Below are positions 1 to 64,000 of a stretch of DNA of 64,000 nucleotides, one piece after another. How positions within the stretch are numbered: the first letter of the stretch is position 1; every line of letters begins with the position of its first letter. Both the position numbers and the translations under genes were made by a program. The notes below the pieces were generated by a model that was given only the letters and a program-made list of their open reading frames with translations, was not told the origin of the DNA and made no database searches. Origin of the DNA: an uncultured Acidobacteriota bacterium (lineage in GTDB: Bacteria > Acidobacteriota > Blastocatellia > RBC074); NCBI GenBank assembly GCA_963796275.1, contig CAWCKY010000001.1:1260662-1324661 (forward strand). The letters run 5' to 3'.

Positions 1-1456
1 CACCCCCGACCGTTGAGATAGAGGTGAAGAGACCGTAACCTGTGTCGCCGATGTAGGCCGCGTTCGATGTGCCGCCATTATCTGCCGGCCGCGAACCCTT
101 GGAGTCGAGGATACCGAATCGAAGCCCGGGCGACGGTGACGCGATCGCAGCCGGGTTGAGGCCTGTAAATGAGAATGTGACGCTCACGTTCAGAGTGTCG
201 CCTATTCCCAGCGTGACGGGCGAACCCGCGCTCGTGAAATAAGCGGAGATCATGTCCGCGCTCGTCGTGTTCCAGGTGAATTGAGCCGAGCCAGTTGTTA
301 CCGCAGCCGCAGTGCTGCCCTGAGCCTTGAGCCACGTGGCGGAGGCTGGCGGAGCCATCGTGAGGCGTTCACCGTCCGCGAAATCGTCGCTCATAACTAC
401 CAGGCCTGCCGGCGAGGTAACGCTGAGGGCTGCCGGCCTGCTCTCGATACTTCCGGCGGAATTGCTTACGACGACGCTATAAATGCCGGCATCGGGTAAC
501 TGGACGTTCGTGAGCCCAAGCGTCTCCGTCGTTGCCCCCGCCATTGCCGCCCCGTTCTTCCGCCACTGGTATGCTAGCGGCGGCGTGCCACTCGCCGCAA
601 CGGTAAGACTCGCACTCGATCCGGCCAGAACCGCCTGCGAAACGGGTTGCGTGATGATAGCCGGCGGAATATCAGGCTTCGACGCCAATGCCACTGCCGA
701 TGTCACGATCCGGTTCAACCCCTTCTGATCCCACGAAAGTATCATCGTGCCTGGGGGGCCTCCGGTTACTGCGGCTTGAGTCGATCCTGCGATGCCGAAT
801 CTGCTTCGCACCGCTGTGAACCGTTCGAGTTGGTTCGATCCGGGTGTGAGCTCAATGGTTCTGGTGCTCTCGCACGCCGCGATATCGACGACCCATGAGT
901 TCGCCGGCGCATCGATCGTAGTCCTTATCGGTCCCGTGTCGATGTTCCTGGCGTTGGCGGCGACCGCCGCGGGCGCGCCGGGCTGGACACCAAAAAGCGA
1001 TACCGCTCCTCCTGCAGCCACATCGATTATTCCGGTGAAACTGACCGAGATTTCGTAAGAGCCAGGCGTGGGCAGCTCAGAGCCGGTCAAGTAGAATATC
1101 TGCGTCTCCAATGCAAGTAATCCCCAAGACACGGCATGAGAATTCGGTGCCGCATGCATCGAGACCCCATTGAATGTCACCGTCGCGATGCCGCTCTTGA
1201 AGAGGATGAAGTCGTCGGTCGATACCGCTACAACCAGTGCCCGATCAAGGCCGCTGCCAATAGCATGGCTCCAAGAGATCGAACGCGTGTTTCGGGCGAC
1301 CCCCGAAGAACTGGAGCCGTCGAACGTGATTCCCGCCGATGCCGGCGTTGCAGCGAAGATCAACAAGAGAAGTGATAGAACAAGCTGAAACTTCCCGGCG
1401 AACGAGCGAAATAGTCTTATACGGTGAGTAATCACCTCGAAGCTGGATATCTTCAT
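1..1456 (-). CDS. Secreted multidomain protein with Ig-like (I-set) domain; 3' end runs off the window (possibly a polysaccharide lyase)
   Basis: Not in the ORF track because there is no stop in the window. ATG at 1456 reads MKISSFEVITHRIRLFRSFAGKFQLVLSLLLLIFAATPASAG (signal peptide), later PAIITQPVSQAVLAGSSASLTVAASGTPPLAYQWRKNG...DAGIYSVVVSNSAG (Ig fold), and stays in frame to base 2. The + strand ORFs here are antisense shadows. Confidence 0.8.
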   Translation of the reverse strand, partial: MKISSFEVITHRIRLFRSFAGKFQLVLSLLLLIFAATPASAGITFDGSSSSGVARNTRSISWSHAIGSGLDRALVVAVSTDDFILFKSGIATVTFNGVSMHAAPNSHAVSWGLLALETQIFYLTGSELPTPGSYEISVSFTGIIDVAAGGAVSLFGVQPGAPAAVAANARNIDTGPIRTTIDAPANSWVVDIAACESTRTIELTPGSNQLERFTAVRSRFGIAGSTQAAVTGGPPGTMILSWDQKGLNRIVTSAVALASKPDIPPAIITQPVSQAVLAGSSASLTVAASGTPPLAYQWRKNGAAMAGATTETLGLTNVQLPDAGIYSVVVSNSAGSIESRPAALSVTSPAGLVVMSDDFADGERLTMAPPASATWLKAQGSTAAAVTTGSAQFTWNTTSADMISAYFTSAGSPVTLGIGDTLNVSVTFSFTGLNPAAIASPSPGLRFGILDSKGSRPADNGGTSNAAYIGDTGYGLFTSISTVGG

Positions 1457-1980
1457 GGACTCACAGTGCCTGGCTAAATTTGAATTTGTTTTATCTTGTG
1501 ACTAATCGTGCAGCCAATTCCTCCCATCTACACCCCTTCCGTTTTGCGCACCATAAATCGGTAGATGAGGCAATGCCCTGAAATCTATCGGGCATTATAT
1601 GAGACTCAACAAGAAGAACTGATCAGTGAAGAAAAGTCTTGCATTATCGGTATATCCGCCATTCTCATCCCGTCTCCCATTCGACTCAAGATTTGTGAGG
1701 AAGCTTGCCCTAAACCTGATCAGACATCGCTAGTATTTGGTTAATATGCATGACCCCATAAAACTTATCCGGTATTTGTCTTATTGCGCAACAAATACTC
1801 CTAACCTCATTTTTTGTCAACATCAATTTCCTCATTTCGCGAAGGAAATGTTATGAAAGGGGCCGATGCTATAAATCACCGGGCGAGCGGGCCTCCGATT
1901 ACTCCGATTACTATGAAATCCGCCCGTCCGGAGCGAAGAGCTTTCCCCTCATTTTTCGGGGCTTGTTACGGATTGAGCCT

Positions 1981-2344
1981 TTTCCTTTCCGGACACACGA
2001 TTTCTGACCGCCTGAAGGCGGAAACACGGATATTGCGTTTGGAGTTCCGTGTTTCGCGGTCTTCCTTTCCGCACGCGATTTCTGACCGCCTGAAGGCGGA
2101 ACTCCGAACACGGATATTGCGTTTGGAGTTCCGCGTTTACGCGGTCTTCCTTCCGCACACGATTTGACCGCCTGAAGGCGGAAACACGGATATTGCGTTT
2201 GGAGTTCCGTGTTTTGCGGTCTTCCTTTCGCACACGATTTGACCGCCTGAAGGCGGAAACACGGATATTGCGTTTGGAGTTCCGCGTTTACGCGGTCTTC
2301 CTTTCCGCACGCGATTTCTGACCGCCTGAAGGCGGAACTCCGAG
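1981..2344. repeat. REP/BIME-like tandem array, ~75-80 bp unit
   Basis: Five copies of GACCGCCTGAAGGCGGA (~2006, 2084, 2166, 2241, 2320) alternate with four inverted relatives TTTGGAGTTCCGYGTTT(A)YGCGGTC. Structure is a GGAG tetranucleotide plus GC hairpin, directly downstream of the lyase stop. Confidence 0.9.
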
Positions 2345-2360
2345 CTCGTTTTCTTTATCG

Positions 2361-4625
2361 TTAAGGGACGCGAATCTCGTCTATGTTAGCCAGGTCCTGG
2401 CCATTTGATTGAAAGATGATTTGGTTTCCCCCGCCAGGAGCGAGGTTTACGTTCACCACTATCCCGGCCCAGGTCGTCCACGAACCTGTCGGGTTAAAGG
2501 TGATGCTTTGTGGCGCTCCGTTGATGATCAACTGGCCAGTGCGCGAGGTGGCCACACCCAACGCATAACGAATTCGCAAGGTTGTATTGCCGCCCGATCC
2601 GCCATCAACGGTATTGAACTGCAGGAAACCGCCATTTACCGAGAAGTTGACGTAGCCTGTGCCGTTGAATCCACCGTTGGTAGACTCAAAAACGGTGCCG
2701 CCGCCAAATTGCGCCGATTCCGCCGGGAATATTGTTGAACTGGGCGGAGGCGGGCCACCGACCAATACAATGTTGGGTGTCGGCGGTGTGCCCATTCCGT
2801 TGCCCAAAAAGAAGCTCGGGTGCGGCGGCTGGTTATAAGCAGTATTCTGCCAGGCAATCGCAACGCGGTATTGTGCGTCGTGCATCAGCGTGTATATGCG
2901 GTTGTTTGCGACCGCAGTCGTGGTATAGATGCGCAAGGCAGTGTTCCCCTCGTTGAAAACTACCTCTTCGCGCCAGTCGCCCAAGAGATCGGCGGACAAA
3001 TTCGGGGTCGCTTTGGTGCCGTTGATGGACGACGCGCCTGAGGCGGTAAGCAAACGCGTATCCCCGCCCGTGCCATATTTGTCGATGTGGTTACTGTCGA
3101 GCAGCTCCCGCACAAAGTCGCCGTCCCACCAGATAAGAAAGTTGACTGAGCCGGGATTGCGCCCGACGTTCCCGCCGAAGGCGTTAAATAGGCTGTTCAT
3201 GCCTTCGCCGGCGCCCCAGAACTCGGCGCCTCCGTTACCGGCGTAGACGTCGCCCGCGACGCCGCGGCCCGGCCCTTCGCAGTTGCAGTTGTTAGGTATG
3301 GAGAAGAGGATTGCACCGTTGTTGGCATCGCGGAGAGTGGCGGCGGGACCTGCGGAGCCTTCGTGGATCTGCCAGATTTCCAGGCCCGGGCGCGTTGGGA
3401 CGAGGTCGCCAACGTGCAGGGCGTCGCCGTGGGCATAAAAACTTGTCGTGTAGCGCCCGCTGCCGTTCTCATTGAGAGTCATACCGCCATAGATGATCTC
3501 CTGGCTTCCGTCGCCATCAACATCAGCCACCGAGAGCGAATGATTACCTCTTCCCTCCCAGTTAGAACCGGAAGTGGCGCTGTTGAAGAGCCACCGCAAG
3601 GTCAGATTGCCGTTGCGGAAGTCCCAGGCTGCGATCTTAGAACGTGCATAGTAGCCTCGCCCCATGATAATGCTGGGACGCTGGCCATCTAAATAGGCGG
3701 TGCCGGCCAGGAACCGATCGCCGCGGTTACCATAATTGTCTCCCCAATCAGCGATGTTACCGCGGGCCGGCTCAAAGTTGGCCGTGGCCCTCACGGCGCC
3801 GGTCTGACCGTCGAATACAGTCAGAAACTCAGGACCGGTGAGTATCCGACCGGCAGTGTTGCGGTGATCTGCGTTAACATTTCCGATGACCTGGCCCGTC
3901 CCGCTGCGTGTGCCATCGGCGGTCTTACAGACTACCTCGGCTCTGCCGTCTCCATCATAGTCATAAACTTGAAACTGCGTATAGTGCGCGCCTGCGCGTA
4001 TGTTGCGACCTAGGTCTATGCGCCACAGACGTGTGCCGTTGAGCTCGTAGGCATCAATAAAAACGTTGCCTGTATAGCCGTCCTGCGAGTTGTCCCGCTG
4101 ATTGGATGGGTCCCATTTGAGGACGATTTCGTATTCACCATCACCGTCGAGATCGCCCACCGAAGCATCGCCAGGGCTGTACGTATATGACTCGTTCGCG
4201 GGAGTTGTGCCGCCGGCCGGGCGTTGTAGCGCAACGCGAATATAGTTTTGTGTAAAAGCGTTGGCCGGCAGTGTGTAAGAAGGACTATCGGCTTGCTCTA
4301 CCCCATTAACCACTGCGCGCACGAAGTACCTGTTAGATTGGCTCAGGTTGGCCGTTCCGTCAACGAAGTTGGTGCTCGATGTTACCGTTGTACTGTTGAG
4401 TCTGGTAACCGCCCCGCCTCCTGTCGAACGGTAAATGTTAAATCCGATGTTTGCCGTCGCCTCTGTACCTGACAATCGCCATCCGACATACACCTGCGTG
4501 CTGCCGGTGCGAACTGCAACAACACCGCGACTCAAGTTCTCCATCTGATATTGTGCGAATGCAGCGCTCGCACAGAAAAACAACACTCCGATAGCTAACA
4601 ACATTTTCGGCTTAGTGGTGTCCAT
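2361..4625 (-). CDS. Rhamnogalacturonan lyase, PL11 (YesW/YesX-like), with C-terminal CBM35-like module
   Basis: Signal peptide; QMENLSRGVVAV, GDLDGDGEYEIVLKWDP, RAGAHYTQFQVYDYDGDG, HGDALH, YNQPPHPSFFLG; Pro linker then AESAQFGGG...GFNGTGYVNF. Confidence 0.95.
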   Translation of the reverse strand: MDTTKPKMLLAIGVLFFCASAAFAQYQMENLSRGVVAVRTGSTQVYVGWRLSGTEATANIGFNIYRSTGGGAVTRLNSTTVTSSTNFVDGTANLSQSNRYFVRAVVNGVEQADSPSYTLPANAFTQNYIRVALQRPAGGTTPANESYTYSPGDASVGDLDGDGEYEIVLKWDPSNQRDNSQDGYTGNVFIDAYELNGTRLWRIDLGRNIRAGAHYTQFQVYDYDGDGRAEVVCKTADGTRSGTGQVIGNVNADHRNTAGRILTGPEFLTVFDGQTGAVRATANFEPARGNIADWGDNYGNRGDRFLAGTAYLDGQRPSIIMGRGYYARSKIAAWDFRNGNLTLRWLFNSATSGSNWEGRGNHSLSVADVDGDGSQEIIYGGMTLNENGSGRYTTSFYAHGDALHVGDLVPTRPGLEIWQIHEGSAGPAATLRDANNGAILFSIPNNCNCEGPGRGVAGDVYAGNGGAEFWGAGEGMNSLFNAFGGNVGRNPGSVNFLIWWDGDFVRELLDSNHIDKYGTGGDTRLLTASGASSINGTKATPNLSADLLGDWREEVVFNEGNTALRIYTTTAVANNRIYTLMHDAQYRVAIAWQNTAYNQPPHPSFFLGNGMGTPPTPNIVLVGGPPPPSSTIFPAESAQFGGGTVFESTNGGFNGTGYVNFSVNGGFLQFNTVDGGSGGNTTLRIRYALGVATSRTGQLIINGAPQSITFNPTGSWTTWAGIVVNVNLAPGGGNQIIFQSNGQDLANIDEIRVP

Positions 4626-5118
4626 AGTTCCTCCTGATGAATTTTCTGTGCATCCTCATTTCTAGTCTTCTACCGCGAGACACTAATCTATCTACTCAAC
4701 AGCAGTCGTTTGTTGTCGCACAGTACAAAACTTCAGAAAGAGGAAATCCGCAGACTTTATAGGCGCTCGTGGGTTTTCCGACGGTAAAGCTAACCGCAAT
4801 GACCTGGTACTCACCTAGAGGTTACCGACGGCTGTCCTGATTTTATTGGCTTTTCCAGGCTTCCAGGTAGCGGCTTTTTATGACTGAAATCTTCTGATCT
4901 ATTCCAAAATACGCGTGCATTTTAGGCTAAAATGCACGCACGTCAAGCGCAATTTGTTTTGATGTAGGAATAGATAGACAGAAGCGGTTGGTGTCGATAG
5001 GCAGGCGAAGGCTCGGATTGTTCGCAATTTTACTGCTCCCCTACCTAATCGAGCGCACTTATTGCAGGTTGATTTGAGGGAAAGATATAAGGGAAAGCCT
5101 TCCTCTATTTTTAGCGAA

Positions 5119-6339
5119 ATGGCATTTAAATATCGCCGGTTCAATAAGTCGCACTGGCTGACCTCTACCGTCTTCGGTATCGGGATGGCGTCATTTTTCA
5201 GCGATCTCAGCCATGAGACGGCGACCTCGGTACTACCTGCGCTTCTTGCTTCGATGGGAGTGGCAGCTGGCGCACTCGGAACGATCGAGGGTGTTGCTGA
5301 CGGTTTTTCAAGTGCGGCCAAGCTCTACGGAGGTTGGTTGTCCGATCGACTTCAGCATCGCAAGCCCCTTTGCGCATTCGGTTACGGAGTGATGGCTATC
5401 GCCACAGGAATCATCGCTTTCGCAACGACCTGGGTTCTGGTGCTGGTTGGTCGTAGCCTCGCCTGGATCGCACGCGGTTTGCGCACACCGGCTCGCAAAG
5501 CGCTGCTGGCTGAAGCCGTTACGCCGCAGACGTACGGACGCGCCTTTGGCTTCGAGCGCACGATGGACACACTCGGGGCGGTCGTTGCGCCGCTCATTTC
5601 ACTGGGATTGTTGAGCCTCGGACTGGTTCACCGGCAATTGCTCTGGATTTCTGTGATTCCCGCATTGCTTGCGGTTGCCTCCATACTTTTCCTGGTGCGT
5701 GAAACGAAGGATCGTATACCGAGCCCGCATCCATTCCTCGCATCAATGCGTGGTCTACCAAAACGATTCATACGGTTTCTTTATGGGGTTGGGTTATTCG
5801 GTGCGGGAGACTTTGCGCATTCGCTTATGATTCTCTACGCAGTGGCGGCCATCACGCCAAGGCTGGGCGCGGCAGGTGCCGCATCTGTCAGCGTCGGTCT
5901 CTATGCCCTCCACAATCTGGTTTATGCGGGCGTCTCTTACCCATCGGGCGTGCTGGCGGACCGAATGAACAAGCGTCTTCTACTTGCCTTTGGTTATGGG
6001 CTTGGCGCGGTGACGGCGATTCTGTTTGCTCTCGGAATCAGCTCCTTGCCGCTACTGGCTCTCGCCTTCATTTTGGGCGGGGCTTACGTCGGCATCGAAG
6101 AGACCTTGGAGGACTCACTCGCCGCCGAACTGTTACCTGAGACGATACGGGGCACGGGGTTCGGCACTATGGCGGTCGTTAACGGCATGGGAGATTTCGT
6201 CAGCAGCCTCTGCGTAGGTTGGTTATGGGCAGTCTTCGGTCCGGCGGTCGGATTCGGCTTCGCAGTTGCGCTAATGGGAGCGGGTGCTGCGGTCGTTTGG
6301 ATAACTAGTAAGCGTCCCGGCATCGCGGGTGAAGCGTAA
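5119..6339 (+). CDS. MFS transporter
   Basis: About 12 hydrophobic segments; motif A-like GWLSDRLQHRK and GVLADRMNKR; GRAFGFERTMDTLGA. Likely ATG at 5119. Confidence 0.9.
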   Translation: MAFKYRRFNKSHWLTSTVFGIGMASFFSDLSHETATSVLPALLASMGVAAGALGTIEGVADGFSSAAKLYGGWLSDRLQHRKPLCAFGYGVMAIATGIIAFATTWVLVLVGRSLAWIARGLRTPARKALLAEAVTPQTYGRAFGFERTMDTLGAVVAPLISLGLLSLGLVHRQLLWISVIPALLAVASILFLVRETKDRIPSPHPFLASMRGLPKRFIRFLYGVGLFGAGDFAHSLMILYAVAAITPRLGAAGAASVSVGLYALHNLVYAGVSYPSGVLADRMNKRLLLAFGYGLGAVTAILFALGISSLPLLALAFILGGAYVGIEETLEDSLAAELLPETIRGTGFGTMAVVNGMGDFVSSLCVGWLWAVFGPAVGFGFAVALMGAGAAVVWITSKRPGIAGEA

Positions 6340-6498
6340 TTTTCAAGTGTAGATTGTAAAGATTACGTCCGTAGCTCTTAGTCTACGGCACGAGGACACA
6401 TCCTGTAGAACTTCGACTCGCGCATTGCCCGCAGCCGGTTCAAGCAATATGGACAACTCCTCGGACGCAGTTCGTAAGCTTCTATCCCATTTATTTAA

Positions 6499-7905
6499 TC
6501 ACTTCGTCGCTGCGCCGTTGAGCAATTCCGTGAATGGCCTTCCCTCCGGTTCTGGGAGCTTCAGTTTTAACAAACTTGCAATGGATGGGGCCAGATCGAT
6601 CATCCGCGCCAGAGGCATCTTCGCGCCGCTTCGCACGCCCGGCCCGTAAATGATCAGCGATGCGCGCATCCGAGGGTCGGTCGGAAGGTAGCCGTGCGTT
6701 CCTTTGTATGTTTCCCCGGAATCGCGCACTTCCGCTCCGGTCAGCGTGTCGTCGAAGGAATATCCCGGGGCGGCTTCCAGCATCAGCGCCGCCTGGGGGA
6801 CCGCTTCCATCTTGCGAAGTTCGTTGCGTGTGACTATCTGTTTGATCGGGCTATTTTCCTCCTTCGCCCATTTGGAGAAGATGGCGTTGACCTTCGCTTC
6901 GGTCTCCTTGTCATTCGTGTCCTTCAAGATTATGGCGCATGAACCGCCCGCGGGCCACGATGCAGCCTTCCACGCCGTTGCCTTTCCCGCCGCGTCGAGC
7001 GTGATCAATCCTTCTTTGGCCAACGGCACGTTGGGCGAGAAGCGCTTACTGATACTGGCGAAACCGTGATCGGAGACGATGAAGAAAGTCGTCCTCTCGA
7101 AGATGCCGGCCTGTTTGGTCGCTTCTAGGATGCGACCAATGTACCCGTCTTCGCGCTCGGCCATTTCGATGCCGGGTTTCGTACGAGGACCGTTGCGGTG
7201 GTGCGTGCCGTCCAGTTCGATCAGATGAAGCAAAAGCAGGTTGGGGCGATAGTTTTTGATGATGAACTCGCTAACCGAAGTCAAGCGCTCATCAACGCTA
7301 CTGTCTTTCTTCAGATCGGGTCCGAGCGCCTTCTCCAGAAGTCCCGGCGTTGAGTGTTTGGCTGTCCACTTCCACGTCGGCGGATTTTCGCCCGGTTCGA
7401 AAATCTCCGGAACGTTGTAATCGATCTCTGCGTCCACCGTCACGGGCCAACCGACGGCGGCGGTGGTAAGCCGCGCTTTCTTAGCGACCGTCCAGAGCGT
7501 TTCCGCCGTCAGCGCTTTTGCGTACCAGTACCAGTATCGCGTCTGCGGTTCACTCGGAGCTTCGAAGATGCGGTTTTGGACGATGCCGTGCGCCGCCGGC
7601 CGCAATCCGGTCACCATCGTTGTATGCTGTGGATAGGTCACCGTAGGATAGACTCCCTCCATACCTTCTGCGTATGCGCCGCCCTGTTTCATCAGTGTCA
7701 GCGTCGGTACGCGCAGCCCCAGCTTCTCCGGGGCGGTGTAATAATCCGGCGGCATGCCATCCACCGAAATCAGTATGACGTGATCCGGGCGCTGGGCTTG
7801 TGTCGTTTGGCTGGCGCTCAACGCCTGGCCAAAGTCGATGATCGATCCGCACACGAGCAGCAGAACTGCCACCGCTGTTATGCATGAACGAAGTGCTCTG
7901 GTCAT
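6499..7905 (-). CDS. Secreted alkaline-phosphatase-superfamily nucleotide pyrophosphatase/phosphodiesterase
   Basis: ISVDG, YPTVTYPQHTTMVTG, LDGTHH, VSDHG, GTHGY; AAGGAG RBS before ATG at 7905. Confidence 0.9.
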   Translation of the reverse strand: MTRALRSCITAVAVLLLVCGSIIDFGQALSASQTTQAQRPDHVILISVDGMPPDYYTAPEKLGLRVPTLTLMKQGGAYAEGMEGVYPTVTYPQHTTMVTGLRPAAHGIVQNRIFEAPSEPQTRYWYWYAKALTAETLWTVAKKARLTTAAVGWPVTVDAEIDYNVPEIFEPGENPPTWKWTAKHSTPGLLEKALGPDLKKDSSVDERLTSVSEFIIKNYRPNLLLLHLIELDGTHHRNGPRTKPGIEMAEREDGYIGRILEATKQAGIFERTTFFIVSDHGFASISKRFSPNVPLAKEGLITLDAAGKATAWKAASWPAGGSCAIILKDTNDKETEAKVNAIFSKWAKEENSPIKQIVTRNELRKMEAVPQAALMLEAAPGYSFDDTLTGAEVRDSGETYKGTHGYLPTDPRMRASLIIYGPGVRSGAKMPLARMIDLAPSIASLLKLKLPEPEGRPFTELLNGAATK

Positions 7906-8059
7906 AACCGTTCGCTCCTTATCTATGTTGTATATATGCTGTGCAATTGAATGTGGCGCGATGGTAAGGCATGGCACTCATGCAGTAAAGCTTTCACCAA
8001 TCGCTGCAAGCGTGTTTCAGATATCCGAATAATTCCTCTATGCTGAGCATGGTTATGTT

Positions 8060-8458
8060 ATGAGCAGATCAAATAAGGGTTTTGACCTCGAAAAATTCTT
8101 CGTCGCGCTTTCCGATCGCAATCGTCTACGCCTGATTAACCTGTTAGGGGACGATGAGGTTTGTGTGTGCTTCTTCACCGAAGTCTTGAAGATGCCACAG
8201 CCGAGGGTCTCGCGGCACCTCGCCTACCTGCGCCGCGCGGGGATAGTGGCGGCGCGTCGAGAAGGGAAATGGATGCACTATCGCCTCCTTCCTCCGGCCG
8301 ACGAACACGCCTCGCAGATCCTTCAAAACGTGCGTGAATATCTGGCGAGCAATCGGGAGATGCAGCAGGATCGGGCGAGGCTGATCAAGGTTTGCTGCGC
8401 GCCTACGCTCCCGGTGCAATTGCAGGGCGCGCCACTACCCGCGAGTCTACAAGCCTGA
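8060..8458 (+). CDS. ArsR/SmtB family transcriptional regulator
   Basis: ALSDRNRLRLINLL, EVCVC, QPRVSRHLAYLRRAG, RREGKWMHY; C-terminal CC pair. Confidence 0.92.
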   Translation: MSRSNKGFDLEKFFVALSDRNRLRLINLLGDDEVCVCFFTEVLKMPQPRVSRHLAYLRRAGIVAARREGKWMHYRLLPPADEHASQILQNVREYLASNREMQQDRARLIKVCCAPTLPVQLQGAPLPASLQA

Positions 8459-8903
8459 GTGAAACTTTATTTCGGTATGAAAACCGGCCGCCGGACAGCT
8501 GGAAAGTTCGAGGCGGAAGAATTTGTTGAATCAAATCTGCCGTGAGTATAACAACTGCAAACTGAGATTATATCCGGCGTCGCACCTATGCCGCCGAACC
8601 TGGTCGAGAACATCCTGCAAAACGTTTTCATTGGCCGTTTTCAGGTTGGAGACGCGACATTGGTCATATGTTGAGTATGATATCGTCGGTAACGCTCGAG
8701 CCGATAACCATCAAAATCCACACGCGCGCTTAGGTTGAGACCGAGGAAGTATTTTCATGTCCTCGCATCAAAAATTAATTTGAATCGAAACGTATCATAA
8801 TCGGTTTGAGGATATATAATATTTATGATTTTGTCCCTACTCACTTGAATACCAGTACTGTATCTGTATCTACATTAACCCCGTTACATAAAAGGACTTC
8901 CTA

Positions 8904-9950
8904 ATGTATTTCAAGAGACATCTTCGAAGAACTACCCTGCTTTTACTCGCATCGTTAGTGATCAGTTCTACACTCATTCAGATCGCCGCTCAGAATTCAC
9001 CCCAATCGCCACAACCAATTCCTGCCGTTCAACAGACCGGCGATCAATCGCAAAAACCGGGCCGCCCGGGGAAAGAGAGTGAGCCGCAGGATCTCAGCAG
9101 TGAAACAATCAAGATCGACACTGAATTGGTTCAGCTCGATGTCACCGTGATTGACCAGAATAACAATCCTATATTTGGTTTGGGTAAGAATGACTTTACG
9201 GTTTATGAAGATAAAGTGAAGCAGCAGATAGAGTCTGTCAATCGTGAGGAGATTCCCGTCAGCTTTGGTATTGTCATCGATACCTCCGGCAGTATGCGTA
9301 ATAGGCTTCAGACTATCACGGACGCATCGGTCGCTTTGATTAAACAGAAACGAGCTGAGGATGAGGGGTTTGTCGTTCAATTTAAGGCTGAACCCGAAAT
9401 AGTTCAACCATTCACCCAGGACGAGAGTGATCTGCAGTCCGCCCTGGAAGAACTTTACACTAGTGGTCCCACCGCCTTACTCGACGCCATCATCCATTCC
9501 TCTGATTACGCCAATAAAAATGGGAAACAGCGACGCAAAGCGATTGTCGTCATCAGCGATGGGCTGGAGAAAAACAGCGCAGTAAAGGAAAAAGAAGTGT
9601 TAGCCGCGATCAAAGAGAATGAAGTGCAACTCTATATGATCGGCTTCCTCGACAAGGAAGAGGCAACCAATCCCTTCTATAAATCTCCGAGGCAGAAAGC
9701 CAAAGACTTGCTGGAAAATCTGGCCAACGATTCAGGCGGTCGCGCCTTTTTTCCCAAGGACATCAGTGAAATACCAGCGATTGCCGCCCAAATCGCCAAA
9801 GGTCTCCGCACCCAATATGTCGTCAGTTATTATCCCGCCAATACTGCGCGGGACGGGACGTTCCGCATAGTGCAGGTGGAAGTTAACAAAGACAACCAGA
9901 CAATGATTGCTCGTTCGCGAGTGGGATACTACGCGCAAGCAGATAAATAA
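8904..9950 (+). CDS. Secreted VWA domain protein (acidobacterial VWFA-related type)
   Basis: Signal peptide; MIDAS DTSGS, TALLD, VISDG; [11 protein letters not shown]. Confidence 0.9.
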
Positions 9951-10128
9951 CCTGACTTCATTGCTAACCAAACAGAATCGAAAACGAAGGTCGACTGCGT
10001 CGTCGTATATAAAAGAGTGTCCGCATCCTGCGCGAAAAACTTATTCCCAGAAAATACTTCAAGATACGAGTGGGCCATCGATTGGACAGGCGTTTTGATG
10101 TTAGCGCAGTACGCCGCCAGGCATCAGA

Positions 10129-11250
10129 TCATGGCCTTGAGCGGCCGAACATACGGCACACTAGCTCGGTACCTATGGCGCTGGTCATGAGGCGTTCTTT
10201 GCTGTCACCGAGTAATCGTTGCGTCCAGTTGACGAAACCGCCGTCAGCGAGCGCAAACTGCTCGCCGCGATCGTTCTTCGCTTTTATGTGAAAACAAGGG
10301 CCTTCGTAATATCCGAGTCCGGTCAGACGATATAGATTGAAACTCAAGCGGACTCCTTCGCGCTCCTCGCGCAATGGAGCGCATACATATTGTTCGAGCA
10401 AACCCATCTGTACTAGTAAATGCTTGGGTAAATCGAATTGCGCCAGATTCTCACTGGGCACAGCGAATGATCTGGGCCATGCGCTCGAGAGCTTCTCGAT
10501 CAAGCGCTCCGAACTTGTATAGTCGCTCGCGCGCACGAATGTTCTTATTTCATCTCTGCTAATCCCGAACACAGAGCAGAGATGCGCGACTACGCGCGTG
10601 TCGGAAAGTTCGACCTCAATATCTTCGAACCCGAAGTCCATTGCCGACAACTTTTTCAAAAGTGTCAGGTAATATCCGATATGGTCTCCAAGGGCGGCCG
10701 TCTCAAATGAAAAAGATCCCGTGTCGCGCGCCGCGCTCACCAAGCTGAATAGCTTGAAATGGGCGGTAAAACCCGCCGTCTTTGGCGCCGGAAATCTGAC
10801 CACTCGCTGGCTGGCGCATAGTCGGGTAGTCTCTTTTCTGCTCTTGATATCTTTGCGGCGGCGAACGCACTCAAGCGCTAATCCAACGGTCGGATCAGCG
10901 GCGCATTCATATGCCCTGATCGAGCTTAAGACATTTCCTTGATCCAGCCCAGTGAGTGTCGCGATCGCCCCCAGCGGAGTCAGGGGTGACAACTCCATCG
11001 CTTCGAATTGCGGCGCAACACTATAACTAACATGTTCCACTTCGTTCAGTAGCCGTCCGTCTAATCCACAGGGTTGAGTAACCATGTGGGAACGCGTCAG
11101 GTGAGATGATTCGATCTTACCGACTCGCCTCTTTAAAACTGTAAGCAGTAAAGAATGAAGCTCCGCCCCCGAGAGTTTTTCTGAAAGAAGGTCGACCAGA
11201 TCGTCTACTCCCAAGTCTCTGATAATTCGCTGCGCTATCTGTTCGCTCAT
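10129..11250 (-). CDS. Uncharacterised class II aminoacyl-tRNA-synthetase-like (HisRS/HisZ-like catalytic fold) protein
   Basis: 373-aa ORF with motif-2-like CASQRVVR...HFKLF, HisRS-like RLTGLGYYEGPCF, LADGG and motif-3-like SAIGTELV; no anticodon-binding domain seen. Confidence 0.6.
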   Translation of the reverse strand: MSEQIAQRIIRDLGVDDLVDLLSEKLSGAELHSLLLTVLKRRVGKIESSHLTRSHMVTQPCGLDGRLLNEVEHVSYSVAPQFEAMELSPLTPLGAIATLTGLDQGNVLSSIRAYECAADPTVGLALECVRRRKDIKSRKETTRLCASQRVVRFPAPKTAGFTAHFKLFSLVSAARDTGSFSFETAALGDHIGYYLTLLKKLSAMDFGFEDIEVELSDTRVVAHLCSVFGISRDEIRTFVRASDYTSSERLIEKLSSAWPRSFAVPSENLAQFDLPKHLLVQMGLLEQYVCAPLREEREGVRLSFNLYRLTGLGYYEGPCFHIKAKNDRGEQFALADGGFVNWTQRLLGDSKERLMTSAIGTELVCRMFGRSRP

Positions 11251-11431
11251 GATTTCAAGTCTATCTCTGTTAAAAAAATGATGTAAGCGGTATGGATTGA
11301 ATGTTGGCCTTCAACGGATTTGTTTGACAAATTGGTCACGTCTGCTCTGCTCAAAAGTTTCACGATTCACTCCTGAGAAAGGTGCGCAAAAATCGATTCG
11401 CAATTGAACGCGTGAGTGAATCGTGTGTAAA

Positions 11432-11545
11432 TGAAAATAGCCACCGATGAGGTGGCTGTAACACTTTGTGTTTTTTAGGTGGGCCAGGACGGAATCGAAC
11501 CGCCGGCGCACGGATTTTCAGTCGTGTGGTCAATCAGCGAACTGA
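11432..11545 (-). repeat. Direct repeat copy 1: tRNA-Phe(GAA) 3' half plus downstream hairpin (att-like)
   Basis: The reverse complement of 11478-11523 is GACTGAAAATCCGTGCGCCGGCGGTTCGATTCCGTCCTGGCCCACC (anticodon loop GAA, T-arm GGTTCGATTCC, acceptor 3' strand). The adjacent hairpin is AGCCACC-gatga-GGTGGCT. The tRNA 5' half is absent. Confidence 0.8.
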
Positions 11546-11627
11546 ATTGAAAATAAAAGAGAGCCCTGGGTACACAGCAAAGTAGACGAATGTCTGAAAA
11601 GCCCCTACCTGTCTGATCCGTTTAGAA

Positions 11628-11659
11628 CCCCACTATAACGCGTTAGCGTCATAGTGGGG
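11628..11659 (-). terminator. Stem-loop downstream of the RiPP precursor
   Basis: CCCCACTATAACGC-GTTA-GCGTCATAGTGGGG, ~50 nt after the precursor stop. Confidence 0.55.
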
Positions 11660-11712
11660 AGGAGTAACTTCCTGCGCTACCTTCCTTCAACTGGATAACC
11701 AGTTGAAGGATG

Positions 11713-11883
11713 TTAAGCTTCCTCGTCTTCGTAGATTGCGAACGGCTGCCAATAGTATCCGGGAGAGGCGGCAAATTCTCGCGGGCCTCGCGGCGCGTTT
11801 TCTTGAATCAATTCGCTGGCAGAACCAAGTTCGACGATATCTATTTCCAGAGGTTCTGTACTATTTTGTTCTTGAGGTTCCAT
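11713..11883 (-). CDS. Lasso-type RiPP precursor peptide, 56 aa (not in the ORF track)
   Basis: AAAGGAGAATAGT-ATG RBS; MEPQEQNSTEPLEIDIVELGSASELIQENAPRGPREFAASPGYYWQPFAIYEDEEA*. Leader-like IVELGxASELI, same strand and immediately downstream of the cyclase. Confidence 0.85.
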   Translation of the reverse strand: MEPQEQNSTEPLEIDIVELGSASELIQENAPRGPREFAASPGYYWQPFAIYEDEEA

Positions 11884-12020
11884 ACTATTCTCCTTTCTGT
11901 TATTTGTAGCATCACCTGAGTGGCGCGATGCGTGATTTAAACTCCGAGGGGGTAATTCGTCAACCTCCGTAGAAGTTTGTTAGTGAAACAATGGCGAAAT
12001 CTAGTCGGGATCGGAACATC

Positions 12021-13916
12021 TCATGCTCCCTCAAATTGAGTCGAAGGCGCGTTGCTTCTTCCGGCGTAGTGATGTTCTATTGAGCGCAACCAAATCTCCA
12101 AAGATACAACATTGGAAAAAGCATCCAGCTCGAGCTCTATGCCATGCCGAGCCTTATCAAGCGCCGACATCATCTCTTTATAATCAACATACCCGCGTCT
12201 GACTACGCGCGCATCATCGAGCATCGATTTAATTGCGACCCATTCCTGCGCCAGACCGCGACAGAGTGTTTCGCTGACCGATCCTTTGCCTTTTCGCCGG
12301 AGGATTGTATCGGGCAGGATATCTTTTAGGGCTCTGCGCATTAAAGGTCTAGTCTCGATCGGTTGGAGTTTCTGCTCGAGGGGAATGGCCATCACGAATT
12401 CCACCAGCGGGCGATGCAGAAATGGAAAAGTCTTGACGTAGCTGTGCGGATCACGATGCCCCCACGTGAGAGCAGAAATCGCATACATTAGTGATGAAGC
12501 TTGTGCCTGCTGGCTCGGCAAGCGATAACCGAACGGATCAGCGGGCAGGAGTAAGCGCGCAATAAAATCGGTCCTTTTGGCGAAATCTCGATTTACCCAG
12601 GCGGGAATCCGAAATTGATTCTGCAATCTTGCCTTGATCGAGGTGGACAGAAATGGGACCACGCCTTCCTGCCATAAGAGATCCCAATAAGTTTTGCGCA
12701 AAATTTGACTCCACTCCTGTAGTCGTCTATGCAGTCTAAGGGGTTTTATTCGATATATTAGTATCCCTATCTGTGCTGCGGGCGCGGGCGCGCTCCATAA
12801 CAACTGGTCCCCGCCGAGCCCGCTCAAAAGGATGCGCGCCCCTTCCGCATTCATCGCACGCCCCACATGCGCCTGCGCTCCGTAAGTGCACAAACTTGCG
12901 CTCGGCCTCTCTATGAATTCGTCTTTCGGAGACGCTAAATGAATCCAATGTCCCCGTCGCAAGAAGTGATACCCGGTTTCGCCACGCTTCTTCTCAACCG
13001 CCTCAATAAAACGGCGATCATAAGAGGTCTCTCCGTCATCCAGATAAGAGATCGTTTTTAAATGCATTGCCTGACGGCTTTCTTCCGCCAGGATCCTGTC
13101 TGCCATGCAAACTATGGACGACGAATCCAATCCACCGCTTAATTCCGCCCATACGGGCCCATCCGCTCGCAAGCGACATCGCACTGCCTCCCGAAACAAT
13201 TGGCGGAAGTGGTCCGCATATTCCTCATCTCGTTGATAACGTATCTCTTTTTCCGTATCAGGCCGCCAGAATCTATGAGTTCGCACCTGGCCCTTATGAA
13301 CAGACACGACAAAACCCGGTTCCACCGAAAAAACCTTGCGATATGGCGTGCGATATAATTCTGGAAATATTGCCAAATAGCCTGCGACAAACTCATCGTC
13401 AACCTCCAACTCGATGCCGGATGACTTGATCAATGCCTCAAGCGTCGACGACCAAATAAGCCCGCTATTGTCGGCGTGATAGTAGAGCGGACGGACGCCG
13501 AATGGGTCGCGTGCTAATAGCAGCGTTTTCGTTGCGTTCGTCCATAAAGCTAGCGCGAAATCGCCGATTATCTGCTGCAAGAAAGTTTTATCCCATTTGA
13601 GATAAGAGGACATCACCAGCGCAACATCAGTGGTGTCTCCGTTCAAGCCGTGGGGGAAATATCTTAGCAGGTCGTCACGATTGTCCAGACGACCATCCCA
13701 TACGAGGATATCCCCCTGCGGTGAAACTAACGGCTGAATTTCGAGTCGCGATTCTAGATCGGTAGGAAAAGCGCGAAAACAAAGACCGACGGAATCCTGT
13801 ATCACTTGGCGCCCACCATCCGGCCCTCGTGGAATCAAGTCGCCGCTTAATCTAACCAGGGTACTTGTATTAATTGGCCCGTCGTTGAAGTTGATCAGCC
13901 CGCCGATTCCGCTCAT
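12021..13916 (-). CDS. Lasso peptide cyclase (asparagine synthetase-like C protein)
   Basis: MSGIGG (AsnB catalytic Cys replaced by Ser), WDGRLDNR, LARDPFGVRPLYY, PP-loop ELSGGLDSS, SGLGGD, PFLHRPLVEF; adjacent to the B protein. Alternative start at 13976. Confidence 0.92.
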   Translation of the reverse strand: MSGIGGLINFNDGPINTSTLVRLSGDLIPRGPDGGRQVIQDSVGLCFRAFPTDLESRLEIQPLVSPQGDILVWDGRLDNRDDLLRYFPHGLNGDTTDVALVMSSYLKWDKTFLQQIIGDFALALWTNATKTLLLARDPFGVRPLYYHADNSGLIWSSTLEALIKSSGIELEVDDEFVAGYLAIFPELYRTPYRKVFSVEPGFVVSVHKGQVRTHRFWRPDTEKEIRYQRDEEYADHFRQLFREAVRCRLRADGPVWAELSGGLDSSSIVCMADRILAEESRQAMHLKTISYLDDGETSYDRRFIEAVEKKRGETGYHFLRRGHWIHLASPKDEFIERPSASLCTYGAQAHVGRAMNAEGARILLSGLGGDQLLWSAPAPAAQIGILIYRIKPLRLHRRLQEWSQILRKTYWDLLWQEGVVPFLSTSIKARLQNQFRIPAWVNRDFAKRTDFIARLLLPADPFGYRLPSQQAQASSLMYAISALTWGHRDPHSYVKTFPFLHRPLVEFVMAIPLEQKLQPIETRPLMRRALKDILPDTILRRKGKGSVSETLCRGLAQEWVAIKSMLDDARVVRRGYVDYKEMMSALDKARHGIELELDAFSNVVSLEIWLRSIEHHYAGRSNAPSTQFEGA

Positions 13917-13975
13917 AAAGTACCTTAGCAGTGGAGAAAAAATCTGTCTTGATATCAGCCGATAAACCGGACTCA

Positions 13976-14737
13976 TCAGGAACGGCTTAGGGCGTGAAAG
14001 AACGTCTGTACTTTCGGGTGATCGTTGACCACCTCTCCTTGAACTTCGACCCAGGCATGTCCATAAAAGGGCATTTTATGAATGCCAATGACCATTTCAG
14101 CAGGCGCGCCAATGCTTCGCAGCAGACAAGTGGTCGCCGCTGAACGTTGCAGACAGAGAGATTTTTTAGAGTACCAGGTGCAGGCGCGGACCAGTCTCGA
14201 GCAGATATATGCAATCATCTCAGAATCTGGAGCCCCGCCGTTAATCGGCCAACCGGACACGATGCGCCGAAGTGCGTTAATGCCGATCAGTTTGAGCACC
14301 GCATCCACTATCAAGAGTGCGACCAGAGCAGCAGGAATGTGAAGTTTCAGCTTTAAAAGTATCTCAATCAGGAAGCGCAATCCGTTCACTACACGTTGAG
14401 TCACTATCCCGCCGAGCCATTGGACGTCGACACTCGCTGATATCGCAGAAGATTGCAGGAGCCCTTTCTCAGTCAACTTATTGATAAGTTCGTCAACGAT
14501 CGACCCAATACGTGACGGCACAGAGGCATTGATCTCCGTACTTGCAGCGCTAACGAGCTCTGCACGCGACAGACCGGAGTCGCTTGTTGCGATCTTGTGC
14601 AGAATTAACGCACCCGTTTTGTTGATGCTCAGGACCTTATCTTGTCCGAAGTCGAGTAGTATGCACCCGTCCTCAGTGACTGGTGAGACATAGACATTCG
14701 GAGCTAACCGAATCTTCGTGAGGGGTGAAGGTGTCAT
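13976..14737 (-). CDS. Lasso peptide B protein: fused PqqD/RRE (B1) and transglutaminase-like leader peptidase (B2)
   Basis: N-terminal DGCILLDFGQDKVLSINKTGALI...LTEKGLL (RRE); C-terminal CLQRSAA, GHAWVE, VVND triad. Confidence 0.93.
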   Translation of the reverse strand: MTPSPLTKIRLAPNVYVSPVTEDGCILLDFGQDKVLSINKTGALILHKIATSDSGLSRAELVSAASTEINASVPSRIGSIVDELINKLTEKGLLQSSAISASVDVQWLGGIVTQRVVNGLRFLIEILLKLKLHIPAALVALLIVDAVLKLIGINALRRIVSGWPINGGAPDSEMIAYICSRLVRACTWYSKKSLCLQRSAATTCLLRSIGAPAEMVIGIHKMPFYGHAWVEVQGEVVNDHPKVQTFFHALSRS

Positions 14738-14862
14738 ACGTACAAGGTAATTCGGATAGATTTCGCTCGATCAATAGAATTAACCATCAGGCTACACATT
14801 AAAGAAGATATATAGCTGTAATGCAACAGAGCCGGAGGTGAATGTATAGGTATGTAAAGTTG

Positions 14863-14978
14863 AATGAAAACGGCCACCCTTTGGCGGCCGTAAACTGTTT
14901 ATTCTATTGATGGCCAGGGGACGGTATCGAACCGTCGACATACGGAGTTTAAGCCGGGTGGCCAAACAGTGAACAGAA
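14863..14978 (-). repeat. Direct repeat copy 2: degenerate tRNA-Phe 3' half plus hairpin
   Basis: ATGAAAACGGCCACC...GGCGGCCGTAA...GATGGCCAGGGGACGGTATCGAACCGTCGACATACGGAGTTTAAGCC...GTGGCCAAACAGTGAACAGAA aligns with copy 1 (ATGAAAATAGCCACC...GGTGGCTGTAA...GGCCAGGACGGAATCGAACCGCCGGCGCACGGATTTTCAGTC...GTGGTCAATCAGCGAACTGAA). Confidence 0.78.
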
Positions 14979-15009
14979 AGTGGGATACCACAAACTATCA
15001 CCAATGCCA

Positions 15010-16321
15010 TCATTTATCGTGGTCATCTTTCCCGTTATAGCCGTCATTGTCGAGAGGCCGCAGGAAGTTCTTGAAGGCCCAGCTGGCCACCTGTCTTCCC
15101 TGCTTTCGCGCCGCTTCGTCCGCGAAGCGGAAGTGGATGCCCTCGTAGATACGGGCGTCGACCACTTCCTCCGCTGCATCGGAGAAGCGTCTATAAGTGC
15201 GCGTGTCCTGAATGGTCGGCCCCAGGTTGGTGGTCGTCACTGAGAAGGTCATGTCGGTCCGTCCCGAAGAAGAGCGTGAGGTGAATTGACCAGCGGCGCT
15301 GGTAACGTTGTTTGCGCCCGAGGTGTAGTCAGGATAGGGCGGGGTGGCGATGAGCGGCAGCCAGGTTGAGTCGCCGGCCGTCCGCGAGTTGCCGTCGTTG
15401 TTACCCTCTTGAATGGCGGTGACTGGCCGCCAGAAAACATAGTAGTTCTTACTGTTCCAGGAAGTGATTTGTGCATCGGCCATCGCCATGTCAGCCAGGG
15501 CAAAGAGCCGGGCACTTCTGGCAATGTCGTCGACTTGCGTGCCGGCGATGTCCCTGAGCACCTGGTTCCAGACCACAACGTAGTTACCGGCCCAGAAATG
15601 GGCCAGGTCGGTCTGCTCGGGGGTGCGTGAGCTGTTGTTAAGGGCCCCCAGCGCTTTAACCTCGTTATAGTCCCTGGCGTACTCGCGGCTCGTCAAAGCG
15701 GGCGGCGGCGCGGCGCGGAATTGTGAAGGTCTGGTTAAGTGTGAAGGGGGTGACGTTGCCCAGCCACGGCGCGAGCATCGGCAACAAGGCCGGTGGCGTC
15801 GGGCGCCAGACGCCGGGATCGGTGCCGCCGATGAAGGGCGGCGGCGGCGGAACAGGGAAACTCCCGTCACATGCCCGCAGGGCGATGATCCCGGCGGCGG
15901 CTATTGCTCCCACCTCTACCCCGGGATCGTTCGCGGCAAGACCATGGTCGGACAGATATTGTTGGTAGGTCGTGTCGAGGGACTCGGCCTGAGCTGGAAA
16001 GCGGTTGACGAGCACATCGTGCGCGGCTTTGGCGGCAGCCGCCACCGGGGAGCCGGAGGCTCCCTTGATCTCCACGTAATATGGTTCGTACCGCTTCTCG
16101 ATGGCCTGGACGGCGTCGTAAACGGCGGCCTGGACCATCGCAATGTCGAGGACGCCGGTCGGGCCTGGACGTGCGGCTGTCACGGTCGCTTGCACGGCGA
16201 TCGCATTCCAATCGGCTACAGCATCGGCGCTGACGCTGGCGGGAGTTGCAAGCAAGATGACGAAGATGGCGATCCTCCGCCAGGTCTGAAGTTTCAGTAT
16301 ATTTGTAGTTGTGTATTTCAT
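15010..16321 (-). CDS. Secreted vanadium haloperoxidase/PAP2-superfamily protein (frameshift near 15735)
   Basis: AGGAGG RBS, signal peptide, ADWNAIA; KNYYVFWRP, PPYPDYTSGA, RIYEGIHFR. Two ORF-track frames join at FTL/TRPSQFR. Confidence 0.85.
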
Positions 16322-16626
16322 TGGAAGCCTCCTTTTAACAACATTTTTAAAACATTTAACAGATTGAGCGGACAGAACATGCAGTATGGTCAATCGTTTT
16401 GTACCAAACCCACCAGGCCAACGAGACTATCCAACCTCTTGGACAGTAAGAGGCGAGGCATGGGCCAAATTGCTCTGGCCACCGACTTACACTAAAATGA
16501 TCTGTTCATGTCGCCATTGCTCATCGGCCTATTTCACTGTGTACACTAATCTCAAGGCGGCGAGGAAATCCTTCCAGAGTGGCGAAAAATTTCGGAAAAA
16601 GATGAGAAAAAGTTCGGTAAGCCATT

Positions 16627-18571
16627 ATGAATCACTCGGCCAAGCACTTTTACGAATTCGGCCCGTTCCGGCTGGATATCGGCGAGCGCCTCTTGCTCCG
16701 CGATGGAGAAGAAGTCTCGCTCACACCCAAAATTTTTGACCTCCTCCTAGTACTGGTCGAAAACAGCGGACACATTCTTGAGAAAGACGCGTTAATGAAA
16801 GCTATCTGGCCTGATGTCGTAGTAGAGGAGACGAACCTGACGCGCAACGTCTCCACGCTAAGGAAAGCCCTGAGCGAAAGCTCGGACGCGCGTCCATACA
16901 TCGAGACAATTCCCTGGCGCGGGTACCGCTTTGTCGCAAGCGTAAAGGACGTAACTAATTACAACACAGAGATGGCAATTGCAACGCCGTCCTCGCCGCC
17001 GATTCTGAGCGAAACGGAGGAGCGAGGCTCGCGAGGTGGAGAAATCTCTCCCGCAGGCCCCGCGTCAAGTACCGGGACTCTAGTTACCTTGATCAGGCGG
17101 CGTAAGGTCGCTGCCGGCGCCATCGCCCTGGCGCTCCTGGGTGTCGGCAGCTGGGCGCTCTCTCTGAGCATCGAGACCCACACGCCGATTGAATCGCTGG
17201 CTGTCTTGCCATTCAGCAGTGGTAGCGCTGATCCGCAGGCGGTATACCTGAGCGATGGAATCACTGAGAGCCTCATCAATAATCTGTCGCAGCTGCCAAA
17301 TCTGCGTGTGATCGCGCGAACCACCGCTTTCCGCTACAAGGGCCAAACGTCGGACCCCTCCAAAATAGGACGCGAACTTAATGTCAAAGCAGCGCTCACT
17401 GGGAAAGTTCTCCTGCATGGCGACACTCTGATCGTCCAGGTAGACCTGGTGAACGTGGCGGATGGCGCGCAACTCTGGGGTCAACAGTACTCACGGAAAC
17501 TTTCGGATATTTTCGCGCTTCAGGGAGAGATCGCGACGGATATCGCCGAGGAGTTGCAAGCGAAACTGACGGGCGAAGAGAAGAAGCTATTGGCTAAACG
17601 TTATACCAATAATACCGACGCATATCAGCTCTATTTGAAGGGCCGCTATTTCTGGGATAAGAGGACGGAGGATGGGTTCAAGAGAGCCATTGATTATTTC
17701 CGACAGGCGACTCAGAAAGATCCACAATATGCACTGGCACACACAGGTTTGGCAGACTCTTACATAGGGCTGACATTCTATAACTATCTTCCTCCCAAAG
17801 AGGCGATGCCGCAGGCGAAGGCATCAGCGCTGGAGGCGCAGAAGTACGATGACATGCTTGCTGAAGCGCACGTATCGCTGGCGCATGTCAAAGTGAATTA
17901 TGAGTGGGACTGGGCGGGTGCTGAGAGCGAATTCAAGCGCGCCATCGTGCTCAACCCGCGATACCCAACAGCGCACCAGTGGTATGCTATTCATTATTTA
18001 ACTCCGCAGGGGCAGCTGGAAGAGGCTCTTGCCGAAATGAGCCACGCCAGGGATACTCGATCCGCTCTCGCTCGTCATGAACACCTTTCTGGGTGCAACC
18101 CTTTATTACGCTGGTAAGTACGATCAGGCGATCGGGCAATTTGTTAAAACGCTTGAACTGAATCCCGACTTCGGTGTAGCGCACTGGCACCTGGGGCTTG
18201 CTCTTGTGCAGGAGGCGCGATTCGAGGAAGCAATCGCCGAGCTAAACAAGGCCGTCACTCTTTCGGGGGGCAGCCCGCTCATGAAGGCGGCGCTCGGGCA
18301 TGCCTATGCGGCTTCGGGTAGAAGAAGCGAGGCAATGAATATCCTCACTGAATTACAGAAGTCGGCGGAACGAAGCTACATCTCAGCGAGCGAAATCGCG
18401 GCGATTTATGCGGGCCTGGGCGAGCGGGATCGCGCGCTGGACTGGCTTGAGAAAGCTGCGGAAGAGCGCGCATTCCACCTGGTCTACCTCAAAGTGAGGC
18501 CGGAGTTCGCCCCACTGCGCTCCACCCCTCGGTTTGAAGAATTGTTTAGGCGCATCGGTCTCGCACCATGA
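16627..18571 (+). CDS. OmpR-type winged-helix + TM + TolB-N + TPR regulator (frameshift near 18050)
   Basis: FYEFGPFRLD...IETIPWRGYRF; SLAVLPF; YLSDGITESLINNLSQL; TPR repeats continue in ORF 18077-18571. Confidence 0.9.
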
Positions 18572-18689
18572 GTTGCTTGAAGCTGGAGGTGATCGGAGCC
18601 CAAGAGACTCCCGATCAAGCACCTGTTTACGGAGGGACGAGCCACCGGCACAGTGCTGCTCTGGATTTCGTGCTTCATGAATCGCTGAT

Positions 18690-18993
18690 CATCCACTTTA
18701 TTTTGAATTGGCTACCCGAGCGTGCCATCACCATCCTGAGGAATTGCCGCAAAGCCATGAAGAAGACAAGCAGGCTGCTGCTTGTCGAGACGATCATAAC
18801 TGTCGGGAATGACCTATATGTCGGAAAGTTTGTGGACTTCATCATGTTAACGATCAGGCGGTCAGAAAGAACAGAGGAGGAATCTGAGAATCTCCTTCAG
18901 GAGGCCGGTTTCCATCTCAACCAAGTCGTGCCAACAGTTTCACCCTTCGGCATGAGCATCATCGAAGGAGTATTGGATGATGGGAAGCACTGA
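18690..18993 (+). pseudogene. C-terminal fragment of an O-methyltransferase
   Basis: ILRNCRKAM...RLLLVETII...ERTEEE...LLQEAGF; no SAM-binding N-terminus. Confidence 0.65.
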
Positions 18994-19109
18994 AGGTATT
19001 AATCAGTTGGCGGAGGAGCGGTAGGCTGGTTGGTTGAGTGATGAGCTAGACCGCAAAAATCAAGGAAGTAGGATAGAAGGCCAGCTTTACAGAATCTTCC
19101 GACGTCAAG

Positions 19110-19300
19110 CGCCTTTGGTGAGCGCTTCAATCCTTTCCATGATCCCTACCTGGCCGATCCGTACCTATTCTTCGCGGAGGCCCAGAACCGCGACTCCCGT
19201 CTCCTCAGCGCCAGCGAGGCAGCATATACACGCTCAGATGTCGCGGAGCTTGCGAGCTTTCTCTAACCAGAGCTATATACATTCCGCGCCGCTGGCACTG
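19110..19300 (+). pseudogene. Possible N-terminal remnant of a cytochrome P450
   Basis: GERFNPFHDPYLADPYLFFAEA resembles bacterial P450 N-termini; degenerates afterwards. Confidence 0.35.
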
Positions 19301-19350
19301 CCCAGATGCTTTACCACAAAATCGGATGGGATCAGCCGTTTTTACAGTCT

Positions 19351-21029
19351 TTAACGCCGACGAACGAAGTCGGTGGGTAACGGAGGTGCGCTCGCCGGTG
19401 CCTGCCGATGCTTAGTCGCCTGTTCGAACGCATACGCTAAGGCGATCAAGGTAGGCTCACTGAATGCGCGGCCCGTAAACGTTACTCCAAATGGCGCAGG
19501 GTTCATAACATTCCCTGCTGGCGGAACGAAGCCCCCAGGTACTACGATGCTCGGATAACCTGCCTTAGCGGGCGCGGCTGCGCCAAGGTTCTGCGGAAAG
19601 AGAATGGCGTCAAAGTCGTCATCCGTGCCATTGCAGCCATCAGGCCCGTTGAACACCGCGTCCAGACCGGTTCGGGTGAGAGCCAAGTCCTGGGCACGGT
19701 CGGCCAGGTAGCGCAGCGTATCCGCGCTTTCGGGGCTCGTGTCGAGTTGGTTGGCAGCGAGGAAAATAGCCTGGCCGTATTTCAGCGCGACCTCCGGATG
19801 AGTGTTGTTGAAGGCGATGATGTCAGCCAGCGTCCGAACTGGAGCGGTTGAGCGGATCGCCAGATAATTGTTCAGATCCGCTTCTGCCCATACATGAGCA
19901 CCGTTGAACAGTTGCTGGGAGCGGGGTAAGAGGTGCAGATGCCGAAGGCTGAAATAGCATCTTGGTTGGGGATCTGGTATGGATCTGCAACAAACGCGCC
20001 CTCACGCCGGAGTACCTCGATCGCGTTGAGCATTATTTGTCGCTGCGCATCGGAGAAACCGTTCCAATAGGGTACGCGCGGGACGGCGATCCGGGCGCCG
20101 CGGAGGGCATGCTTTTTGAGAAACTTCGTGTAGTCGCTCCGGCAGTTGCCGGCAACAAGGCAGGGTGCTGTCGCCGCATCGTTCGGATCATAGCCCGAGA
20201 TTACGCTCAGCAGGACGGCTGCGTCCGCCACCGTGCGTGCAAGCGGCCCGGCGGTATCTTGATCAGCGGTGATCGGAAGAATCCCATTTCGACTCACCAA
20301 TCCAAGAGTCGGTTTAATGCCAACCAGCCCATTGGACGTGCCTGGACTGAGGATAGAGCCCGACGTTTCTGTGCCAACAGCGACCGCCACCAGGTTAGCA
20401 GATACAGCGATGCCCGAACCTGAGCTTGAACCACCGGTCATTAAGACTGGACGCCCGTCACCGCCGGGCAGCGGTCGTGGATCGTAAGGATTGAAGCCGT
20501 AGCCGCCGAGCGAGCTGTATCCTGCCGGCATTCCGATAGCTATGAAGTTCGCGAACTCAGTCAATGTCGCTTTGCCAAGGATGATTGCCCCGGCATCTTC
20601 CAGCTGCTGTGTGATGAACGCGTCGTTGTGTGGCGCGGAGCCCGCGAGCGCGACCGAACCTGCCGTCGTCGGCATCCCCGCCGTGTCGATGTTGTCTTTC
20701 AGCAGTACCGGAATCCCGAATAGCGGTCCGTGCGCGCGACCGCACGCACGGTCGCGGTCGCGATCGCGCGCTTCGTCGAGAGCATTCTCATTGATGTGAA
20801 TGAACGAGTTCAGCATCGGTCCCGCCTGGTCGTATGCGGCGATGCGATTAAGGTACATCTGCACCAGCTGTTCTGAGGTGATAAGACGAGTACGCAACGC
20901 CAATTGGAGTTCCTGGACTGTGGCTTCAACGAGCTGTAGTTGCCGCCACCTTCCAAATGACGGCTGGGAGGAGACAGGGGGCGGGGTAATGGCTATAAGG
21001 ACCACGAGAATAAGCGCAAAACGTTTCAT
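19351..21029 (-). CDS. Secreted amidase-signature family protein (frameshift near 19880)
   Basis: KDNIDT, GGSSSGS, GTETSGS; continues as DLNNYL...RTLADIIAFN...AGYPSIVVP...YAFEQAT. Confidence 0.92.
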
Positions 21030-21484
21030 GGGAGCCTCCTTTGAAAAGCGAAAATGCCTTGACTTTCGATCAGACTCCAGACTAATTGCTCCTTTAGGGC
21101 GACCATCATAGCCAACGGCGACTTCGCTTCATTGCAAGATTTTGGTGGATGCTGTTTGGGCGAGAGGAAAGTTATAGCTGATTTGTTTCAACTGTCAATA
21201 AGACACTGTGAATTCATTGCACATCAGCTAGGTAATAATGATATGTTCCATATATGTCCCAATTGAAGAAGAGCAGATTGTGCGCAAGACTACACCAGGG
21301 CGGAAGAAATCCGCGAAGACGTTTTCTAAGAAAGGGGTGAAGTGATGGGTATAGGTATAATTGAGCTACTCTATATTGTTCTCGCGGGGATAATCGGATG
21401 GGTGCTGTGGAAAAGTCTGAGCACCGCAACCGCAACCACAAGGCTGGAAGGTAAGACCAAGTCTGCGAAGAACGGCGGTGCTAA

Positions 21485-22066
21485 ATGACTGAAGAGCAGA
21501 TAAAACAACGGAAAAAAACTTTCGGCTTGGTATTATTCGGGTTCTTAGTCGGGGCCATGTTCGTGTTGGTTCTATATTTCTTGTTCATCATGCCGACGTT
21601 TAAGATGCACGAGCAGATTGTGACGGAGATGAAGGCCAGCCATCAACAGGCAAAGGAGCACCGGGAGAATATCAGCTTGCAGGGCGCAACATGGCTAAAG
21701 CGAGTGATGCAAGAGCAAGGCTATGCCAATGTGAATGCGACTCCGGATGGTGATGTGCTGGTGCTGGTCGATCCGCACCACGCGCCGCCTGAAGCGGCCC
21801 GGCAGATACTATCAAGCGATGAGATGCGAAAGATACTGAGGGGATACGGATTCACGACTCTGCGCGTCAAACAATCGGATGCGAACTCTTATGGGCCGGG
21901 CTTCGATTATGCGATAGAGCCGGTCAAGTCTTCGATGAAAGGCGGGCGTCGAAATGATTGCAGTCTATGGTATAGGTGCTACGGAGATATTTATTCTCCT
22001 CATAATTTTACTGCTTTTTTTGCCTGCGGTGGCGGCAATTGGATTGGTATTGTGGGTGGTGTTTAA
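21485..22066 (+). CDS. Hypothetical membrane-anchored protein (3' end uncertain)
   Basis: N-terminal TM helix; the C-terminus overlaps the next ORF. Confidence 0.55.
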   Translation: MTEEQIKQRKKTFGLVLFGFLVGAMFVLVLYFLFIMPTFKMHEQIVTEMKASHQQAKEHRENISLQGATWLKRVMQEQGYANVNATPDGDVLVLVDPHHAPPEAARQILSSDEMRKILRGYGFTTLRVKQSDANSYGPGFDYAIEPVKSSMKGGRRNDCSLWYRCYGDIYSPHNFTAFFACGGGNWIGIVGGV

Positions 22067-22172
22067 CCGCCGCAACCCCAACCGCATCGACGTAGTCGAA
22101 AGTCGGCTTGACCGGATTGAGCGGCAACTTGCCCGGCAATCCGAGCCAAGCTCACCGAACACGAGGGATTAG
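21954..22172 (+). CDS. Small membrane protein
   Basis: GIGATEIFILLIILLLF TM segment plus coiled tail RLDRIERQL. Confidence 0.6.
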   Translation: MIAVYGIGATEIFILLIILLLFLPAVAAIGLVLWVVFNRRNPNRIDVVESRLDRIERQLARQSEPSSPNTRD

Positions 22173-22539
22173 TTCAGCGAGGCATTGTTATGCTAATAGA
22201 CCTTTTAATACTCCTCGGCGATTTTGCATGTGATGTTTTATGTGGTCTCTTTTCTGGCGGCGGGGCCAAGCCTCGCATTGATGAGATGATTAAACAAGGT
22301 TCGAAGAAAGGGGCGGAATGACCCTCAACGCATACAATGAAGAATGCGAGGTAAAGCTCAATGGCCATGCGCCTGGTTCCGGAGCAATGCCAGGTTTCTT
22401 TATGGCCATTCGATTGAACAGGCTTTATGAACTGGCGACGCGACGGCGGGAAGCGAGGAAGAGATCAAGCCGTAATTGGATACAGTCGTCGCTGCCGATT
22501 AAATCTAGCCCAAGCTATTTTATGGAAAATGGCATCACA

Positions 22540-22775
22540 TATTCTCACTGCTCAAATCTTCTAGAGTAAGACCCAGGCGAGTTTGGGCCGTGGATCTTTG
22601 CCCATTTGGCAAATTCTCTTACCCACTCATCAGGCGTCGCAGTCTTATAGAATGGCCGCTTCTCTGTCGCTTCGATTGGCGCTTCAAATGCAGAGCGTAA
22701 TAGTTCGTCGATGTCATTTCTCGCTCTTCGCTTTTGCTTGTAGCAATGCCGCTGTATAAGTGACTCTATCCACTT
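22540..22775 (-). pseudogene. Possible degenerate antitoxin-like small gene
   Basis: DELLRSAFEAPIEATEKRPFYKTATPDEWVREFAKWAKIH, with a broken frame upstream. Confidence 0.3.
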
Positions 22776-23019
22776 TAGATAATTATTCCTTCTTGGTGCT
22801 CATTATCTACCAGCCAACTGCTTCTCAATAAAAAAGAATTTGTCTGCGCTTGAGAGAATCCCCGGGCGCCCTTGTTCAAATAATCCTTCCCATGCAAATT
22901 TCATTTGACGTGACCAAATAGTCACGTTACTATAATCCCACATATAGGGAGGTAACGATGACAGTTGACGATTTAACTCTAGATATAACACAGAGCATCG
23001 ACATAAAGAGGGAGCTAAA

Positions 23020-23135
23020 GTGCCCGACGACAAACTTGACAACGTTTGGAAAGCTCTGTCCGACAGCACGAGGCGGTCGATTCTCGACCTCTTGCGGCAG
23101 GGCCCCAGAACGACGACCCAGATCGTCGAGGCTTC
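23020..23135 (+). pseudogene. Truncated ArsR-family regulator N-terminus
   Basis: GGAG RBS; VPDDKLDNVWKALSDSTRRSILDLLRQGPRTTTQIVEA stops before the recognition helix. Confidence 0.6.
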
Positions 23136-23162
23136 TCGCACTACAACAAAATGGAGAACATT

Positions 23163-23921
23163 ATGCCGAAAACCAAAACGATGGAAACACCGAAAATAGT
23201 GTCGCGGCAGGAGTGGGAGGCTGCGCACCAGCAACTGCACGTGAAAGAGAAGGAGTTGAGCCGTGCCCGTGACGCGTTAGCCGCCGAGCGTCGGCGGATG
23301 CCGTGGCTGGCCGTGGAAAAGAACTACGAGTTCGACGGGCCTGACGGCAGAGCAAGCCTGATCGAACTGTTCGAGGGCCGACGGCAGTTGATCGTCTACC
23401 GCGCCTTTTTCGAGCCAGGCGTGTCCGGTTGGCCAGAGCATGCCTGCATCGGCTGTTCCATGGTGGCCGACCAGGTTGCGCACCCCGCCCATCTGAACGC
23501 CCGCGATACAGCTCTCGCGTTCGTCTCGCGCGCACCGCAACCTGACATCGAGCGCGTGAAGGCGCGGATGGGCTGGGAGTTAATCCCGTGGTACACACTG
23601 ACGGACGACTTCGACGCTGACTTCGGCGTTAATGAGTGGCACGGCACGAACGCGTTCATCCGAGACGGCGATGGCCTGTTCCGCACCTACTTCATCAACG
23701 GCCGCGGCGACGAGCAGATGGGGAACACCTGGAACTACCTCGACATCACTGCGCTCGGACGTCAAGAAGCGTGGGAGGACTCACCCAAGGGATACCCACA
23801 GACTCCGCCGTACGATTGGTGGATATGGCACGACGACCCCAGCGTGACGGATCCTGATCGACTTGGCCTGGTGCAGCTCCGTGCCGCCCGGGCCGCCGCG
23901 AAGGACGACGAGACTAATTGA
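23163..23921 (+). CDS. DUF899 thioredoxin-like protein
   Basis: PKIVSRQEW, RDALAAERRRMPW, LFEGRRQLIVY, CIGCS, LDITALGRQE. Confidence 0.9.
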   Translation: MPKTKTMETPKIVSRQEWEAAHQQLHVKEKELSRARDALAAERRRMPWLAVEKNYEFDGPDGRASLIELFEGRRQLIVYRAFFEPGVSGWPEHACIGCSMVADQVAHPAHLNARDTALAFVSRAPQPDIERVKARMGWELIPWYTLTDDFDADFGVNEWHGTNAFIRDGDGLFRTYFINGRGDEQMGNTWNYLDITALGRQEAWEDSPKGYPQTPPYDWWIWHDDPSVTDPDRLGLVQLRAARAAAKDDETN

Positions 23922-23929
23922 TCGCTCAC

Positions 23930-24179
23930 GACGCATTGCTTCGGAACGAGCTTCCAGCGATCCTTCTTCGGCGTTGCGGTGCTGCCTTTTGCCGCCAACG
24001 CACCTGTGACGATTGGGTGGTGTATATCCATGTCGGCGATGGGCGAGATGCCAATGCCCATGCCTAGCGGCTGGACGATGTGGATGGCGTGGAAGCGGAT
24101 GCCCGGACAGACGTGGCCCGGCGCCGCAGCGTCGTTCCTCGGCAGTTGGGGCGTGATGATGGCTCAGGGGGCGGCATAA
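23930..24179 (+). pseudogene. DUF2182-type membrane protein N-terminal fragment
   Basis: MSAMGEMPMP.GWTM.MAW.RMPGQTWPGAAASFLG.W.VMM; the usual DUF899 partner, here truncated. Confidence 0.65.
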
Positions 24180-25474
24180 GGCTCGGCCTATGTCTTTGTG
24201 CATAGCGGTGGAGTCTGGACCCAGCAGCAGAACCTGGAGGGCTACCCACTGTCCGTTGCGAGAGATGATCACTTCTTGTGCCGCCAGATAATCTACCAGG
24301 TTGACTATAAACAGCGGATTGCCGTCAGTTCGTTGATAGAGCTGAGGCGTCAAACCCTCCGGGAGGCGATGTTGTGGGAACCGCACCTCTAGGTATTCGC
24401 TCACTGCTGCCTCAGTCAGAAATCCGAGCTGCAATTCTGTACATGGCGATGGATCAGCAGTTCCTGCTTGGTAGCTTTGAGCGGATGTCCACTTAGATTC
24501 ACTTCGACTGGACGCCAGGTTCCAATCAGCAGGAAACGTGCCCGGTCGCTTCGCTGTGCCAGCGCGGTGATGAGACTCAATGTCGAGTCTCGCTCCAATG
24601 TAAGTCTTCCAGGACGAGCACGAGCGGAGTTTCAGCAGTCAGGACTGCAGTCGTTTCGGTCATCTCGCGAAGCATGCGTTCACGCGTCGCGCCGAATATC
24701 TCCTGGTGTAGAGCTGCTCGTTCGACAGCTCATGACGAGCGTTGGCATCTGCGCGAGGCAGGTCGGCGCCAGTTTGGCGAGCAACTCAATCAATTTTTCG
24801 CGCCCGGTTCACAGCACAGCCGGTTGAGCGCTTCAAACACCGGCAAATAAGCCTCACCTGTACCATACTGTTCCAGGCATTGTCCGTACGCGATCGCAAT
24901 GCGCCGCTTGTCAGTAACGCGCTGGAGAAAAACTTTAACCAGGGTCGTCTTACCGATGCCCGGCTCTCCCGTCACAAAGACCACCTGCCGCTTGCCACGC
25001 AGTGCCGTCTCCAACCAGTTTTGCAGCCGAGTCAACTCGGTTTCACGCCCGATCAACTCGCTGCATCTCACTGCACCATCGGCAAGCTCCATCTCATGGT
25101 CCATAAAAGCGTCGCCGGAGCTTTCTATTACGCCAACTTCTTCCCACGACGGACTGACATGAACGATGAAGCGGTAGCCGCGTTTTGGGATCGTCTGAAT
25201 ATATTCCTGTCCTCCATCCATACCGCCCAATGTCTTGCGCAAATCAGAGATGTTCTTGACCAGATTGATCTCCTCGATAAAAACGTCGGGCCAAACCCTC
25301 TGCATCAAATCTTCTTTTTTGAGGGATCTGCCCGCCGCCTTCGACCAGGGCCAGCAAAATCTCGAAAGCCTTAGGCGTGATCGGTAGGTGTTGCTGGTTA
25401 TAGAGCAAGATGCGCTCGCTCGTATCCAGCCGGAAAAGGCCAAAATGGTAGACGAGTTTGGCCGAAGGCTGCAT
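24180..25474 (-). pseudogene. Decayed winged-helix + AAA ATPase (+TPR) regulator
   Basis: VYHFGLFRLD, IQTIPKRGYRF, LIGRETEL, Walker A GEPGIGKT, RTDGNPLF; several frameshifts and internal deletions. Confidence 0.8.
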
Positions 25475-25699
25475 GAGAATTGGGACCTCCCAGTGTTTTC
25501 CCAGGATTTCCCAAGACTTGCAAGATACGCTCGCAATATTCTTCATCCTGCCTTAGGCCACCTGCCGGAGTATCCGGATCAGATGTCATAGCGCCTCATA
25601 AAGGCCGAATGTGGCAAATAGAGAAGGAAAAATCATTCTAAGGCAAAGAGGTTGCAAGGGGCGATCTATGAACACTCGGCCGCAGTATGAGAATGACAA

Positions 25700-25960
25700 A
25701 AAGCGGGGGAGGCAGTTGTTGCCAATCCCCCGGCTTTTCGTCGCTCTCTATGATCAATGGATAAAGTCCAGTCAAACAGGTTTTCAGAGAAAGGATTGGT
25801 CGGTTATGCAGAAATTGCACCAACAGCAGCCGGACGCGGGACACGCCGCTGCCCCGTTGCATATCAGCGAACGTGGGCGCGCCCGCAGCCTACTCGAGAC
25901 GCTCACGAAGCGCGCGCCGACATCCGCCAGGGTGTTGACGCCGGCACACAAGCCGGAACA
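25700..25960 (+). pseudogene. Internal fragment of a CHAT/TPR protein
   Basis: LHQQQPDAGH...LHISERGRARSLLETL motif, which typically precedes the CHAT domain. Confidence 0.55.
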
Positions 25961-26001
25961 TTGAAGGCCACGGTAGGAGGCGTCACGTCGCCCGCATTCG
26001 G

Positions 26002-26535
26002 GTGATTCAGCCGATGCCGTTCGTGGAAGACTTCACCAATGTTCCTCTAGACGCCGCGCCATGCTATTGGCTCAACACGACTGGCAAATATGTGGTGCGG
26101 GAGGTCGATGGCAACAAGGTGCTGGTTAAGAAGGCTGACAACCCGTCTTTAAAACGCACACGCTCGCACTTCGGGCCGGTCGATTGGGCGAATTACACGA
26201 TCGAAGCCGAGATCCGCGCCATTGAGAAGCGCCGCTAAATGGGAGACGCCGGGATCGTCGCCCAGCGATACGAACTGGTGCTCGTCGGCAATAGTCAGAA
26301 GATCGAACTGCGTTCCTGGCAGATCGAGCCGCAACGGAGGCTCGTAAGGAAATTCGCTTGGAAGCCGGATGCCTGGTATCGGCTGAAGCTTGAGGTCGAG
26401 AACTTGTCGGACGGCAAAACGCGTGCCCGGGGCAAAGCCTGGCCGGCGCCAGAGGCAGAACCCGCGGAATGGTTGATCGAATGGACTGACCCAATCGGGA
26501 ATCGAAAAGGGAAGTGCCGGCGTTTTCGCCGATAG
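26002..26535 (+). pseudogene. C-terminal fragment of a secreted beta-rich protein (in-frame stop at 26236-26238)
   Basis: Two collinear ORFs in one frame (..AIEKRR*MGDAGIVAQRY..WYRLKLEVE..GKAWP..EPAEW); no N-terminus. Confidence 0.5.
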
Positions 26536-26619
26536 TACGAATGATATCTATTTCGAAAATATCAGGATCAGGCAGATCAGGTAAGGGTATTGATCCTGAT
26601 CTTAGAAACCGAATAGCAT

Positions 26620-26696
26620 TCACGTCGAACTTCGGACGCATCTTCAGCGCGGATGCTCCCCGGCAGCTCCAGTTTGGTTTAAAGATAGAATTCTGA
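26620..26696 (+). pseudogene. 3' tip of a TonB-dependent receptor gene
   Basis: NFGRIFSADAPRQLQFGLKIEF*, the typical acidobacterial TBDR C-terminus. Confidence 0.6.
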
Positions 26697-27097
26697 GTCC
26701 GAGCTAGGAGAGATTTCTCGCCGTGACGGTCGCAGAAGCCGAGAGAAACTCTTCAGGGGGCGAGTTTCGCTTACGTGCCTTTGGTATCTAACTTTCTACC
26801 TCATAGTTCACTTGTTAGAAATAATAGGTTTCATCGATTACCCATGGGCTACCTTCCTGTCAGTTCTAAAGAACTGCTTTGCGACCGCAAAAATAATTTT
26901 CGAGCGAATGGCAATATAGCGGAGATTTCAAGAACTCCCACTTGCGAGACGAAAACGCTGATAGTTTTGCTCGGACTATTTCTGCATGGTCGCTGTCATC
27001 CGGTTGAGCCGAACGATATCGCGACCGGTTTTTGATTACTCTCAGCGGCAGATGTAGATGCATCTGGACGTGTAGACTTCGATCCAGGGAGGCAAAG

Positions 27098-27613
27098 ATG
27101 AGTGCGGATCAGGCAATGGAAGTTTTTGATCAAAAGCGCCAGACGGAGACTACAGTTCGCCCTGATGATGACGATAAAGTCGATATCAGGGGAAGCCTCG
27201 GCGACTGGAGACGCATCGCGAGCCCTGATTTCATGACACAACTCCCTCCCGGGCAAGTGCAAGAGGTCGAGACCGGCGATGACGTGATCCGCGCAATCGA
27301 AAAGGATCAGCAGGTCGTCGTCCTGGGGAAGCAGGATACTGCGGTTCAGGGACAGATAACGATCAGCTCCCGGGAAGACGCGATTATTGTGTCGGCTGCA
27401 ACACAGATTGTTCTGGTCGTCGGAGATAGCCAAATCGTGATGAAAAATGACGGAACGATCGAAATCGACTGTAAGGATTTTACAGCTAAGGCGACAAATA
27501 GAAATAGGATCATTGGGATCGAACGGGTGGACATCAATCCTCCAGATACAGAGTCGGCTCCGCCCACTCGGCTGCCCACCCGGATGCAGACATCCCGAGC
27601 CTCGGTTCACTAG
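27098..27613 (+). CDS. Stand-alone VgrG/gp5 C-terminal spike-like protein
   Basis: GGAGG RBS; beta-helix-like repeats (GDDVIRAIEKDQQVVVLGKQDTAVQGQ) and IVLVVGDSQIVMKNDGTIEI...VDINP; no gp27-like hub. Confidence 0.7.
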   Translation: MSADQAMEVFDQKRQTETTVRPDDDDKVDIRGSLGDWRRIASPDFMTQLPPGQVQEVETGDDVIRAIEKDQQVVVLGKQDTAVQGQITISSREDAIIVSAATQIVLVVGDSQIVMKNDGTIEIDCKDFTAKATNRNRIIGIERVDINPPDTESAPPTRLPTRMQTSRASVH

Positions 27614-27754
27614 GTGTTCCCTGACAAAATCGCGAAATCGAGATGAGGCAGACGATCGGTCTTTGTTTGAGTAAGTACTTCCTCGTCCGAAGAATGAAAC
27701 GCATCAACTTCACCAGCTAATTGCGCGGAGCGTCGTCAATCGGGGGAAATTAAC

Positions 27755-28177
27755 ATGAAGACATACACAATCGATGAGGCCTGTTTTCAAATACCCGACG
27801 GATGGGGTGACAACTCAGTCAACGTCTTTTCCCCGTCGGGTAAGCTGCCTGGGGATTTCTCTTTCGTTATCTCAAGGGATAGTCTCAAAGACAGCCAGGG
27901 GCTCGACTCCTACGTCGACGGGCAGTTGGGAGAGCTTTCGGCAGTCCTGTCACAGTACCGCTTGATCAGGAAATCCGAGACGACAGTCGATGGACTTCCC
28001 GCCTTCAGCGCCGAATTCACCTGGAATGTTCAAGAGAAGACTATGGCGCAACGCCAGACGTACGTAGCCACGGGACGGCAAGTGCTCGTCATTACTGCGA
28101 CGACGATCGATAAGTTTTCACGAGATTATAACCTGGTCGTAGATCGTATCCTCTCGTCCTTCAGAATGTCGGTTTGA
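27755..28177 (+). CDS. DcrB/DUF1795 (Eag-type) Rhs chaperone
   Basis: YTIDEACFQIPDGWGDNSVNVF, SFVISRD, YVDGQL, QRQTY, ILSSF; sits directly before a prePAAR-Rhs. Confidence 0.85.
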   Translation: MKTYTIDEACFQIPDGWGDNSVNVFSPSGKLPGDFSFVISRDSLKDSQGLDSYVDGQLGELSAVLSQYRLIRKSETTVDGLPAFSAEFTWNVQEKTMAQRQTYVATGRQVLVITATTIDKFSRDYNLVVDRILSSFRMSV

Positions 28178-28307
28178 GATGGAGAATTGACCGGTTTCGG
28201 AGAAGCAGTTTTGATCGTCAATTTCTGTTTCGAGTGAGAGGTACGTGATGTTAAGTCTGGTTGGGCGGACTCTCAACGCGGTAGGTGTTATAGCCGGCAT
28301 TTCGTCG

Positions 28308-31300
28308 ATGGTGGATGCAGAACCGGTACGCGAAGCCGCACGACTTAATGATCCGGTTGAACACTCGGCCGCCCTGGCAGGAGCGTTAATAGGGGCGGCG
28401 ATCGGAGCGGCTGTAGTAGTGGGGGCTGTATTGACCGGCGGGGCTCTTGCAGTAGCCATTGTCGGGGTATTAGGCGCCTGCGGCACGATTTCAACCGGCG
28501 GATTCCTGGGGCAAATGATCGGTTCGTCCCTTACAAGGAAGACGGGAATAATCAAAGCGCCCTGTGCCGACCGAGTCTACATAGAAGATAAGAAGGCCGC
28601 TCGATCAGCAGGAGAGGGAGGCGCCGGCGGGGATAAAGTCGATTGTGCCGGGCAGCCTCTCGGTATGTCTTCGCATCCTCATCGAGTGATTGCCGAAGGC
28701 AGTGCGACCGTATTTATCGAAGGACTGCCCGCCGCGCGGAAAGGTGACAGCATTGGTTGCATGGCCAAGATTGCCGAAGGGAGCTCTAGAGTTTTCATTT
28801 GGGGCGGGACCAAGCGATATGCTCCGGTAGATAGCGAGGTACCATGGTGGCTTGAATGGGGGCTGGCGGCCTTGGGTGTTGTCGGCATAGTCAGGTGGGC
28901 GGCTGTGAAACTGCTATCGAGGTATGCCCCACGCCTCTTGGGACGGATTCGCTCGCCTCAAGGTTGCAGGATAGGACGGGAGCGCGGCCAATGTGGGAGA
29001 GACCCGGTGGAGTTTGCTTCAGGCCGCGTCTTCACCTCCCATGCGGATTTTGAACTGCCGGGCCGGATCGCGATCGAATTCACCCGAAATTATGACAGTT
29101 CGGCAATCGATTACGAAGGACCGCTGGGGCGCGGCTGGACGCATTCTTACGACATCCATCTCTGGGTAGACGATCAGCAGGAGATGGTCATCCTGCGAGA
29201 TGAAGAGGCGGTGCTGTCCGGATTCGACCTGGTCGCCGTGGGAGAGAGGGCTTTCAATCCACTGAATCAGAGATGGTTGGAACGGTCGGACGATAAGGTG
29301 TACGTAGTCTGCGGTCAGGACAGACTGCGATACAAATTCGAATCTGTCGAAGCGCAGAATGCGGCGACGAAGAGCGAGGATGAACCGGATGGCAGGTCGG
29401 AGGCTGCGGCGCTGAAACTGACCGAGATCGAGGATATCAACGGCAACCGGATCGAACTCTCCTATGAACGAGGGCGTCTCATCTCACTCGAAGATAGCGC
29501 CGGAACCCGGCTGAACTTTTCCTACATCACTTTGGAGAAAGGGGCGGAGCGGCTGGCCGCAGTCAGTCTGGCGCTGGATCCGGATGCGGACCGGACGGCG
29601 AGGCTGGTCAATTTCACTTACGACGCGGAAGGCTGCCTCATCAATGCCACCGATCGGGGGTTGGTTCCGCGCCGTTATGCCTACGATGAATATCTGCTGA
29701 GCCGGCATACCAATCGCAACGGGTTGAGCTTTTATTATGCTTATGAAGGTGAAGGCAAAGAGGCGCGGTGCGTGCATACCTGGGGTGACCGGGGCATCTT
29801 CGAAGGATGGTTCGAATACGACCCTGGAAGAGATGATGACGGTGGTCGAAGATTCGCTCGGAAGAAAACGACCTACTACTTCAATGAATTGGATATGCCG
29901 GTCAGGATCGTCGATCCATTGGGCGGGGAGAAGTCTTACACCTACGGTCCGAACGGAGAGTTGCTCTCGGAGACTGATGAGATAGGGCGCCTGACTAAAT
30001 ACGAATACAACGATAAACTCGATTGCGTCTGTATCATCTACCCAGACGGTACGAGGCGCAGATTTGATTACAGCGAGGACTCGTTACCGCAGAAGCTCAT
30101 CGACGAGAGCGGAGCGGAGTTCAGGCGTGTCTACGATCAACGCGGCAACTTGAGCGCCACGATCGACGCCCTCGGAAATCGCTACCGAGTACAGTTACAA
30201 CCGGTTCGGCGACCTGGAGAAGGCCGTCGATCCGCTCGGCGGAGAGACGAAGTTCAAATGGAACGAGCGGGGACAGATACTCGAATTGACTACACCTCTC
30301 GGAGCCACGACCAGGTACGGTTACGACGAACGGGGCAGGTTGATCAGAGTCAGCGATCCGCTCGGGAACGCGACGCGCTATGCTTATGACGCGCTGGATA
30401 GGCTGACGCAGGTGGAGCGCCCGGACGGCACGAGGCATCACTTCGAATACGATCCGGAAGGCAATCTGACAAATTTCCTGGATGCAAACGGAGCGGAGAC
30501 GCGCTTTCGCTATGTGGATAACAACAAACTAGGCGAGCGGATCGACGCGCTGGGGTACAGGCGACGGTTCGTCTACGACACCGAAGCCAATCTGGTCGAG
30601 GTTCGCAACGAGCGAGATGAAGCCTACGGGTTTGGCTACGACGGGTTGGATCGGGTCACGCGCGAGGTCGGATTTGACGGCCTGACCTGGGATTATGATT
30701 ACGACCGGGCGGGCCAGTTGATGGCGCGCACCGATCCGGCAGGACGCATCACGCGCTTCATCCGTGATCTAAATGGACAGGTGCTTGAAAAACAGCGGCC
30801 CGACGGATCAGTGATCAATTTCAACTATGACATTGTTGGCCGGTTGACCGAAGCCGATGCGCCGGGTAGCGAACTGGTCTTTAAGTATAACGCTCTCGGG
30901 CAAGTCATCCAGGAATCGCAGAACGGGCAGGTCATCGAGCACGAATACGACGCGCTCGGACGCCGGATCAAGCGCCGTTCGCCGGCAGGCGGGACGGTCG
31001 AATTCACCTACGACGCCGACAGCCAACATATCCGTCTGGAAACGCCTCGCGGTTCGATGAAGTTCCAGTATGACAAAGCCGGGACAATTAACCAAGCGGC
31101 GATTGCCAGGAGAACTAGAAGAGAGTTTCCATTACGACCAATGTGGGCGGCTGATCGAGCAGTCTATGTATAAGCCGAGCCATACCCTGGTTCATCGCGG
31201 GTACAAATACGATGCCGAGGGCAACCTGATCGAGCTGAGTGATAGCAATAAGGGGAGTGAGCCGTTTTGCTTATGATCCGGTCGAGCGATTGCGCGAAGT

Positions 31301-32460
31301 TTCGCGGCCCGAAAAGAAGGTCGAGCAGTTCATCTATGATTCGACCGGGAACATGTTGCGGAGAGGAGAGAGAACGTTTCGCTATGGCCAGCCCGATCGA
31401 TTGACAAGAACAGATGACGCAATACTGAGCTATGACGGGGCGGTAACCTGATCGAGAAGCGGCGAGGTCGATCGGTGATTCATTATAGCTACGATCCTGA
31501 TAACCAGTTGATTGCAGTTGAATCGAAAGAGGGCGGGCGAGTTGAGTGTAGCTTATGATGCATTTGGGCGGCGAATTGCGAAGAGGACGAAAGATGGTGA
31601 ACCGGGATACCTGTGGGACGATGATGTCTTGCTGGCGGAGCAGCGAGACAATAAAGTCGAGTGAATATATCTTTGAGCTTGATAGTTTTATGAGCCGTTG
31701 TAGCCGGTTTGATGAGAATGGTATTGAGACTTATCACAATGATCATTTGGGAACGCCGCGCGAATTGACGGATGAAAATGGGCAAGTAGTGTGGTCTTCT
31801 GAGTATGATGTGTATGGTATCTCAAATCAGTTACACCGAGTGAAATCGGAAAATCAGATTCGCTTTCAAGGACAATATGAAGATTATGAAACCGGATTGC
31901 ACTACAATTTTTACCGGTACTACGATCCAACGAATGGCAAGTATATAAGCCAAGACCCCATTGGGTTGTGCGGGGGTGGGAATCAGTATAGTTATACTCC
32001 CAACCCTATTAACTGGGTTGACCCCTTAGGTTTAGAAGCATGCCCACAATTGTATGCCCGATATAAAATACTGAGGGCCAAAGGTTTCACACCAGCAGAA
32101 GCGGCGTTTGTTGCAAGAAATGGGAGATATACGGCAGCATCCAGGGCACATCTAAAGGGTCAACAGCATCATGCACGTTCACAGCCGAAACAAGGTAAAG
32201 GGCGGTTTTTACCTAGAGAGGGTGGACAGAAGTTTACGGATGAAATCATTTATCATCCAAACACGAAGTGGACACGTCAGCCGAAAGACAATAGATTTAG
32301 ATTTGATAACTCTGATCTGGGTCGCAATGTGGGATATGATACGGATAACAATACTCTTGTGAGAGGAGGAAGAGTAGTCTTGGAACGTGAGGTTCCCTGG
32401 AGTGGTTCTCCTTATGGTCCTGGGAATGCTGTGACTCAATTCCCCCAAAAGTGGCCGTAG
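28308..32460 (+). CDS. prePAAR-TMD-PAAR-DUF6531-Rhs polymorphic toxin (multiple frameshifts, ~1380 aa)
   Basis: AARLNDPVEH prePAAR; Gly/Ala TMD; PAAR (IEGLPAARKGD); DPVEFASG...LGRGW; YD repeats across ORFs 28245/30286/31070/31239/31555; RFQGQYED, YNFYRYYDP, DPLGL then a ~140-aa toxin tip. Confidence 0.9.
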
Positions 32461-32527
32461 ATGAACTGGACGCTACCGGGTTGCATATCGGCTGTTGTGA
32501 CTCAATTCCCACAAAGCTGAGGAAAGT

Positions 32528-32971
32528 ATGCGCGATATCATAGAGAGACTAAAACACGAAGCTATCGAACACAATTACCAGATTGGTTTTGATCGAGCGG
32601 ACGATAGAAAGGATCAAATAATAGAGTTTCTTAAAAAGCGTCGCCTGGCTGTTAAAGTTTACGCTCCTGGCAATGACTTATTTGCCCATTCATTTTCAAT
32701 TGATAAGCCACATGAGGAGTTTGTGATATACGTGAGATTTGATCGGAATTTTTTTACAGCGACTGCTTACAAGAAAGTTGGTCAGGGTAGTAGGGGTGTT
32801 GATGATGAAGATTTGATCAACAAACACCTGGATTCTATATTTTCATATTTAGAAACTCTCGGCCTTGACAGGGTTATTGCTAAAAAACTGATAGAGGTTG
32901 AGTTAGGGGAAGGTCCCCTAGCCGCCGGGCTTACGGCAAACTCACTCTTCTCGGTATTCATAGAAGACTGA
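32528..32971 (+). CDS. Putative cognate immunity protein
   Basis: 147-aa AT-rich ORF with RBS immediately after the Rhs toxin; function inferred from position. Confidence 0.7.
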   Translation: MRDIIERLKHEAIEHNYQIGFDRADDRKDQIIEFLKKRRLAVKVYAPGNDLFAHSFSIDKPHEEFVIYVRFDRNFFTATAYKKVGQGSRGVDDEDLINKHLDSIFSYLETLGLDRVIAKKLIEVELGEGPLAAGLTANSLFSVFIED

Positions 32972-33274
32972 CGCTTAGCCTAGGTGATTGCAGGTTTTTA
33001 CAGCAATCGTGGTTTTGCGCTTACTACTCAGACCAGAGATACAAAGCAGCCACATTAAACATGGGGTCTTGTAAGGGAACATCGATTGAACGCCTCTTGT
33101 TGGTGATCGCCCTGACATTCGCCGCTTAGACCGTCGCGCCGGCCTATCGTAACAGGCAGAAAGTTGAGAAGGCGGTCGGCAGCAAACCCGCGGGCGGATC
33201 AGTGCAAGCAGATCAAAAAGATCAAATTTCCTGATCTACTGCTATGCGTGAGCCAGGAGGTTTTCCAGGAATAT

Positions 33275-33347
33275 CCTCCACGAAGGAACACGAAGAGGCA
33301 CCAAGATTCTTCTTCTGCTTCGCGATCCTTCTGTGGCTTCGTGGAGG
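33275..33347. repeat. Palindromic intergenic element (CCACGAA...TTCGTGG type)
   Basis: CCTCCACGAAGgaaCACGAAG ... CTTCtGTGgCTTCGTGGAGG inverted arms. Confidence 0.55.
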
Positions 33348-33371
33348 ATTGTTCGAGTAATTGTTATCTGG

Positions 33372-34072
33372 CTATGGATGGCCTTCTGTCTTCCAGATTA
33401 GCCCAGGCCCCGGACTGAATGAGGCAGCCCAGTAGAACGGATGCTGCCTCTTCTTGCTCCTCAGCATTCTCAACTGGAACTGCCGCAGCCCTCGCTTCAC
33501 CCCGCTCCTCACCGCAGCGCCCGGTAATACCGGATCATACCTCTTTCGCCCGGTGTCCGAGACCGGCCAGAGGGTCGCTCGCCAGTGTTGCCCTATCCTC
33601 CGAGCAGGCGAAGCAATTTTATTCATTTTCGGGGGTAGAATTCACCACAATATTTCATTTAGATTTTTGGCTTGATGCAATGATACCCGTTTCGTTTAGA
33701 TTTTTACCTGATGCAACACGTACCGTCCTGCACGTATACCGCCTTGATGAACTGATCCGCGCTCAGCCTGATCTGATAGATATGCTCTTGCCCGTCCGCC
33801 ATTTCGCGTTTGACCCGGCTCGCCTGACTCAAGCCCGCGGACTTCCTGTTCGTGATCGCTCCCACTCGGACGTGGAGTTGCCTCAACAGGTCGATTGCCG
33901 GATCGGGCCGCGGGAGCGCCCGAAGACCGGAGGCAGAAGGATAACAGCCAGCAGGCTCAAGATTATGAACAATCCAGGGGAAAATTTGATACATCCCCAT
34001 AAAAGGCAGGCCGGTTCCGTCGGACAGGAACAGAGGGACGCTCGCCGTGATGAGCCATGGTTTCATCTCCAA
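33372..34072 (-). pseudogene. Internally deleted CHAT/TPR gene (N- and C-terminal remnants)
   Basis: KREMADGQEHIYQIRLSADQFIKAV matches the N-domain of 36974-40100; LRQFQLRMLRSKKRQHPFYWAA matches its C-terminus. Confidence 0.7.
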
Positions 34073-34326
34073 TGCTAGCTGTTTATGTTGGGGGGGGACC
34101 TGGGCAGGACGCGATTTTAACTCAACATTTTACCAGGATTCTATGTCGAGTTCGGACCGCCTTGACAGTCATTGAATTATAATTTTTGTTTGTTTCGATC
34201 ATAAATGGCGACAGTCGCCACCGCGGGTTAATATAACTGGCCCCCACAATGTTCAGAGATATGGGCATTCTGGTTGCCGCGTAACGGCGGTTTGGATTCG
34301 GCTGTAATCAACTTCCTCAAGTAGCC

Positions 34327-35349
34327 ATGATTGATCTACTGCTCGAGCCGCTTTTGCTGACGGCCAGTGACGAAGAGATTGATGAAATCATCTCAGAACT
34401 TATAAGCATGCACGCCGCGCCGGTGATCAAAAGGGTCATCGTCTATAAACTCCATCTCAATCCCTATCACGGGACAGGACAGGCCGACGTCGACGACATT
34501 CGACAAGAGGTCATTCTGCAATTGTTGATGAGACTGCGACAGTTTCGCCAGCAGTCAGATGTTTATCCGATCAGCGATGTGCGCGGGTTGACAGCAGCCA
34601 TTACCCGCAGCGCCTGTGCCCGTTGGATGCAGAGGCGATTTCCCGAGAGGCATGCGTTTAAGAATCGACTCTATTACCTGCTGACTCACCAGCCCGGTCT
34701 TGCGCTCTGGCTGTCTGGAAATAGAAAACAGATGGCCGGTTTTAAGATATGGCAGGGGCGAAAGGATCTTGCGACCGTAGAGCAATTCGACCGGCTGTCT
34801 ACGGAAGATGCATTGCTGGATAGAATCCGATCACTCAAGTCTGGGAAGGAAGCGGATTGGGGTGGCGTCCTGGCCGCGGTTTTCGATTGCATCGGAGGTC
34901 CGGTCGAGTTCGATAAACTGACCGGGTTTCTTGCAGGGCTGTTGCGAATCGAAGATCGACCGGTCATCCCGCTTGATCCGAAAGACGAGAGCGGACAACC
35001 GGGTTCGCCCGCCGAGCAGCCTGACCTGGCCTGGCAGACGGAGAAAAGGATCTTTTTGAAAAGGGCGTGGGAAGAGATATGCGAGCTTCCAGCCAAGCAG
35101 CGCGTGGCGCTGTTGCTCAACCTGCGGCGCGAAGACCACGGGCTCTTTCTGGCCAGGGGGATAGCTACTCTTAGCCAAATGGCGGAGGCGTTGGAGATGA
35201 GCCCGGAAAAATTGCCCGAGATGTGGAACGAACTGCCGCTCGAAGATACCAGGATCGCCGGATTGTTACAGTTGACGCGGCAACAGGTGATCAATGCGCG
35301 AAAATCGGGGAGAAAGCGATTGACCCGGCGGTTGAGAGGTTTTATTTGA
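34327..35349 (+). CDS. Atypical, extended ECF-type sigma-70 factor
   Basis: DVDDIRQEVILQLL (region 2-like); WEEICELPAKQRVALLLNLR and IAGLLQLTRQQVINARKSGRKRL (region 4 HTH). Confidence 0.8.
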   Translation: MIDLLLEPLLLTASDEEIDEIISELISMHAAPVIKRVIVYKLHLNPYHGTGQADVDDIRQEVILQLLMRLRQFRQQSDVYPISDVRGLTAAITRSACARWMQRRFPERHAFKNRLYYLLTHQPGLALWLSGNRKQMAGFKIWQGRKDLATVEQFDRLSTEDALLDRIRSLKSGKEADWGGVLAAVFDCIGGPVEFDKLTGFLAGLLRIEDRPVIPLDPKDESGQPGSPAEQPDLAWQTEKRIFLKRAWEEICELPAKQRVALLLNLRREDHGLFLARGIATLSQMAEALEMSPEKLPEMWNELPLEDTRIAGLLQLTRQQVINARKSGRKRLTRRLRGFI

Positions 35350-35524
35350 AGACGATGGTAATAATCGATGCGTTTCAGTAACGTACATCAATGTAAGAGC
35401 CAATGGTGAAGAGAGGTAATGTCCCTCCAGAATTTCCGTTGCTTGGCATTCGTTGCCTGTCACTTTCCAGGGCATAGGAATAAGGCAAAACCCCGGACTC
35501 CCCGGGCTATGAGGTAGAAGCGAC

Positions 35525-36817
35525 TTGTCAGATCATCTTACGAACACGCAGATCGAAGACTACGGCCGTTGCATGCTCTCGGCCGGCGAGGCCCTGTCTG
35601 TATCTGTCCACCTGGCCGGTTGCGAGATGTGCCGGCAGCGGCTCGAAAGTAATACGAATGACGATGAGGAATATCTGGCATTGAGAGTCGAGCTATTGGG
35701 TGAGGCCGAAGCGCTCACTACGCCCATCGGGCACTTGACAGTTGAAGAACTGACCGGATTTGTTGATGGAACCCTGCTCGGAGAGGAATTGCAAGTAGTC
35801 GGAGACCATCTGACCTGCTGCGAAGAGTGCAACCTGGCGGTCAAGGATCTGCTGGCGTTTAAAGATCAGGTGACCCCGGGGTTCGACCGCAGCCATCATC
35901 CATCCGGGTTTCGAGCTCAGGATGAAAGCGGATGGAGACGTCTATTCGCGCCAGGGCCTCGTTTCTGGCCGAAATCTCTCGTCTTCGGGACAGCACTGGC
36001 GGCTTGTTTTCTGGCGGTGATGGGCTGGTTGGTGTGGCGAGAATGGCGGGGAGGCAATGACAATCCGGAAATCGTGAAGGCCCCTTCCTCAGCTGGAGTT
36101 TCCACGCCGGATTCGCCGAAACCGGTGCCGGAAAGCGAATCGTCGCTAATAGTGAGGCTCAATGACGGCGCGGGTGAGGTGACGTTGGACCGAGAAGGTA
36201 AGCTTTCTGGTCTCGATCATCTCTCCCCCGCGGGCTGGCAACTGGCCGAAAGAGCGCTCACCAGTCAGACGATTGAAAGATCGCCGCTGCTATCGGAATT
36301 GACTCGCCCGGAGGGCACATCGAGGGGCAGAGGCGGCCGGAGCGAGATGTTTTCGGTGATCGAGCCGGTCGGTGAGGTGACGATCAGCGACCGGCCGACA
36401 TTCCGCTGGTCGTCGTTGGAGGGAGCGACGAGCTATACGGTTGAGATCTACGACGAGAAACTCCGACGGGTGGAAGTCAGTCAACCAGTCGCCGGTCATT
36501 CCTGGATGGTGACGCAACCGCTCAAACGTGGCCGAATCTATGCCTGGCTGGTGAAGACCTCCAAGAACGGGCGAATAGAGGTTTCTCCGCCGGCGCAAGA
36601 GGCGAGATTCCGAATTCTGGATCAAGCCAGGGCTGACGAATTGTCGGCTGCGCGGCGCGATTACGGATCGTCTCACCTGGCACTGGGGCTGCTCTATGCT
36701 CAAGCTGGCGTGCTCGATGAAGCGGAGCGGGAATTCAGCGCCTTGCAGCGAGCCAATCCTAAATCGGAGATCGTCAATCGATTGCTGATGCGGATTCGAA
36801 AGATGCGCGGACGATGA
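35525..36817 (+). CDS. Zinc-finger (zf-HC2 x2) transmembrane anti-sigma factor with extracytoplasmic domain
   Basis: HLAGCEMC and HLTCCEEC, TM helix, then RPTFRW...YAW...HLALGLLYAQAG domain; follows the sigma gene. Confidence 0.82.
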   Translation: MSDHLTNTQIEDYGRCMLSAGEALSVSVHLAGCEMCRQRLESNTNDDEEYLALRVELLGEAEALTTPIGHLTVEELTGFVDGTLLGEELQVVGDHLTCCEECNLAVKDLLAFKDQVTPGFDRSHHPSGFRAQDESGWRRLFAPGPRFWPKSLVFGTALAACFLAVMGWLVWREWRGGNDNPEIVKAPSSAGVSTPDSPKPVPESESSLIVRLNDGAGEVTLDREGKLSGLDHLSPAGWQLAERALTSQTIERSPLLSELTRPEGTSRGRGGRSEMFSVIEPVGEVTISDRPTFRWSSLEGATSYTVEIYDEKLRRVEVSQPVAGHSWMVTQPLKRGRIYAWLVKTSKNGRIEVSPPAQEARFRILDQARADELSAARRDYGSSHLALGLLYAQAGVLDEAEREFSALQRANPKSEIVNRLLMRIRKMRGR

Positions 36818-36973
36818 CTCGGAGGCGAGTTCATTCATCTTTAGTTAACACCGACCGGCGGCTTCAGGATCGCGGGCCTATTGAGATGGGAGATAGATGT
36901 CCGATCACTCGGAGGAAGCCGGACAGTTTTTTCGGTCTCGTTCTTCCGGGCTATCTCCCGCCTTCAGGTTCGC

Positions 36974-39900
36974 CTATTCTCCGGACTGAATAAATGCGGC
37001 CCAATAGAACGGATGCCACCACCGCGTGCTCCGCAGCATTCTCAACTGCACCTGTCTCAGTCCCTCGCTTCTCTCCTCTCCTTGCCGCAGCGCACGGTAA
37101 TACTGAATCATCAGCTCCTTCGCGCCTTTGTCCTCCACCGGCCAGAGACTCATGACCTGGCTCTCCGATCCGGCCAGCACCAGCGCCCGCCGCAGTCCCT
37201 GCACTCCCTCGCCGTTCCTGATCTCTCCCACTCCTGTCTCGCACGCCGAGAGCACCACCAGCTTCGTCCCCCACAGGTCGAGTCCCGCCACCTCCAATGC
37301 AGTCAACACTCCGTCATCGTCTCCGCTCTTCCCCAGATTAGCTCCCGAGAGCGCCAGTCCGGAACGCAGCAATGGGTCTTTGATGTGCGCCGCCCATTTA
37401 CCCAGCCGCAGGTCCGACAGGCGCAGGGAGTCTCCGAATATGCCCGGTGTTTCCGCGGGAGCCGTCCCCTCATCGCTCAGGAAGAAGCCGTGGGTGGCGA
37501 TGTGGAGGATGCGGGGCGAGTGGGCCTGTTTGAGCGCTGCCTCGGTCGCCCGGCTTCGCAAGAGCATCGATGCTTCCGGGAGGACGGCTTTGATCCCCAG
37601 CGCCTCGCCTTGCGTGCTGGGCAGCGGCCGGAACGGGATCGCTATCGAATCGGCCTCTCCACTCTGAGCCGCTCCCGTGGTGGCATTCGCCGGCCGGCCG
37701 AAGTCTGGATTGGCCACTATCAGCGGCTGATTCTGTTGCGGCTCCGATGTATGCAAGCGCAGCAGGTCGCGTCCGCTCGTCAAGTAGCTGATGGTGTAGC
37801 GCTCAACCAGATACCGTTCCTCTTCATCGACCAGGGCGGCAAAGGGGATGAGGTTGAGTGAGCCGTCGGGAGCGATCAGCAGACGGCGTGTTTCGCCCGG
37901 GCCCGACTGCAGTAGTGCCCGCACGGGCCGCATCAATTTCTCATCCAGTTCGCGACCGAGTTGTTTGACGTCGGGCCTGCCACGCAGCGCCTCGCGCCAT
38001 TCATCTATGGCTTGATCAATGGGCGCAGCGCCGCCGAGGTCCACCCACTTCGGACGCCCCTGGGCCTGGAGCACGTAGGCTAAATATCGCGGCAGCTTGC
38101 TCTTGCCGGTCTGCAGATCTCTCGGTGTGAAGACGGTGAACTCGATCAGCGCGCTGCCCGCTGGGAGAGCCGCCTGAACCGAGGAAAGCGTGACAGGTTG
38201 AGAGTTCGTGCGGAACCCGGTGCTGCGGGAACTGAGTTCGGCTTCCAGGCTCTCGATCTTCTCTTCGAGCGGCTTGAGTCGTCGCTGGTAGGTATCGGGT
38301 GTGGCGGTAGACTCTCTGAAAGTGAGCGCGGCCAGTTGCGAACGGGTCTCGGCGAGTTGACCGAGCAGCTTCTGATCTTCCGATGTGAGGCGGCGGCGCA
38401 AGGCAGCGATGGTGTCGGTCATGGTGTCGAGCGCGCGCCCTTTGCGACGGAGCAGAGTGGTGAAGGCCAGATCGAGCGCCAGCGCATCGCCCGGGGCAGC
38501 CTGGCTGTGAAGAGTGAGAGCGAAGTCTGTCTGAGCTGTGAAGAGAGCGAGGTAGGCCAGTTTCTGCCGTTCGGAGCCGTTGGCGAGGTTGAGCGCGATA
38601 TTATGTTCGCCGACGTCGTTGGCGCGTGATTGGAAGACGATGGCCTGAGCCGGATCGTCCTTTGTTGCATAAAGCCTGGCTAGGCCGGTGAGTGTCTTGC
38701 CGACATCGGGATGTTGCAGCCCCAATGCCCTCTCCCGAATAGCCAGTGCCCGCCGGTAGAGCGATTGGGCCTCCAGATAGCCCCCTCGGTCGCGGTAGAG
38801 ATCGGCGAGATTGTTGAGAGAAAGAGCGAGATCAGGGTGATCCGGCCCCAGCACCTTCTCCCGGATCGCCACCGCTCGCTGATGGAGCGGTTTGGCCTTT
38901 ACATAATCGCCCTGGTCATAATAGAGCAATGCGAGGTTGCCGAGAGAATTGGCGACACTGGGATGATCCGGCCCCAGCGCTTTCTCCAGGATCGCCAGCT
39001 CTCGCTGGTAGAGCGGCTCGGCTCTCAGATAGTCTCCCCGGCCGGAATAGAGCCCTGCGAGATTGCCGAGAAGCAAGCCGACACTGAAATGATTCGGTCC
39101 CATCGCCTTCTCCAGGATCGCCAGCGCTCGCTGGAAGAGCGGCTCGTTTTTCGCGTAATCACCCAGGTAAGCATTAAACTCTGCGAGATTGTTGAGAGAA
39201 GCGGCGATATCTGTGTGATCCGGCCTCAGCGCTTTCTCCCGGATCGCCAGGGCACGTTGAAACATCGGCCCGGCATTTGCATACTTGCCCTGTAGTGTAT
39301 ACACCACTGCGAGATTGCTGAGAGAGAGCGCGACACTGAGGTGATCCGGCCCCAGCGCCTTCTCCCAGATCGCCAGCGCTCGCTGGTAGAGCGGCTCGGC
39401 CTTCGCATACTCGCCTTTGAAATAGTAGAGGCGGGCGAGATCGTTGAGTGCCTCGGCGACATCGCGGTCTTCCGCCCCCAGGGATCCTTTCACGTATCTC
39501 CCGCACGCGTTCGGCCAAGGGGAGCGCCTGATCGTACTTCCCGGCGCGTTTCGGTTTATCAAACTCATTCTTCAGCTTGCGCGCCTCCTGCAGGGCTCGG
39601 TCACGGTCCGTCGCCGCCCGCAACTCCTCGACTCGAATCTCATAGCCTCCCGCAGCCGCTCCTTTATGCACAGACCGCACAGTCAGCCTGTATTCACCTG
39701 TCGATTCGGCCACCAGCGGCACTTCTTCCCGTCCCAGACGTCTGATCTCGGGGTCGAACTCTAAAACCCGGTTGCCGTCCGGTCCCGAGACCTCGACCGC
39801 CAGATCGATCCCCTTCTGCTTGACGACCGCCTTCAGGAACTGACCGGCGCCGAGCTTGGTCCGATAAGTATGCTGCTGCCCGCCTGCCAATTCCCGTTTG

Positions 39901-40100
39901 ACCGGATTGCCCGGTTCGAGCAGACGTACATCCTTTTCATCGCCGCTGCCGCTCTGGCGTTGGGGTGTGTCTTGAGCCGATAGCCTCAGTGGAGCGGCTA
40001 TCAGGCTGATGTTCAGGAAGACACACAGGATTACAGATAGGTTCCGTGAAACGGCTCGCCGCCATCGTTCAGCTGAATGTCGTTCATAGTGATGTGTCAT
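36974..40100 (-). CDS. Secreted TPR + CHAT (caspase-like) protease (frameshift near 39490)
   Basis: Signal peptide; kinesin-light-chain-like TPRs (ALAIxEKALGPDHP); LHIATHG and LSACETG catalytic His/Cys; HPFYWAAFI. Confidence 0.92.
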
Positions 40101-40124
40101 GGCTTCTTATCTCCGTCCCTCCAG

Positions 40125-40212
40125 GTTGGCCCATTCTCCTGACTCTATGAATGCTGCCCAATAAAATGGAAGCCACCAGCGTGCTCCGCAACATTCTCAA
40201 CTGCACCTGCCT
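40125..40212 (-). pseudogene. 3' remnant of a further CHAT gene
   Basis: Close paralog of 36975-37055 ([28 protein letters not shown]). Confidence 0.65.
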
Positions 40213-40499
40213 TGACCTGGGTACATCATACCGAAGCTACACCTGCTATACTTAATGATATTGCTGAAGTCCTGCCTTCAGATTTCAGAGATTATCTCAC
40301 TCCTGCTAAATTTTCGAACCGGTGGCAATATCACGGAAAGTTCGTGGCCGGATTCTTGGTGAATCTGGCTTGCCTGCTTCGAAACCTGCCAGGTCTCTAT
40401 AGAACCTCTTCGCCCTCGGCGAATGTGATCTTATGCCATTGCATTGTTCCGTTTTCCATTTTGATATCCCAAAATGCAAAAACCGCCGCGGGATGTGTC

Positions 40500-40890
40500 C
40501 TCGCGACGGCCGACGTGATCTTTATAACAGTGATGGACATATACCGCCGTCACATTCGCCAAGAGGCTTCGGATGCGCATTATCTCCACGTTGCCAAATT
40601 GGCGACCGGGTTCTGGGGATTGTTCGCTTGCATGGTTGCGCTCTTTGCAGCGCGGCAAGGTTCCCTGATCGAGGTCGTCAACAAATTCGGTTCGTTTTTC
40701 TACGGTTCGATGCTCGGTGTGTTCGTGCTGGTAATCGGGACAAAGCGCGCGACAGGACGCGGGGCCTTTGGGGAATGCTCTGTGGGCTCGTATCTGTGGC
40801 GGTTTTAAGCAAATCTGACAAAAATCAGCTTCCTCTGGTACAACCTGATTGGCTGTGTGGTGGTTATCGTCACAGTATGCTGCTGAGTTG
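40500..40890 (+). pseudogene. C-terminal fragment of a sodium:solute symporter
   Basis: [20 protein letters not shown]...[21 protein letters not shown]; frameshifted, no N-terminus. Confidence 0.7.
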
Positions 40891-41029
40891 GACGGGACGA
40901 CGAATCGAGGTCGCAGCCGGAGTCGAGACGTTATAGTGCACTTCGAGAAAGCCTACTTTTTATAGGGCTTTGGAATATTATCCTTTTTTACGTTATTAGA
41001 TATAAAAAATGGAGCGATGGAAATGACAT

Positions 41030-41280
41030 GGCGAGTCAAATAACAGACGTAGATTCCGCCGTATCGATCGACTCAGGTCGAGACAAGGCGGGAATCAGGG
41101 GGCTGACCTTTTAACCGGGATGTGGGAGCGATTCAGCTACTCTGGCATGCGCGCATTGTTAATCCGCTATATGACAACAGCCGTCGAGGGCGGCGGGATG
41201 GGAATGGATACAAAACGCGCTGCCAGCATCTATGGAGCCTATGTCGGTTCAGTCTACCTGATGTCTATCCGGGCGGCTGG
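41030..41280 (+). pseudogene. N-terminal remnant of a POT/PTR peptide transporter
   Basis: [17 protein letters not shown] (ExxERFxYYG-like) ...IYGAY.G.VYL. Confidence 0.7.
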
Positions 41281-41314
41281 ATTGCAGAGCTCTGAGACAA
41301 ACGAGGGCAACATC

Positions 41315-43185
41315 GTGACGCTTACTTTACTTGATTGGGTAGTCATTGCAGCCTATTTCCTCTTCAACCTCGGGATCGGCCTCTACTACGCGCGACGCGC
41401 ACGCGGCAATACAAATGAGTTCTTCCTCTCCGGTAGAAACGTGCCATGGTGGCTGGCGGGCACTTCAATGGTAGCAACGACTTTTGCCGCCGATACGCCG
41501 CTGGCAGTCACAGGGCTGGTTGCCAGCAATGGCATAGCGGGTAACTGGCTCTGGTGGAATTTCGTCATGAGCGGGATGCTGACGGTCTTTTTTTATGCCC
41601 GTTTGTGGCGACGTGCCGGTGTCATGACCGACGTGGAATTTGCCGAGTTGCGTTATGCGGGTAAACCTGCTGCATTCCTCCGCGGCTTCCGGGCGCTCTA
41701 TTTGGGTATTCCGATCAACTGCATCGTGATGGGTTGGGTCAATCTGGCGATGGTGAAAATACTGGAAATAACGCTCGGCGTTAATAAAAATACGGCGGTG
41801 ATAATTGTCGTCGGCATTCTTCTCTTCACAGCCTTCTACACTACCATTTCAGGATTATGGGGAGTGCTGGTAACCGATCTTTTTCAGTTCGTTCTGAAGA
41901 TGGGGATGGTGATTATGCTCGCGGTTCTGGCAGTCAATGCTGTGGGCGGAATAGATGAGCTGAAGACGAAGATCATCGCAATGGATGCGGCTAGCGGACA
42001 AGCCGGATCGCGGCTCTCATTCTTTCCCGCGCTCGATTCAGTCTGGATGCCGACCATCACCCTCTTTGTTTATCTTGCCGTCAACTGGTGGGCAAGCTGG
42101 TATCCCGGGGCTGAGCCGGGCGGGGGGGGCTATGTTGCGCAGCGCATCTTCTCAGCGAAGGATGAGCGACACGGCCTGCTCGCGACGCTCTGGTTCAATA
42201 TCGCACATTACGCACTGAGGCCATGGCCGTGGATCCTGACGGCGCTTGCTTCGCTCATACTTTATCCTGAATTGGCCGATAAAGAGGCCGGTTATATCCG
42301 AACGCTGATGGATCCCCATATTTTCCCGCCCTATCTGCGCGGATTTATGCTGGCGGCTTTTGCGGCGGCTTACATGTCTACCATCGGCACGCAACTGAAC
42401 TGGGGCGCCTCATACGTCATAAATGATTTCTATCGCCGTTTTCTCGTGCAGGAGGCTAGCGAGCGCCATTACGTCATCACATCTCAGTTAATGACACTCT
42501 TGTTGATGGTGATCTCGCTTTTGGTGACCTTCAATCTGGAATCGATCAGTAAAGCATGGAAGCTGTTGTTGGTTACAGGCGCGGGGACGGGCACAGTGCT
42601 GCTGCTACGATGGTTCTGGTGGAGGATCAATGCCTGGTCGGAGGTGACCGCGATGTCTGTTGCGGCGGCCGTCTCGCTCTTTTTGCAGCTCTACCTGGAC
42701 TGGGATAGTGATCAACCCAGAGATTTTGCATACCTAATGCTGACCACCGTCGGTATCACAACCGTAGCCTGGCTCGCCATAACACTCCTCACTCCTGCCG
42801 AGCCGACTGAGAAGCTGATCAATTTCTATCGTCAGGTGAGACCGGAGGGCCCTGGCTGGAGACCCATCGCAGCTAAAGCCGGCATCAGTACAATTAATGT
42901 GAGCGGCGGACTGGCCGTGCAATTTGCCAACTGGATTCTGGTTGCTTATTGATCTATACGTCTCTTTTCGGTATAGGCAAATTGGTCTTCAAGGAATGGG
43001 GAGAAGGTCTGCTCTATCTTGTCACTGCCGAAGTTGCCGGGGCTTTGATTTCATGGAACCTATCGCGAATTGGATGGCAGAGCTTTTCCACTGATGAGCT
43101 ACTACCCGATCAAAGCCCGGAACCAGAAAACCCAGTTCACCATGGAGGCGTAGAGATCGCCGATGCAACGCAGAGAGATAACTAA
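41315..43185 (+). CDS. Sodium:solute symporter (SSS) (frameshift near 42945)
   Basis: GTG start with RBS; [43 protein letters not shown]; tail in ORF 42949-43185. Confidence 0.9.
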
Positions 43186-43399
43186 AGCCTGTGCAAATTA
43201 AAGTTGAATGCAATCAACCACTTGGTATACGCCACCGGGCGCAATCAAGATGATCTTTGATACAAGTAATAGGGTTGCCTTCTCGAAAGTCGGTGAGGAA
43301 ACAAACTTGATAAACCCAAATGTTGGCCAGAACAAGCATCTCTCCCGCGTTATCCCAACCAGCCCGGCTGATGAAAAATTTCGTTTAGTATTTGCAGGA

Positions 43400-43660
43400 T
43401 AGTAGAGCCACTACACCTGATCACTTACCTTTTGGTTCAAGCCTTTCAGCCGATTTGGCTTGTCACAATTCACGACGCTTATGGCAATCACTTATGTTGA
43501 CCATACCATCAAACTCTAGCCCTCGACCGCCTTCCGACTGGCAGTCACAGCCTCATCTCACGACTTGGCTGTCGATACCTCCCTGGAGTTACATTGTTCC
43601 GAGAGCTTCACACCTCGCCTTTACAAGCGTTGCGTGTCTCGGTAGGGTATTTGCGACATA
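43400..43660 (-). mobile_element. Probable group II intron ribozyme fragment (no RT ORF)
   Basis: Minus strand TACCCTACCGAGAC...GGTGTGAAGCTCTCGGAACAATGTA...CTGCCAG...GGCGGTCGAGGGCTAG...GGTATGGTCAACATAAGTGA...AAGCCAAA...GGCTTGAACCAAAAGGTA resembles bacterial group II intron domain I. Recognised by eye only. Confidence 0.55.
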
Positions 43661-43994
43661 AAATTGGAGCGCAAGCGCTTTCACTCCACGAACCGACCAA
43701 ATCAACGTTGAGCGCGAAGGCTGAATACTATGACGACGTGAACTCGGGAATCTTTCTCGGCTGGGTCAATAAAGAACGCGGCATTGATGGTTGCCTCACG
43801 GAGCGGCGATGGCCACGCGATCAACGCGAGAGTTCGTTTGGCTGATACGTATAGCAAGGATGAATATGCGCAGCGTTTGCTAGATGAGCGATCTGGCCTG
43901 TCGCATGTGGGGAATTCAATCCCAAGCTCACCCTAGACCGACCGAAACGGATCGAGTTCTTCACATAAATGAGAAATCAACTTTGAGGAAGAAT

Positions 43995-45677
43995 ATGAAC
44001 CTGCCCTTTCTGTTTCTGCAATCGAGCGAGATACGCCTTGGAACGATTGATTATGCGGTGCTGGCGCTTTACTTTCTGGTGATCTTCGCCATCGGCTGGT
44101 ATTTCTCGCGCAAAGAGCGCACGACGACGGACTATTTTTTGGCGAGCCGCGACGTAGCCTGGTGGGCCATCGGCGCTTCGCTATTTTCGTCGAATATCGG
44201 AAGCGAACATTTCATCGGATTGGCCGGATCGGCCGCCGCCAGGGGAATGGCTGGAGGGCATTTTGAATGGCTGGCTTCGATCATCGTGCTGATATTAGGC
44301 TGGGTCTTCGTGCCGCTCTATTTGCGCTCGAACGTATACACGATGCCGGAGTTTCTGGAGCGGCGCTACAACGGAGCGTGCCGCACGTATCTCGCCGGCA
44401 TTTCGCTGATCGCCTATTTGTTCACAAAGATATCGGTTTCGATCTTTGCCGGGGCAATTGTGCTCAAAGCCGTGTTGGGGTGGGGCATGGTTGAAAGCTC
44501 GCTGGCGTTGGTGATCGCGACGGGAATTTACACCGTTGCCGGAGGGCTTGCGGCAGTGATCTACACCGAAGTAATTCAGACGGTGATCCTGGTGGCTGGG
44601 GCGCTGACCTTGACATTTATCGGCCTGGAAAAGGTCGGTGGCTGGGACGGGTTGCAAGCCGCTGTGCCTGCGGACTTCTTTCATATGATGAAGCCGTCCA
44701 CCGACAAGGAATTCCCGTGGACGGGAATTTTCTTTGGCGCTCCGATTCTGGGCATCTGGTACTGGTGTACGGATCAAGTGATCGTGCAGCGCGTGCTGGC
44801 GGCAAAAAACATAGGCCACGCGAAAGGCGGAACCGTGGTCGCCGGATTCCTGAAAATACTGCCGGTGTTCATGCTGATGGCGCCGGGGATGATCGCACGC
44901 GCGCTCTACCCGCAAGAGATGGCAGCCGATTCCAACTCGGCTTTCCCCACACTGGTTATACGGTTGATGCCGGCGGGGTTGATGGGAGTCATGGTGGCGG
45001 CGATGCTGGCGGCGTTGATGGCGAGCAAAGCCGCGGTATTCAATTCCAGTTCGACCATTTTCACGATGGACTTTTACAAGAAGATCAGGCCGGCCGCTTC
45101 TGACAGACACCTGATCAATGTCGGGCGCGTAGCGACAATAGTTATGGTCGGGCTGAGTTTATTGTGGATTCCATTTATGGACCGCATAAGTTCTCAGCTC
45201 TGGATCTATTTGCAAAGCGTGCAGGCTTACATCTCGCCCCCCATCGCCGCGGTCTTCCTGCTTGGAGTCTTTTGGAAGCGCCTTAACGGACAGGGCGCGA
45301 TTGTGTCGCTACTAGTGGGATTCGTTCTCGGAGCAACACGGTTCGTTCTTGAAGTCCAATATAAGGGCGCGCCTCCCGGCGGCTTTCTTGGGTTTTATAT
45401 CGGGATCAACTTCCTCCATTTCGCCGCGTTGATGTTCGTTATTTGTGTGGGAACTCTGGTCATAGTCAGTTTGTTGACTCCCGCGCCCAAAGCCGAGAAG
45501 GTCAATGGCCTGACATTTCAGACTATCAAGGAAAAGATCTCGATGGGAGAGGTAGAATCGGCGACCATCCTGGAGGCGCCGGCCGAGGAAGAGACGCCTT
45601 TGCAAAGGCGCGTCAATACGGCCTTCGCCTTGCTGCTGATCGCGACAGTCATCTCGCTCTGGGTCTACTTCGCCTGA
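43995..45677 (+). CDS. SGLT-like sodium/sugar symporter
   Basis: ASLFSSNIGSEHFIGLAG, TMPEFLERRY, WYWCTDQVIVQR, LQSVQAYISPP; RBS GAGGA. Confidence 0.93.
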   Translation: MNLPFLFLQSSEIRLGTIDYAVLALYFLVIFAIGWYFSRKERTTTDYFLASRDVAWWAIGASLFSSNIGSEHFIGLAGSAAARGMAGGHFEWLASIIVLILGWVFVPLYLRSNVYTMPEFLERRYNGACRTYLAGISLIAYLFTKISVSIFAGAIVLKAVLGWGMVESSLALVIATGIYTVAGGLAAVIYTEVIQTVILVAGALTLTFIGLEKVGGWDGLQAAVPADFFHMMKPSTDKEFPWTGIFFGAPILGIWYWCTDQVIVQRVLAAKNIGHAKGGTVVAGFLKILPVFMLMAPGMIARALYPQEMAADSNSAFPTLVIRLMPAGLMGVMVAAMLAALMASKAAVFNSSSTIFTMDFYKKIRPAASDRHLINVGRVATIVMVGLSLLWIPFMDRISSQLWIYLQSVQAYISPPIAAVFLLGVFWKRLNGQGAIVSLLVGFVLGATRFVLEVQYKGAPPGGFLGFYIGINFLHFAALMFVICVGTLVIVSLLTPAPKAEKVNGLTFQTIKEKISMGEVESATILEAPAEEETPLQRRVNTAFALLLIATVISLWVYFA

Positions 45678-45687
45678 TTCCGACTTC

Positions 45688-46212
45688 ATGCTCATCACTG
45701 CTGTCAAACCGGACATCACTCGCGAGCAGGCGATCGCGAGGTTTCGCGGGGTCTTCAGTCAACTGCGCCACGGTCAATTGCGGATCGCGGCGGACTTCTA
45801 TATCCCATACCGCTTTTTCCAAATAACCTGGGGCCAGGGGCGAAGAGCGACTGACACAATCCTCGCCGCCGATGCGGTGACCGGCAAATTCGATCTGATT
45901 GAGTTCAACCAGTTGCCGGAGGAGGGGGACAGGATGAGCGTTGATACCGTGTTGTTCGCTGAAGAGCGCGTCAACGAAGAGGATGCTTTTAAACTGGTTC
46001 GAGAGCGGATGATGCGGTTGGTGTTTATGAAAGGCTTCTTCAAACTACACCGCGTGAACCTGGAGATCAATCTGGCTGCAAGTTTGCATTTGCCTTACTG
46101 GGTCGGAGTATACGATCGGCAGGGACGCGCGCATCTTGAAATCATCAACGCCTTGCAAGGAGGTTTCGAAGGAGCCAAGCTTCGCGAAATAGTGGCGGAA
46201 TGGTTTCAATAG
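45688..46212 (+). CDS. Hypothetical protein
   Basis: 174-aa ORF 10 nt after the symporter stop, same strand. Confidence 0.75.
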   Translation: MLITAVKPDITREQAIARFRGVFSQLRHGQLRIAADFYIPYRFFQITWGQGRRATDTILAADAVTGKFDLIEFNQLPEEGDRMSVDTVLFAEERVNEEDAFKLVRERMMRLVFMKGFFKLHRVNLEINLAASLHLPYWVGVYDRQGRAHLEIINALQGGFEGAKLREIVAEWFQ

Positions 46213-46235
46213 CCGCCTGAAAGGAGCCATCGAGA

Positions 46236-46292
46236 TGATGACTGTAGACGCATTGCGCGTTCAATTTTTCGAACTTTACGGACGCGAGCCGG
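46236..46292 (+). pseudogene. Possible galactokinase 5' remnant
   Basis: AGGAG RBS; MMTVDALRVQFFELYGREP resembles GalK N-termini just before the (absent) APGRVNLIGEH; follows a sugar symporter. Confidence 0.4.
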
Positions 46293-46421
46293 CAGTGGAG
46301 GAGTCACAGTCGTCATTATGGCTTCCACTTAATAGACTGGGAGAACTGGCGACGCAACTGTTCTAGCCAGTGGCAACGTAAGGTGCAGATCGGGTTTGCA
46401 GTATTGTCCAACAACGCACGG

Positions 46422-46464
46422 ATGATAGGTTGATTCCGGAGGTGTGGCTGTCCAGTATTGGACA
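46422..46464 (-). promoter_or_regulatory. Operator TGTCC-N6-GGACA plus -10 (leftward promoter)
   Basis: TGTCCAATACTGGACA (46464-46449), 21 nt, TATCAT (46427-46422). Confidence 0.75.
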
Positions 46465-46562
46465 AGGTTGAAAAGAATTATACGAGGCCCGCAAACATGC
46501 GTGGTCGCGCTCGATTGCTTGGCCAGGGACGTCCCTCACGCATTCTTCACCACCTGCTGGTA

Positions 46563-46605
46563 TGTGCGATAGCGCATAGACAGCCCCTCGCGCGTCTGAT
46601 AGTTT
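46563..46605 (+). promoter_or_regulatory. Second-type Crp-like operator TGTGCG-N4-CGCATA plus extended -10 upstream of crp
   Basis: TGTGCGATAGCGCATA, 21 nt, (TGA)TAGTTT. Confidence 0.6.
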
Positions 46606-46726
46606 GGTGGCGGTTAATACTTCTTTGATAGTTCATCATTCGACATCGGGATCGGGCCGATTACCTTCTCCTTGTGCCGTCTGTTGGGTTCCCAAACATG
46701 ACAGCAACCAGATAAGGAGACTTTTC

Positions 46727-47449
46727 ATGCTTCGATTCACAAAAACACGCGAGCCGGTGGCCAACCAGTTGCTCGCCGCCCTGCCAACCAAAGAATATCA
46801 ACGTCTGCGGCCTTACTTAAAAGAGGTCACCTTACCTTTCGGTGAGATCATTTACGAATCCGGCGAGATCATCCGGCATGTCTATTTCCCGAATCAGGGC
46901 ATTGTTTCTCTGCTCTCCATGGTGGCAGAGCGCTCGACGCTCGAAGTTGGCATCGTGGGCGACGAAGGTATGGTCGGCATCTCGGTCTTCCTGGGGATGG
47001 GCGCTTCGCTCAACCAAGCGCTGGTGCAAGGCGCGGGCACGGCCATGAGGATGAAAGCTGAAGCAATGCGCAAACACGTCGGGCATGAGGGACCGTTACC
47101 GGACATGCTCCGCCGCTACGCGAACTCGTTACTGGCGCAGATTTCCCAGACGGCTGCCTGTAACCGCTTCCACAGGGTGGAGGCGCGCCTCGCCCGCTGG
47201 CTGCTCATGACGCACGACCGTCTCCGGTCAAATCAATTCCGGCTCACCCAGGAGTTCCTCTCCCACATGTTGGGCGTGCGTCGCGAGGGCGTCACCAATG
47301 CAGCCCGCGCCCTCCAGCAAGGGAAGCTGATCAGCTACGTCCGAGGCCAGATCACGATCCTCGACCGAGCAGGCTTGGAAGCGGGGTCTTGCGGATGTTA
47401 CGGGATTGTCAAATTGGATGTCTCGGCTAAGGCTGACAAAAGGCGGTAG
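46727..47449 (+). CDS. Crp/Fnr family transcriptional regulator (NQLLAALP type)
   Basis: AAGGAG RBS; VYFP..GIVSL, EVGIVGDEGMVG, AACNRFH, HTH LTQEFLSHMLGVRREGVT, C-terminal CGCY. Confidence 0.93.
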   Translation: MLRFTKTREPVANQLLAALPTKEYQRLRPYLKEVTLPFGEIIYESGEIIRHVYFPNQGIVSLLSMVAERSTLEVGIVGDEGMVGISVFLGMGASLNQALVQGAGTAMRMKAEAMRKHVGHEGPLPDMLRRYANSLLAQISQTAACNRFHRVEARLARWLLMTHDRLRSNQFRLTQEFLSHMLGVRREGVTNAARALQQGKLISYVRGQITILDRAGLEAGSCGCYGIVKLDVSAKADKRR

Positions 47450-47460
47450 GACTCTTTACC

Positions 47461-47712
47461 CTTGCAGGACACCGGGACACGTTTTTCAGAGGGCTGCGCA
47501 ATATTCGAGTAAATGATGAAATCACATTGACGACGTTAGGTGGATACTATCGCTATCGCGTGGACTCGACCAAAGTGGTCGATCCCGAGGAGACTGAAGT
47601 GTTGGATAATGACGATGACGATATACTCACTCTAGTGACCTGTTACCCGTTCAATTTTGTGGGCACCGCACCCAGGAGATTTATCGTCCGCGCGCACAGA
47701 GTTCTTGAATGA
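47461..47712 (+). pseudogene. Class D-like sortase, C-terminal catalytic fragment
   Basis: In-frame LAGHRDTFFRGL...LTLVTCYPF...RFIVRA; N-terminal anchor missing. Confidence 0.8.
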
Positions 47713-47821
47713 GATGAAAGCCATCTTGCCTTGGTTACGGCATCCCGCTGGCTACCTGGGCCACTGTAGGAGCAGGCGTAAAAAACAGCCGGCACCACCC
47801 CGCCACCTTTCTTTCCAAAAT

Positions 47822-47864
47822 TGTCCAATACTGGACGGCAATTTATCCCAGGGTGGCCGACCCT
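47822..47864 (+). promoter_or_regulatory. Operator plus -10
   Basis: TGTCCAATACTGGACG, 21 nt, GACCCT; then GGAGG and ATG at 47881. Confidence 0.7.
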
Positions 47865-47880
47865 TAGCGAGGAGGAATTA

Positions 47881-48306
47881 ATGGTAAACACAATTAAAAC
47901 GGGGACCATTCTAATCGCGGAGGGGGCCCTTTTATCGGAATCCTTATTATTCGAAAGCGAGCCTTATGTTTATGGATGGAGACTGGTCAAAAACCTCGAT
48001 AGTAAAGGCTTGGATCAAATCGTCAGCAATGCAGGGTGGAACTTTTTATACATCGCCGGTGTGATTGATACTAACGTCTTCGGTTCTGATGAGAAGAAGA
48101 CCACACGTAAGGCGATCAAGCAGGTCATCGCTAACCTGAAATCGAAGAACTTTAATTGCCTGGAAATTACGCAAGTGGCCGCGAAACGATCCATGGGCTT
48201 GCCCTATGTGAGCGTTTCCGCTCACTCGCGACATATTCAAAAAGGGCCCGCTCTTTCCGAGAACCAGGAAATTGGGGACGAGAAGTACGAAACCGCTGAA
48301 GAATAA
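47881..48306 (+). CDS. Hypothetical protein
   Basis: Strong RBS GAGGAGG; MVNTIKTGTILI...FNCLEITQV...HSRHIQ. Confidence 0.8.
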   Translation: MVNTIKTGTILIAEGALLSESLLFESEPYVYGWRLVKNLDSKGLDQIVSNAGWNFLYIAGVIDTNVFGSDEKKTTRKAIKQVIANLKSKNFNCLEITQVAAKRSMGLPYVSVSAHSRHIQKGPALSENQEIGDEKYETAEE

Positions 48307-48387
48307 ACCGTACTGTTTCAAGCCGACCAGCGCTGATGGAATAGGGAAAATGAGGCTGAACTGCCGGCTAAGAAAGAGATCGCCACT

Positions 48388-48486
48388 ATGAAAACACGAA
48401 TCGGAACTTTCCAGCTTAGCCTGATCTTTACGGGCCTCATCGTGCTTTTCGCGCTCCTTATGATGTGGCCGAACAAAGCATCGTAA
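48388..48486 (+). CDS. Possible 32-aa membrane peptide
   Basis: MKTRIGTFQLSLIFTGLIVLFALLMMWPNKAS*. Confidence 0.35.
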   Translation: MKTRIGTFQLSLIFTGLIVLFALLMMWPNKAS

Positions 48487-48540
48487 TTTCCACGATGCGC
48501 CGAAACAGGCTGCCGATAACCCCTGAGCACCAGCACCATT

Positions 48541-48672
48541 TCCGAAAAGGTCATAGCTTTGGTAGACCATCATGCATTGCCCTACTTGTGGAACAATAGC
48601 TTCAACGGATCAAAATTTCTGCCGATCTTGTGGCATGGAGTTATCGGTCATTTCTCAACTGGTCGCGAAACA
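48541..48672 (+). repeat. ~130-bp inverted repeat arm (partner 53093-53223) encoding a zinc-ribbon N-terminus
   Basis: MHCPTCGTIASTDQNFCRSCG is encoded on + here and on - at 53093-53223, nearly identical. Confidence 0.9.
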
Positions 48673-49039
48673 TCTCTCCGAGACCGATCCCGCCCTGTTG
48701 CCGGCGGAAAGCGATGCCAGTAAGCCACGCCGAAGGACTACACTGCTGGGTCAGCCTTGTAGCGACAGGGAACGATGTCTCATTGATCACGCGATAACCG
48801 CTCTGCAAAAGATCGAAGGGCGCGAGCGGACAGACATGCTGACCAGGGAAGAGCTCGAAGTTTTACGCGGCGCTCGTAGGCCGCAATTGTTGGAACCGGA
48901 TTGCCCACGTCTTGAAATTGACCTCCACCGGCAGGTTTTGTTCGTCATTGACCGTGTGGAGGCTACGCCGCGCATTGGCTCTGTTCGTAACATTAAGCAC
49001 GCCACCGTCACCTTTCTTTCCGGACCTGTCCAATATTAG
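48572..49039 (+). pseudogene. Chimeric remnant: zinc ribbon fused to a duplicated L,D-transpeptidase segment
   Basis: 48747-48976 is a near-copy of 54383-54613 (HAITALQKIEGRER...QVLFVID). Confidence 0.8.
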
Positions 49040-49069
49040 ACGGCAATTTATCCCGCACTGACCGAACAT
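49027..49069 (+). promoter_or_regulatory. Operator plus -10
   Basis: TGTCCAATATTAGACG, 21 nt, GAACAT. Confidence 0.7.
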
Positions 49070-49158
49070 CAGCATGGTACTTAAGAGCTTCAGCTCCTCT
49101 GGAATCATCCGGACTATCTGAAAGAAAAAGCTCACCTAGTAAGGATAAGGAGGAATCA

Positions 49159-49455
49159 ATGTCTATCCAAAATAGCATACGAAGACTTAGGGTAACTTCT
49201 ATTGGCTCATTTCCCCGCTTTCTCATTATGTTCATCCTGGTAGTGGTCGGGCCACTTGTGTTGCTTGTGATTGGCGGATACAACCCGAATATCCTAGGGC
49301 AGGCCAGCATAGTGTGGTCCATCCTGGCTATCGTCCTGCTGATCTCAATCTGTATCGGCGGCGGCTTCCTGATGTTTAGGCGCAAGTCCGATGCAGGCGA
49401 AAGGTCTCTTTATCAGCCCCGAAGTAATGCTGAAAGGGGCGGAGACGAACCGTGA
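49159..49455 (+). CDS. Small two-TM membrane protein
   Basis: AAGGAGG RBS; two hydrophobic helices. Confidence 0.75.
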   Translation: MSIQNSIRRLRVTSIGSFPRFLIMFILVVVGPLVLLVIGGYNPNILGQASIVWSILAIVLLISICIGGGFLMFRRKSDAGERSLYQPRSNAERGGDEP

Positions 49456-49529
49456 GCCGACCTGAATGCAATAAGCGAAGATGAAATAAGGGTTGATGAG
49501 TGAGGACGCTCGGTGAGGAACATCCTTTG

Positions 49530-49800
49530 TGTTCATGCCTAATGAGCCACGCGCGCAGGATCGCCACGCCGGCTGGGTCTAAAGAACTGAAGAATCCGCA
49601 TCCAGTGACAGAAACCAGTTTGGCCGAGGCGCGCGCGCATTTATCGAGCATTGCTCGATCTGTCACGGCATTAAAGGTCTCGGCGACACATTGATCGGCC
49701 GCAATGTCTACCCGAAAGTCCCTGACATGACCAAAGCGGAAACGCAGCAATTGAGCGATGGTGAACTTTACTACATCGTCACCAATGACATCAGGGATGA
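49530..49800 (+). pseudogene. Decayed cytochrome c
   Basis: KNPHPVTETSLAEARAH / EHCSICHG (CxxCH) / GRNVYPKVPDMT...LSDGELYYIVTN, split across frames. Confidence 0.75.
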
Positions 49801-49903
49801 CCATGACCCTAGCAACCTTTCTGACCCCGTCAAAATAGGTAATGCGATTGATTTGGCAAAAGGCCAGGCCATCGATTTTGGGTAAAGTTCCTCAGTTCGA
49901 GAT

Positions 49904-49946
49904 TGTCCAAAATTGGACAGCAATATATTCCAGGTTGGCCGATCAT
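49904..49946 (+). promoter_or_regulatory. Operator plus -10 upstream of a short ORF and groESL
   Basis: TGTCCAAAATTGGACA, 21 nt, GATCAT. Confidence 0.75.
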
Positions 49947-50282
49947 CAGTGTGGAGCTTAAGAATTTACTGGACGCAAGGAGTTATCAATATCTATTCAA
50001 GATATCCTGAAAGGAACGAGGTACATACCCTGTGCGAAATTTGAGCAGGACCCTCTATGTTTCCAGCGGGATCGAAAATCTAAAAGAGGAAGTGGCAGTT
50101 CTAGAAGCCGAGTTTACCGAGTTAGAGCAGAAGAATCTCCGTTCCCCCCCTCTGCTTCAGAAGCTAGGCGAGTACTTCGGTTTTGGAGCCGCTGGGAAGC
50201 TAGTTGGGCTCGGTTCAGAACTCAATTCCAAACGGGAACAATTGGATCGCTTCGAGGCTCAGCCTGAGATACTGAAAGTAAC
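49904..50282 (+). repeat. Diverged direct repeat (partner 56219-56558) with promoter and degenerate coiled-coil ORF
   Basis: Shared CTAAAAGAGGAAGTKGCAGTTCTAG...CTTCGGTTTTGGAGC...TTCGAGGCTCAG...CTGAAAGTA. Confidence 0.8.
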
Positions 50283-50347
50283 ACGCTAAGCACTATGGCG
50301 CCTCCTCACAATTTATCAGTAAATCAAAGGAATAAGGATAAAGAACT

Positions 50348-50689
50348 ATGGCTAACAACATCAGACCCCTGCATGATCGTGTGATCGTGCGTCGGATCAC
50401 AGAGGGCGAGCAGTCGCGCGGCGGGATACTCATCCCGGACACCGCTCGAGAGAGGCCGCAGGAAGGTGAAGTCGTAGCGGTCGGCGAAGGAAAATACCGC
50501 ACAGATGGCGCCAGACAATTGCTCGATGTCCGCGCGGGCGATCGCGTGCTATTCGGCAAGTACAGCGACTCCGAGATCAAGCTCGGTGGCGAAGTACTGT
50601 TGGTTATGCGCGAGGATGATATCTTCGGCATCGTCGAGCGCGCTGGCACCGTGACCAATTCCAGCGACGGCAAAAAACATGGCGAGTAG
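50348..50689 (+). CDS. groES: Co-chaperonin GroES
   Basis: [46 protein letters not shown]. Confidence 0.97.
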
Positions 50690-50754
50690 CCACCGAACAG
50701 TCTCGATGCTTTTACATTTACATCGATATTGAATGAAGAGAGAGAGAGGAAGAT

Positions 50755-52390
50755 ATGGCAAAACAAGTAATTTATGGTACGGAGTCGCGCGCTGCGATTT
50801 TGCGCGGCGTCAACCAACTCGCCGACACGGTCAAGATCACGCTCGGCCCGCAGGGGGCGCAACGTCGTCATTGACAAAAAATTCGGTTCACCGACGGTTA
50901 CCAAAGACGGCGTGACGGTTGCAAAAGAGATTGAGTTGAAAGACCCGCTTGAGAATATGGGCGCACAGATGGTGCGTGAGGTCGCCTCGAAGACTTCTGA
51001 GATGGCGGGTGACGGGACGACTACGGCGACCGTACTGGCCCAGGCGATCTTCCGCGAAGGCGTCAAAACCGTGGCGGCGGGTGCCAACCCGATGGCTTTG
51101 AAGCGTGGCATCGGTAAAGCCGTTGAACGCGCGATGAAAGAGATCAAGCGTCTCTCGAAGCCTGTCACAGGTGAGGCGATCACGCAGGTCGGCACGATTT
51201 CCGCCAACGGTGACGCGGCTATCGGCGGGATCATCGCGAAGGCGATGGAGAAGGTCGGCAAAGACGGTGTGATCACGGTCGAGGAATCGCAGACGATGGA
51301 GACATCACTGGAATTCGTCGAAGGGATGCAATTTGACCGTGGCTACGTGAGCCCTTATTTCGCCACCGATTCAGAGCGCATGGAAGCGGTCTTGGATGAT
51401 CCCCTGATTCTGCTTCACGAAAAGAAGATCAGCTCTATGCAGGACCTCTTGCCCCTGCTCGAGCAGGTCGCCCAGAAGCATCAGTCAATGTTGATCATCG
51501 CGGAAGACATCGAAGGCGAAGCGCTCGCGACATTAGTCGTCAACAAGCTGCGCGGCACGATAAATGTCGCCGCGGTGAAAGCGCCCGGGTTCGGTGATCG
51601 CCGCAAAGAGATGCTCGAAGACATCGCGATTCTGACGGGCGGGAAGGTGATCAGCGAGGACCTCGGTATGGAGCTTCGGAAGGTCAACCTGGAAGACCTG
51701 GGCCGCGCCAAGAAGGTGATGATCGACAAAGACAAGACGACCATCGTGGAAGGTCGCGGCAAGCGGGCCGAGATCGAAGGCCGCGTCAAAATATTGCGCG
51801 CGCGAACTGAAGACTCCACGTCTGACTACGATCGCGAGAAGTTACAGGAGCGATTGGCGAAACTGGTCGGCGGAGTGGCGGTGATCAAGGTCGGTGCAGC
51901 GACCGAGACGGAGATGAAGGAGAAGAAGGCGCGCGTCGAGGACGCGATGCACGCGACCCGCGCCGCCGTCGAGGAAGGCATTGTGCCGGGCGGTGGTGTG
52001 GCTTATGTTCGGGCAGCCGAGGTGCTGAGGAAATTCAAGATCTACAAAGATGGGGAAGGTGACGCTGACGAACAGATCGGGGTAAATATCGTCAGGCGGG
52101 CATTGGAAGAGCCGCTGCGGTTGATCGTGCAGAATGCCGGCAGGGAAGGCGCGGTGATAGTGGAGCGTGTCCGGGGCGAAAAGAACGAGAACGTTGGGTT
52201 CAACGCGGTGACAGAAGAGTTCGAAGACCTGGTTGAGGCGGGCGTCATTGATCCGACCAAGGTCACACGCACGGCGCTGCAGAACGCGGCGTCGATCGCG
52301 GGCTTGATGCTCACCACAGAGGTGATGATTTCAGAGATTCCTGAATTCGGTAAGGCTCAGGCGCTACCCGGCGCTGAAATGGGCTATTAA
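50755..52390 (+). CDS. groEL: Chaperonin GroEL (one-base frameshift near 50851)
   Basis: MAKQVIYG...TVKITLGP / [41 protein letters not shown]; no GGM tail. Confidence 0.96.
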
Positions 52391-52402
52391 CTGAGGTGAA
52401 CG

Positions 52403-52705
52403 ATGATTGAAAGTGACCTGGCGACACTGATTAGTAGCGTGTGCCAGGACATAGGTGAAATGAAAGGTATTGAATTTCACCCTCAAGCCACCTGGGGTAT
52501 GCAAGTGCCTGGGAGATGGGAATCAGACTACCGACTGAGGCGGCAAGGACATTCCACGGTGATTTTATCTCACTGGTTCAGTATGGACATGCTACTGCGC
52601 GAAGAAGTCATTTTGCCCTGGGCGTTCCCGCCCACACTGGAACAGAGTGAAAAATTCAAAAGCGACATCGGTGCTAAGATAGACCAGATGATGAAATGGC
52701 TATGA
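52403..52705 (+). CDS. Hypothetical protein
   Basis: GAGG RBS, ATG 12 nt after the groEL stop. Confidence 0.65.
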   Translation: MIESDLATLISSVCQDIGEMKGIEFHPQATWGMQVPGRWESDYRLRRQGHSTVILSHWFSMDMLLREEVILPWAFPPTLEQSEKFKSDIGAKIDQMMKWL

Positions 52706-52751
52706 CCACGCCTGATCGCACGGAAAAGAATATGACCGGGACAAATGGAAG

Positions 52752-52930
52752 ATGACAGCATCTGTTGACTCGAATGCTAAATCGAGAAAGGCCACCAAAG
52801 GAGCACGACGCCGGGTGGCTGCCGGTAAAGCGGCAACTTTCGACCGCAGCAAATATGCAACTCTGCTTTCCCGCGCTCTCCCAATGGTGATCACAACCAA
52901 GGCCGAATACGATCAGAAAATTACTGAAAA
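52752..52930 (+). pseudogene. HigA-like antitoxin N-terminal remnant
   Basis: FDRSKYATLLSRALPMVITTKAEYDQ; HTH part missing. Confidence 0.5.
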
Positions 52931-53092
52931 GACATCTATGGACGAAGCCTTCTCCTGTTTATCAACTCGACATTCATCTCTTGGCGAAGGTCGGTTACCA
53001 GTGGGTACTGCAAGGCCGCCTCAGACCGAAATCCAGGCTCCGAGAGAGAATCAGAAGCAGTATGGCCGCAGCTCTCAACCTAAGCGCGGGAG

Positions 53093-53223
53093 AGTTTCGC
53101 GACCAGTTGAGAAATGACCGATAACTCCGTGCCACAAGATCGGCAGAAATTTTGATCCGTTGAAGCTATTGTTCCACAAGTAGGGCAATGCATAATGGTC
53201 TCCCAAGCCATGACCTTTTCGGA
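53093..53223 (-). repeat. Inverted repeat arm 2 (zinc-ribbon gene fragment)
   Basis: Reverse complement of 48541-48672. Confidence 0.9.
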
Positions 53224-53437
53224 CGGCGCATTCCCGAATATCCGTGCCAGACTGGCTTCGTGCGCCGGTTCCATCGCAATGCGATTCTCAGTGGCCACAA
53301 TCACTCGAAGCCGCGGTGGAGCGTCATTGGTGAATGAGAAGGAGTAGAACCAGCGACAATGGAAAGTTTGCTGTGTCGAGCAGGTAAGCCGTCTGGTTAG
53401 AGCTCTCACCAAGCCTTAGGATAACTCTTTTCAACCT

Positions 53438-53481
53438 CGTCCAATATTGAACGGAAAACCCACCCAAAGTCAGCCTATCAT
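53438..53481 (+). promoter_or_regulatory. Operator plus -10
   Basis: CGTCCAATATTGAACG, 22 nt, TATCAT. Confidence 0.65.
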
Positions 53482-53642
53482 TGGCAAATGTAATCAGGAG
53501 TCGGAGTCGGCGATTGTCCAGCTAACATTCTGGCGACTAGACCATATTGGCGATGACTATTACCGGAATGCGCCGGGGACCCCGCGAAGTGCGAGTCGAG
53601 TCTGATCTGAAGGCGAAACATCAATTTCACTCAAGGAGAATT

Positions 53643-54092
53643 ATGCAACCGACAACAAAGGGAAAACTCGAATCAGGTAAACCCACAGAAGTAAACCAAG
53701 GCAAGGGACAAGGCGCCGCCAGTTCTCCTGTCGAGCAAATCAGCCATTTTGCTGGTGACGAATCACAGTTGGCTGTTAGTGGGAACTCGGAAGCGGATCG
53801 CGCCGAGGTCGTTGATCAGACCAAACAGGTAATCACCGGTACTTACGAAACGGCGAGCAAGACGGTAAAAGACACTTATGACAAAACCAGCCGGACTGTG
53901 AATGAGACCTATGGCCGGGTAAAGAGTTACAGTCGTGAGAACCCCGGCACCGTGACACTGATTGCCTTTGGCGCCGGGATCGGAGTCGCCATGTTGCTCT
54001 TCGGCAGCCGTAACCCGCGCAGCAGAGCCGGACGCATTGTGCCGCCCATGATGGATGCGCTCAAGAATGTGGTTTCAACCCTTCTCCGCTAG
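53643..54092 (+). CDS. DUF883/ElaB/YqjD-like tail-anchored stress protein
   Basis: AAGGAG RBS; helical repeats then RENPGTVTLIAFGAGIGVAMLL. Confidence 0.72.
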   Translation: MQPTTKGKLESGKPTEVNQGKGQGAASSPVEQISHFAGDESQLAVSGNSEADRAEVVDQTKQVITGTYETASKTVKDTYDKTSRTVNETYGRVKSYSRENPGTVTLIAFGAGIGVAMLLFGSRNPRSRAGRIVPPMMDALKNVVSTLLR

Positions 54093-54145
54093 GAGCGACT
54101 TAACTGAAGGCGGGCAGAGTCCTTACGAAAACCTTGAGCAGATAG

Positions 54146-55069
54146 ATGAAACAAACAATCATACATGCGGTTTTCTTGGTGTTGACGATCACACTGTTTA
54201 AGCCCGATGTGATGACTGCTACTAGCTGGCCACAAATGCAGACTCGAGTACCTGATAAGCCATCACCGCAGCGGTCACAAAATCCACAAACCGCGCCGGC
54301 CAAGAAAAGAGGCCCAGTGGCGAAGGGTTTATCTGACGCTGAAATAAGAGAAGCCAGAAAGCTTCTGGATCAGCTTGGCTATTGGGTCAGCCTTGAAGCG
54401 ACAGGGAATGATGTCTCGTTGCATCACGCGATAACCGCTCTGCAAAAGATCGAAGGACGAGAGCGGACAGGCATGCTGACCAGGGAAGAGCTCGAAGTTT
54501 TACGCGGCGCTCGAAGGCCGCAATTATTGGAATCGGATTGCCCACGTCTTGAAATTGACCTCGACCGGCAGGTTTTGTTTGTCATTGACTGCGTGGGGGC
54601 AGCGCCGCGCATTTTATCGATCTCATCGGGTTCCGATAAGCTGTTTACCGAAGGTGGTGTGACGCGACGAGCCATTACGCCGACCGGCAGATTCGAGGTT
54701 CATCGCAAGATCCAGGGCTGGCGAAAAAGCCCGCTTGGATTGCTTTACTATCCCAACTACATTTACGCAGGGATAGCCATTCACGGCAATCCCTCGGTTC
54801 CACCTTATCCGGACAGTCATGGTCGCATTCGCATCCCGATGTTCGCTGCCCAAGAATTCAGTGCAATTGCAAAGATCGGTATGGTCGTGATCGTTTACGA
54901 TAACGACCCTCTCACCGAGACTGAGCGCCGCAGCCTGTATCGCGTCAGGGGGAAAAGCGCCGACCTGCGACGAACTGAGGAGGACCGTGAACGAAACGAA
55001 AGTTGTCAGTTTTCAGCGACAATCATCCAACTGAGAACTAAAAACTGGAAACTGAAAAGTATTTTCTGA
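54146..55069 (+). CDS. Secreted peptidoglycan-binding + L,D-transpeptidase (YkuD) protein; catalytic Cys replaced by Arg
   Basis: IDLDRQVL, ISSG, TPTGRF, GIAIHG, SHGRIRI (normally SHGCIR). Confidence 0.85.
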   Translation: MKQTIIHAVFLVLTITLFKPDVMTATSWPQMQTRVPDKPSPQRSQNPQTAPAKKRGPVAKGLSDAEIREARKLLDQLGYWVSLEATGNDVSLHHAITALQKIEGRERTGMLTREELEVLRGARRPQLLESDCPRLEIDLDRQVLFVIDCVGAAPRILSISSGSDKLFTEGGVTRRAITPTGRFEVHRKIQGWRKSPLGLLYYPNYIYAGIAIHGNPSVPPYPDSHGRIRIPMFAAQEFSAIAKIGMVVIVYDNDPLTETERRSLYRVRGKSADLRRTEEDRERNESCQFSATIIQLRTKNWKLKSIF

Positions 55070-55163
55070 TCCTATGTGCTTGCGTTCGGGCTATCGCCTG
55101 CGAGACGCGGTGCAGTCGCGAAAATAAATGATAATCTGATCAAAACAATCATCCGCATGACCA

Positions 55164-55724
55164 ATGGCTGAAAACAGAACCGAGACAGCAAAGAAGTTTC
55201 TGGCAAAAGAGCTCGAAAAGCTCTCTGAGCAGGAGCGTCAGGTAGTCGAGCGATTCATCAGCCGCGGCCGGGTAGCGCGCAACGTGGCGCGCGAGTTCGA
55301 GGAGCAAATGACGTTTGGGCAACGGCTCGCGGATCGCTTCGCTCGGATCGTCGGCTCGTGGCGATTTATCGTCGTTCAAAGCGCCATGCTTGCCGTGTGG
55401 ATTATGGTGAATATCACCGCGTATGTTTATCACTGGGACCCGTACCCGTTTATCCTGCTCAACCTCGCGCTGTCATTCCAGGCTGCATATGCCGCGCCGA
55501 TCATTATGATGAGCCAGAACCGCCAATCCGAAAAAGACCACCTGCAAGCGAAGAACGACTATGAGGTCAATCTGAAAGCCGAGCTGGAGATTATGCAACT
55601 CCACGAAAAATTCAATGAGCTGCGGGACTCTACCTTGATACATCTCGTGCGGATGCAACAGCGGCAGATCGAAATGTTGGAGCAGCTTGTCTCGGTAGAC
55701 CGCAAGCGCGAGCCTAAACCTTAA
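55164..55724 (+). CDS. DUF1003 membrane protein
   Basis: TFGQRLADRFARIVGSWRFI, DPYPFILLNLALS, APIIMMSQNRQ. Confidence 0.92.
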   Translation: MAENRTETAKKFLAKELEKLSEQERQVVERFISRGRVARNVAREFEEQMTFGQRLADRFARIVGSWRFIVVQSAMLAVWIMVNITAYVYHWDPYPFILLNLALSFQAAYAAPIIMMSQNRQSEKDHLQAKNDYEVNLKAELEIMQLHEKFNELRDSTLIHLVRMQQRQIEMLEQLVSVDRKREPKP

Positions 55725-55845
55725 TCTGATGCCGCCCATAAAGAGAGCAATCCCAACGACGCCATCGTTACCCACCAGACCCATCTCGGCGGTTGCGCCG
55801 TCGGTCATGGTATAGAGTAAAGAGACAAGGCAGGTTGGTTGGGAA
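55725..55845 (-). pseudogene. Crp-family gene fragment
   Basis: CLVSLLYTMTDGATAEMGLVGNDGVVGIALFMGG. Confidence 0.7.
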
Positions 55846-55899
55846 ATAGAGATGCTCCATCTGTACATTCGATTCGTAAACGATAACGCCGAGCGCGAA

Positions 55900-56067
55900 G
55901 GATGTCGCGCATCGTGGGCGTGGTTCTAACGGGGTACCTGGATGACGGTACGGCGGGACTCCGAGCTGTGAAGGATCGCGGGGGAATAGCCATCGTGCAG
56001 GATCCGGTGGAACCGATTGCCCCCTCCATGCCGCACAGCGTGCTGCAAAACGTAGATGTGGATTAGA
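55900..56067 (+). pseudogene. CheB-type methylesterase fragment
   Basis: [33 protein letters not shown]...SMP. Confidence 0.75.
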
Positions 56068-56218
56068 TTGCGCTGCTACTGAGGCAACTAGCCCCTCCCC
56101 TTAGTAGAAGAGTACTCAGCATCTCACTCAAATCCGCAGCTTCTGATTTTTCAAACTACATTTTTGTGACCCTTAGCGCATGAAATTTCTCAGGCATCGG
56201 GTGTACCGTCTTTTTGAT

Positions 56219-56261
56219 CGTCCAATATTGGACAGTAATTTATTCCGGGTTGGCTGATCAT
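56219..56261 (+). promoter_or_regulatory. Operator plus -10
   Basis: CGTCCAATATTGGACA, 21 nt, GATCAT. Confidence 0.75.
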
Positions 56262-56634
56262 CAGTGTGGAATCTGAGAATTTAAAAGGAGCGTGATACGT
56301 GCCCAACGCAAAGATTGAACAAGACCCTCCGTGGTTCCACCGCAGGAGCGAAGAACTAAAAGAGGAAGTTGCAGTTCTAGCAGCTCAACTTGCCGAGTTA
56401 GTGCAAAAGGAATCTCCGTTCCTCCGCTATTATTTGTAAGCTAGGTGAGTTCTTCGGTTTTGGAGCTGCTGGGAAGCTGGATTGGCTCGATTCAAGCTCA
56501 ATTTCAAACAGGTAGAATTGGATCGGTTCGAGGCTCAGACTGAGATGCTGAAAGTAGCAAATGAACTCTGTGATACGGTACCTGAGCTCCCATCTAACTA
56601 CAATACCGCTCGCAATCTCTTGAAAGGCAAAAAA

Positions 56635-57015
56635 ATGGCCGAAACCCATTTCACTGACATCATCATCGTTGGTAATAGCATATCTAAATTACCGCGCAGA
56701 GAAGGCAACAACAAAGAAGGCAAAGACCAATTCATTATTACGTTTAGTCTCTCAAGCAGTCCTAGCGGACTCTGGATCGAGACTTTCAATCGGGTGTGGA
56801 AAAAACACGGCGAGCAGACATACTCATTACAATCGCCAATTGTGAAAGATAACCATATTCAAATCATCTGCCCTCTAGACGACCAGCTTCAAGGTCATTT
56901 AGAAGACCTCAAGCGAGAGGCGGCTACAACTAATCAGGTGTACCGGGAACAGCTTCGGGTAACAGACGAAGGGAGAAGCAATAATGATGAGATTCTCCAA
57001 AAACTCAGGTTTTGA
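56635..57015 (+). CDS. Hypothetical protein
   Basis: MAETHFTDIIIVG...LSSSPSGLWIETF...LQKLRF. Confidence 0.65.
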   Translation: MAETHFTDIIIVGNSISKLPRREGNNKEGKDQFIITFSLSSSPSGLWIETFNRVWKKHGEQTYSLQSPIVKDNHIQIICPLDDQLQGHLEDLKREAATTNQVYREQLRVTDEGRSNNDEILQKLRF

Positions 57016-57733
57016 TCGCCGGTCAGCGACTTGCCTCAGGCACATGGTAGGGGTATTTTGCTTGGCGCTGGCTGTGAGCACGGTAGCGCAGGGGCAGGTC
57101 GGGAACAATCTCCAGGATGGGACCAAGCAATCAGGAAAGGCGGCACACGTTTTTCGCGAGATTATGGACATGGCGGACAAATCGATTCCCCTGGATTTAT
57201 TGGATGGCGCTGCGTGTGTCGCGGTCTTCCCTTCGTTCTTCAATGCAGAGGGTGTTTTTGGCGGACGTGGAGGTCGCGGTGTGGTTAGTTGTCGCACGGC
57301 GAAGGCTTGGAGCGCCCCGGCCTTTTTCAATCTGGGTGGCGGCACCTCCGGTCTACAGGTCGGCGCCCAGTCAACGGATTTCGTGATGCTGTTCATGAAT
57401 GAAGATGGGTTGAACAATCTCCTGTCAGGCCAGTTCACAGTAGGTGAAGACGTTTCAGTGGCTGCCGGACCAATCGCCCAGCAGGCCGCGGCTTCGACTG
57501 ATCTGAAGCTCAATGCGCATATCCTCTCCTACTCGCGCAGCAAAGGGTTTTTCGCTGGGCTTGAACTCAAGGGCGTGGTTATTAAGCTGGACAAAGATGA
57601 GATGCGAGACGTGTATGGCGAAGGCGTGACGGCCAAAGAGGTGTTGACGAAGAACAAGGTCACTGCGCCCGTTGCAGTGTGGGCTTTCCCGATTACACTT
57701 TGGTACTACTCTTCTCGCAAAGTTGTAGAGTAA
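56984..57733 (+). CDS. Secreted Ysc84/SYLF lipid-binding domain protein
   Basis: IPLDLL, GGRGGRGVVSCR, WSAPAF, GLQVGAQSTD, SYSRSKGFFAG. Confidence 0.9.
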   Translation: MMRFSKNSGFDRRSATCLRHMVGVFCLALAVSTVAQGQVGNNLQDGTKQSGKAAHVFREIMDMADKSIPLDLLDGAACVAVFPSFFNAEGVFGGRGGRGVVSCRTAKAWSAPAFFNLGGGTSGLQVGAQSTDFVMLFMNEDGLNNLLSGQFTVGEDVSVAAGPIAQQAAASTDLKLNAHILSYSRSKGFFAGLELKGVVIKLDKDEMRDVYGEGVTAKEVLTKNKVTAPVAVWAFPITLWYYSSRKVVE

Positions 57734-57748
57734 AACTAAGGAATAGAG

Positions 57749-58129
57749 ATGAAAATCATCGAGCGTACATTAAACGATATCACAGTTCTGGATCTCGACG
57801 GCAACCTCGCTCTAGAAGGAAATGTACAGTTTAGAAAACAGGTCAGTGCCACTATCGATGCGGGGGCCCGTAAGTTGATCGTCAACTTTGCGAGAGTCCC
57901 ATACATGGACAGCAGTGGGCTGGGTGAGCTCATCTCCTGTTATAGAACTTTGCAGGGGGTGAGCGGACATCTCAAGCTGCTCCATCTCAGTGATCGTTTG
58001 CAAACTCTGCTAGCCATCACGAAGCTCACCAATATATTTGAGACATTCGACTCCGAACCGGCGGCAGTTTCCAGCTTCACCCGAGTTGGCGCGAGTCGAG
58101 CCGAGGGAATCGGCCGAGTTGGCCGATGA
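57749..58129 (+). CDS. STAS-domain anti-sigma factor antagonist
   Basis: VLDLDG, YMDSSGLGEL, ITKLTNIFETF. Confidence 0.92.
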   Translation: MKIIERTLNDITVLDLDGNLALEGNVQFRKQVSATIDAGARKLIVNFARVPYMDSSGLGELISCYRTLQGVSGHLKLLHLSDRLQTLLAITKLTNIFETFDSEPAAVSSFTRVGASRAEGIGRVGR

Positions 58130-58168
58130 CAGCGGACAAGTAATGAGTAGTAGCGCGGAGACACGATC

Positions 58169-58747
58169 ATGATCCAAGAGATTCCTCGAGCTGAACGGTT
58201 CAAACAACGATTGCGCGATTCGTTGATGAACGAGACCCTCAATTCGCGCGCCATTACGATCGCGAAGCACGATCACGTCTACACTTGTGGAGACCAGGAC
58301 GAGATGGTCTACTTCATTGAAAACGGACAGATCAAACTGCAGATACTCGCGCCTGAAGGTATAGAGTACCTGCTGGCCATCCATACGGCGGGAGATATTT
58401 TTGGCGAGCCGTGCCTCTCCGGGTTAGGCTCACGTCTGGAAACAGCGACCGCCATGGAAGAAACGATCTTAAAACAAATACCTTGTTCCAAGTTCTTTGC
58501 GTGGTTAAGCCATGATGCGCTGTTTGAGAGCTTCGTGCAGTACCTGGCGGTGCGGGTTGCCGACCAACAGCAGGTCATCGCCAACCTGGTGATGGTTGAT
58601 AGCAAACAGCGACTGGGCAAGACGCTGCTGCAACTGGCGCGCAAACTCGGCTGGAGGGACCGCAGCGCATCCGCACCGAACTGAGGATTTCGCATTCTCA
58701 TTATCAAAGAAAAGAAGCTTTCTGCTTACCTGGTTCAAATTGCCTAG
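58169..58747 (+). pseudogene. Crp/Fnr paralog lacking the HTH (copy of 60640-61320)
   Basis: Near-identical N-domain; GATTTCGCAT joins directly to TCTCATTATCAAAGAAAAG, deleting ~100 nt that encode EELSEMVGTTRPRIS. Confidence 0.85.
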
Positions 58748-58794
58748 ATCGGGCTGCGTCTGTCTGTGGACCTCGCGATATTTCTTGTCAACAT

Positions 58795-58837
58795 TGTCAT
58801 GTATTGGACAGAAACCCTTTCCGAGTCAGCCTATCAT
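58795..58837 (+). promoter_or_regulatory. Operator plus -10
   Basis: TGTCATGTATTGGACA, 21 nt, TATCAT. Confidence 0.7.
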
Positions 58838-58920
58838 TCAAATGCAAATTGGAGTCAGGTGAAGGCAACAGCGCACCCGACCCGGAGGATGTAATCAAAA
58901 ACCTAAATTCGGAGGTGACT

Positions 58921-59070
58921 ATGCTTTGGATAATCTTCGCTGTACTTGTTGTTCTGTGGTTGTTTGGTCTGGTCGGCGGCATCGGCGGTTCATTGATTCA
59001 CGCGTTGCTTGCGATTGCGTTGGTAGTGTTGCTCTACAAACTGTTCGGCGATCGCCGGACGGTGAGTTGA
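58921..59070 (+). CDS. Small lmo0937/DUF5670-like membrane protein
   Basis: GGAGG RBS; MLWIIFAVLVVLWLFGLVGGIGGSLIHALLAIALVV. Confidence 0.85.
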   Translation: MLWIIFAVLVVLWLFGLVGGIGGSLIHALLAIALVVLLYKLFGDRRTVS

Positions 59071-59877
59071 GCGGGCACGCCAACACTGCGTTATGGCTCA
59101 ACATTCGGTTGAGCCACGACGCGCGCTCGATCGCTAGAAGAAGGATGAAGAGAAGATTACATCTTGCCCGCTGCTGAGCGTCGAAGTGAAACAAGGTTGC
59201 ACTGATTGAGCGGGCGCAAAAAACGGCAAGCACGATTCGGTTAAGGATATCCTTTTCAATTTTTACAACGGAGAGCTTTTCCGCATGGTGGTCACTTATG
59301 ATCCGGATATAAGAGTGTTAGGGCACAGACGTCATTGATTGATATCACTTAAGCTGTCGTTTCTAGGAATATCGTCCAAAGCCATTGTCGGGACAGCAAC
59401 AACACATAGCCCTCCCTCAAATAGCCTCCCCCTACCAGACTGACAGGTACAAATTGCCTGTCGGTCTGGTAGAATTGATTATCTTGACCATCACTCATCC
59501 AGAAGCTACTTTCGAACGTATCCCGCGCCCCATCGAAAATAATCAAACTATAAGCGCGTTGGAGCACAGACGGAGATATTGGTAGAGCTTATGGTGATCG
59601 TTCTTGCAATATTGTCCTGTTCTCAACTATTCACCAGTCTTGAGTTGGGAGTTGAGCGGAGAAGTGGCTAACAGATGTCTCGACACTCTCCACTTAAAGT
59701 TGGCATTCGCCAGTATAGTGGGGAATAGCCGTCTGGATTTATCTACGGCCATCAGTCTCCGCCGATGGCTTGGAAACTATAACGAACGATTCCCGACTCA
59801 AGAGTCTTGTTAAATAATAGTCTTGTTAAATAATAGGTTTACCTTTGGGGGGGTGGACCAATCAAGTAGGATGAAGG

Positions 59878-59965
59878 TGACAACGTAGGGGCCGAACTGT
59901 ATATCTGCCTGATAGCTGTATTATCAACCAAGGTACGCACGCTGGCGCACCCTACGTTGTATCAC
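59878..59965. repeat. GTAG-type REP-like inverted pair
   Basis: ACAACGTAGGG ... CCCTACGTTGT. Confidence 0.5.
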
Positions 59966-60057
59966 TCGATTCAGCTTCCCTTTTTTATAATCAACTACCT
60001 GAAACTACAACGAACCGCTTGCGCGAGCACTCGTTCGGCACCGGCCAAGGAGAATAG

Positions 60058-60516
60058 ATGAAGCTTCCTCCCCAAGATATTCTGCTGGTTGAAGGCCATG
60101 ACGATAGCAGAGAGATGGTGTGTTGGTATCTAACCCAAATAGGTTATCAAGTGAGAGCCGCCTCCACTTGCGTTGCGAGCTTAGCTCAGGTGAGCGTAGG
60201 GCGATTCAATCTCTATTTTCTCGGCGATGACTGCTCAGATGGAACTACCCTTGATCTCTGCCAACAAATTCGGGCGCTCGATGCGGACACGCCCATCCTT
60301 TTTTGTTCGGCCTCGGCCTTTCACGCTGACCGCGAGCGAGGGATGAGGGCCGGCGCGCAAGCCTATCTCACCAAGCCACTTGAGTGGGACGAGTTAGAGC
60401 AGGCCATCGTGCGGTTGATCGGCGAGGTCCGGACCGTGGCAGTGGTAACTCCGCTGGCCCCGGGAGCGCACGAAGGAAGGCACGTTAGACACCGTCTCGG
60501 GCGCACCAGGGTTTAA
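60058..60516 (+). CDS. Single-domain response regulator receiver (atypical)
   Basis: ILLVEGHDD, TPILFCSA, AGAQAYLTKP; LYFLGD where LYLLD is expected. Confidence 0.85.
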   Translation: MKLPPQDILLVEGHDDSREMVCWYLTQIGYQVRAASTCVASLAQVSVGRFNLYFLGDDCSDGTTLDLCQQIRALDADTPILFCSASAFHADRERGMRAGAQAYLTKPLEWDELEQAIVRLIGEVRTVAVVTPLAPGAHEGRHVRHRLGRTRV

Positions 60517-60639
60517 TAGTTCTTCACAATTAATGCGACGTCCTACAAGAAAGTGGCTATGACAGGCAGAGGTCGTGAGGCCGCTCCGGCAAGCAGGCCG
60601 CCGCCTTCATCACCATGAGCATCGAAAAGAGACAAGATC

Positions 60640-61320
60640 ATGATTCAAGAGACTCCTCAAGCGGAACAGTTCAAACAACAAATGCGTGATTCGCTGCGGC
60701 AGGAGACCCTCAATTCGCGCGCCATCACGATCGCCAAACACGATCACGTCTACACCTGTGGCGATCAAGACGAGATGGTCTATTTCATTGAAAGCGGACA
60801 GATCAAACTGCTGATGCTCTCGCCTGAAGGCAGAGAGTGCCTGCTGGCCATCCATACGGCGGGAGATATATTTGGCGAGCTGTGCCTGTCCGGATTAGGC
60901 GCGCGGTTGGAAACAGCGACCGCCATGGAAGAAACGATCTTAAAACAAATCCCTTGCCCTAAGTTCTTTGCGCGGTTGAGCCGCGACGCGCTGTTTGAGG
61001 GCTTCGTGCAGTACCTGGCAGTGCGGATTGCCGACCAACAGCAGGTCATCGCCAACCTGGTGACGGTGGATAGCGAACAGCGACTGGGTAAGACGCTGTT
61101 ACGGCTTGCGCGCACGCTCGGCAAGAAAGATCCGCGTAGTATCCGCATCGAGCTGAAGATTTCGCATGAAGAGCTGTCGGAGATGGTTGGGACGACGCGG
61201 CCACGGATAAGTCTGTTTATGCAGCGATTTCGGAACCTGGGGCTGATTGAGACGAGCGAAGAGCATTTTCTGATCATCAAAGAAAAGAAGCTAATTGCTT
61301 ACCTGGCTCAGATCGCATAG
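60640..61320 (+). CDS. Crp/Fnr family transcriptional regulator (RPRIS recognition helix)
   Basis: YFIESGQIKL, GDIFGE, SEQRLGKTLL, HTH ISHEELSEMVGTTRPRISLFM. Confidence 0.94.
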   Translation: MIQETPQAEQFKQQMRDSLRQETLNSRAITIAKHDHVYTCGDQDEMVYFIESGQIKLLMLSPEGRECLLAIHTAGDIFGELCLSGLGARLETATAMEETILKQIPCPKFFARLSRDALFEGFVQYLAVRIADQQQVIANLVTVDSEQRLGKTLLRLARTLGKKDPRSIRIELKISHEELSEMVGTTRPRISLFMQRFRNLGLIETSEEHFLIIKEKKLIAYLAQIA

Positions 61321-61364
61321 CACGGAGAGCTGTCTGTGGGACTCGCTATAATTCTTTACAACCT

Positions 61365-61407
61365 GGTCCAATATTGGACGGAACTCTTTCCCGCGACAGC
61401 CTATTAT
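61365..61407 (+). promoter_or_regulatory. Operator plus -10
   Basis: GGTCCAATATTGGACG, 21 nt, TATTAT. Confidence 0.72.
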
Positions 61408-61487
61408 TCAAATGTCATCCGGGTCAAAAAACCATTAGCGCACTTGACCCGGAGCATGCGGGCAAGAACCGAATTTGGAGATGAAGT

Positions 61488-61634
61488 ATGCTTTGGACAA
61501 TTTCCGTTGTTTTTCTCGTTCTTTGGTTGTTGAGCGTGGTAGGCGGCGGCGGCTCGTTGATTCAGGCGCTGCTTGTGATTGCAGCGGTGGTGTTGATCTA
61601 CAAGATGCTCAGCAGGCGTCGGGCGGCGAGCTAA
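61488..61634 (+). CDS. Second lmo0937/DUF5670-like small membrane protein (not in the ORF track)
   Basis: GGAG RBS; MLWTISVVFLVLWLLSVVGGGGSLIQALLVIAAVVLIYKMLSRRRAAS*. Confidence 0.8.
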   Translation: MLWTISVVFLVLWLLSVVGGGGSLIQALLVIAAVVLIYKMLSRRRAAS

Positions 61635-61985
61635 GCGAGCACGCGACCGCCCCATTGGCAGGTCAGGAGTATGCTCTTGGGCGCGCTAACCAAAGATATT
61701 AAGCAGTGCAGGGTTATGTACGGAGGAATAGGATGCTGGAGATATCCAGAGGCTGGTGTGGGAAGTGGTGCAACTCCGTATAGGAGTGGGATCCAATCTC
61801 CCAAAGATAGTATCCCACTCCTTCCCAGGAATGAGTTAGTAGCGTAGTCATTCTCTTCCCCCCCATTACCTTAGTAACTAATCGGGCTTTATTTTCGCAA
61901 TTATGTGGCTAAGCCGGGTCTTTGTGGCTTGGTTCGAAGTCAATCTGTAGCTACTGAAGCTACTGAAGCTACTGAGGAAAGTATC

Positions 61986-62909
61986 ATGAAAAACATTAGA
62001 GTTGGTGCATTAGTGAGCTGCAGGACATTATTTTCGGCTTTCACCTTGCTGGTGGTTATCCTGGCAAGCGACAGCCTGGATGGGGTCTTGGCACAAGGCT
62101 CGAAGGATCGTACGGGTTCGAGAGAGAGGGCGATTGATCGGGCTCAGCAGGCTGTCAGGGAACGGATCACTAGTCGAGAGGGCGGGCGCGATCCGACTGT
62201 GCTTTTTAACAGCGATATCAAAACCGAATTCAAATCGAATCGAGAGGTTCGTGTTCGTGGCACGGGCACTTTCTCGCGGAACAACGATTGGCACAATAAC
62301 CCGCGGAACGACAATTCACGCAACCGCGACAGGCGGTCGAGGAACTTCTCCTACGAAGCAGTAACCAACAACAGCAATGTGTTTGACATCAACTACGATT
62401 GGAGAGGTGGTTGGTCCGACGGTGGCAAAGATCGCGGCAATGGTCGTGATGGCGGTGATGGCTACGGCGACCGGCCGAACGGGCGCGTAAGCTACTCTGG
62501 CTGGATCATGAGCCGGGGCAGTAATAAGGGACTGGACGTGGCCGGCAGAAGCACGCAAGAGGGGGCCAACATTCAACAGTGGGAGTATGGCAATCAGCCC
62601 AATCAAAACTGGGATGTCATAGACCTCAGCAACGGTGAGGTTGCCATCATCAGCCGGCACAGCGGCAAAGCGCTCACAGTCGAGGGCGGCCGTGATAATA
62701 ACGGAGCGAATATCACCCAGCGGAGCTGGAACGACAACGCGCAACAGCGCTGGCGATTGGAACAGGTTGACGACAACTACTACCGGATCGTGAGCGTAGA
62801 CAACGGCAAGTGTCTCGACGTGGCCGGGCAGGGCAGGCAGAACGGGGCGAATATCCAGCTGTGGGATTATGTCAGCCAGACTAACCAGCAGTGGAGGCTC
62901 AGACGATAG
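61986..62909 (+). CDS. Secreted ricin-B (beta-trefoil) lectin domain protein
   Basis: Signal peptide; three repeats LDV...GANIQQW...NQxW. Confidence 0.9.
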   Translation: MKNIRVGALVSCRTLFSAFTLLVVILASDSLDGVLAQGSKDRTGSRERAIDRAQQAVRERITSREGGRDPTVLFNSDIKTEFKSNREVRVRGTGTFSRNNDWHNNPRNDNSRNRDRRSRNFSYEAVTNNSNVFDINYDWRGGWSDGGKDRGNGRDGGDGYGDRPNGRVSYSGWIMSRGSNKGLDVAGRSTQEGANIQQWEYGNQPNQNWDVIDLSNGEVAIISRHSGKALTVEGGRDNNGANITQRSWNDNAQQRWRLEQVDDNYYRIVSVDNGKCLDVAGQGRQNGANIQLWDYVSQTNQQWRLRR

Positions 62910-62959
62910 CCAGGTGGCGCCCGCTCACTCCGGTTTCTTATTGGAAAGGTAGGGTTAAA

Positions 62960-63400
62960 ATGTTTAATGGCTATGCTATCTACCGGCGCAAGGAGCGAGC
63001 CTCCGCGCGCTATGAACTGCCGGTCATGCTACAAATGGGTGACTGGTCTGAAGGAGAGACCGTTACGACAAACACAGTTGTGATGGCACTGTTGTGGCAA
63101 CACTACGGGCTGGATTTGAGCCACCCGGAGGTTAGTCGATGGCTGGAGCAAAACGCGCCCGAAGTGAAATACGCGGTAGCCGAGGACCAACTCGCGACCG
63201 GCGATAACCGCAACAGGTTCAGAATCGGACCAAACGGAATGATGACGGTGTATCTCTCCCTGGAGGTCGATGATAGGTTGAGAGAAGTCTCATCTCGTTA
63301 CATCTTGAGGCAATCGGCTCACTTTATCAGTGGGCGCGGGTGGCACTCTAAGCGGGCACACAACCGCCCCATTATTGTTCGACGATCACGCGGCGTCTGA
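62960..63400 (+). CDS. Hypothetical protein
   Basis: MFNGYAIY... 146-aa ORF following the lectin gene. Confidence 0.6.
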   Translation: MFNGYAIYRRKERASARYELPVMLQMGDWSEGETVTTNTVVMALLWQHYGLDLSHPEVSRWLEQNAPEVKYAVAEDQLATGDNRNRFRIGPNGMMTVYLSLEVDDRLREVSSRYILRQSAHFISGRGWHSKRAHNRPIIVRRSRGV

Positions 63401-63551
63401 CCGGGGGGTGAGATTCGAGTGAGACTGACCGTGAGGGTGGCGCTGCTGAAAAAACTAAATACCGGCTACAAAACACAACCTATACACACTCTTACATTCA
63501 TCCCTGCTGGTATAGGGTTGCCGCTTTCGGCCGGAGAAACCGGAGTAGAAC

Positions 63552-63842
63552 ATGAACATGAGCTGGGAAAGTTTGATCATTCTATTGATCGTGGCCGCCG
63601 TGGTGGGCACGCTCGCACAATTGCTGTCGGGATATTCACGAGGCGGGTTGTTAGGCTCGATCGTGCTCGGCTTCATCGGCGCCCTTATCGGAACCTGGGG
63701 GGCCAGAGAGTTCGGATTACCTGCGATCTTAAATTTGCAAATCGGTGGTACGAACTTCCCCATAGTCTGGGCAATTATCGGAGCAGCGTTGTTCATTTCC
63801 TTCCTGGGGTTGCTGACGAGTCGCCGGTATGTATCTGGATGA
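63552..63842 (+). CDS. GlsB/YeaQ/YmgE (transglycosylase-associated) membrane protein
   Basis: GGLLGSIVLGFIGALIG, IVWAIIGAALF. Confidence 0.88.
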   Translation: MNMSWESLIILLIVAAVVGTLAQLLSGYSRGGLLGSIVLGFIGALIGTWGAREFGLPAILNLQIGGTNFPIVWAIIGAALFISFLGLLTSRRYVSG

Positions 63843-63894
63843 GGATTTACCAGTCAAATGGTTATTGAAAACTGCGGTAGTTTAAGGAGAAAGT

Positions 63895-64000
63895 ATGTTG
63901 AGCAAAGGTGAAATCAAAGGCAAAGTCAGGCAGGTTATGGGCGCCATCAAAGAGAATCTCGGTTGGGTGACCGACGATCACAAAGCCGAGGGCGAGGGCA
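63895..64000 (+). CDS. CsbD family stress protein (partial, runs off the window)
   Basis: AAGGAG RBS; MLSKGEIKGKVRQVMGAIKENLGWVTDD...EGEG. Confidence 0.8.
   Translation, partial: MLSKGEIKGKVRQVMGAIKENLGWVTDDHKAEGEG

Follow-up and report, generated by a model that had tools for sequence, protein, structure and literature searches.

A three-gene lasso-peptide cassette with a predicted Ile(−2) precursor in an uncultured soil acidobacterium

Introduction

In a 64,000-nucleotide stretch of genome from an uncultured Acidobacteriota bacterium of the class Blastocatellia (contig CAWCKY010000001.1; hereafter the window), a 56-codon ORF that lies below the ORF-track cut-off follows two genes of lasso type. 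Is this ORF the substrate of the two encoded enzymes and, if so, where would it be cut and what would it become? A sequence-only reading had proposed that the locus is a lasso-type cluster with a hidden, non-canonical precursor. Here, we assess that proposal with homologues, related loci, the remainder of the genome and a model of the complex between the peptide and its putative peptidase.

Results

Organization of the cassette

Three genes on the minus strand, in the order B (14737..13976), C (13976..12021) and A (11883..11713), make up what appears from sequence to be a self-contained lasso-peptide cassette of about 3.1 kb in an uncultured soil acidobacterium. Its features are as follows.

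14456..14665, minus strand: PqqD-like RRE domain of B, residues 25–94 (PF05402, E 2.5e-6)
13991..14344, minus strand: transglutaminase-like peptidase domain of B, residues about 132–249 (PF13471, E 2.6e-19)
13976..14737, minus strand: B, 253 aa, an RRE and a transglutaminase-like Cys peptidase in one protein
12021..13976, minus strand: C, 651 aa, asparagine-synthetase-like lasso cyclase
11890..11895, minus strand: AAGGAG, the ribosome-binding site, 7 nt upstream of the precursor start codon
11713..11883, minus strand: precursor A, 56 aa
11803..11883, minus strand: leader, residues 1–27, ending in VELGSASELIQ
11716..11802, minus strand: predicted core, residues 28–56 (29 aa), with a Glu1–Glu9 ring, a loop rich in aromatic residues and an acidic tail that is conserved
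11684..11709, minus strand: 12 bp stem-loop starting 4 nt after the precursor stop, likely a transcript-end or stabilising structure

The domains recognized by Pfam in B, and its score against the NCBIfam model lasso_biosyn_B2 (NF033537; 72.9 bits versus a cut-off of 33), bear out the earlier description of a fused RRE-peptidase. Residues C195, H227 and D239 were invariant among 54 homologues, and Cys195/His227/Asp239 are the putative catalytic triad of the protein.

The start codon of C (ATG at 13976) overlaps the stop codon of B (ATGA). Pfam matched C to Asn_synthase (PF00733, 3.4e-35) and GATase_7, and its top NCBIfam model was 'lasso peptide isopeptide bond-forming cyclase' (NF033535, 2.8e-103), with 346.7 bits against a strict cut-off of 525 that was not reached; matches in the PDB were limited to asparagine-synthetase-type enzymes. 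The conserved body of the protein, to which relatives align only from residue 19–21 on, begins at Met21 (13916) and reads MSGIGG instead of MCG, indicating that Ser takes the place of the glutaminase Cys. An AsnB-like cyclase with this replacement is what the sequence-only reading had described, and MSGIGG was likewise present in the C proteins of loci L001 and L074. By these matches, C is assigned as a lasso-type ATP-dependent lactam synthetase.

A domain scan of the neighbouring genes identified no exporter, isopeptidase or kinase adjoining the cassette in the window, and none in the scanned flanks of L001, L049, L050 and L053 with the exception of a GHMP-family kinase, which is convergent and adjoins the cassette in L001 and L049 and is absent from the window and L053. 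The earlier statement that the cassette holds neither exporter nor isopeptidase was therefore correct. No immunity gene was found at the window cassette or at the scanned related loci. The downstream gene of 373 aa (10129..11250) does not accompany the cassette, and its candidate assignment as the HisZ neighbour of the relatives' cassettes was rejected (BLASTP E 0.54).

The cassette is bracketed exactly, B, C and A together, by two tRNA-like fragments, each followed by a terminator-like hairpin.

14913..14975, minus strand: second tRNA-3′-like fragment, related to the first by pairwise alignment
14870..14891: terminator-like hairpin after the second fragment
11477..11523, minus strand: fragment similar to the 3′ portion of tRNA-Phe(GAA), 91% identical over 42 nt to a true tRNA-Phe elsewhere in the genome
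11439..11457: terminator-like hairpin after the first fragment

The 64 kb window contains just two copies of the T-arm motif, both on one strand, at 11488 and 14920; by chance, 0 would be expected. ARAGORN detected no intact tRNA in the window, so that the flanking elements are fragments and not genes. An Rfam scan of 11000–15500 gave a chance-level match to RNaseP_arch that covers the upstream tRNA-like fragment (E 0.67, 13.8 bits versus a gathering score of 84) and was discarded. When same-genus genomes were compared for an empty site, the sole return was an 80-residue fragment match in genome G258.

The small ORF is conserved as a precursor

The ORF found at 11713..11883 is identical to the 56-aa sequence given in the sequence-only reading, and the two signals that had been claimed for it were confirmed. 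The AAGGAG element is the window's copy of a purine-rich ribosome-binding site kept at the precursor start in 7/7 aligned loci. The downstream stem-loop folds at −26.4 kcal/mol (z −4.43), and none of 200 shuffled sequences was equally stable; since it has no T-run, it is not a classical intrinsic terminator. In the relatives, an inverted repeat of other sequence occupies the same position, as judged by eye from the alignment.

Homologues of the precursor numbered 23 in public protein sets (22 plus P0024), giving 24 peptides with that of the window. In all seven loci aligned (the window, L001 and L049–L053) the precursor lies about 90 nt downstream of C, and B is upstream of C in the five whose contig extends that far; an equivalent ORF was thus present at every orthologous B/C pair read. 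L001 and L050 encode an identical peptide and are probably one population. In the 24-row alignment V17–A22, E24–Q27 and E36 were invariant, and S23 was present in 23 rows. The pN/pS ratio, calculated from 15 pairs of 6 sequences, was 0.02 for leader residues 13–27, 0.15 over the leader as a whole and 0.70 in the core: the leader is under strong purifying selection and the core is variable. Conservation across homologues and loci excludes a chance ORF.

Four of the eight matches in a representative-protein search (P0023 and P0025–P0027) were long repeat proteins; on reading, P0026 and P0027 proved to be unrelated to the precursor and were discarded. A class-wide search with the peptide matched 167 of 401 genomes at E≤1, only two of them significantly (5.5e-38 and 7.8e-39); the next best match had an E value of 0.006, and this and the weaker ones were treated as noise. 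No Pfam or NCBIfam family recognizes the 56-aa precursor, so that homology-based annotation alone would not flag it. The genome encodes a single system: B2, lasso-type C and precursor each occur once, and no second precursor-like sequence was found at E≤1.

The leader is modelled on the RRE of B

A complex model of B with the precursor, built from our own alignments, gave an ipSAE of 0.72, as compared with 0.01 for the best of three controls, and passed a mark attained by 58 of the 80 solved complexes and by 2 of the 110 mismatched pairs. Contact agreement among runs was at least 63% and the partner pLDDT was at least 51. Leader residues 10–23 were placed on B 26–42, the RRE strand, and residues 25–28 on B 194–196 and 224–228, around the catalytic Cys195 and His227; residues past 28 made no confident contact with the active site, although a residue left unnamed is no proof of no contact. 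The model thus predicts that the RRE of B binds the precursor leader. RRE-leader complexes of other lasso systems have been solved, and part of the pass may therefore reflect likeness to them, yet a PDB search with the sequence of B returned nothing at E≤0.01.

Taken together, the synteny, the constrained leader with its variable core and the complex model bear out the proposal that the sub-threshold ORF encodes the precursor of the B/C pair, and precursor A is very probably processed as a lasso precursor by these adjoining enzymes.

Position of the cut and size of the ring

With a cut after Gln27, the leader carries Gly at −8, Leu at −3, Ile at −2 and Gln at −1. The YxxPxL motif is absent, positions −17, −14 and −12 being Pro, Ile and Ile, and the place of the usual Thr(−2) is taken by Ile in 24/24 aligned sequences and by Val in P0024; both departures had been pointed out in the sequence-only reading. 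Glu36, invariant in all 24 sequences, would be core position 9, 8 or 7, depending on which of the three candidate cuts applies, in each case within the range in which lasso cores carry their Asp or Glu.

Position 28 was E in 21 of the 24 sequences, with one D, one S and one A; position 29 was N in 20, with two D, one G and one T; and position 30 was A in 22 and S in 2. Because positions 29 and 30 are about as conserved as position 28 within this shallow family, conservation alone does not fix the boundary. Unsupervised alignment with MAFFT matched ELIQ+E to KLTQ+G (L003, L004), KSIQ+G (L006) and IVL+G (L080, L081), and anchoring the canonical relatives at Gly(−8) placed G/S at +1 and D/E at +8/+9. 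In the units of sister clades, ELIQ precedes L, V or E, and position +9 is Glu. The alignment, the Gly(−8) anchoring and the complex model suggest that the peptide is probably cut after ELIQ, with the exact Glu1–Glu9 boundary that had been proposed earlier, although a core beginning with the Ala or Ser of position 30 would be more classical.

Eight-residue lasso rings are common, and the same chemistry would give an Asn1–Glu8 ring if B cut one residue later, after Glu28, leaving Gln at −2 and Glu at −1. The prevalence of Asn at position 29 (20/24) would fit this cut, as would the Gly found there in L001, a classical first residue, and a lasso peptide with Asn1, metanodin, has already been made (PMC12670498). 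It nevertheless seems unlikely, given that the register would be one off that of all relatives that can be aligned, which retain Gly(−8) and T/I/V(−2), that −1 would vary (E, D, S or A) and that the invariant Ile would fall at −3.

Seven-residue rings exist as well, in the xanthomonins, and a cut after Asn29 would produce an Ala1–Glu7 ring whose first residue is classical in every sequence (A in 22/24 and S in 2/24). We regard this as very unlikely: the variable position 28 would become −2, the register would be two off the relatives, and the model brought no residue past 28 into confident contact with the active site, an omission that is no proof of absence.

The sequence-only reading had also considered the acidic tail as a follower or an alternative acceptor. 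If C joined the new N-terminus to a C-terminal acidic residue, or if the tail were removed, the result would be a large macrolactam that is not a lasso, or else a shorter lasso. Acidic C-terminal endings recur in the precursors of 9 of the 12 listed non-family relatives, taking the form Y/F-E-D-E-K-D in the window family and YVEFDE, IDEDVE and VDEDIQ in other clades, and C-terminal trimming may exist in the lineage since, in sister clades, a core directly precedes the next leader in the same ORF. However, the invariant acidic residue is Glu36, which lies at ring distance and is the sole such residue there, while D53 and E54 vary (G, A, D), and no extra protease or enzyme was found in the cassette. 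We know of no such tail-linked macrolactam from a lasso cyclase, and this idea is unsupported and highly improbable.

That the ORF is there by chance or encodes a small unrelated protein, the true precursor lying elsewhere, would agree with its lack of a Pfam or NCBIfam match but is extremely unlikely in view of the synteny at 7/7 loci, the precursor-like pattern of selection, the resemblance of its leader to canonical lasso leaders, the lack of another precursor-like sequence in the genome at E≤1 and the passing complex model.

Discussion

Under the preferred cut after ELIQ, leader residues about 10–23 would form a strand paired with the B RRE, the peptidase domain (Cys195/His227/Asp239) would cut after Ile26-Gln27, and C would adenylate the invariant Glu36 on its side chain. 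Attack on Glu36 by the alpha-amine that the cut exposes on Glu28 (Glu1) would close a 9-residue ring (Glu1–Glu9) around a 20-residue tail; bulky Tyr/Trp/Phe residues would serve as plugs, and the conserved I-Y/F-E-D-E-K-D-type acidic end would remain outside the ring. The product would be a 29-aa peptide with the linear mass minus 18 Da, monoisotopic 3341.505; the corresponding values would be 3212.463 for an Asn1 core and 3098.420 for an Ala1 core. The threaded topology, ring size and cut site of this product are all predicted.

Sister clades encode tandem leader-core precursors, of three units in L074 and of two in P0116 and L075. If these are natural multi-unit lasso precursors, B and C would have to process them iteratively, which to our knowledge has not been described to date; a non-exhaustive literature search for natural multi-unit lasso precursors returned nothing pertinent, and the tandem precursors may be the more original lead. 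More speculatively, and with rather low confidence, the family could belong to a lineage-wide, kinase-independent Ile/Val(−2) superfamily of Blastocatellia-like Acidobacteriota, with precursors sometimes in tandem, a cyclase adapted to an acidic first residue and an acidic-aromatic C-terminus that is functional and not inert. Within such a superfamily, this C-terminus could be what is left of the junction between units, or a counterpart of it, guiding C-terminal processing, docking to the cyclase or, in a cassette that lacks an exporter, export.

A close comparison is with the canonical Acidobacteriota clusters (L003, L004, L007, L008 and that of Acidicapsa dinghuensis, L006). As in the window, their precursor lies downstream of C, an order that is the local norm among Acidobacteriota lasso clusters; their ...GSVAKLTQ leaders align with that of the window and share the ending G-S-x-x-x-L-T/I-Q, and their C proteins are 27–31% identical to the C of the window. 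Unlike the window, they keep YxxPxL, mostly Thr(−2) and Gly/Ser1, with cores of 15–27 aa. Microcin J25 and capistruin likewise have a fused B that combines leader recognition with the peptidase, and leaders without YxxPxL, but their clusters differ from the window in the order A-C-B-D, an ABC exporter, Thr(−2) and Gly1.

Ile(−2) was validated in 2023 for BsfA of the bsf cluster of Bradymonas sediminis (Duan et al., PMC10368454), and this documented exception means that Ile(−2) does not bar lasso membership. In that study, Ile/Val(−2) precursors are also noted in Acidobacteriaceae and Sphingomonadales, and all the Ile/Val(−2) clusters found by those authors are said to encode a kinase or phosphotransferase. 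Our system resembles the bsf type in being a lasso B/C system with Ile, or Val in P0024, at −2, a trait seen in Acidobacteriota. The features of a phosphorylated Ile/Val(−2) cluster (bsf- or paeninodin-like) were absent, with no HPr-kinase-like kinase, no split B1/B2 and no YxxPxL at −17 to −12; compared with the bsf type as described there (split B1/B2, YxxPxL, Gly1 and a kinase), the window has a fused B, a leader without the motif, a predicted Glu1 and no kinase in the cassette. An acidic first residue also has a precedent, in palassoptide A2 from an ancient oral Actinomyces, whose Glu1–Glu8 ring was determined by NMR (PMC13632552, 2026); a large-scale analysis cited in that report found every residue except Pro at core position 1. 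Glu is the ring-forming first residue in both, by prediction in our case, but palassoptide A2 as reported is actinobacterial, much shorter and has an 8-residue ring, whereas we predict a 9-residue ring, a 29-aa core and an acidic tail. Metanodin, a lasso peptide of soil-metagenome origin with the non-classical first residue Asn1 (PMC12670498, 2025), was encoded by a small ORF that was found only by manual curation according to that source, in agreement with the expectation that family-based annotation would miss our precursor; unlike the peptide of the window, it is gammaproteobacterial and has Thr(−2) and an unrelated core.

The novelty implied by the sequence-only reading was thus overstated, as Ile(−2) (PMC10368454) and Glu1 (PMC13632552) had both been published and the C-then-A order is common in Acidobacteriota. 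A literature search on lasso peptides and Blastocatellia yielded no paper on this precursor family, as judged by title and abstract. The peptide is an uncharacterised member of the known lasso class with two rare but documented quirks, and not a new kind of system. Its family combines traits that have only a single precedent each, namely a kinase-less Ile/Val(−2), an acidic residue at the start of the ring, a fused B acting on a leader without YxxPxL and a long acidic-ended core, and the compact three-gene cassette is an expression target that would test how far the rules for leader position −2 and core position 1 relax. Compared with the known systems, it stands out in having no kinase, a fused B, a leader without YxxPxL, a 29-aa core whose acidic tail is conserved, and tRNA-Phe-like repeats that flank it.

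The B-C-A cassette and its precursor gene

Three consecutive minus-strand ORFs of the window make up the cassette:

14737..13976, minus: B, the fused RRE-peptidase, 253 aa
13976..12021, minus: C, the asparagine-synthetase-like lasso cyclase, 651 aa
11883..11713, minus: A, the small precursor ORF, 56 aa, as quoted in the sequence-only reading

Pfam placed in B a transglutaminase-like peptidase domain (PF13471) and, at residues 25-94, a RiPP recognition element of PqqD type (PF05402). With 72.9 bits, B also exceeded the cut-off of 33 set for the NCBIfam model of lasso peptide biosynthesis protein B2. C was an asparagine-synthase-family enzyme (PF00733, 3.4e-35) whose top NCBIfam model was the lasso isopeptide-forming cyclase (2.8e-103), at a score of 346.7, below the strict cut-off of 525. 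Its ATG at 13976 overlaps the B stop codon (ATGA); since relatives of C align from residue 19-21 onward only, either this ATG or Met21 is a possible start. An N-terminal Cys is the nucleophile of class II amidotransferases. Because the conserved body of C opens with MSGIGG at Met21, a Ser is read where glutamine-hydrolysing relatives have this Cys, and the same Ser was present in the related loci L001 and L074.

AAGGAG lies 7 nt ahead of the ATG of A, and a 12-bp stem-loop (z -4.43) begins 4 nt past its stop. The ribosome-binding site was conserved in 7/7 loci (the window, L001 and L049-L053), while an inverted repeat of other sequence, read by eye, occupied the place of the hairpin in relatives.

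Homologues, conservation, synteny and selection, four lines of sequence evidence, show that A is a gene. A total of 22 homologues (E 1.4e-28 to 1.1e-6) came from a word-indexed search across 5.8 billion proteins, and one further protein, P0024, from an exhaustive HMM search covering 1.84 billion representatives. Residues V17-A22, E24-Q27, E36 and I50 were invariant in the 24-row alignment, with S23 retained in 23 of 24 sequences. One metagenomic homologue, P0022, was out of frame after residue 38, reading on in the family's -1 frame, and looks frameshifted, through either a sequencing error or decay of the copy. In six contigs (L001, from a MAG whose title is Blastocatellia bacterium, and the five metagenome loci L049-L053), A lay approximately 90 nt downstream of a C gene 76-85% identical over the part held by each contig, and B was upstream of C in all four that reach that far. 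Including the window, B preceded C in 5/5 loci and an equivalent of the ORF picked out by the sequence-only reading followed orthologous C in 7/7. L001 and L050 encode an identical peptide and are probably not independent. A nucleotide comparison of six A genes, with L050 omitted as a duplicate of L001, put pN/pS at 0.02 in leader residues 13-27, 0.15 across the full leader and 0.70 in residues 28-56; such a constrained leader followed by a variable core is the pattern that would be expected of a RiPP precursor.

Probable cleavage site and ring

Three cuts, after Gln27, Glu28 or Asn29, allow a legal ring to the invariant Glu36. Position 28 was E in 21/24 sequences, position 29 N in 20/24 and position 30 A in 22/24; conservation within the family does not decide among these cuts, and it is the sequence comparison outside the family that does. 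Distant Acidobacteriota clusters likewise encode the precursor downstream of C, with textbook leaders (YxxPxL, Gly at -8 and Thr at -2, counted back from the cut). The precursors of L003, L004 and L007 read ...GSVAKLTQ followed by G....D8, and that of Acidicapsa dinghuensis (L006) ...KSIQ followed by GG. Within the same class, L081 carries ...ELGxAEE(I/V)VL before G, with YxxPx(V/I) at the canonical distance, and L077-L079 carry ...VELGxAExxIE before L, I or F. Unsupervised MAFFT alignment of 14 such peptides placed I26-Q27 of the window on the T/I/V(-2) and -1 columns and Glu28 on the Gly1 column. In the closest sister clade (L074, with C 50% and B 40% identical, and the protein-set match P0116), the units repeat ...ELIQ, after which comes L, V or E, and carry Glu at +9.

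When B and the precursor were each given as an alignment, the complex prediction passed (0.72 vs 0.01 for the best of three controls), a mark that 58 of 80 solved complexes attained, as did 2 of 110 mismatched pairs; runs shared at least 63% of contacts and partner pLDDT was at least 51. In the model, leader residues 10-23 run along B residues 26-42, and residues 25-28 (Leu-Ile-Gln-Glu) contact B 194-196 and 224-228, which include Cys195 and His227; both residues, and Asp239, were invariant in 54 B homologues. This result is one of model confidence, and, since structures of RRE-leader complexes from other lasso systems exist, likeness to them may contribute to the score. A sequence search of the PDB returned no chain matching B.

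Taken together, the outside comparison and the complex model suggest that cleavage probably occurs after Gln27, giving a Glu1-Glu9 ring. Cutting after Glu28 would give an Asn1-Glu8 ring to the same acceptor and is unlikely, the alignment having placed Glu28 itself at core position 1. Cleavage after Asn29, with an Ala1-Glu7 ring, is very improbable.

Substrate of the B/C pair in the genome

The genome holding the window (9.46 Mb, 7 contigs, 94.7% complete) contained one copy of the peptide and one B2 gene, and no other C-like gene was more than 31% identical to C. Since a broad profile from 14 precursors of several clades also found this locus alone at E<=1, no second precursor is indicated for the pair; a canonical precursor elsewhere, the finding that would have spoken against the sequence-only reading, did not appear in the available sequence.

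Genomic context

The order in L001 and L049 was HisG/HisZ, DNA methylase, B-C-A, GHMP kinase and ThiF, the kinase gene being convergent to A. The downstream side of L053 differed, the window context was wholly different, and the kinase was absent from both. Because flanks differ between loci, B, C and A are the only genes travelling together. As proposed earlier for the cassette, no exporter or isopeptidase, nor any immunity gene, was adjacent in the scanned flanks of the window, L001, L049, L050 and L053.

Two related tRNA-3'-like fragments bracket exactly B-C-A, each followed by a terminator-like hairpin:

11477-11523, minus: downstream fragment, with 91% identity across 42 nt to a real tRNA-Phe(GAA) in another part of the genome
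14913-14975, minus: upstream fragment

Within the 64 kb window their shared T-arm motif had exactly two occurrences, both on one strand and 3.4 kb apart; it was not found in the relatives' loci. This arrangement looks like the scar of a site-specific insertion at a tRNA-type attachment site; no integrase was seen near the cassette and no empty site was found. A third such fragment lies at G000:C4:1611387-1611433 of the genome.

At 10129-11250 (minus), a 373-aa protein, grouped by the atlas with Acidobacteriota hypothetical proteins, showed no more than a weak resemblance to class-II aminoacyl-tRNA synthetases/HisZ (PF13393 at E 5e-5, under the cut-off). The HisZ neighbour of the relatives' cassettes is no homologue of this protein, which does not accompany the cassette. 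Overlapping ORFs in different frames occur at 15010-16393 (minus; 286 and 242 aa, no Pfam match) and at 16627-18571 (plus; a 496-aa wHTH-TPR regulator, then a 164-aa TPR ORF), and each pair could be one gene split by a frameshift or assembly error.

Distribution and sister clusters

The peptide profile gave a significant E in 2/401 sampled genomes of the class, the second (G264) sharing its contig coordinates with L001 and probably being that MAG; B homologues at E<=1e-15 occurred in 16/401. These tallies take in the unpublished genomes G199, G373 and G296, from which no sequence was used. Sister-clade lasso clusters carried tandem multi-unit precursors within one open frame:

L074:4237-4617, plus: three leader+core units (120-nt period, 3.0 copies, 82% matches)
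P0116: two units
L075:1177-1467, minus: two units of another type; its genus is that of the window's genome

Every unit retained the I/V(-2) leader end. A non-exhaustive literature search turned up no description of a natural lasso precursor with several units, and these two- or three-unit ORFs, which lie outside the window, are the most original thing seen. In L076-L079, from one genus, two C paralogues surround or follow one B (C-B-C or B-C-C), and the C/B genes are followed by small precursor genes, between one and three and each separate, with the ending ...PYVEFDE. Directly upstream of the lasso B gene of A. dinghuensis is a 677-aa ORF (L006:2600-4633, plus) resembling, by eye, prolyl-oligopeptidase-type enzymes, the fold of lasso isopeptidases.

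Comparison with known lasso systems

Neither Ile at -2 nor Glu at core position 1 is new. Duan et al. (2023; PMC10368454) validated Ile(-2) for BsfA of Bradymonas sediminis, noted precursors with Ile/Val(-2) from Acidobacteriaceae and Sphingomonadales, and cited earlier bioinformatic sightings. NMR showed a Glu1-Glu8 ring in palassoptide A2 (PMC13632552), and a large-scale survey cited there found Pro alone never at position 1; the first demonstration of Asn1 came with metanodin in 2025 (PMC12670498).

The predicted core, 29 aa long, has two Arg in its ring, and leader positions -17/-14/-12 are Pro/Ile/Ile, against Tyr/Pro/Leu in other leaders. A ends in a conserved acidic stretch (I50, Y/F51, E52, then mostly D-E-K-D); the earlier suggestion that this tail is a follower or alternative acceptor found no support and is very unlikely. 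Overall, the sequence-only reading was essentially right and the finding is real. A, B and C add a new member, so far uncharacterised, to a known class and do not form a new kind of system; both headline oddities have published precedent. Traits that stay distinctive are the fused B, the Pro/Ile/Ile leader positions, the 29-aa predicted core with its acidic end and the scanned flanks free of an exporter, isopeptidase or immunity gene. The window cassette is also without a kinase, in contrast to the Ile/Val(-2) clusters found by Duan et al., every one of which, according to PMC10368454, encodes a kinase or phosphotransferase.

Follow-up and report, generated by a model that had tools for sequence, protein, structure and literature searches.

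The eight palindromes found in a 64,000-nucleotide window of the genome of an uncultured Acidobacteriota bacterium are real promoter elements and, as judged from the DNA sequence, very probably the docking sites of a Crp-family activator encoded beside them. We consider it quite likely that this regulator, called crpB here, acts through class II activation on a multi-copy stress module that Acidobacteriota and a Binatia/"delta" lineage have come to share by transfer. The basis of the crpB-box model is sequence, geometry, co-occurrence and fold, and from these we infer the binding by crpB, activation rather than repression, the start sites and the signal.

All eight palindromes are located where the original prediction had placed them (Table 1) and are non-random. 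They are 14-16 bp long and differ from the core GTCCAATATTGGAC by 0, 0, 1, 1, 1, 1, 1 and 3 mismatches. Exact matches to TGTCC-N6-GGACA occur at 46449 and 49904, i.e. two in the window against 0.07 expected, and none of 100 shuffles reaches two. The loose 10-base form with up to two mismatches is not enriched in the window (24 matches against 24.4 expected); seven of the eight sites are among these 24, and the remaining one, at 53438, has three mismatches. The tighter core at up to three mismatches gives 11 matches in the window against 2.26 expected, and 0/100 shuffles reach 11. The additional core matches at 17358, 42193 and 44189, with three mismatches each, look like chance. The hexamers described 21 nt after each 16-mer (22 nt at 53438) are exact in both spacing and sequence, i.e. 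TATCAT three times, GATCAT twice, GAACAT, GACCCT and TATTAT, and all have A at position 2 and T at position 6. The caveat that some sites are duplicated promoter cassettes also holds, as the window sites form two paralogous cassette classes, A and B, with common spacer sequence. The motif was described as undescribed-looking, and a literature search found no paper with it.

Table 1. Coordinates of the promoter cassettes and genes of the island (positions in the window).
Feature	Position	Strand	Details
Promoter cassette 1	46422..46464	-	Box 46449-46464; -10 TATCAT 46427-46422; orphan
crpA, second Crp-family gene	46727..47449	+	Alternative start 46604; Pfam HTH_Crp_2; helix GVRREGVT
Promoter cassette 2 (class A)	47822..47864	+	Box 47822-47837; -10 GACCCT 47859-47864
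141-aa protein	47881..48306	+	First gene behind cassette 2; Shine-Dalgarno GGAGGA; leader only ~10 nt
Promoter cassette 3 (class A)	49027..49069	+	Box 49027-49042; -10 GAACAT (49064)
98-aa predicted membrane protein	49159..49455	+	First gene behind cassette 3; weak Pfam transmembrane-family matches
Promoter cassette 4 (class A)	49904..49946	+	Box 49904-49919; -10 GATCAT (49941)
Genes behind cassette 4	50032..52390	+	85-aa coiled-coil ORF 50032-50289; groES 50348-50689; groEL 50774-52390
Promoter cassette 5 (class B)	53438..53481	+	Box 53438-53453; -10 TATCAT (53476); spacer +1 nt
Genes behind cassette 5	53547..55724	+	Repeat-rich protein of 149-181 aa (53547/53643-54092), no Pfam family
YkuD L,D-transpeptidase	54146-55069	+	Behind cassette 5
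DUF1003 gene	55164-55724	+	Behind cassette 5
Promoter cassette 6 (class A)	56219..56261	+	Box 56219-56234; -10 GATCAT (56256)
238-aa coiled-coil family member	56299-56439 and 56545-57015	+	Behind cassette 6; two frames
Ysc84/SYLF gene	56984-57733	+	Behind cassette 6
STAS gene	57749-58129	+	Behind cassette 6, after Ysc84/SYLF
HTH-less crpB paralogue	58169..58684	+	171 aa; cNMP-type sensor domain alone (Pfam cNMP_binding only)
Promoter cassette 7 (class B)	58795..58837	+	Box 58795-58810, 3 core mismatches; -10 TATCAT (58832)
49-aa lmo0937/DUF5670 membrane peptide	58921..59070	+	Behind cassette 7
Single-domain response-regulator receiver	60058..60516	+	Directly upstream of crpB; Pfam Response_reg
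crpB	60640..61320	+	226-aa Crp/Fnr-family regulator; recognition helix GTTRPRISLF; proposed box binder
Promoter cassette 8 (class B)	61365..61407	+	Box 61365-61380; -10 TATTAT (61402)
48-aa lmo0937/DUF5670 membrane peptide	61488..61634	+	Behind cassette 8

The boxes are parts of a conserved promoter cassette of ~75 bp with a T-tract near -60, the box, G-33, and then A-11 plus T-7. Since a -10-like hexamer lies 21-22 nt downstream of each box, the dyad centre is near -41.5; it is 30.5 bp upstream of the A of the TAnnnT -10 element and ~-41.5 from the predicted start. This distance fits the class II geometry in 8/8 window sites, with starts deduced from the sequence. We examined the geometry of 122 sites elsewhere, across genomes, using the box as the sole anchor and the strand of crpB as the orientation. 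A-11 and T-7 were found at the exact offset in 92 of these sites, against 13/122 on the other strand and a background of 5.3%, and the same test gave G-33 in 106/122 and T-58 in 105/122. Over 91 non-redundant sites the conservation concentrates at the T-tract, the box, G-33, A-11 and T-7, with free positions between them; the AATATT at the box centre is also conserved.

We propose that GTCCAATATTGGAC would be the operator of crpB, acting as a dimeric regulator of the Crp/Fnr family, and that box-bound crpB would recruit RNA polymerase in the manner of E. coli CRP at class II promoters, the alpha C-terminal domain making its upstream contact at the T-tract (~-63 to -56). It is improbable that crpB instead binds the box as a repressor over the -35 region, with the stress genes silent until a signal frees the repressor. 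A dyad over -48 to -35 would also block the polymerase, and the sequence fixes no sign of regulation, the geometry fitting either one. However, none of the eight window boxes is overlapped by a canonical sigma-70 promoter: no -35 match occurs at a spacing of 16-18 nt, and the sequence in the -35 window is CaGcAA, with no usable -35 hexamer, a hallmark of activator-dependent promoters. A repressor needs neither the fixed -10 phase seen in the 92 sites nor the upstream T-tract, whereas class II activation does.

By Pfam (cNMP_binding at 51.8 bits with a cut-off of 27.5, HTH_Crp_2 at 51.7 bits with a cut-off of 27), by profile comparison with solved structures and by fold, crpB is a member of the CRP/FNR superfamily. 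Its AlphaFold2 model, based on 73 sequences, has a pLDDT of 93.8 and a predicted long central helix at 119-142, and Foldseek gives TM scores of 0.81-0.85 to GlxR and MtbCRP at 22-26% identity. The closest solved relatives are GlxR of C. glutamicum (4cyd/3r6s) and Crp of M. tuberculosis (3h3u/3i54), with a profile E-value of 1.9e-42; GlxR has the helix RETV, unlike the R-[SP]-R-[VI] of the crpB family. The helix region of crpB is nearly invariant, with one variable position, across the orthologues of both host lineages. Its phosphate-binding loop is R-L-E-T-A, in which the Arg is kept and the next residue is Leu, not Ser/Thr, and this replacement means that cAMP is not assured as the ligand. 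Cysteines C67 and C82 are conserved across the wider family, with C82 in the ligand loop.

We rejected crpB as an orthologue of the cAMP-CRP represented by E. coli CRP and Vfr (PRK11753 at 53.2 bits against a cut-off of 266, with the loop Ser/Thr missing) and as NtcA (TIGR03697 at 54.4 bits against 244.95). FNR proteins have a cluster of cysteines at the N-terminus, one more Cys in the centre and the recognition helix E--SR; crpB has no Cys before residue 40 and its helix is TTRPRIS, and the NCBIfam Fnr model gives it 52.8 bits against 228, so it was rejected as FNR as well.

The proposed targets in the window are small stress and envelope genes, i.e. lmo0937/DUF5670 peptides, GroESL, Ysc84-STAS, an L,D-transpeptidase and DUF1003. 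The peptide at 58921-59070 scores 41.3 bits with PF18919 (DUF5670) and 40.9 bits with NF033488 (lmo0937_fam_TM), and the one at 61488-61634 scores 36.2 and 41.8 bits, respectively, so that both belong to the family (cut-offs 23.5 and 30 bits). groES and groEL encode Cpn10 and Cpn60 according to Pfam, with the GroEL equivalog at 796 bits, and going by gene order only they presumably form one operon with the coiled-coil ORF behind cassette 4. The groESL, SYLF-STAS and small membrane genes anticipated as targets are thus present behind boxes, but the "DUF883-like" gene (53643-54092) has no Pfam family and is below all NCBIfam cut-offs. Nor is there a recognisable gene downstream of the site at 46449, an orphan promoter whose cassette is cut short where the island ends; its homology to the DUF899 promoter and leader (C6:9482-9653) ends at ~46301, the left edge of the island.

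The 141-aa protein has no match in Pfam or NCBIfam, and its family is found behind the box at 7 promoters from 6 sources. Cassette 3 overlaps the stop codon of a Zn-ribbon membrane protein ORF (48572-49039). The trio of repeat-rich protein, L,D-transpeptidase and DUF1003 recurs in a paralogous island at C1:14.4-17 kb, and an intact paralogue of the 238-aa coiled-coil protein is present at L079:8010-8726; the frame break in the window copy could stem from misassembly, since rpoB has a broken frame as well. The HTH-less paralogue lost its helix-turn-helix through a 1-nt and a 101-nt deletion, and the five HTH-less crpB paralogues of the source genome share one ancestral deletion. On one metagenome contig the crpB sensor is fused to PAS and a PP2C phosphatase. 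The receiver-crpB pairing recurs at C1:3556-4149, and cassette 8 begins 45 nt past the crpB stop codon. Cassette 7 is separated from this pair by a stretch with an 18-bp hairpin (59432-59472) and a sigma-70-like site (59807-59834), and hence crpB in the window need not be autoregulated.

We searched the source genome with a 104-nt cassette profile built from its own sites, also used on other loci, and found 46 cassette copies, of which 45 fall within eight islands. The genome has 10 crpB-like copies, all within these islands; no copy was found in the C6 island, and every other island has copies. The full copies have a box shortly past the stop codon. The regulator and the cassettes would together make up a module in several diverged copies per genome. 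IS-element fragments and an integrase are found near several islands. At another locus a crpA-like gene has a box-like site upstream (C1:169045).

Other uncultured soil bacteria also carry the regulator-box pair, and crpB orthologues (80-89% identical) are found among the same cassettes in ~60 other MAG assemblies. The cassette is present in 66 of the 77 loci picked solely for encoding a crpB orthologue (129 profile matches), where the cassettes are paralogous and partly co-inherited with crpB and the co-occurrences are not independent events. These 77 loci have 123 boxes at up to two mismatches in 681 kb, i.e. 0.18/kb against 0.006/kb across the whole of genome G000, and 11 of the loci have no box at this threshold. 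A box lies within 300 nt past the stop codon in 40/81 crpB copies, and all but four of the 127 matches listed are co-directional with crpB. Genes behind boxes in other genomes also include CsbD, CarD-like, SOD, FtsH, a fatty-acid desaturase and crpB itself. Box and RPRIS-type Crp hence co-occur here and elsewhere, as the original prediction would have it. The box is not enriched in the 200 other genomes sampled from the phylum, with 0-2 boxes each at up to one mismatch against 34 in G000.

It seems unlikely that the box has another reader, i.e. crpA, an unlinked factor or an alternative sigma factor under STAS partner switching, with crpB as a passenger or a target. The islands do encode STAS proteins and a receiver domain, the crpA-like gene mentioned above has a box-like site, and genome G089 carries two homologues of crpB, which are 75-77% identical and have the helix TTRPRVS, with no adjoining cassette found and no enrichment of the box (20 against 38 in the control). 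However, in a reverse search of metagenomes starting from the box alone, true cassettes were found in 34 of 79 loci, and crpB is in the flank of 10/34 of these cassettes against 0/45 non-cassette loci, being absent from the short flank of the other 24. Among the ORF families of the cassette loci, that of the crpB sensor domain has the widest spread (12/33), and no other DNA-binding family is prominent among the 14 largest ORF clusters listed, which are unannotated. The second Crp (46604/46727-47449) was already considered the less likely binder, and we agree: crpA is 19% identical to crpB and has a CRP-like RE helix (VRREGVT). As for a sigma factor, a dimeric helix-turn-helix protein is the better fit to a perfect dyad whose centre is conserved, and the 21-22 nt between TGGAC and the -10 element exceed what a -35/-10 pair allows.

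A mobile or recombining repeat of ~75 bp (MITE-like or a duplicating cassette), with the palindrome arising from transposition or recombination instead of regulation, would account for the 46 copies in one genome, the two classes with common spacer and leader sequence, the IS fragments and integrase and the one orphan copy, but is very improbable given the conservation at promoter positions over the non-redundant sites, an orientation that tracks the downstream genes, copies lying at gene starts and followed by Shine-Dalgarno sequences, and neither terminal inverted repeats nor target duplications being seen.

The proposed class II activation by crpB has close parallels. E. coli CRP binds TGTGA-N6-TCACA centred at -41.5 at class II promoters, e.g. 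galP1. crpB shares with CRP the family and fold, the 5-6-5 dyad, the distance to the -10 element and the lack of a usable -35, but differs in the half-site (GTCCA against GTGA), the conserved AATATT centre, the helix (R-P-R against R-E-T) and the proposed targets, which are stress genes rather than catabolic ones. Cyanobacterial NtcA promoters have GTA-N8-TAC plus a TAN3T -10 element. As in NtcA promoters, a Crp-family dyad takes the place of the -35 at a fixed distance to a minimal TAnnnT -10 element, with activation being presumptive here; the box is different, and the physiology of NtcA is nitrogen control. The gene content is similar to the SigB regulon of Firmicutes, with CsbD and lmo0937-family peptides behind the box. 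Listeria lmo0937 is listed among the sigma-B-dependent genes with a 54-fold change in one study (PMC2813243). Unlike in SigB, control would be exerted by the proposed Crp-type activator at sigma-70-like -10 elements with no alternative sigma factor, and the crpB module is accessory and multi-copy.

We speculate, as a tentative and rather doubtful extension, that the module is a portable "plug-in" regulon that crosses phyla and multiplies within genomes, with the sensor reused as a free-standing module and a redox or metal signal. The regulator, the operator and even the spacer sequence would have stayed nearly unchanged after crossing phyla, free sensor copies could tune or poison the activator via heterodimers or ligand competition, and the conserved C67 and C82 would suggest redox or metal as the signal, not a cyclic nucleotide.

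The original prediction went on to regard the system as a Crp-driven general stress response of the SigB/RpoS type. Our data do not agree with this scope, as only 2 of the 201 genomes sampled from the phylum have a crpB match at E<=1e-60, and the module is therefore accessory, multi-copy and probably transferred. Its presence in both Acidobacteriota and the Binatia/"delta" lineage is most simply explained by horizontal transfer. The crpB module is thus an accessory one and not the general stress response of the phylum; its proposed mechanism is of a known kind, and its presumed DNA specificity is new.

The case for a common operator in the window rests on a 14-mer. The shorter palindrome TGTCC-N6-GGACA occurs exactly at 46449 and 49904 (2 observed versus 0.07 expected, with none of 100 shuffles of the window reaching 2), and the loose 10-base pattern shows no enrichment in the window once up to 2 mismatches are allowed, with 24 observed versus 24.4 expected and seven of the eight originally predicted sites among the 24. 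Hence we relied on the 14-mer core GTCCAATATTGGAC, which at up to 3 mismatches has 11 matches in the window versus 2.26 expected, a number reached in none of 100 shuffles. Eight of these are the predicted sites, with 0-3 mismatches, and the remaining three, at 17358, 42193 and 44189, each differ from the core at 3 positions and fall outside the island. The spacings and hexamers are exactly as in the original prediction, i.e. 21 nt from the 16-mer to the hexamer (22 at 53438), and TATCAT three times, GATCAT twice, and GAACAT, GACCCT and TATTAT once each. Its caveat that some sites are duplicated promoter cassettes was well founded: the boxes resemble one another in their flanks too, with a T-rich block 5' of the box and a short conserved stretch after it, and they fall into two classes, those with gGCcGATCATCAG (class A; 47822, 49027, 49904 and 56219) and those with cAGCCTATCATT (class B; 46449, which faces leftward, 53438, 58795 and 61365).

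The cassette is repeated across the source genome, an assembly of 9.46 Mb in seven contigs (C1-C7) with 54% G+C, in which the window is the final 64 kb of C1. A 104-nt cassette profile built from the genome's own sites found 46 copies. Over 91 non-redundant sites, the information is highest in the box (-48 to -35), in the T-tract upstream of it (-63 to -56) and at G-33, A-31, C-22, G-15, A-11 and T-7, and the positions between these peaks are free to vary. A sigma-70 consensus scan detected none of the eight promoters in the window. The cassette copies are collected in the table with the Crp-related genes.

Crp-related genes and promoter cassette copies in the source genome (bare coordinates are window positions)
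Feature	Position	Description
crpB	60640-61320	226 aa, cNMP_binding and HTH_Crp_2 domains, helix GTTRPRISLF
crpA	46604/46727-47449	helix GVRREGVT, 19% identity to crpB
HTH-less crpB paralogue	58169-58684	
HTH-less crpB copy	C1:100608-101183	
HTH-less crpB copy	C1:5165-5740	
HTH-less crpB copy	C1:172728-173304	
HTH-less crpB copy	C4:519967-520543	
Cassettes	window	8 copies
Cassettes	C1:2.7-17 kb	6 copies
Cassettes	C1:97-105 kb	4 copies
Cassettes	C1:157-176 kb	7 copies
Cassettes	C2	4 copies
Cassettes	C3 end	5 copies
Cassettes	C4:504-524 kb	6 copies
Cassettes	C6 start	5 copies
Cassette	C7	1 copy, isolated

The box tends to travel with crpB. A survey of one genome per species gave 232 stretches that encode relatives of crpB, of which the best 80 yielded 77 loci in ~60 assemblies. 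Over a total of 681 kb, these loci contain 123 boxes with no more than 2 mismatches, although 11 of the 77 have no such box, and the cassette profile matches 66 of them with 129 matches, almost all co-directional with crpB. A box lies within 300 nt 3' of the stop codon in 40 of the 81 crpB copies with enough flank, mostly at 16-62 nt. We also measured the geometry without the profile, using the box as the sole anchor and the crpB strand as the orientation for 122 sites. A-11 and T-7 were both found at the exact offset in 92 of them and within ±1 in 106, versus 13 on the opposite strand and a background of 5.3%; G-33, T-58 and C-22 were found in 106, 105 and 84 of the 122 sites, respectively. 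In the reverse direction, the bare 14-mer was searched in metagenome contigs and 79 loci were examined out of at least 120 matching stretches. By the profile 34 of the 79 carry true cassettes, and crpB (at least 65% identity) was found in a flank of up to 4 kb in 10 of these 34 versus none of the 45 non-cassette loci. The crpB sensor domain is the most widespread ORF family of the metagenome cassette loci (12/33, one locus being dropped as it shares a contig with another).

In a sample of 201 genomes from the same phylum, only two encode crpB (E<=1e-60), the source genome and G089, and boxes with at most 1 mismatch number 34 in the source genome and 0-2 in each of the others. The box and the RPRIS-type Crp occur together in the source genome and in others, with G089 as the exception. 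This genome encodes two crpB homologues, 75-77% identical and with the helix TTRPRVS; however, the box is not enriched in it (20 matches versus 38 in the control), and neither a cassette nor a variant or other dyad was found beside the two genes.

CrpB falls within the CRP/FNR superfamily but in no named subfamily. It scores below every equivalog cut-off of NCBIfam, the best being LdrP (57 bits versus 300), with CRP at 53 versus 266, Fnr at 53 versus 228 and NtcA at 54 versus 245. The structure predicted from 73 homologues (pLDDT 93.8; a smaller model from 9 sequences reached 50.8 and was unusable) superposes with TM scores of 0.81-0.85 on GlxR and Mycobacterium tuberculosis Crp, which also rank first among solved structures in the profile comparison. 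The phosphate-binding loop reads R-L-E-T-A, with the Arg kept and the Glu invariant. Most close orthologues have four Cys, at residues 40, 67 and 82 and in IPCP, two of which are Ser in the G089 copies. In the wider family (32-61% identity) C67 is found in 66 and C82 in 52 of 73 sequences, the latter inside the ligand loop GELC, and this conservation hints at a redox or metal signal.

The system appears to work like a class II CRP-family regulon. Like CRP sites, the box is a dyad of 5-6-5 architecture; its spacing from a minimal TAnnnT -10 element is that of class II, and it would take the place of the -35. The upstream T-tract coincides with the position bound by the alpha C-terminal domain at class II promoters. 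Arg187, invariant in the crpB family and equivalent to CRP Arg180, would contact the G-48/C-35 pair, which is invariant in the box. Pro188 takes the position of the CRP Glu by which the second G of TGTGA is read, while Arg189 is new in crpB and could read the GG opposite CC. This proposed residue-to-base assignment is modelled on CRP-DNA contacts.

The window encodes three Crp-related products, and the whole genome has ten crpB-like copies, all within box clusters. Five are full-length and five end near residue 165. The full-length copies show strong purifying selection (omega 0.03-0.15) at dS of 0.15-0.78, and are therefore old paralogues and not assembly duplicates. The two ends of contig C1 (window 60058-64000 and C1:1-4200) have the same gene order in mirror orientation, i.e. 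receiver, crpB, DUF5670 and ricin-type lectin; their crpB proteins are 99% identical, yet dS is ~0.2, which makes them diverged inverted copies rather than an assembly artefact. Four of the five HTH-less copies have the same 1-nt deletion and three the same ~101-nt deletion, while the sensor domain stays open. With omega of 0.33-0.74 among them, these copies are under relaxed selection yet not clearly dead, and could be modulators (a heterodimer poison or a ligand sink) or slowly decaying copies. CrpA may itself be a member of the regulon. A crpA-like gene elsewhere has the same layout as crpA in the window, with a box-like site upstream, GTTCAATACTGGAC (2 mismatches; C1:169045, with L081:2479-3342), that faces away towards a DUF4440 gene. 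On a metagenome contig, one ORF (L108:1195-2856) is a fusion of a crpB-type sensor domain (residues 1-183, ~75% identical) with PAS and a further, C-terminal region, which is putatively of PP2C/SpoIIE type by its motifs and whose relatives in the source genome are only scattered matches of 26-35%. This ORF could also be a chimeric assembly.

The genes behind the boxes are of stress type. In the window the first genes encode two lmo0937/DUF5670 peptides, a 98-aa membrane protein and a 141-aa protein of no known function, and further boxes precede an 85-aa coiled-coil ORF with groES and groEL, a repeat-rich unknown protein with a YkuD L,D-transpeptidase and DUF1003, and a frame-broken gene of a 238-aa family with Ysc84/SYLF and STAS. 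The label DUF883-like in the original prediction was not verifiable. Over the 46 promoters of the source genome and 127 from crpB loci of other assemblies, the commonest first-gene families are DUF5670 (23 promoters, 17 sources), the 238-aa family (10, 6), CarD-like (9, 9), Ysc84 (8, 8), the 141-aa family (7, 6), CsbD (6, 6) and crpB itself (3, 2). Fe/Mn SOD, FtsH, fatty-acid desaturase, PAS-GGDEF, histidine kinase, OmpA-domain, fasciclin, DUF899, UPF0182 and PRC-barrel proteins are also encoded behind the box. One first-gene cluster of 19 promoters was discarded as spurious, being an overlapping reading frame of the DUF5670 gene. For the coiled-coil 238-aa family (e.g. L079:8010-8726 and window 56545-57015), the second commonest first gene, the sole similarities are those to DUF3577 and the STY4534 ICE replication protein family, both below threshold (E ~1e-2 to 1e-3). 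The rpoB of the source genome (C6:1271403-1274543, L089) is itself split over several frames with stops between, so the assembly contains indel errors, and single frameshifts in it, as in the 238-aa gene at 56299-57015 and the groEL N-terminus, are not evidence of pseudogenes. In Listeria, lmo0937, from which the family takes its name, is listed as sigma-B-dependent, 54-fold (PMC2813243), and in another study it is described as PrfA-regulated (PMC3225968).

The left edge of the island is taken to be at ~46301. The box at 46449 has no gene behind it, and the homology of this region to the promoter and leader of a DUF899 gene on C6 stops there. The left flank, compared as DNA with that of three relatives (G016, G089 and G101), gave only scattered matches of 64-84% identity with no synteny. 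Just upstream of the second cassette, a 61-aa ORF (47527-47712) that matches only the last 57 positions of a sortase domain is a gene remnant or frame error. The interval that separates the DUF5670 gene from the receiver-crpB pair contains a hairpin that occurs nowhere else in the genome (59432-59472; perfect stem of 18 bp, loop of 5 nt, -31.3 kcal/mol as RNA). It lacks a T-tail and may act as a terminator or processing site; the 66-aa ORF that runs across it is unlikely to be a real gene. Several paralogous islands are bordered by fragments of IS240-type, IS66 and IS21 (IstB) transposase genes, a phage-integrase fragment and a TnpB-like fragment (L079:11053-11571; L084:1835-3762; L083:4757-5663).

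CrpB is found under several phylum labels. Its identity to the aligned orthologues is 81-88% for G201 (an Acidobacteriota chromosome), G202 (a 'delta proteobacterium' contig of 3.6 Mb), G203 (Binatia) and G204 (Limnocylindrales), and 87% for G205 (labelled Heliomicrobium). An RpoB fragment of the source genome aligns contiguously with G201 and G205 at 73% identity, an insertion included, and with G202, G203 and G204 in two blocks only (58-82%), lacking the insertion. In a quick tree of 90 crpB copies, one clade (SH-aLRT 98) holds all 40 rows labelled Binatia or 'delta', together with four labelled Acidobacteriota and two labelled 'other', these six all being on contigs of 1.7-5.8 kb; the rows outside this clade are labelled Acidobacteriota or Heliomicrobium/Heliobacteriaceae. 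In our reading, the pattern reflects two host lineages and one or more transfers between phyla. Labels of Verrucomicrobia and Limnocylindrales may be binning errors, since these contigs are short and one is identical to a 'delta' row. The G+C of the islands (51-55%) is near that of the genome, and hence gives no compositional sign of recent transfer. A plasmid collection contained only distant crpB homologues (at most 46% identity). One at 46% on a Streptomyces sp. plasmid (NZ_CP109590.1, 181597-182280) has neighbours of polyketide-type biosynthesis, i.e. an LnmK-family acyltransferase/decarboxylase, HMG-CoA synthase and carrier proteins, which raises the possibility that relatives of crpB regulate biosynthetic gene clusters as well.

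Activation by a Crp-family protein at -41.5 is a textbook mechanism, and what is new here is the proposed DNA specificity and regulon, not the principle. Our literature search found no paper with the box motif, and no GTCC or GGAC string occurs in the main text of two CRP/FNR surveys (PMC3590769, PMC8510549). We consider the finding real and coherent: it yields a testable candidate regulon in soil bacteria about which little is known. Acidobacteriota and Binatia make up an abundant and mostly uncultured part of the soil bacteria, and to our knowledge there has been next to no work on their stress regulation. A regulator-operator pair readable from sequence gives a list of co-regulated survival genes, many of them functionally uncharacterized such as the 238-aa and 141-aa families. 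With one protein and one 14-bp site, the pair is open to simple biochemistry, and it provides a marker for following a stress module that seems to pass from one phylum to another and to multiply inside genomes.
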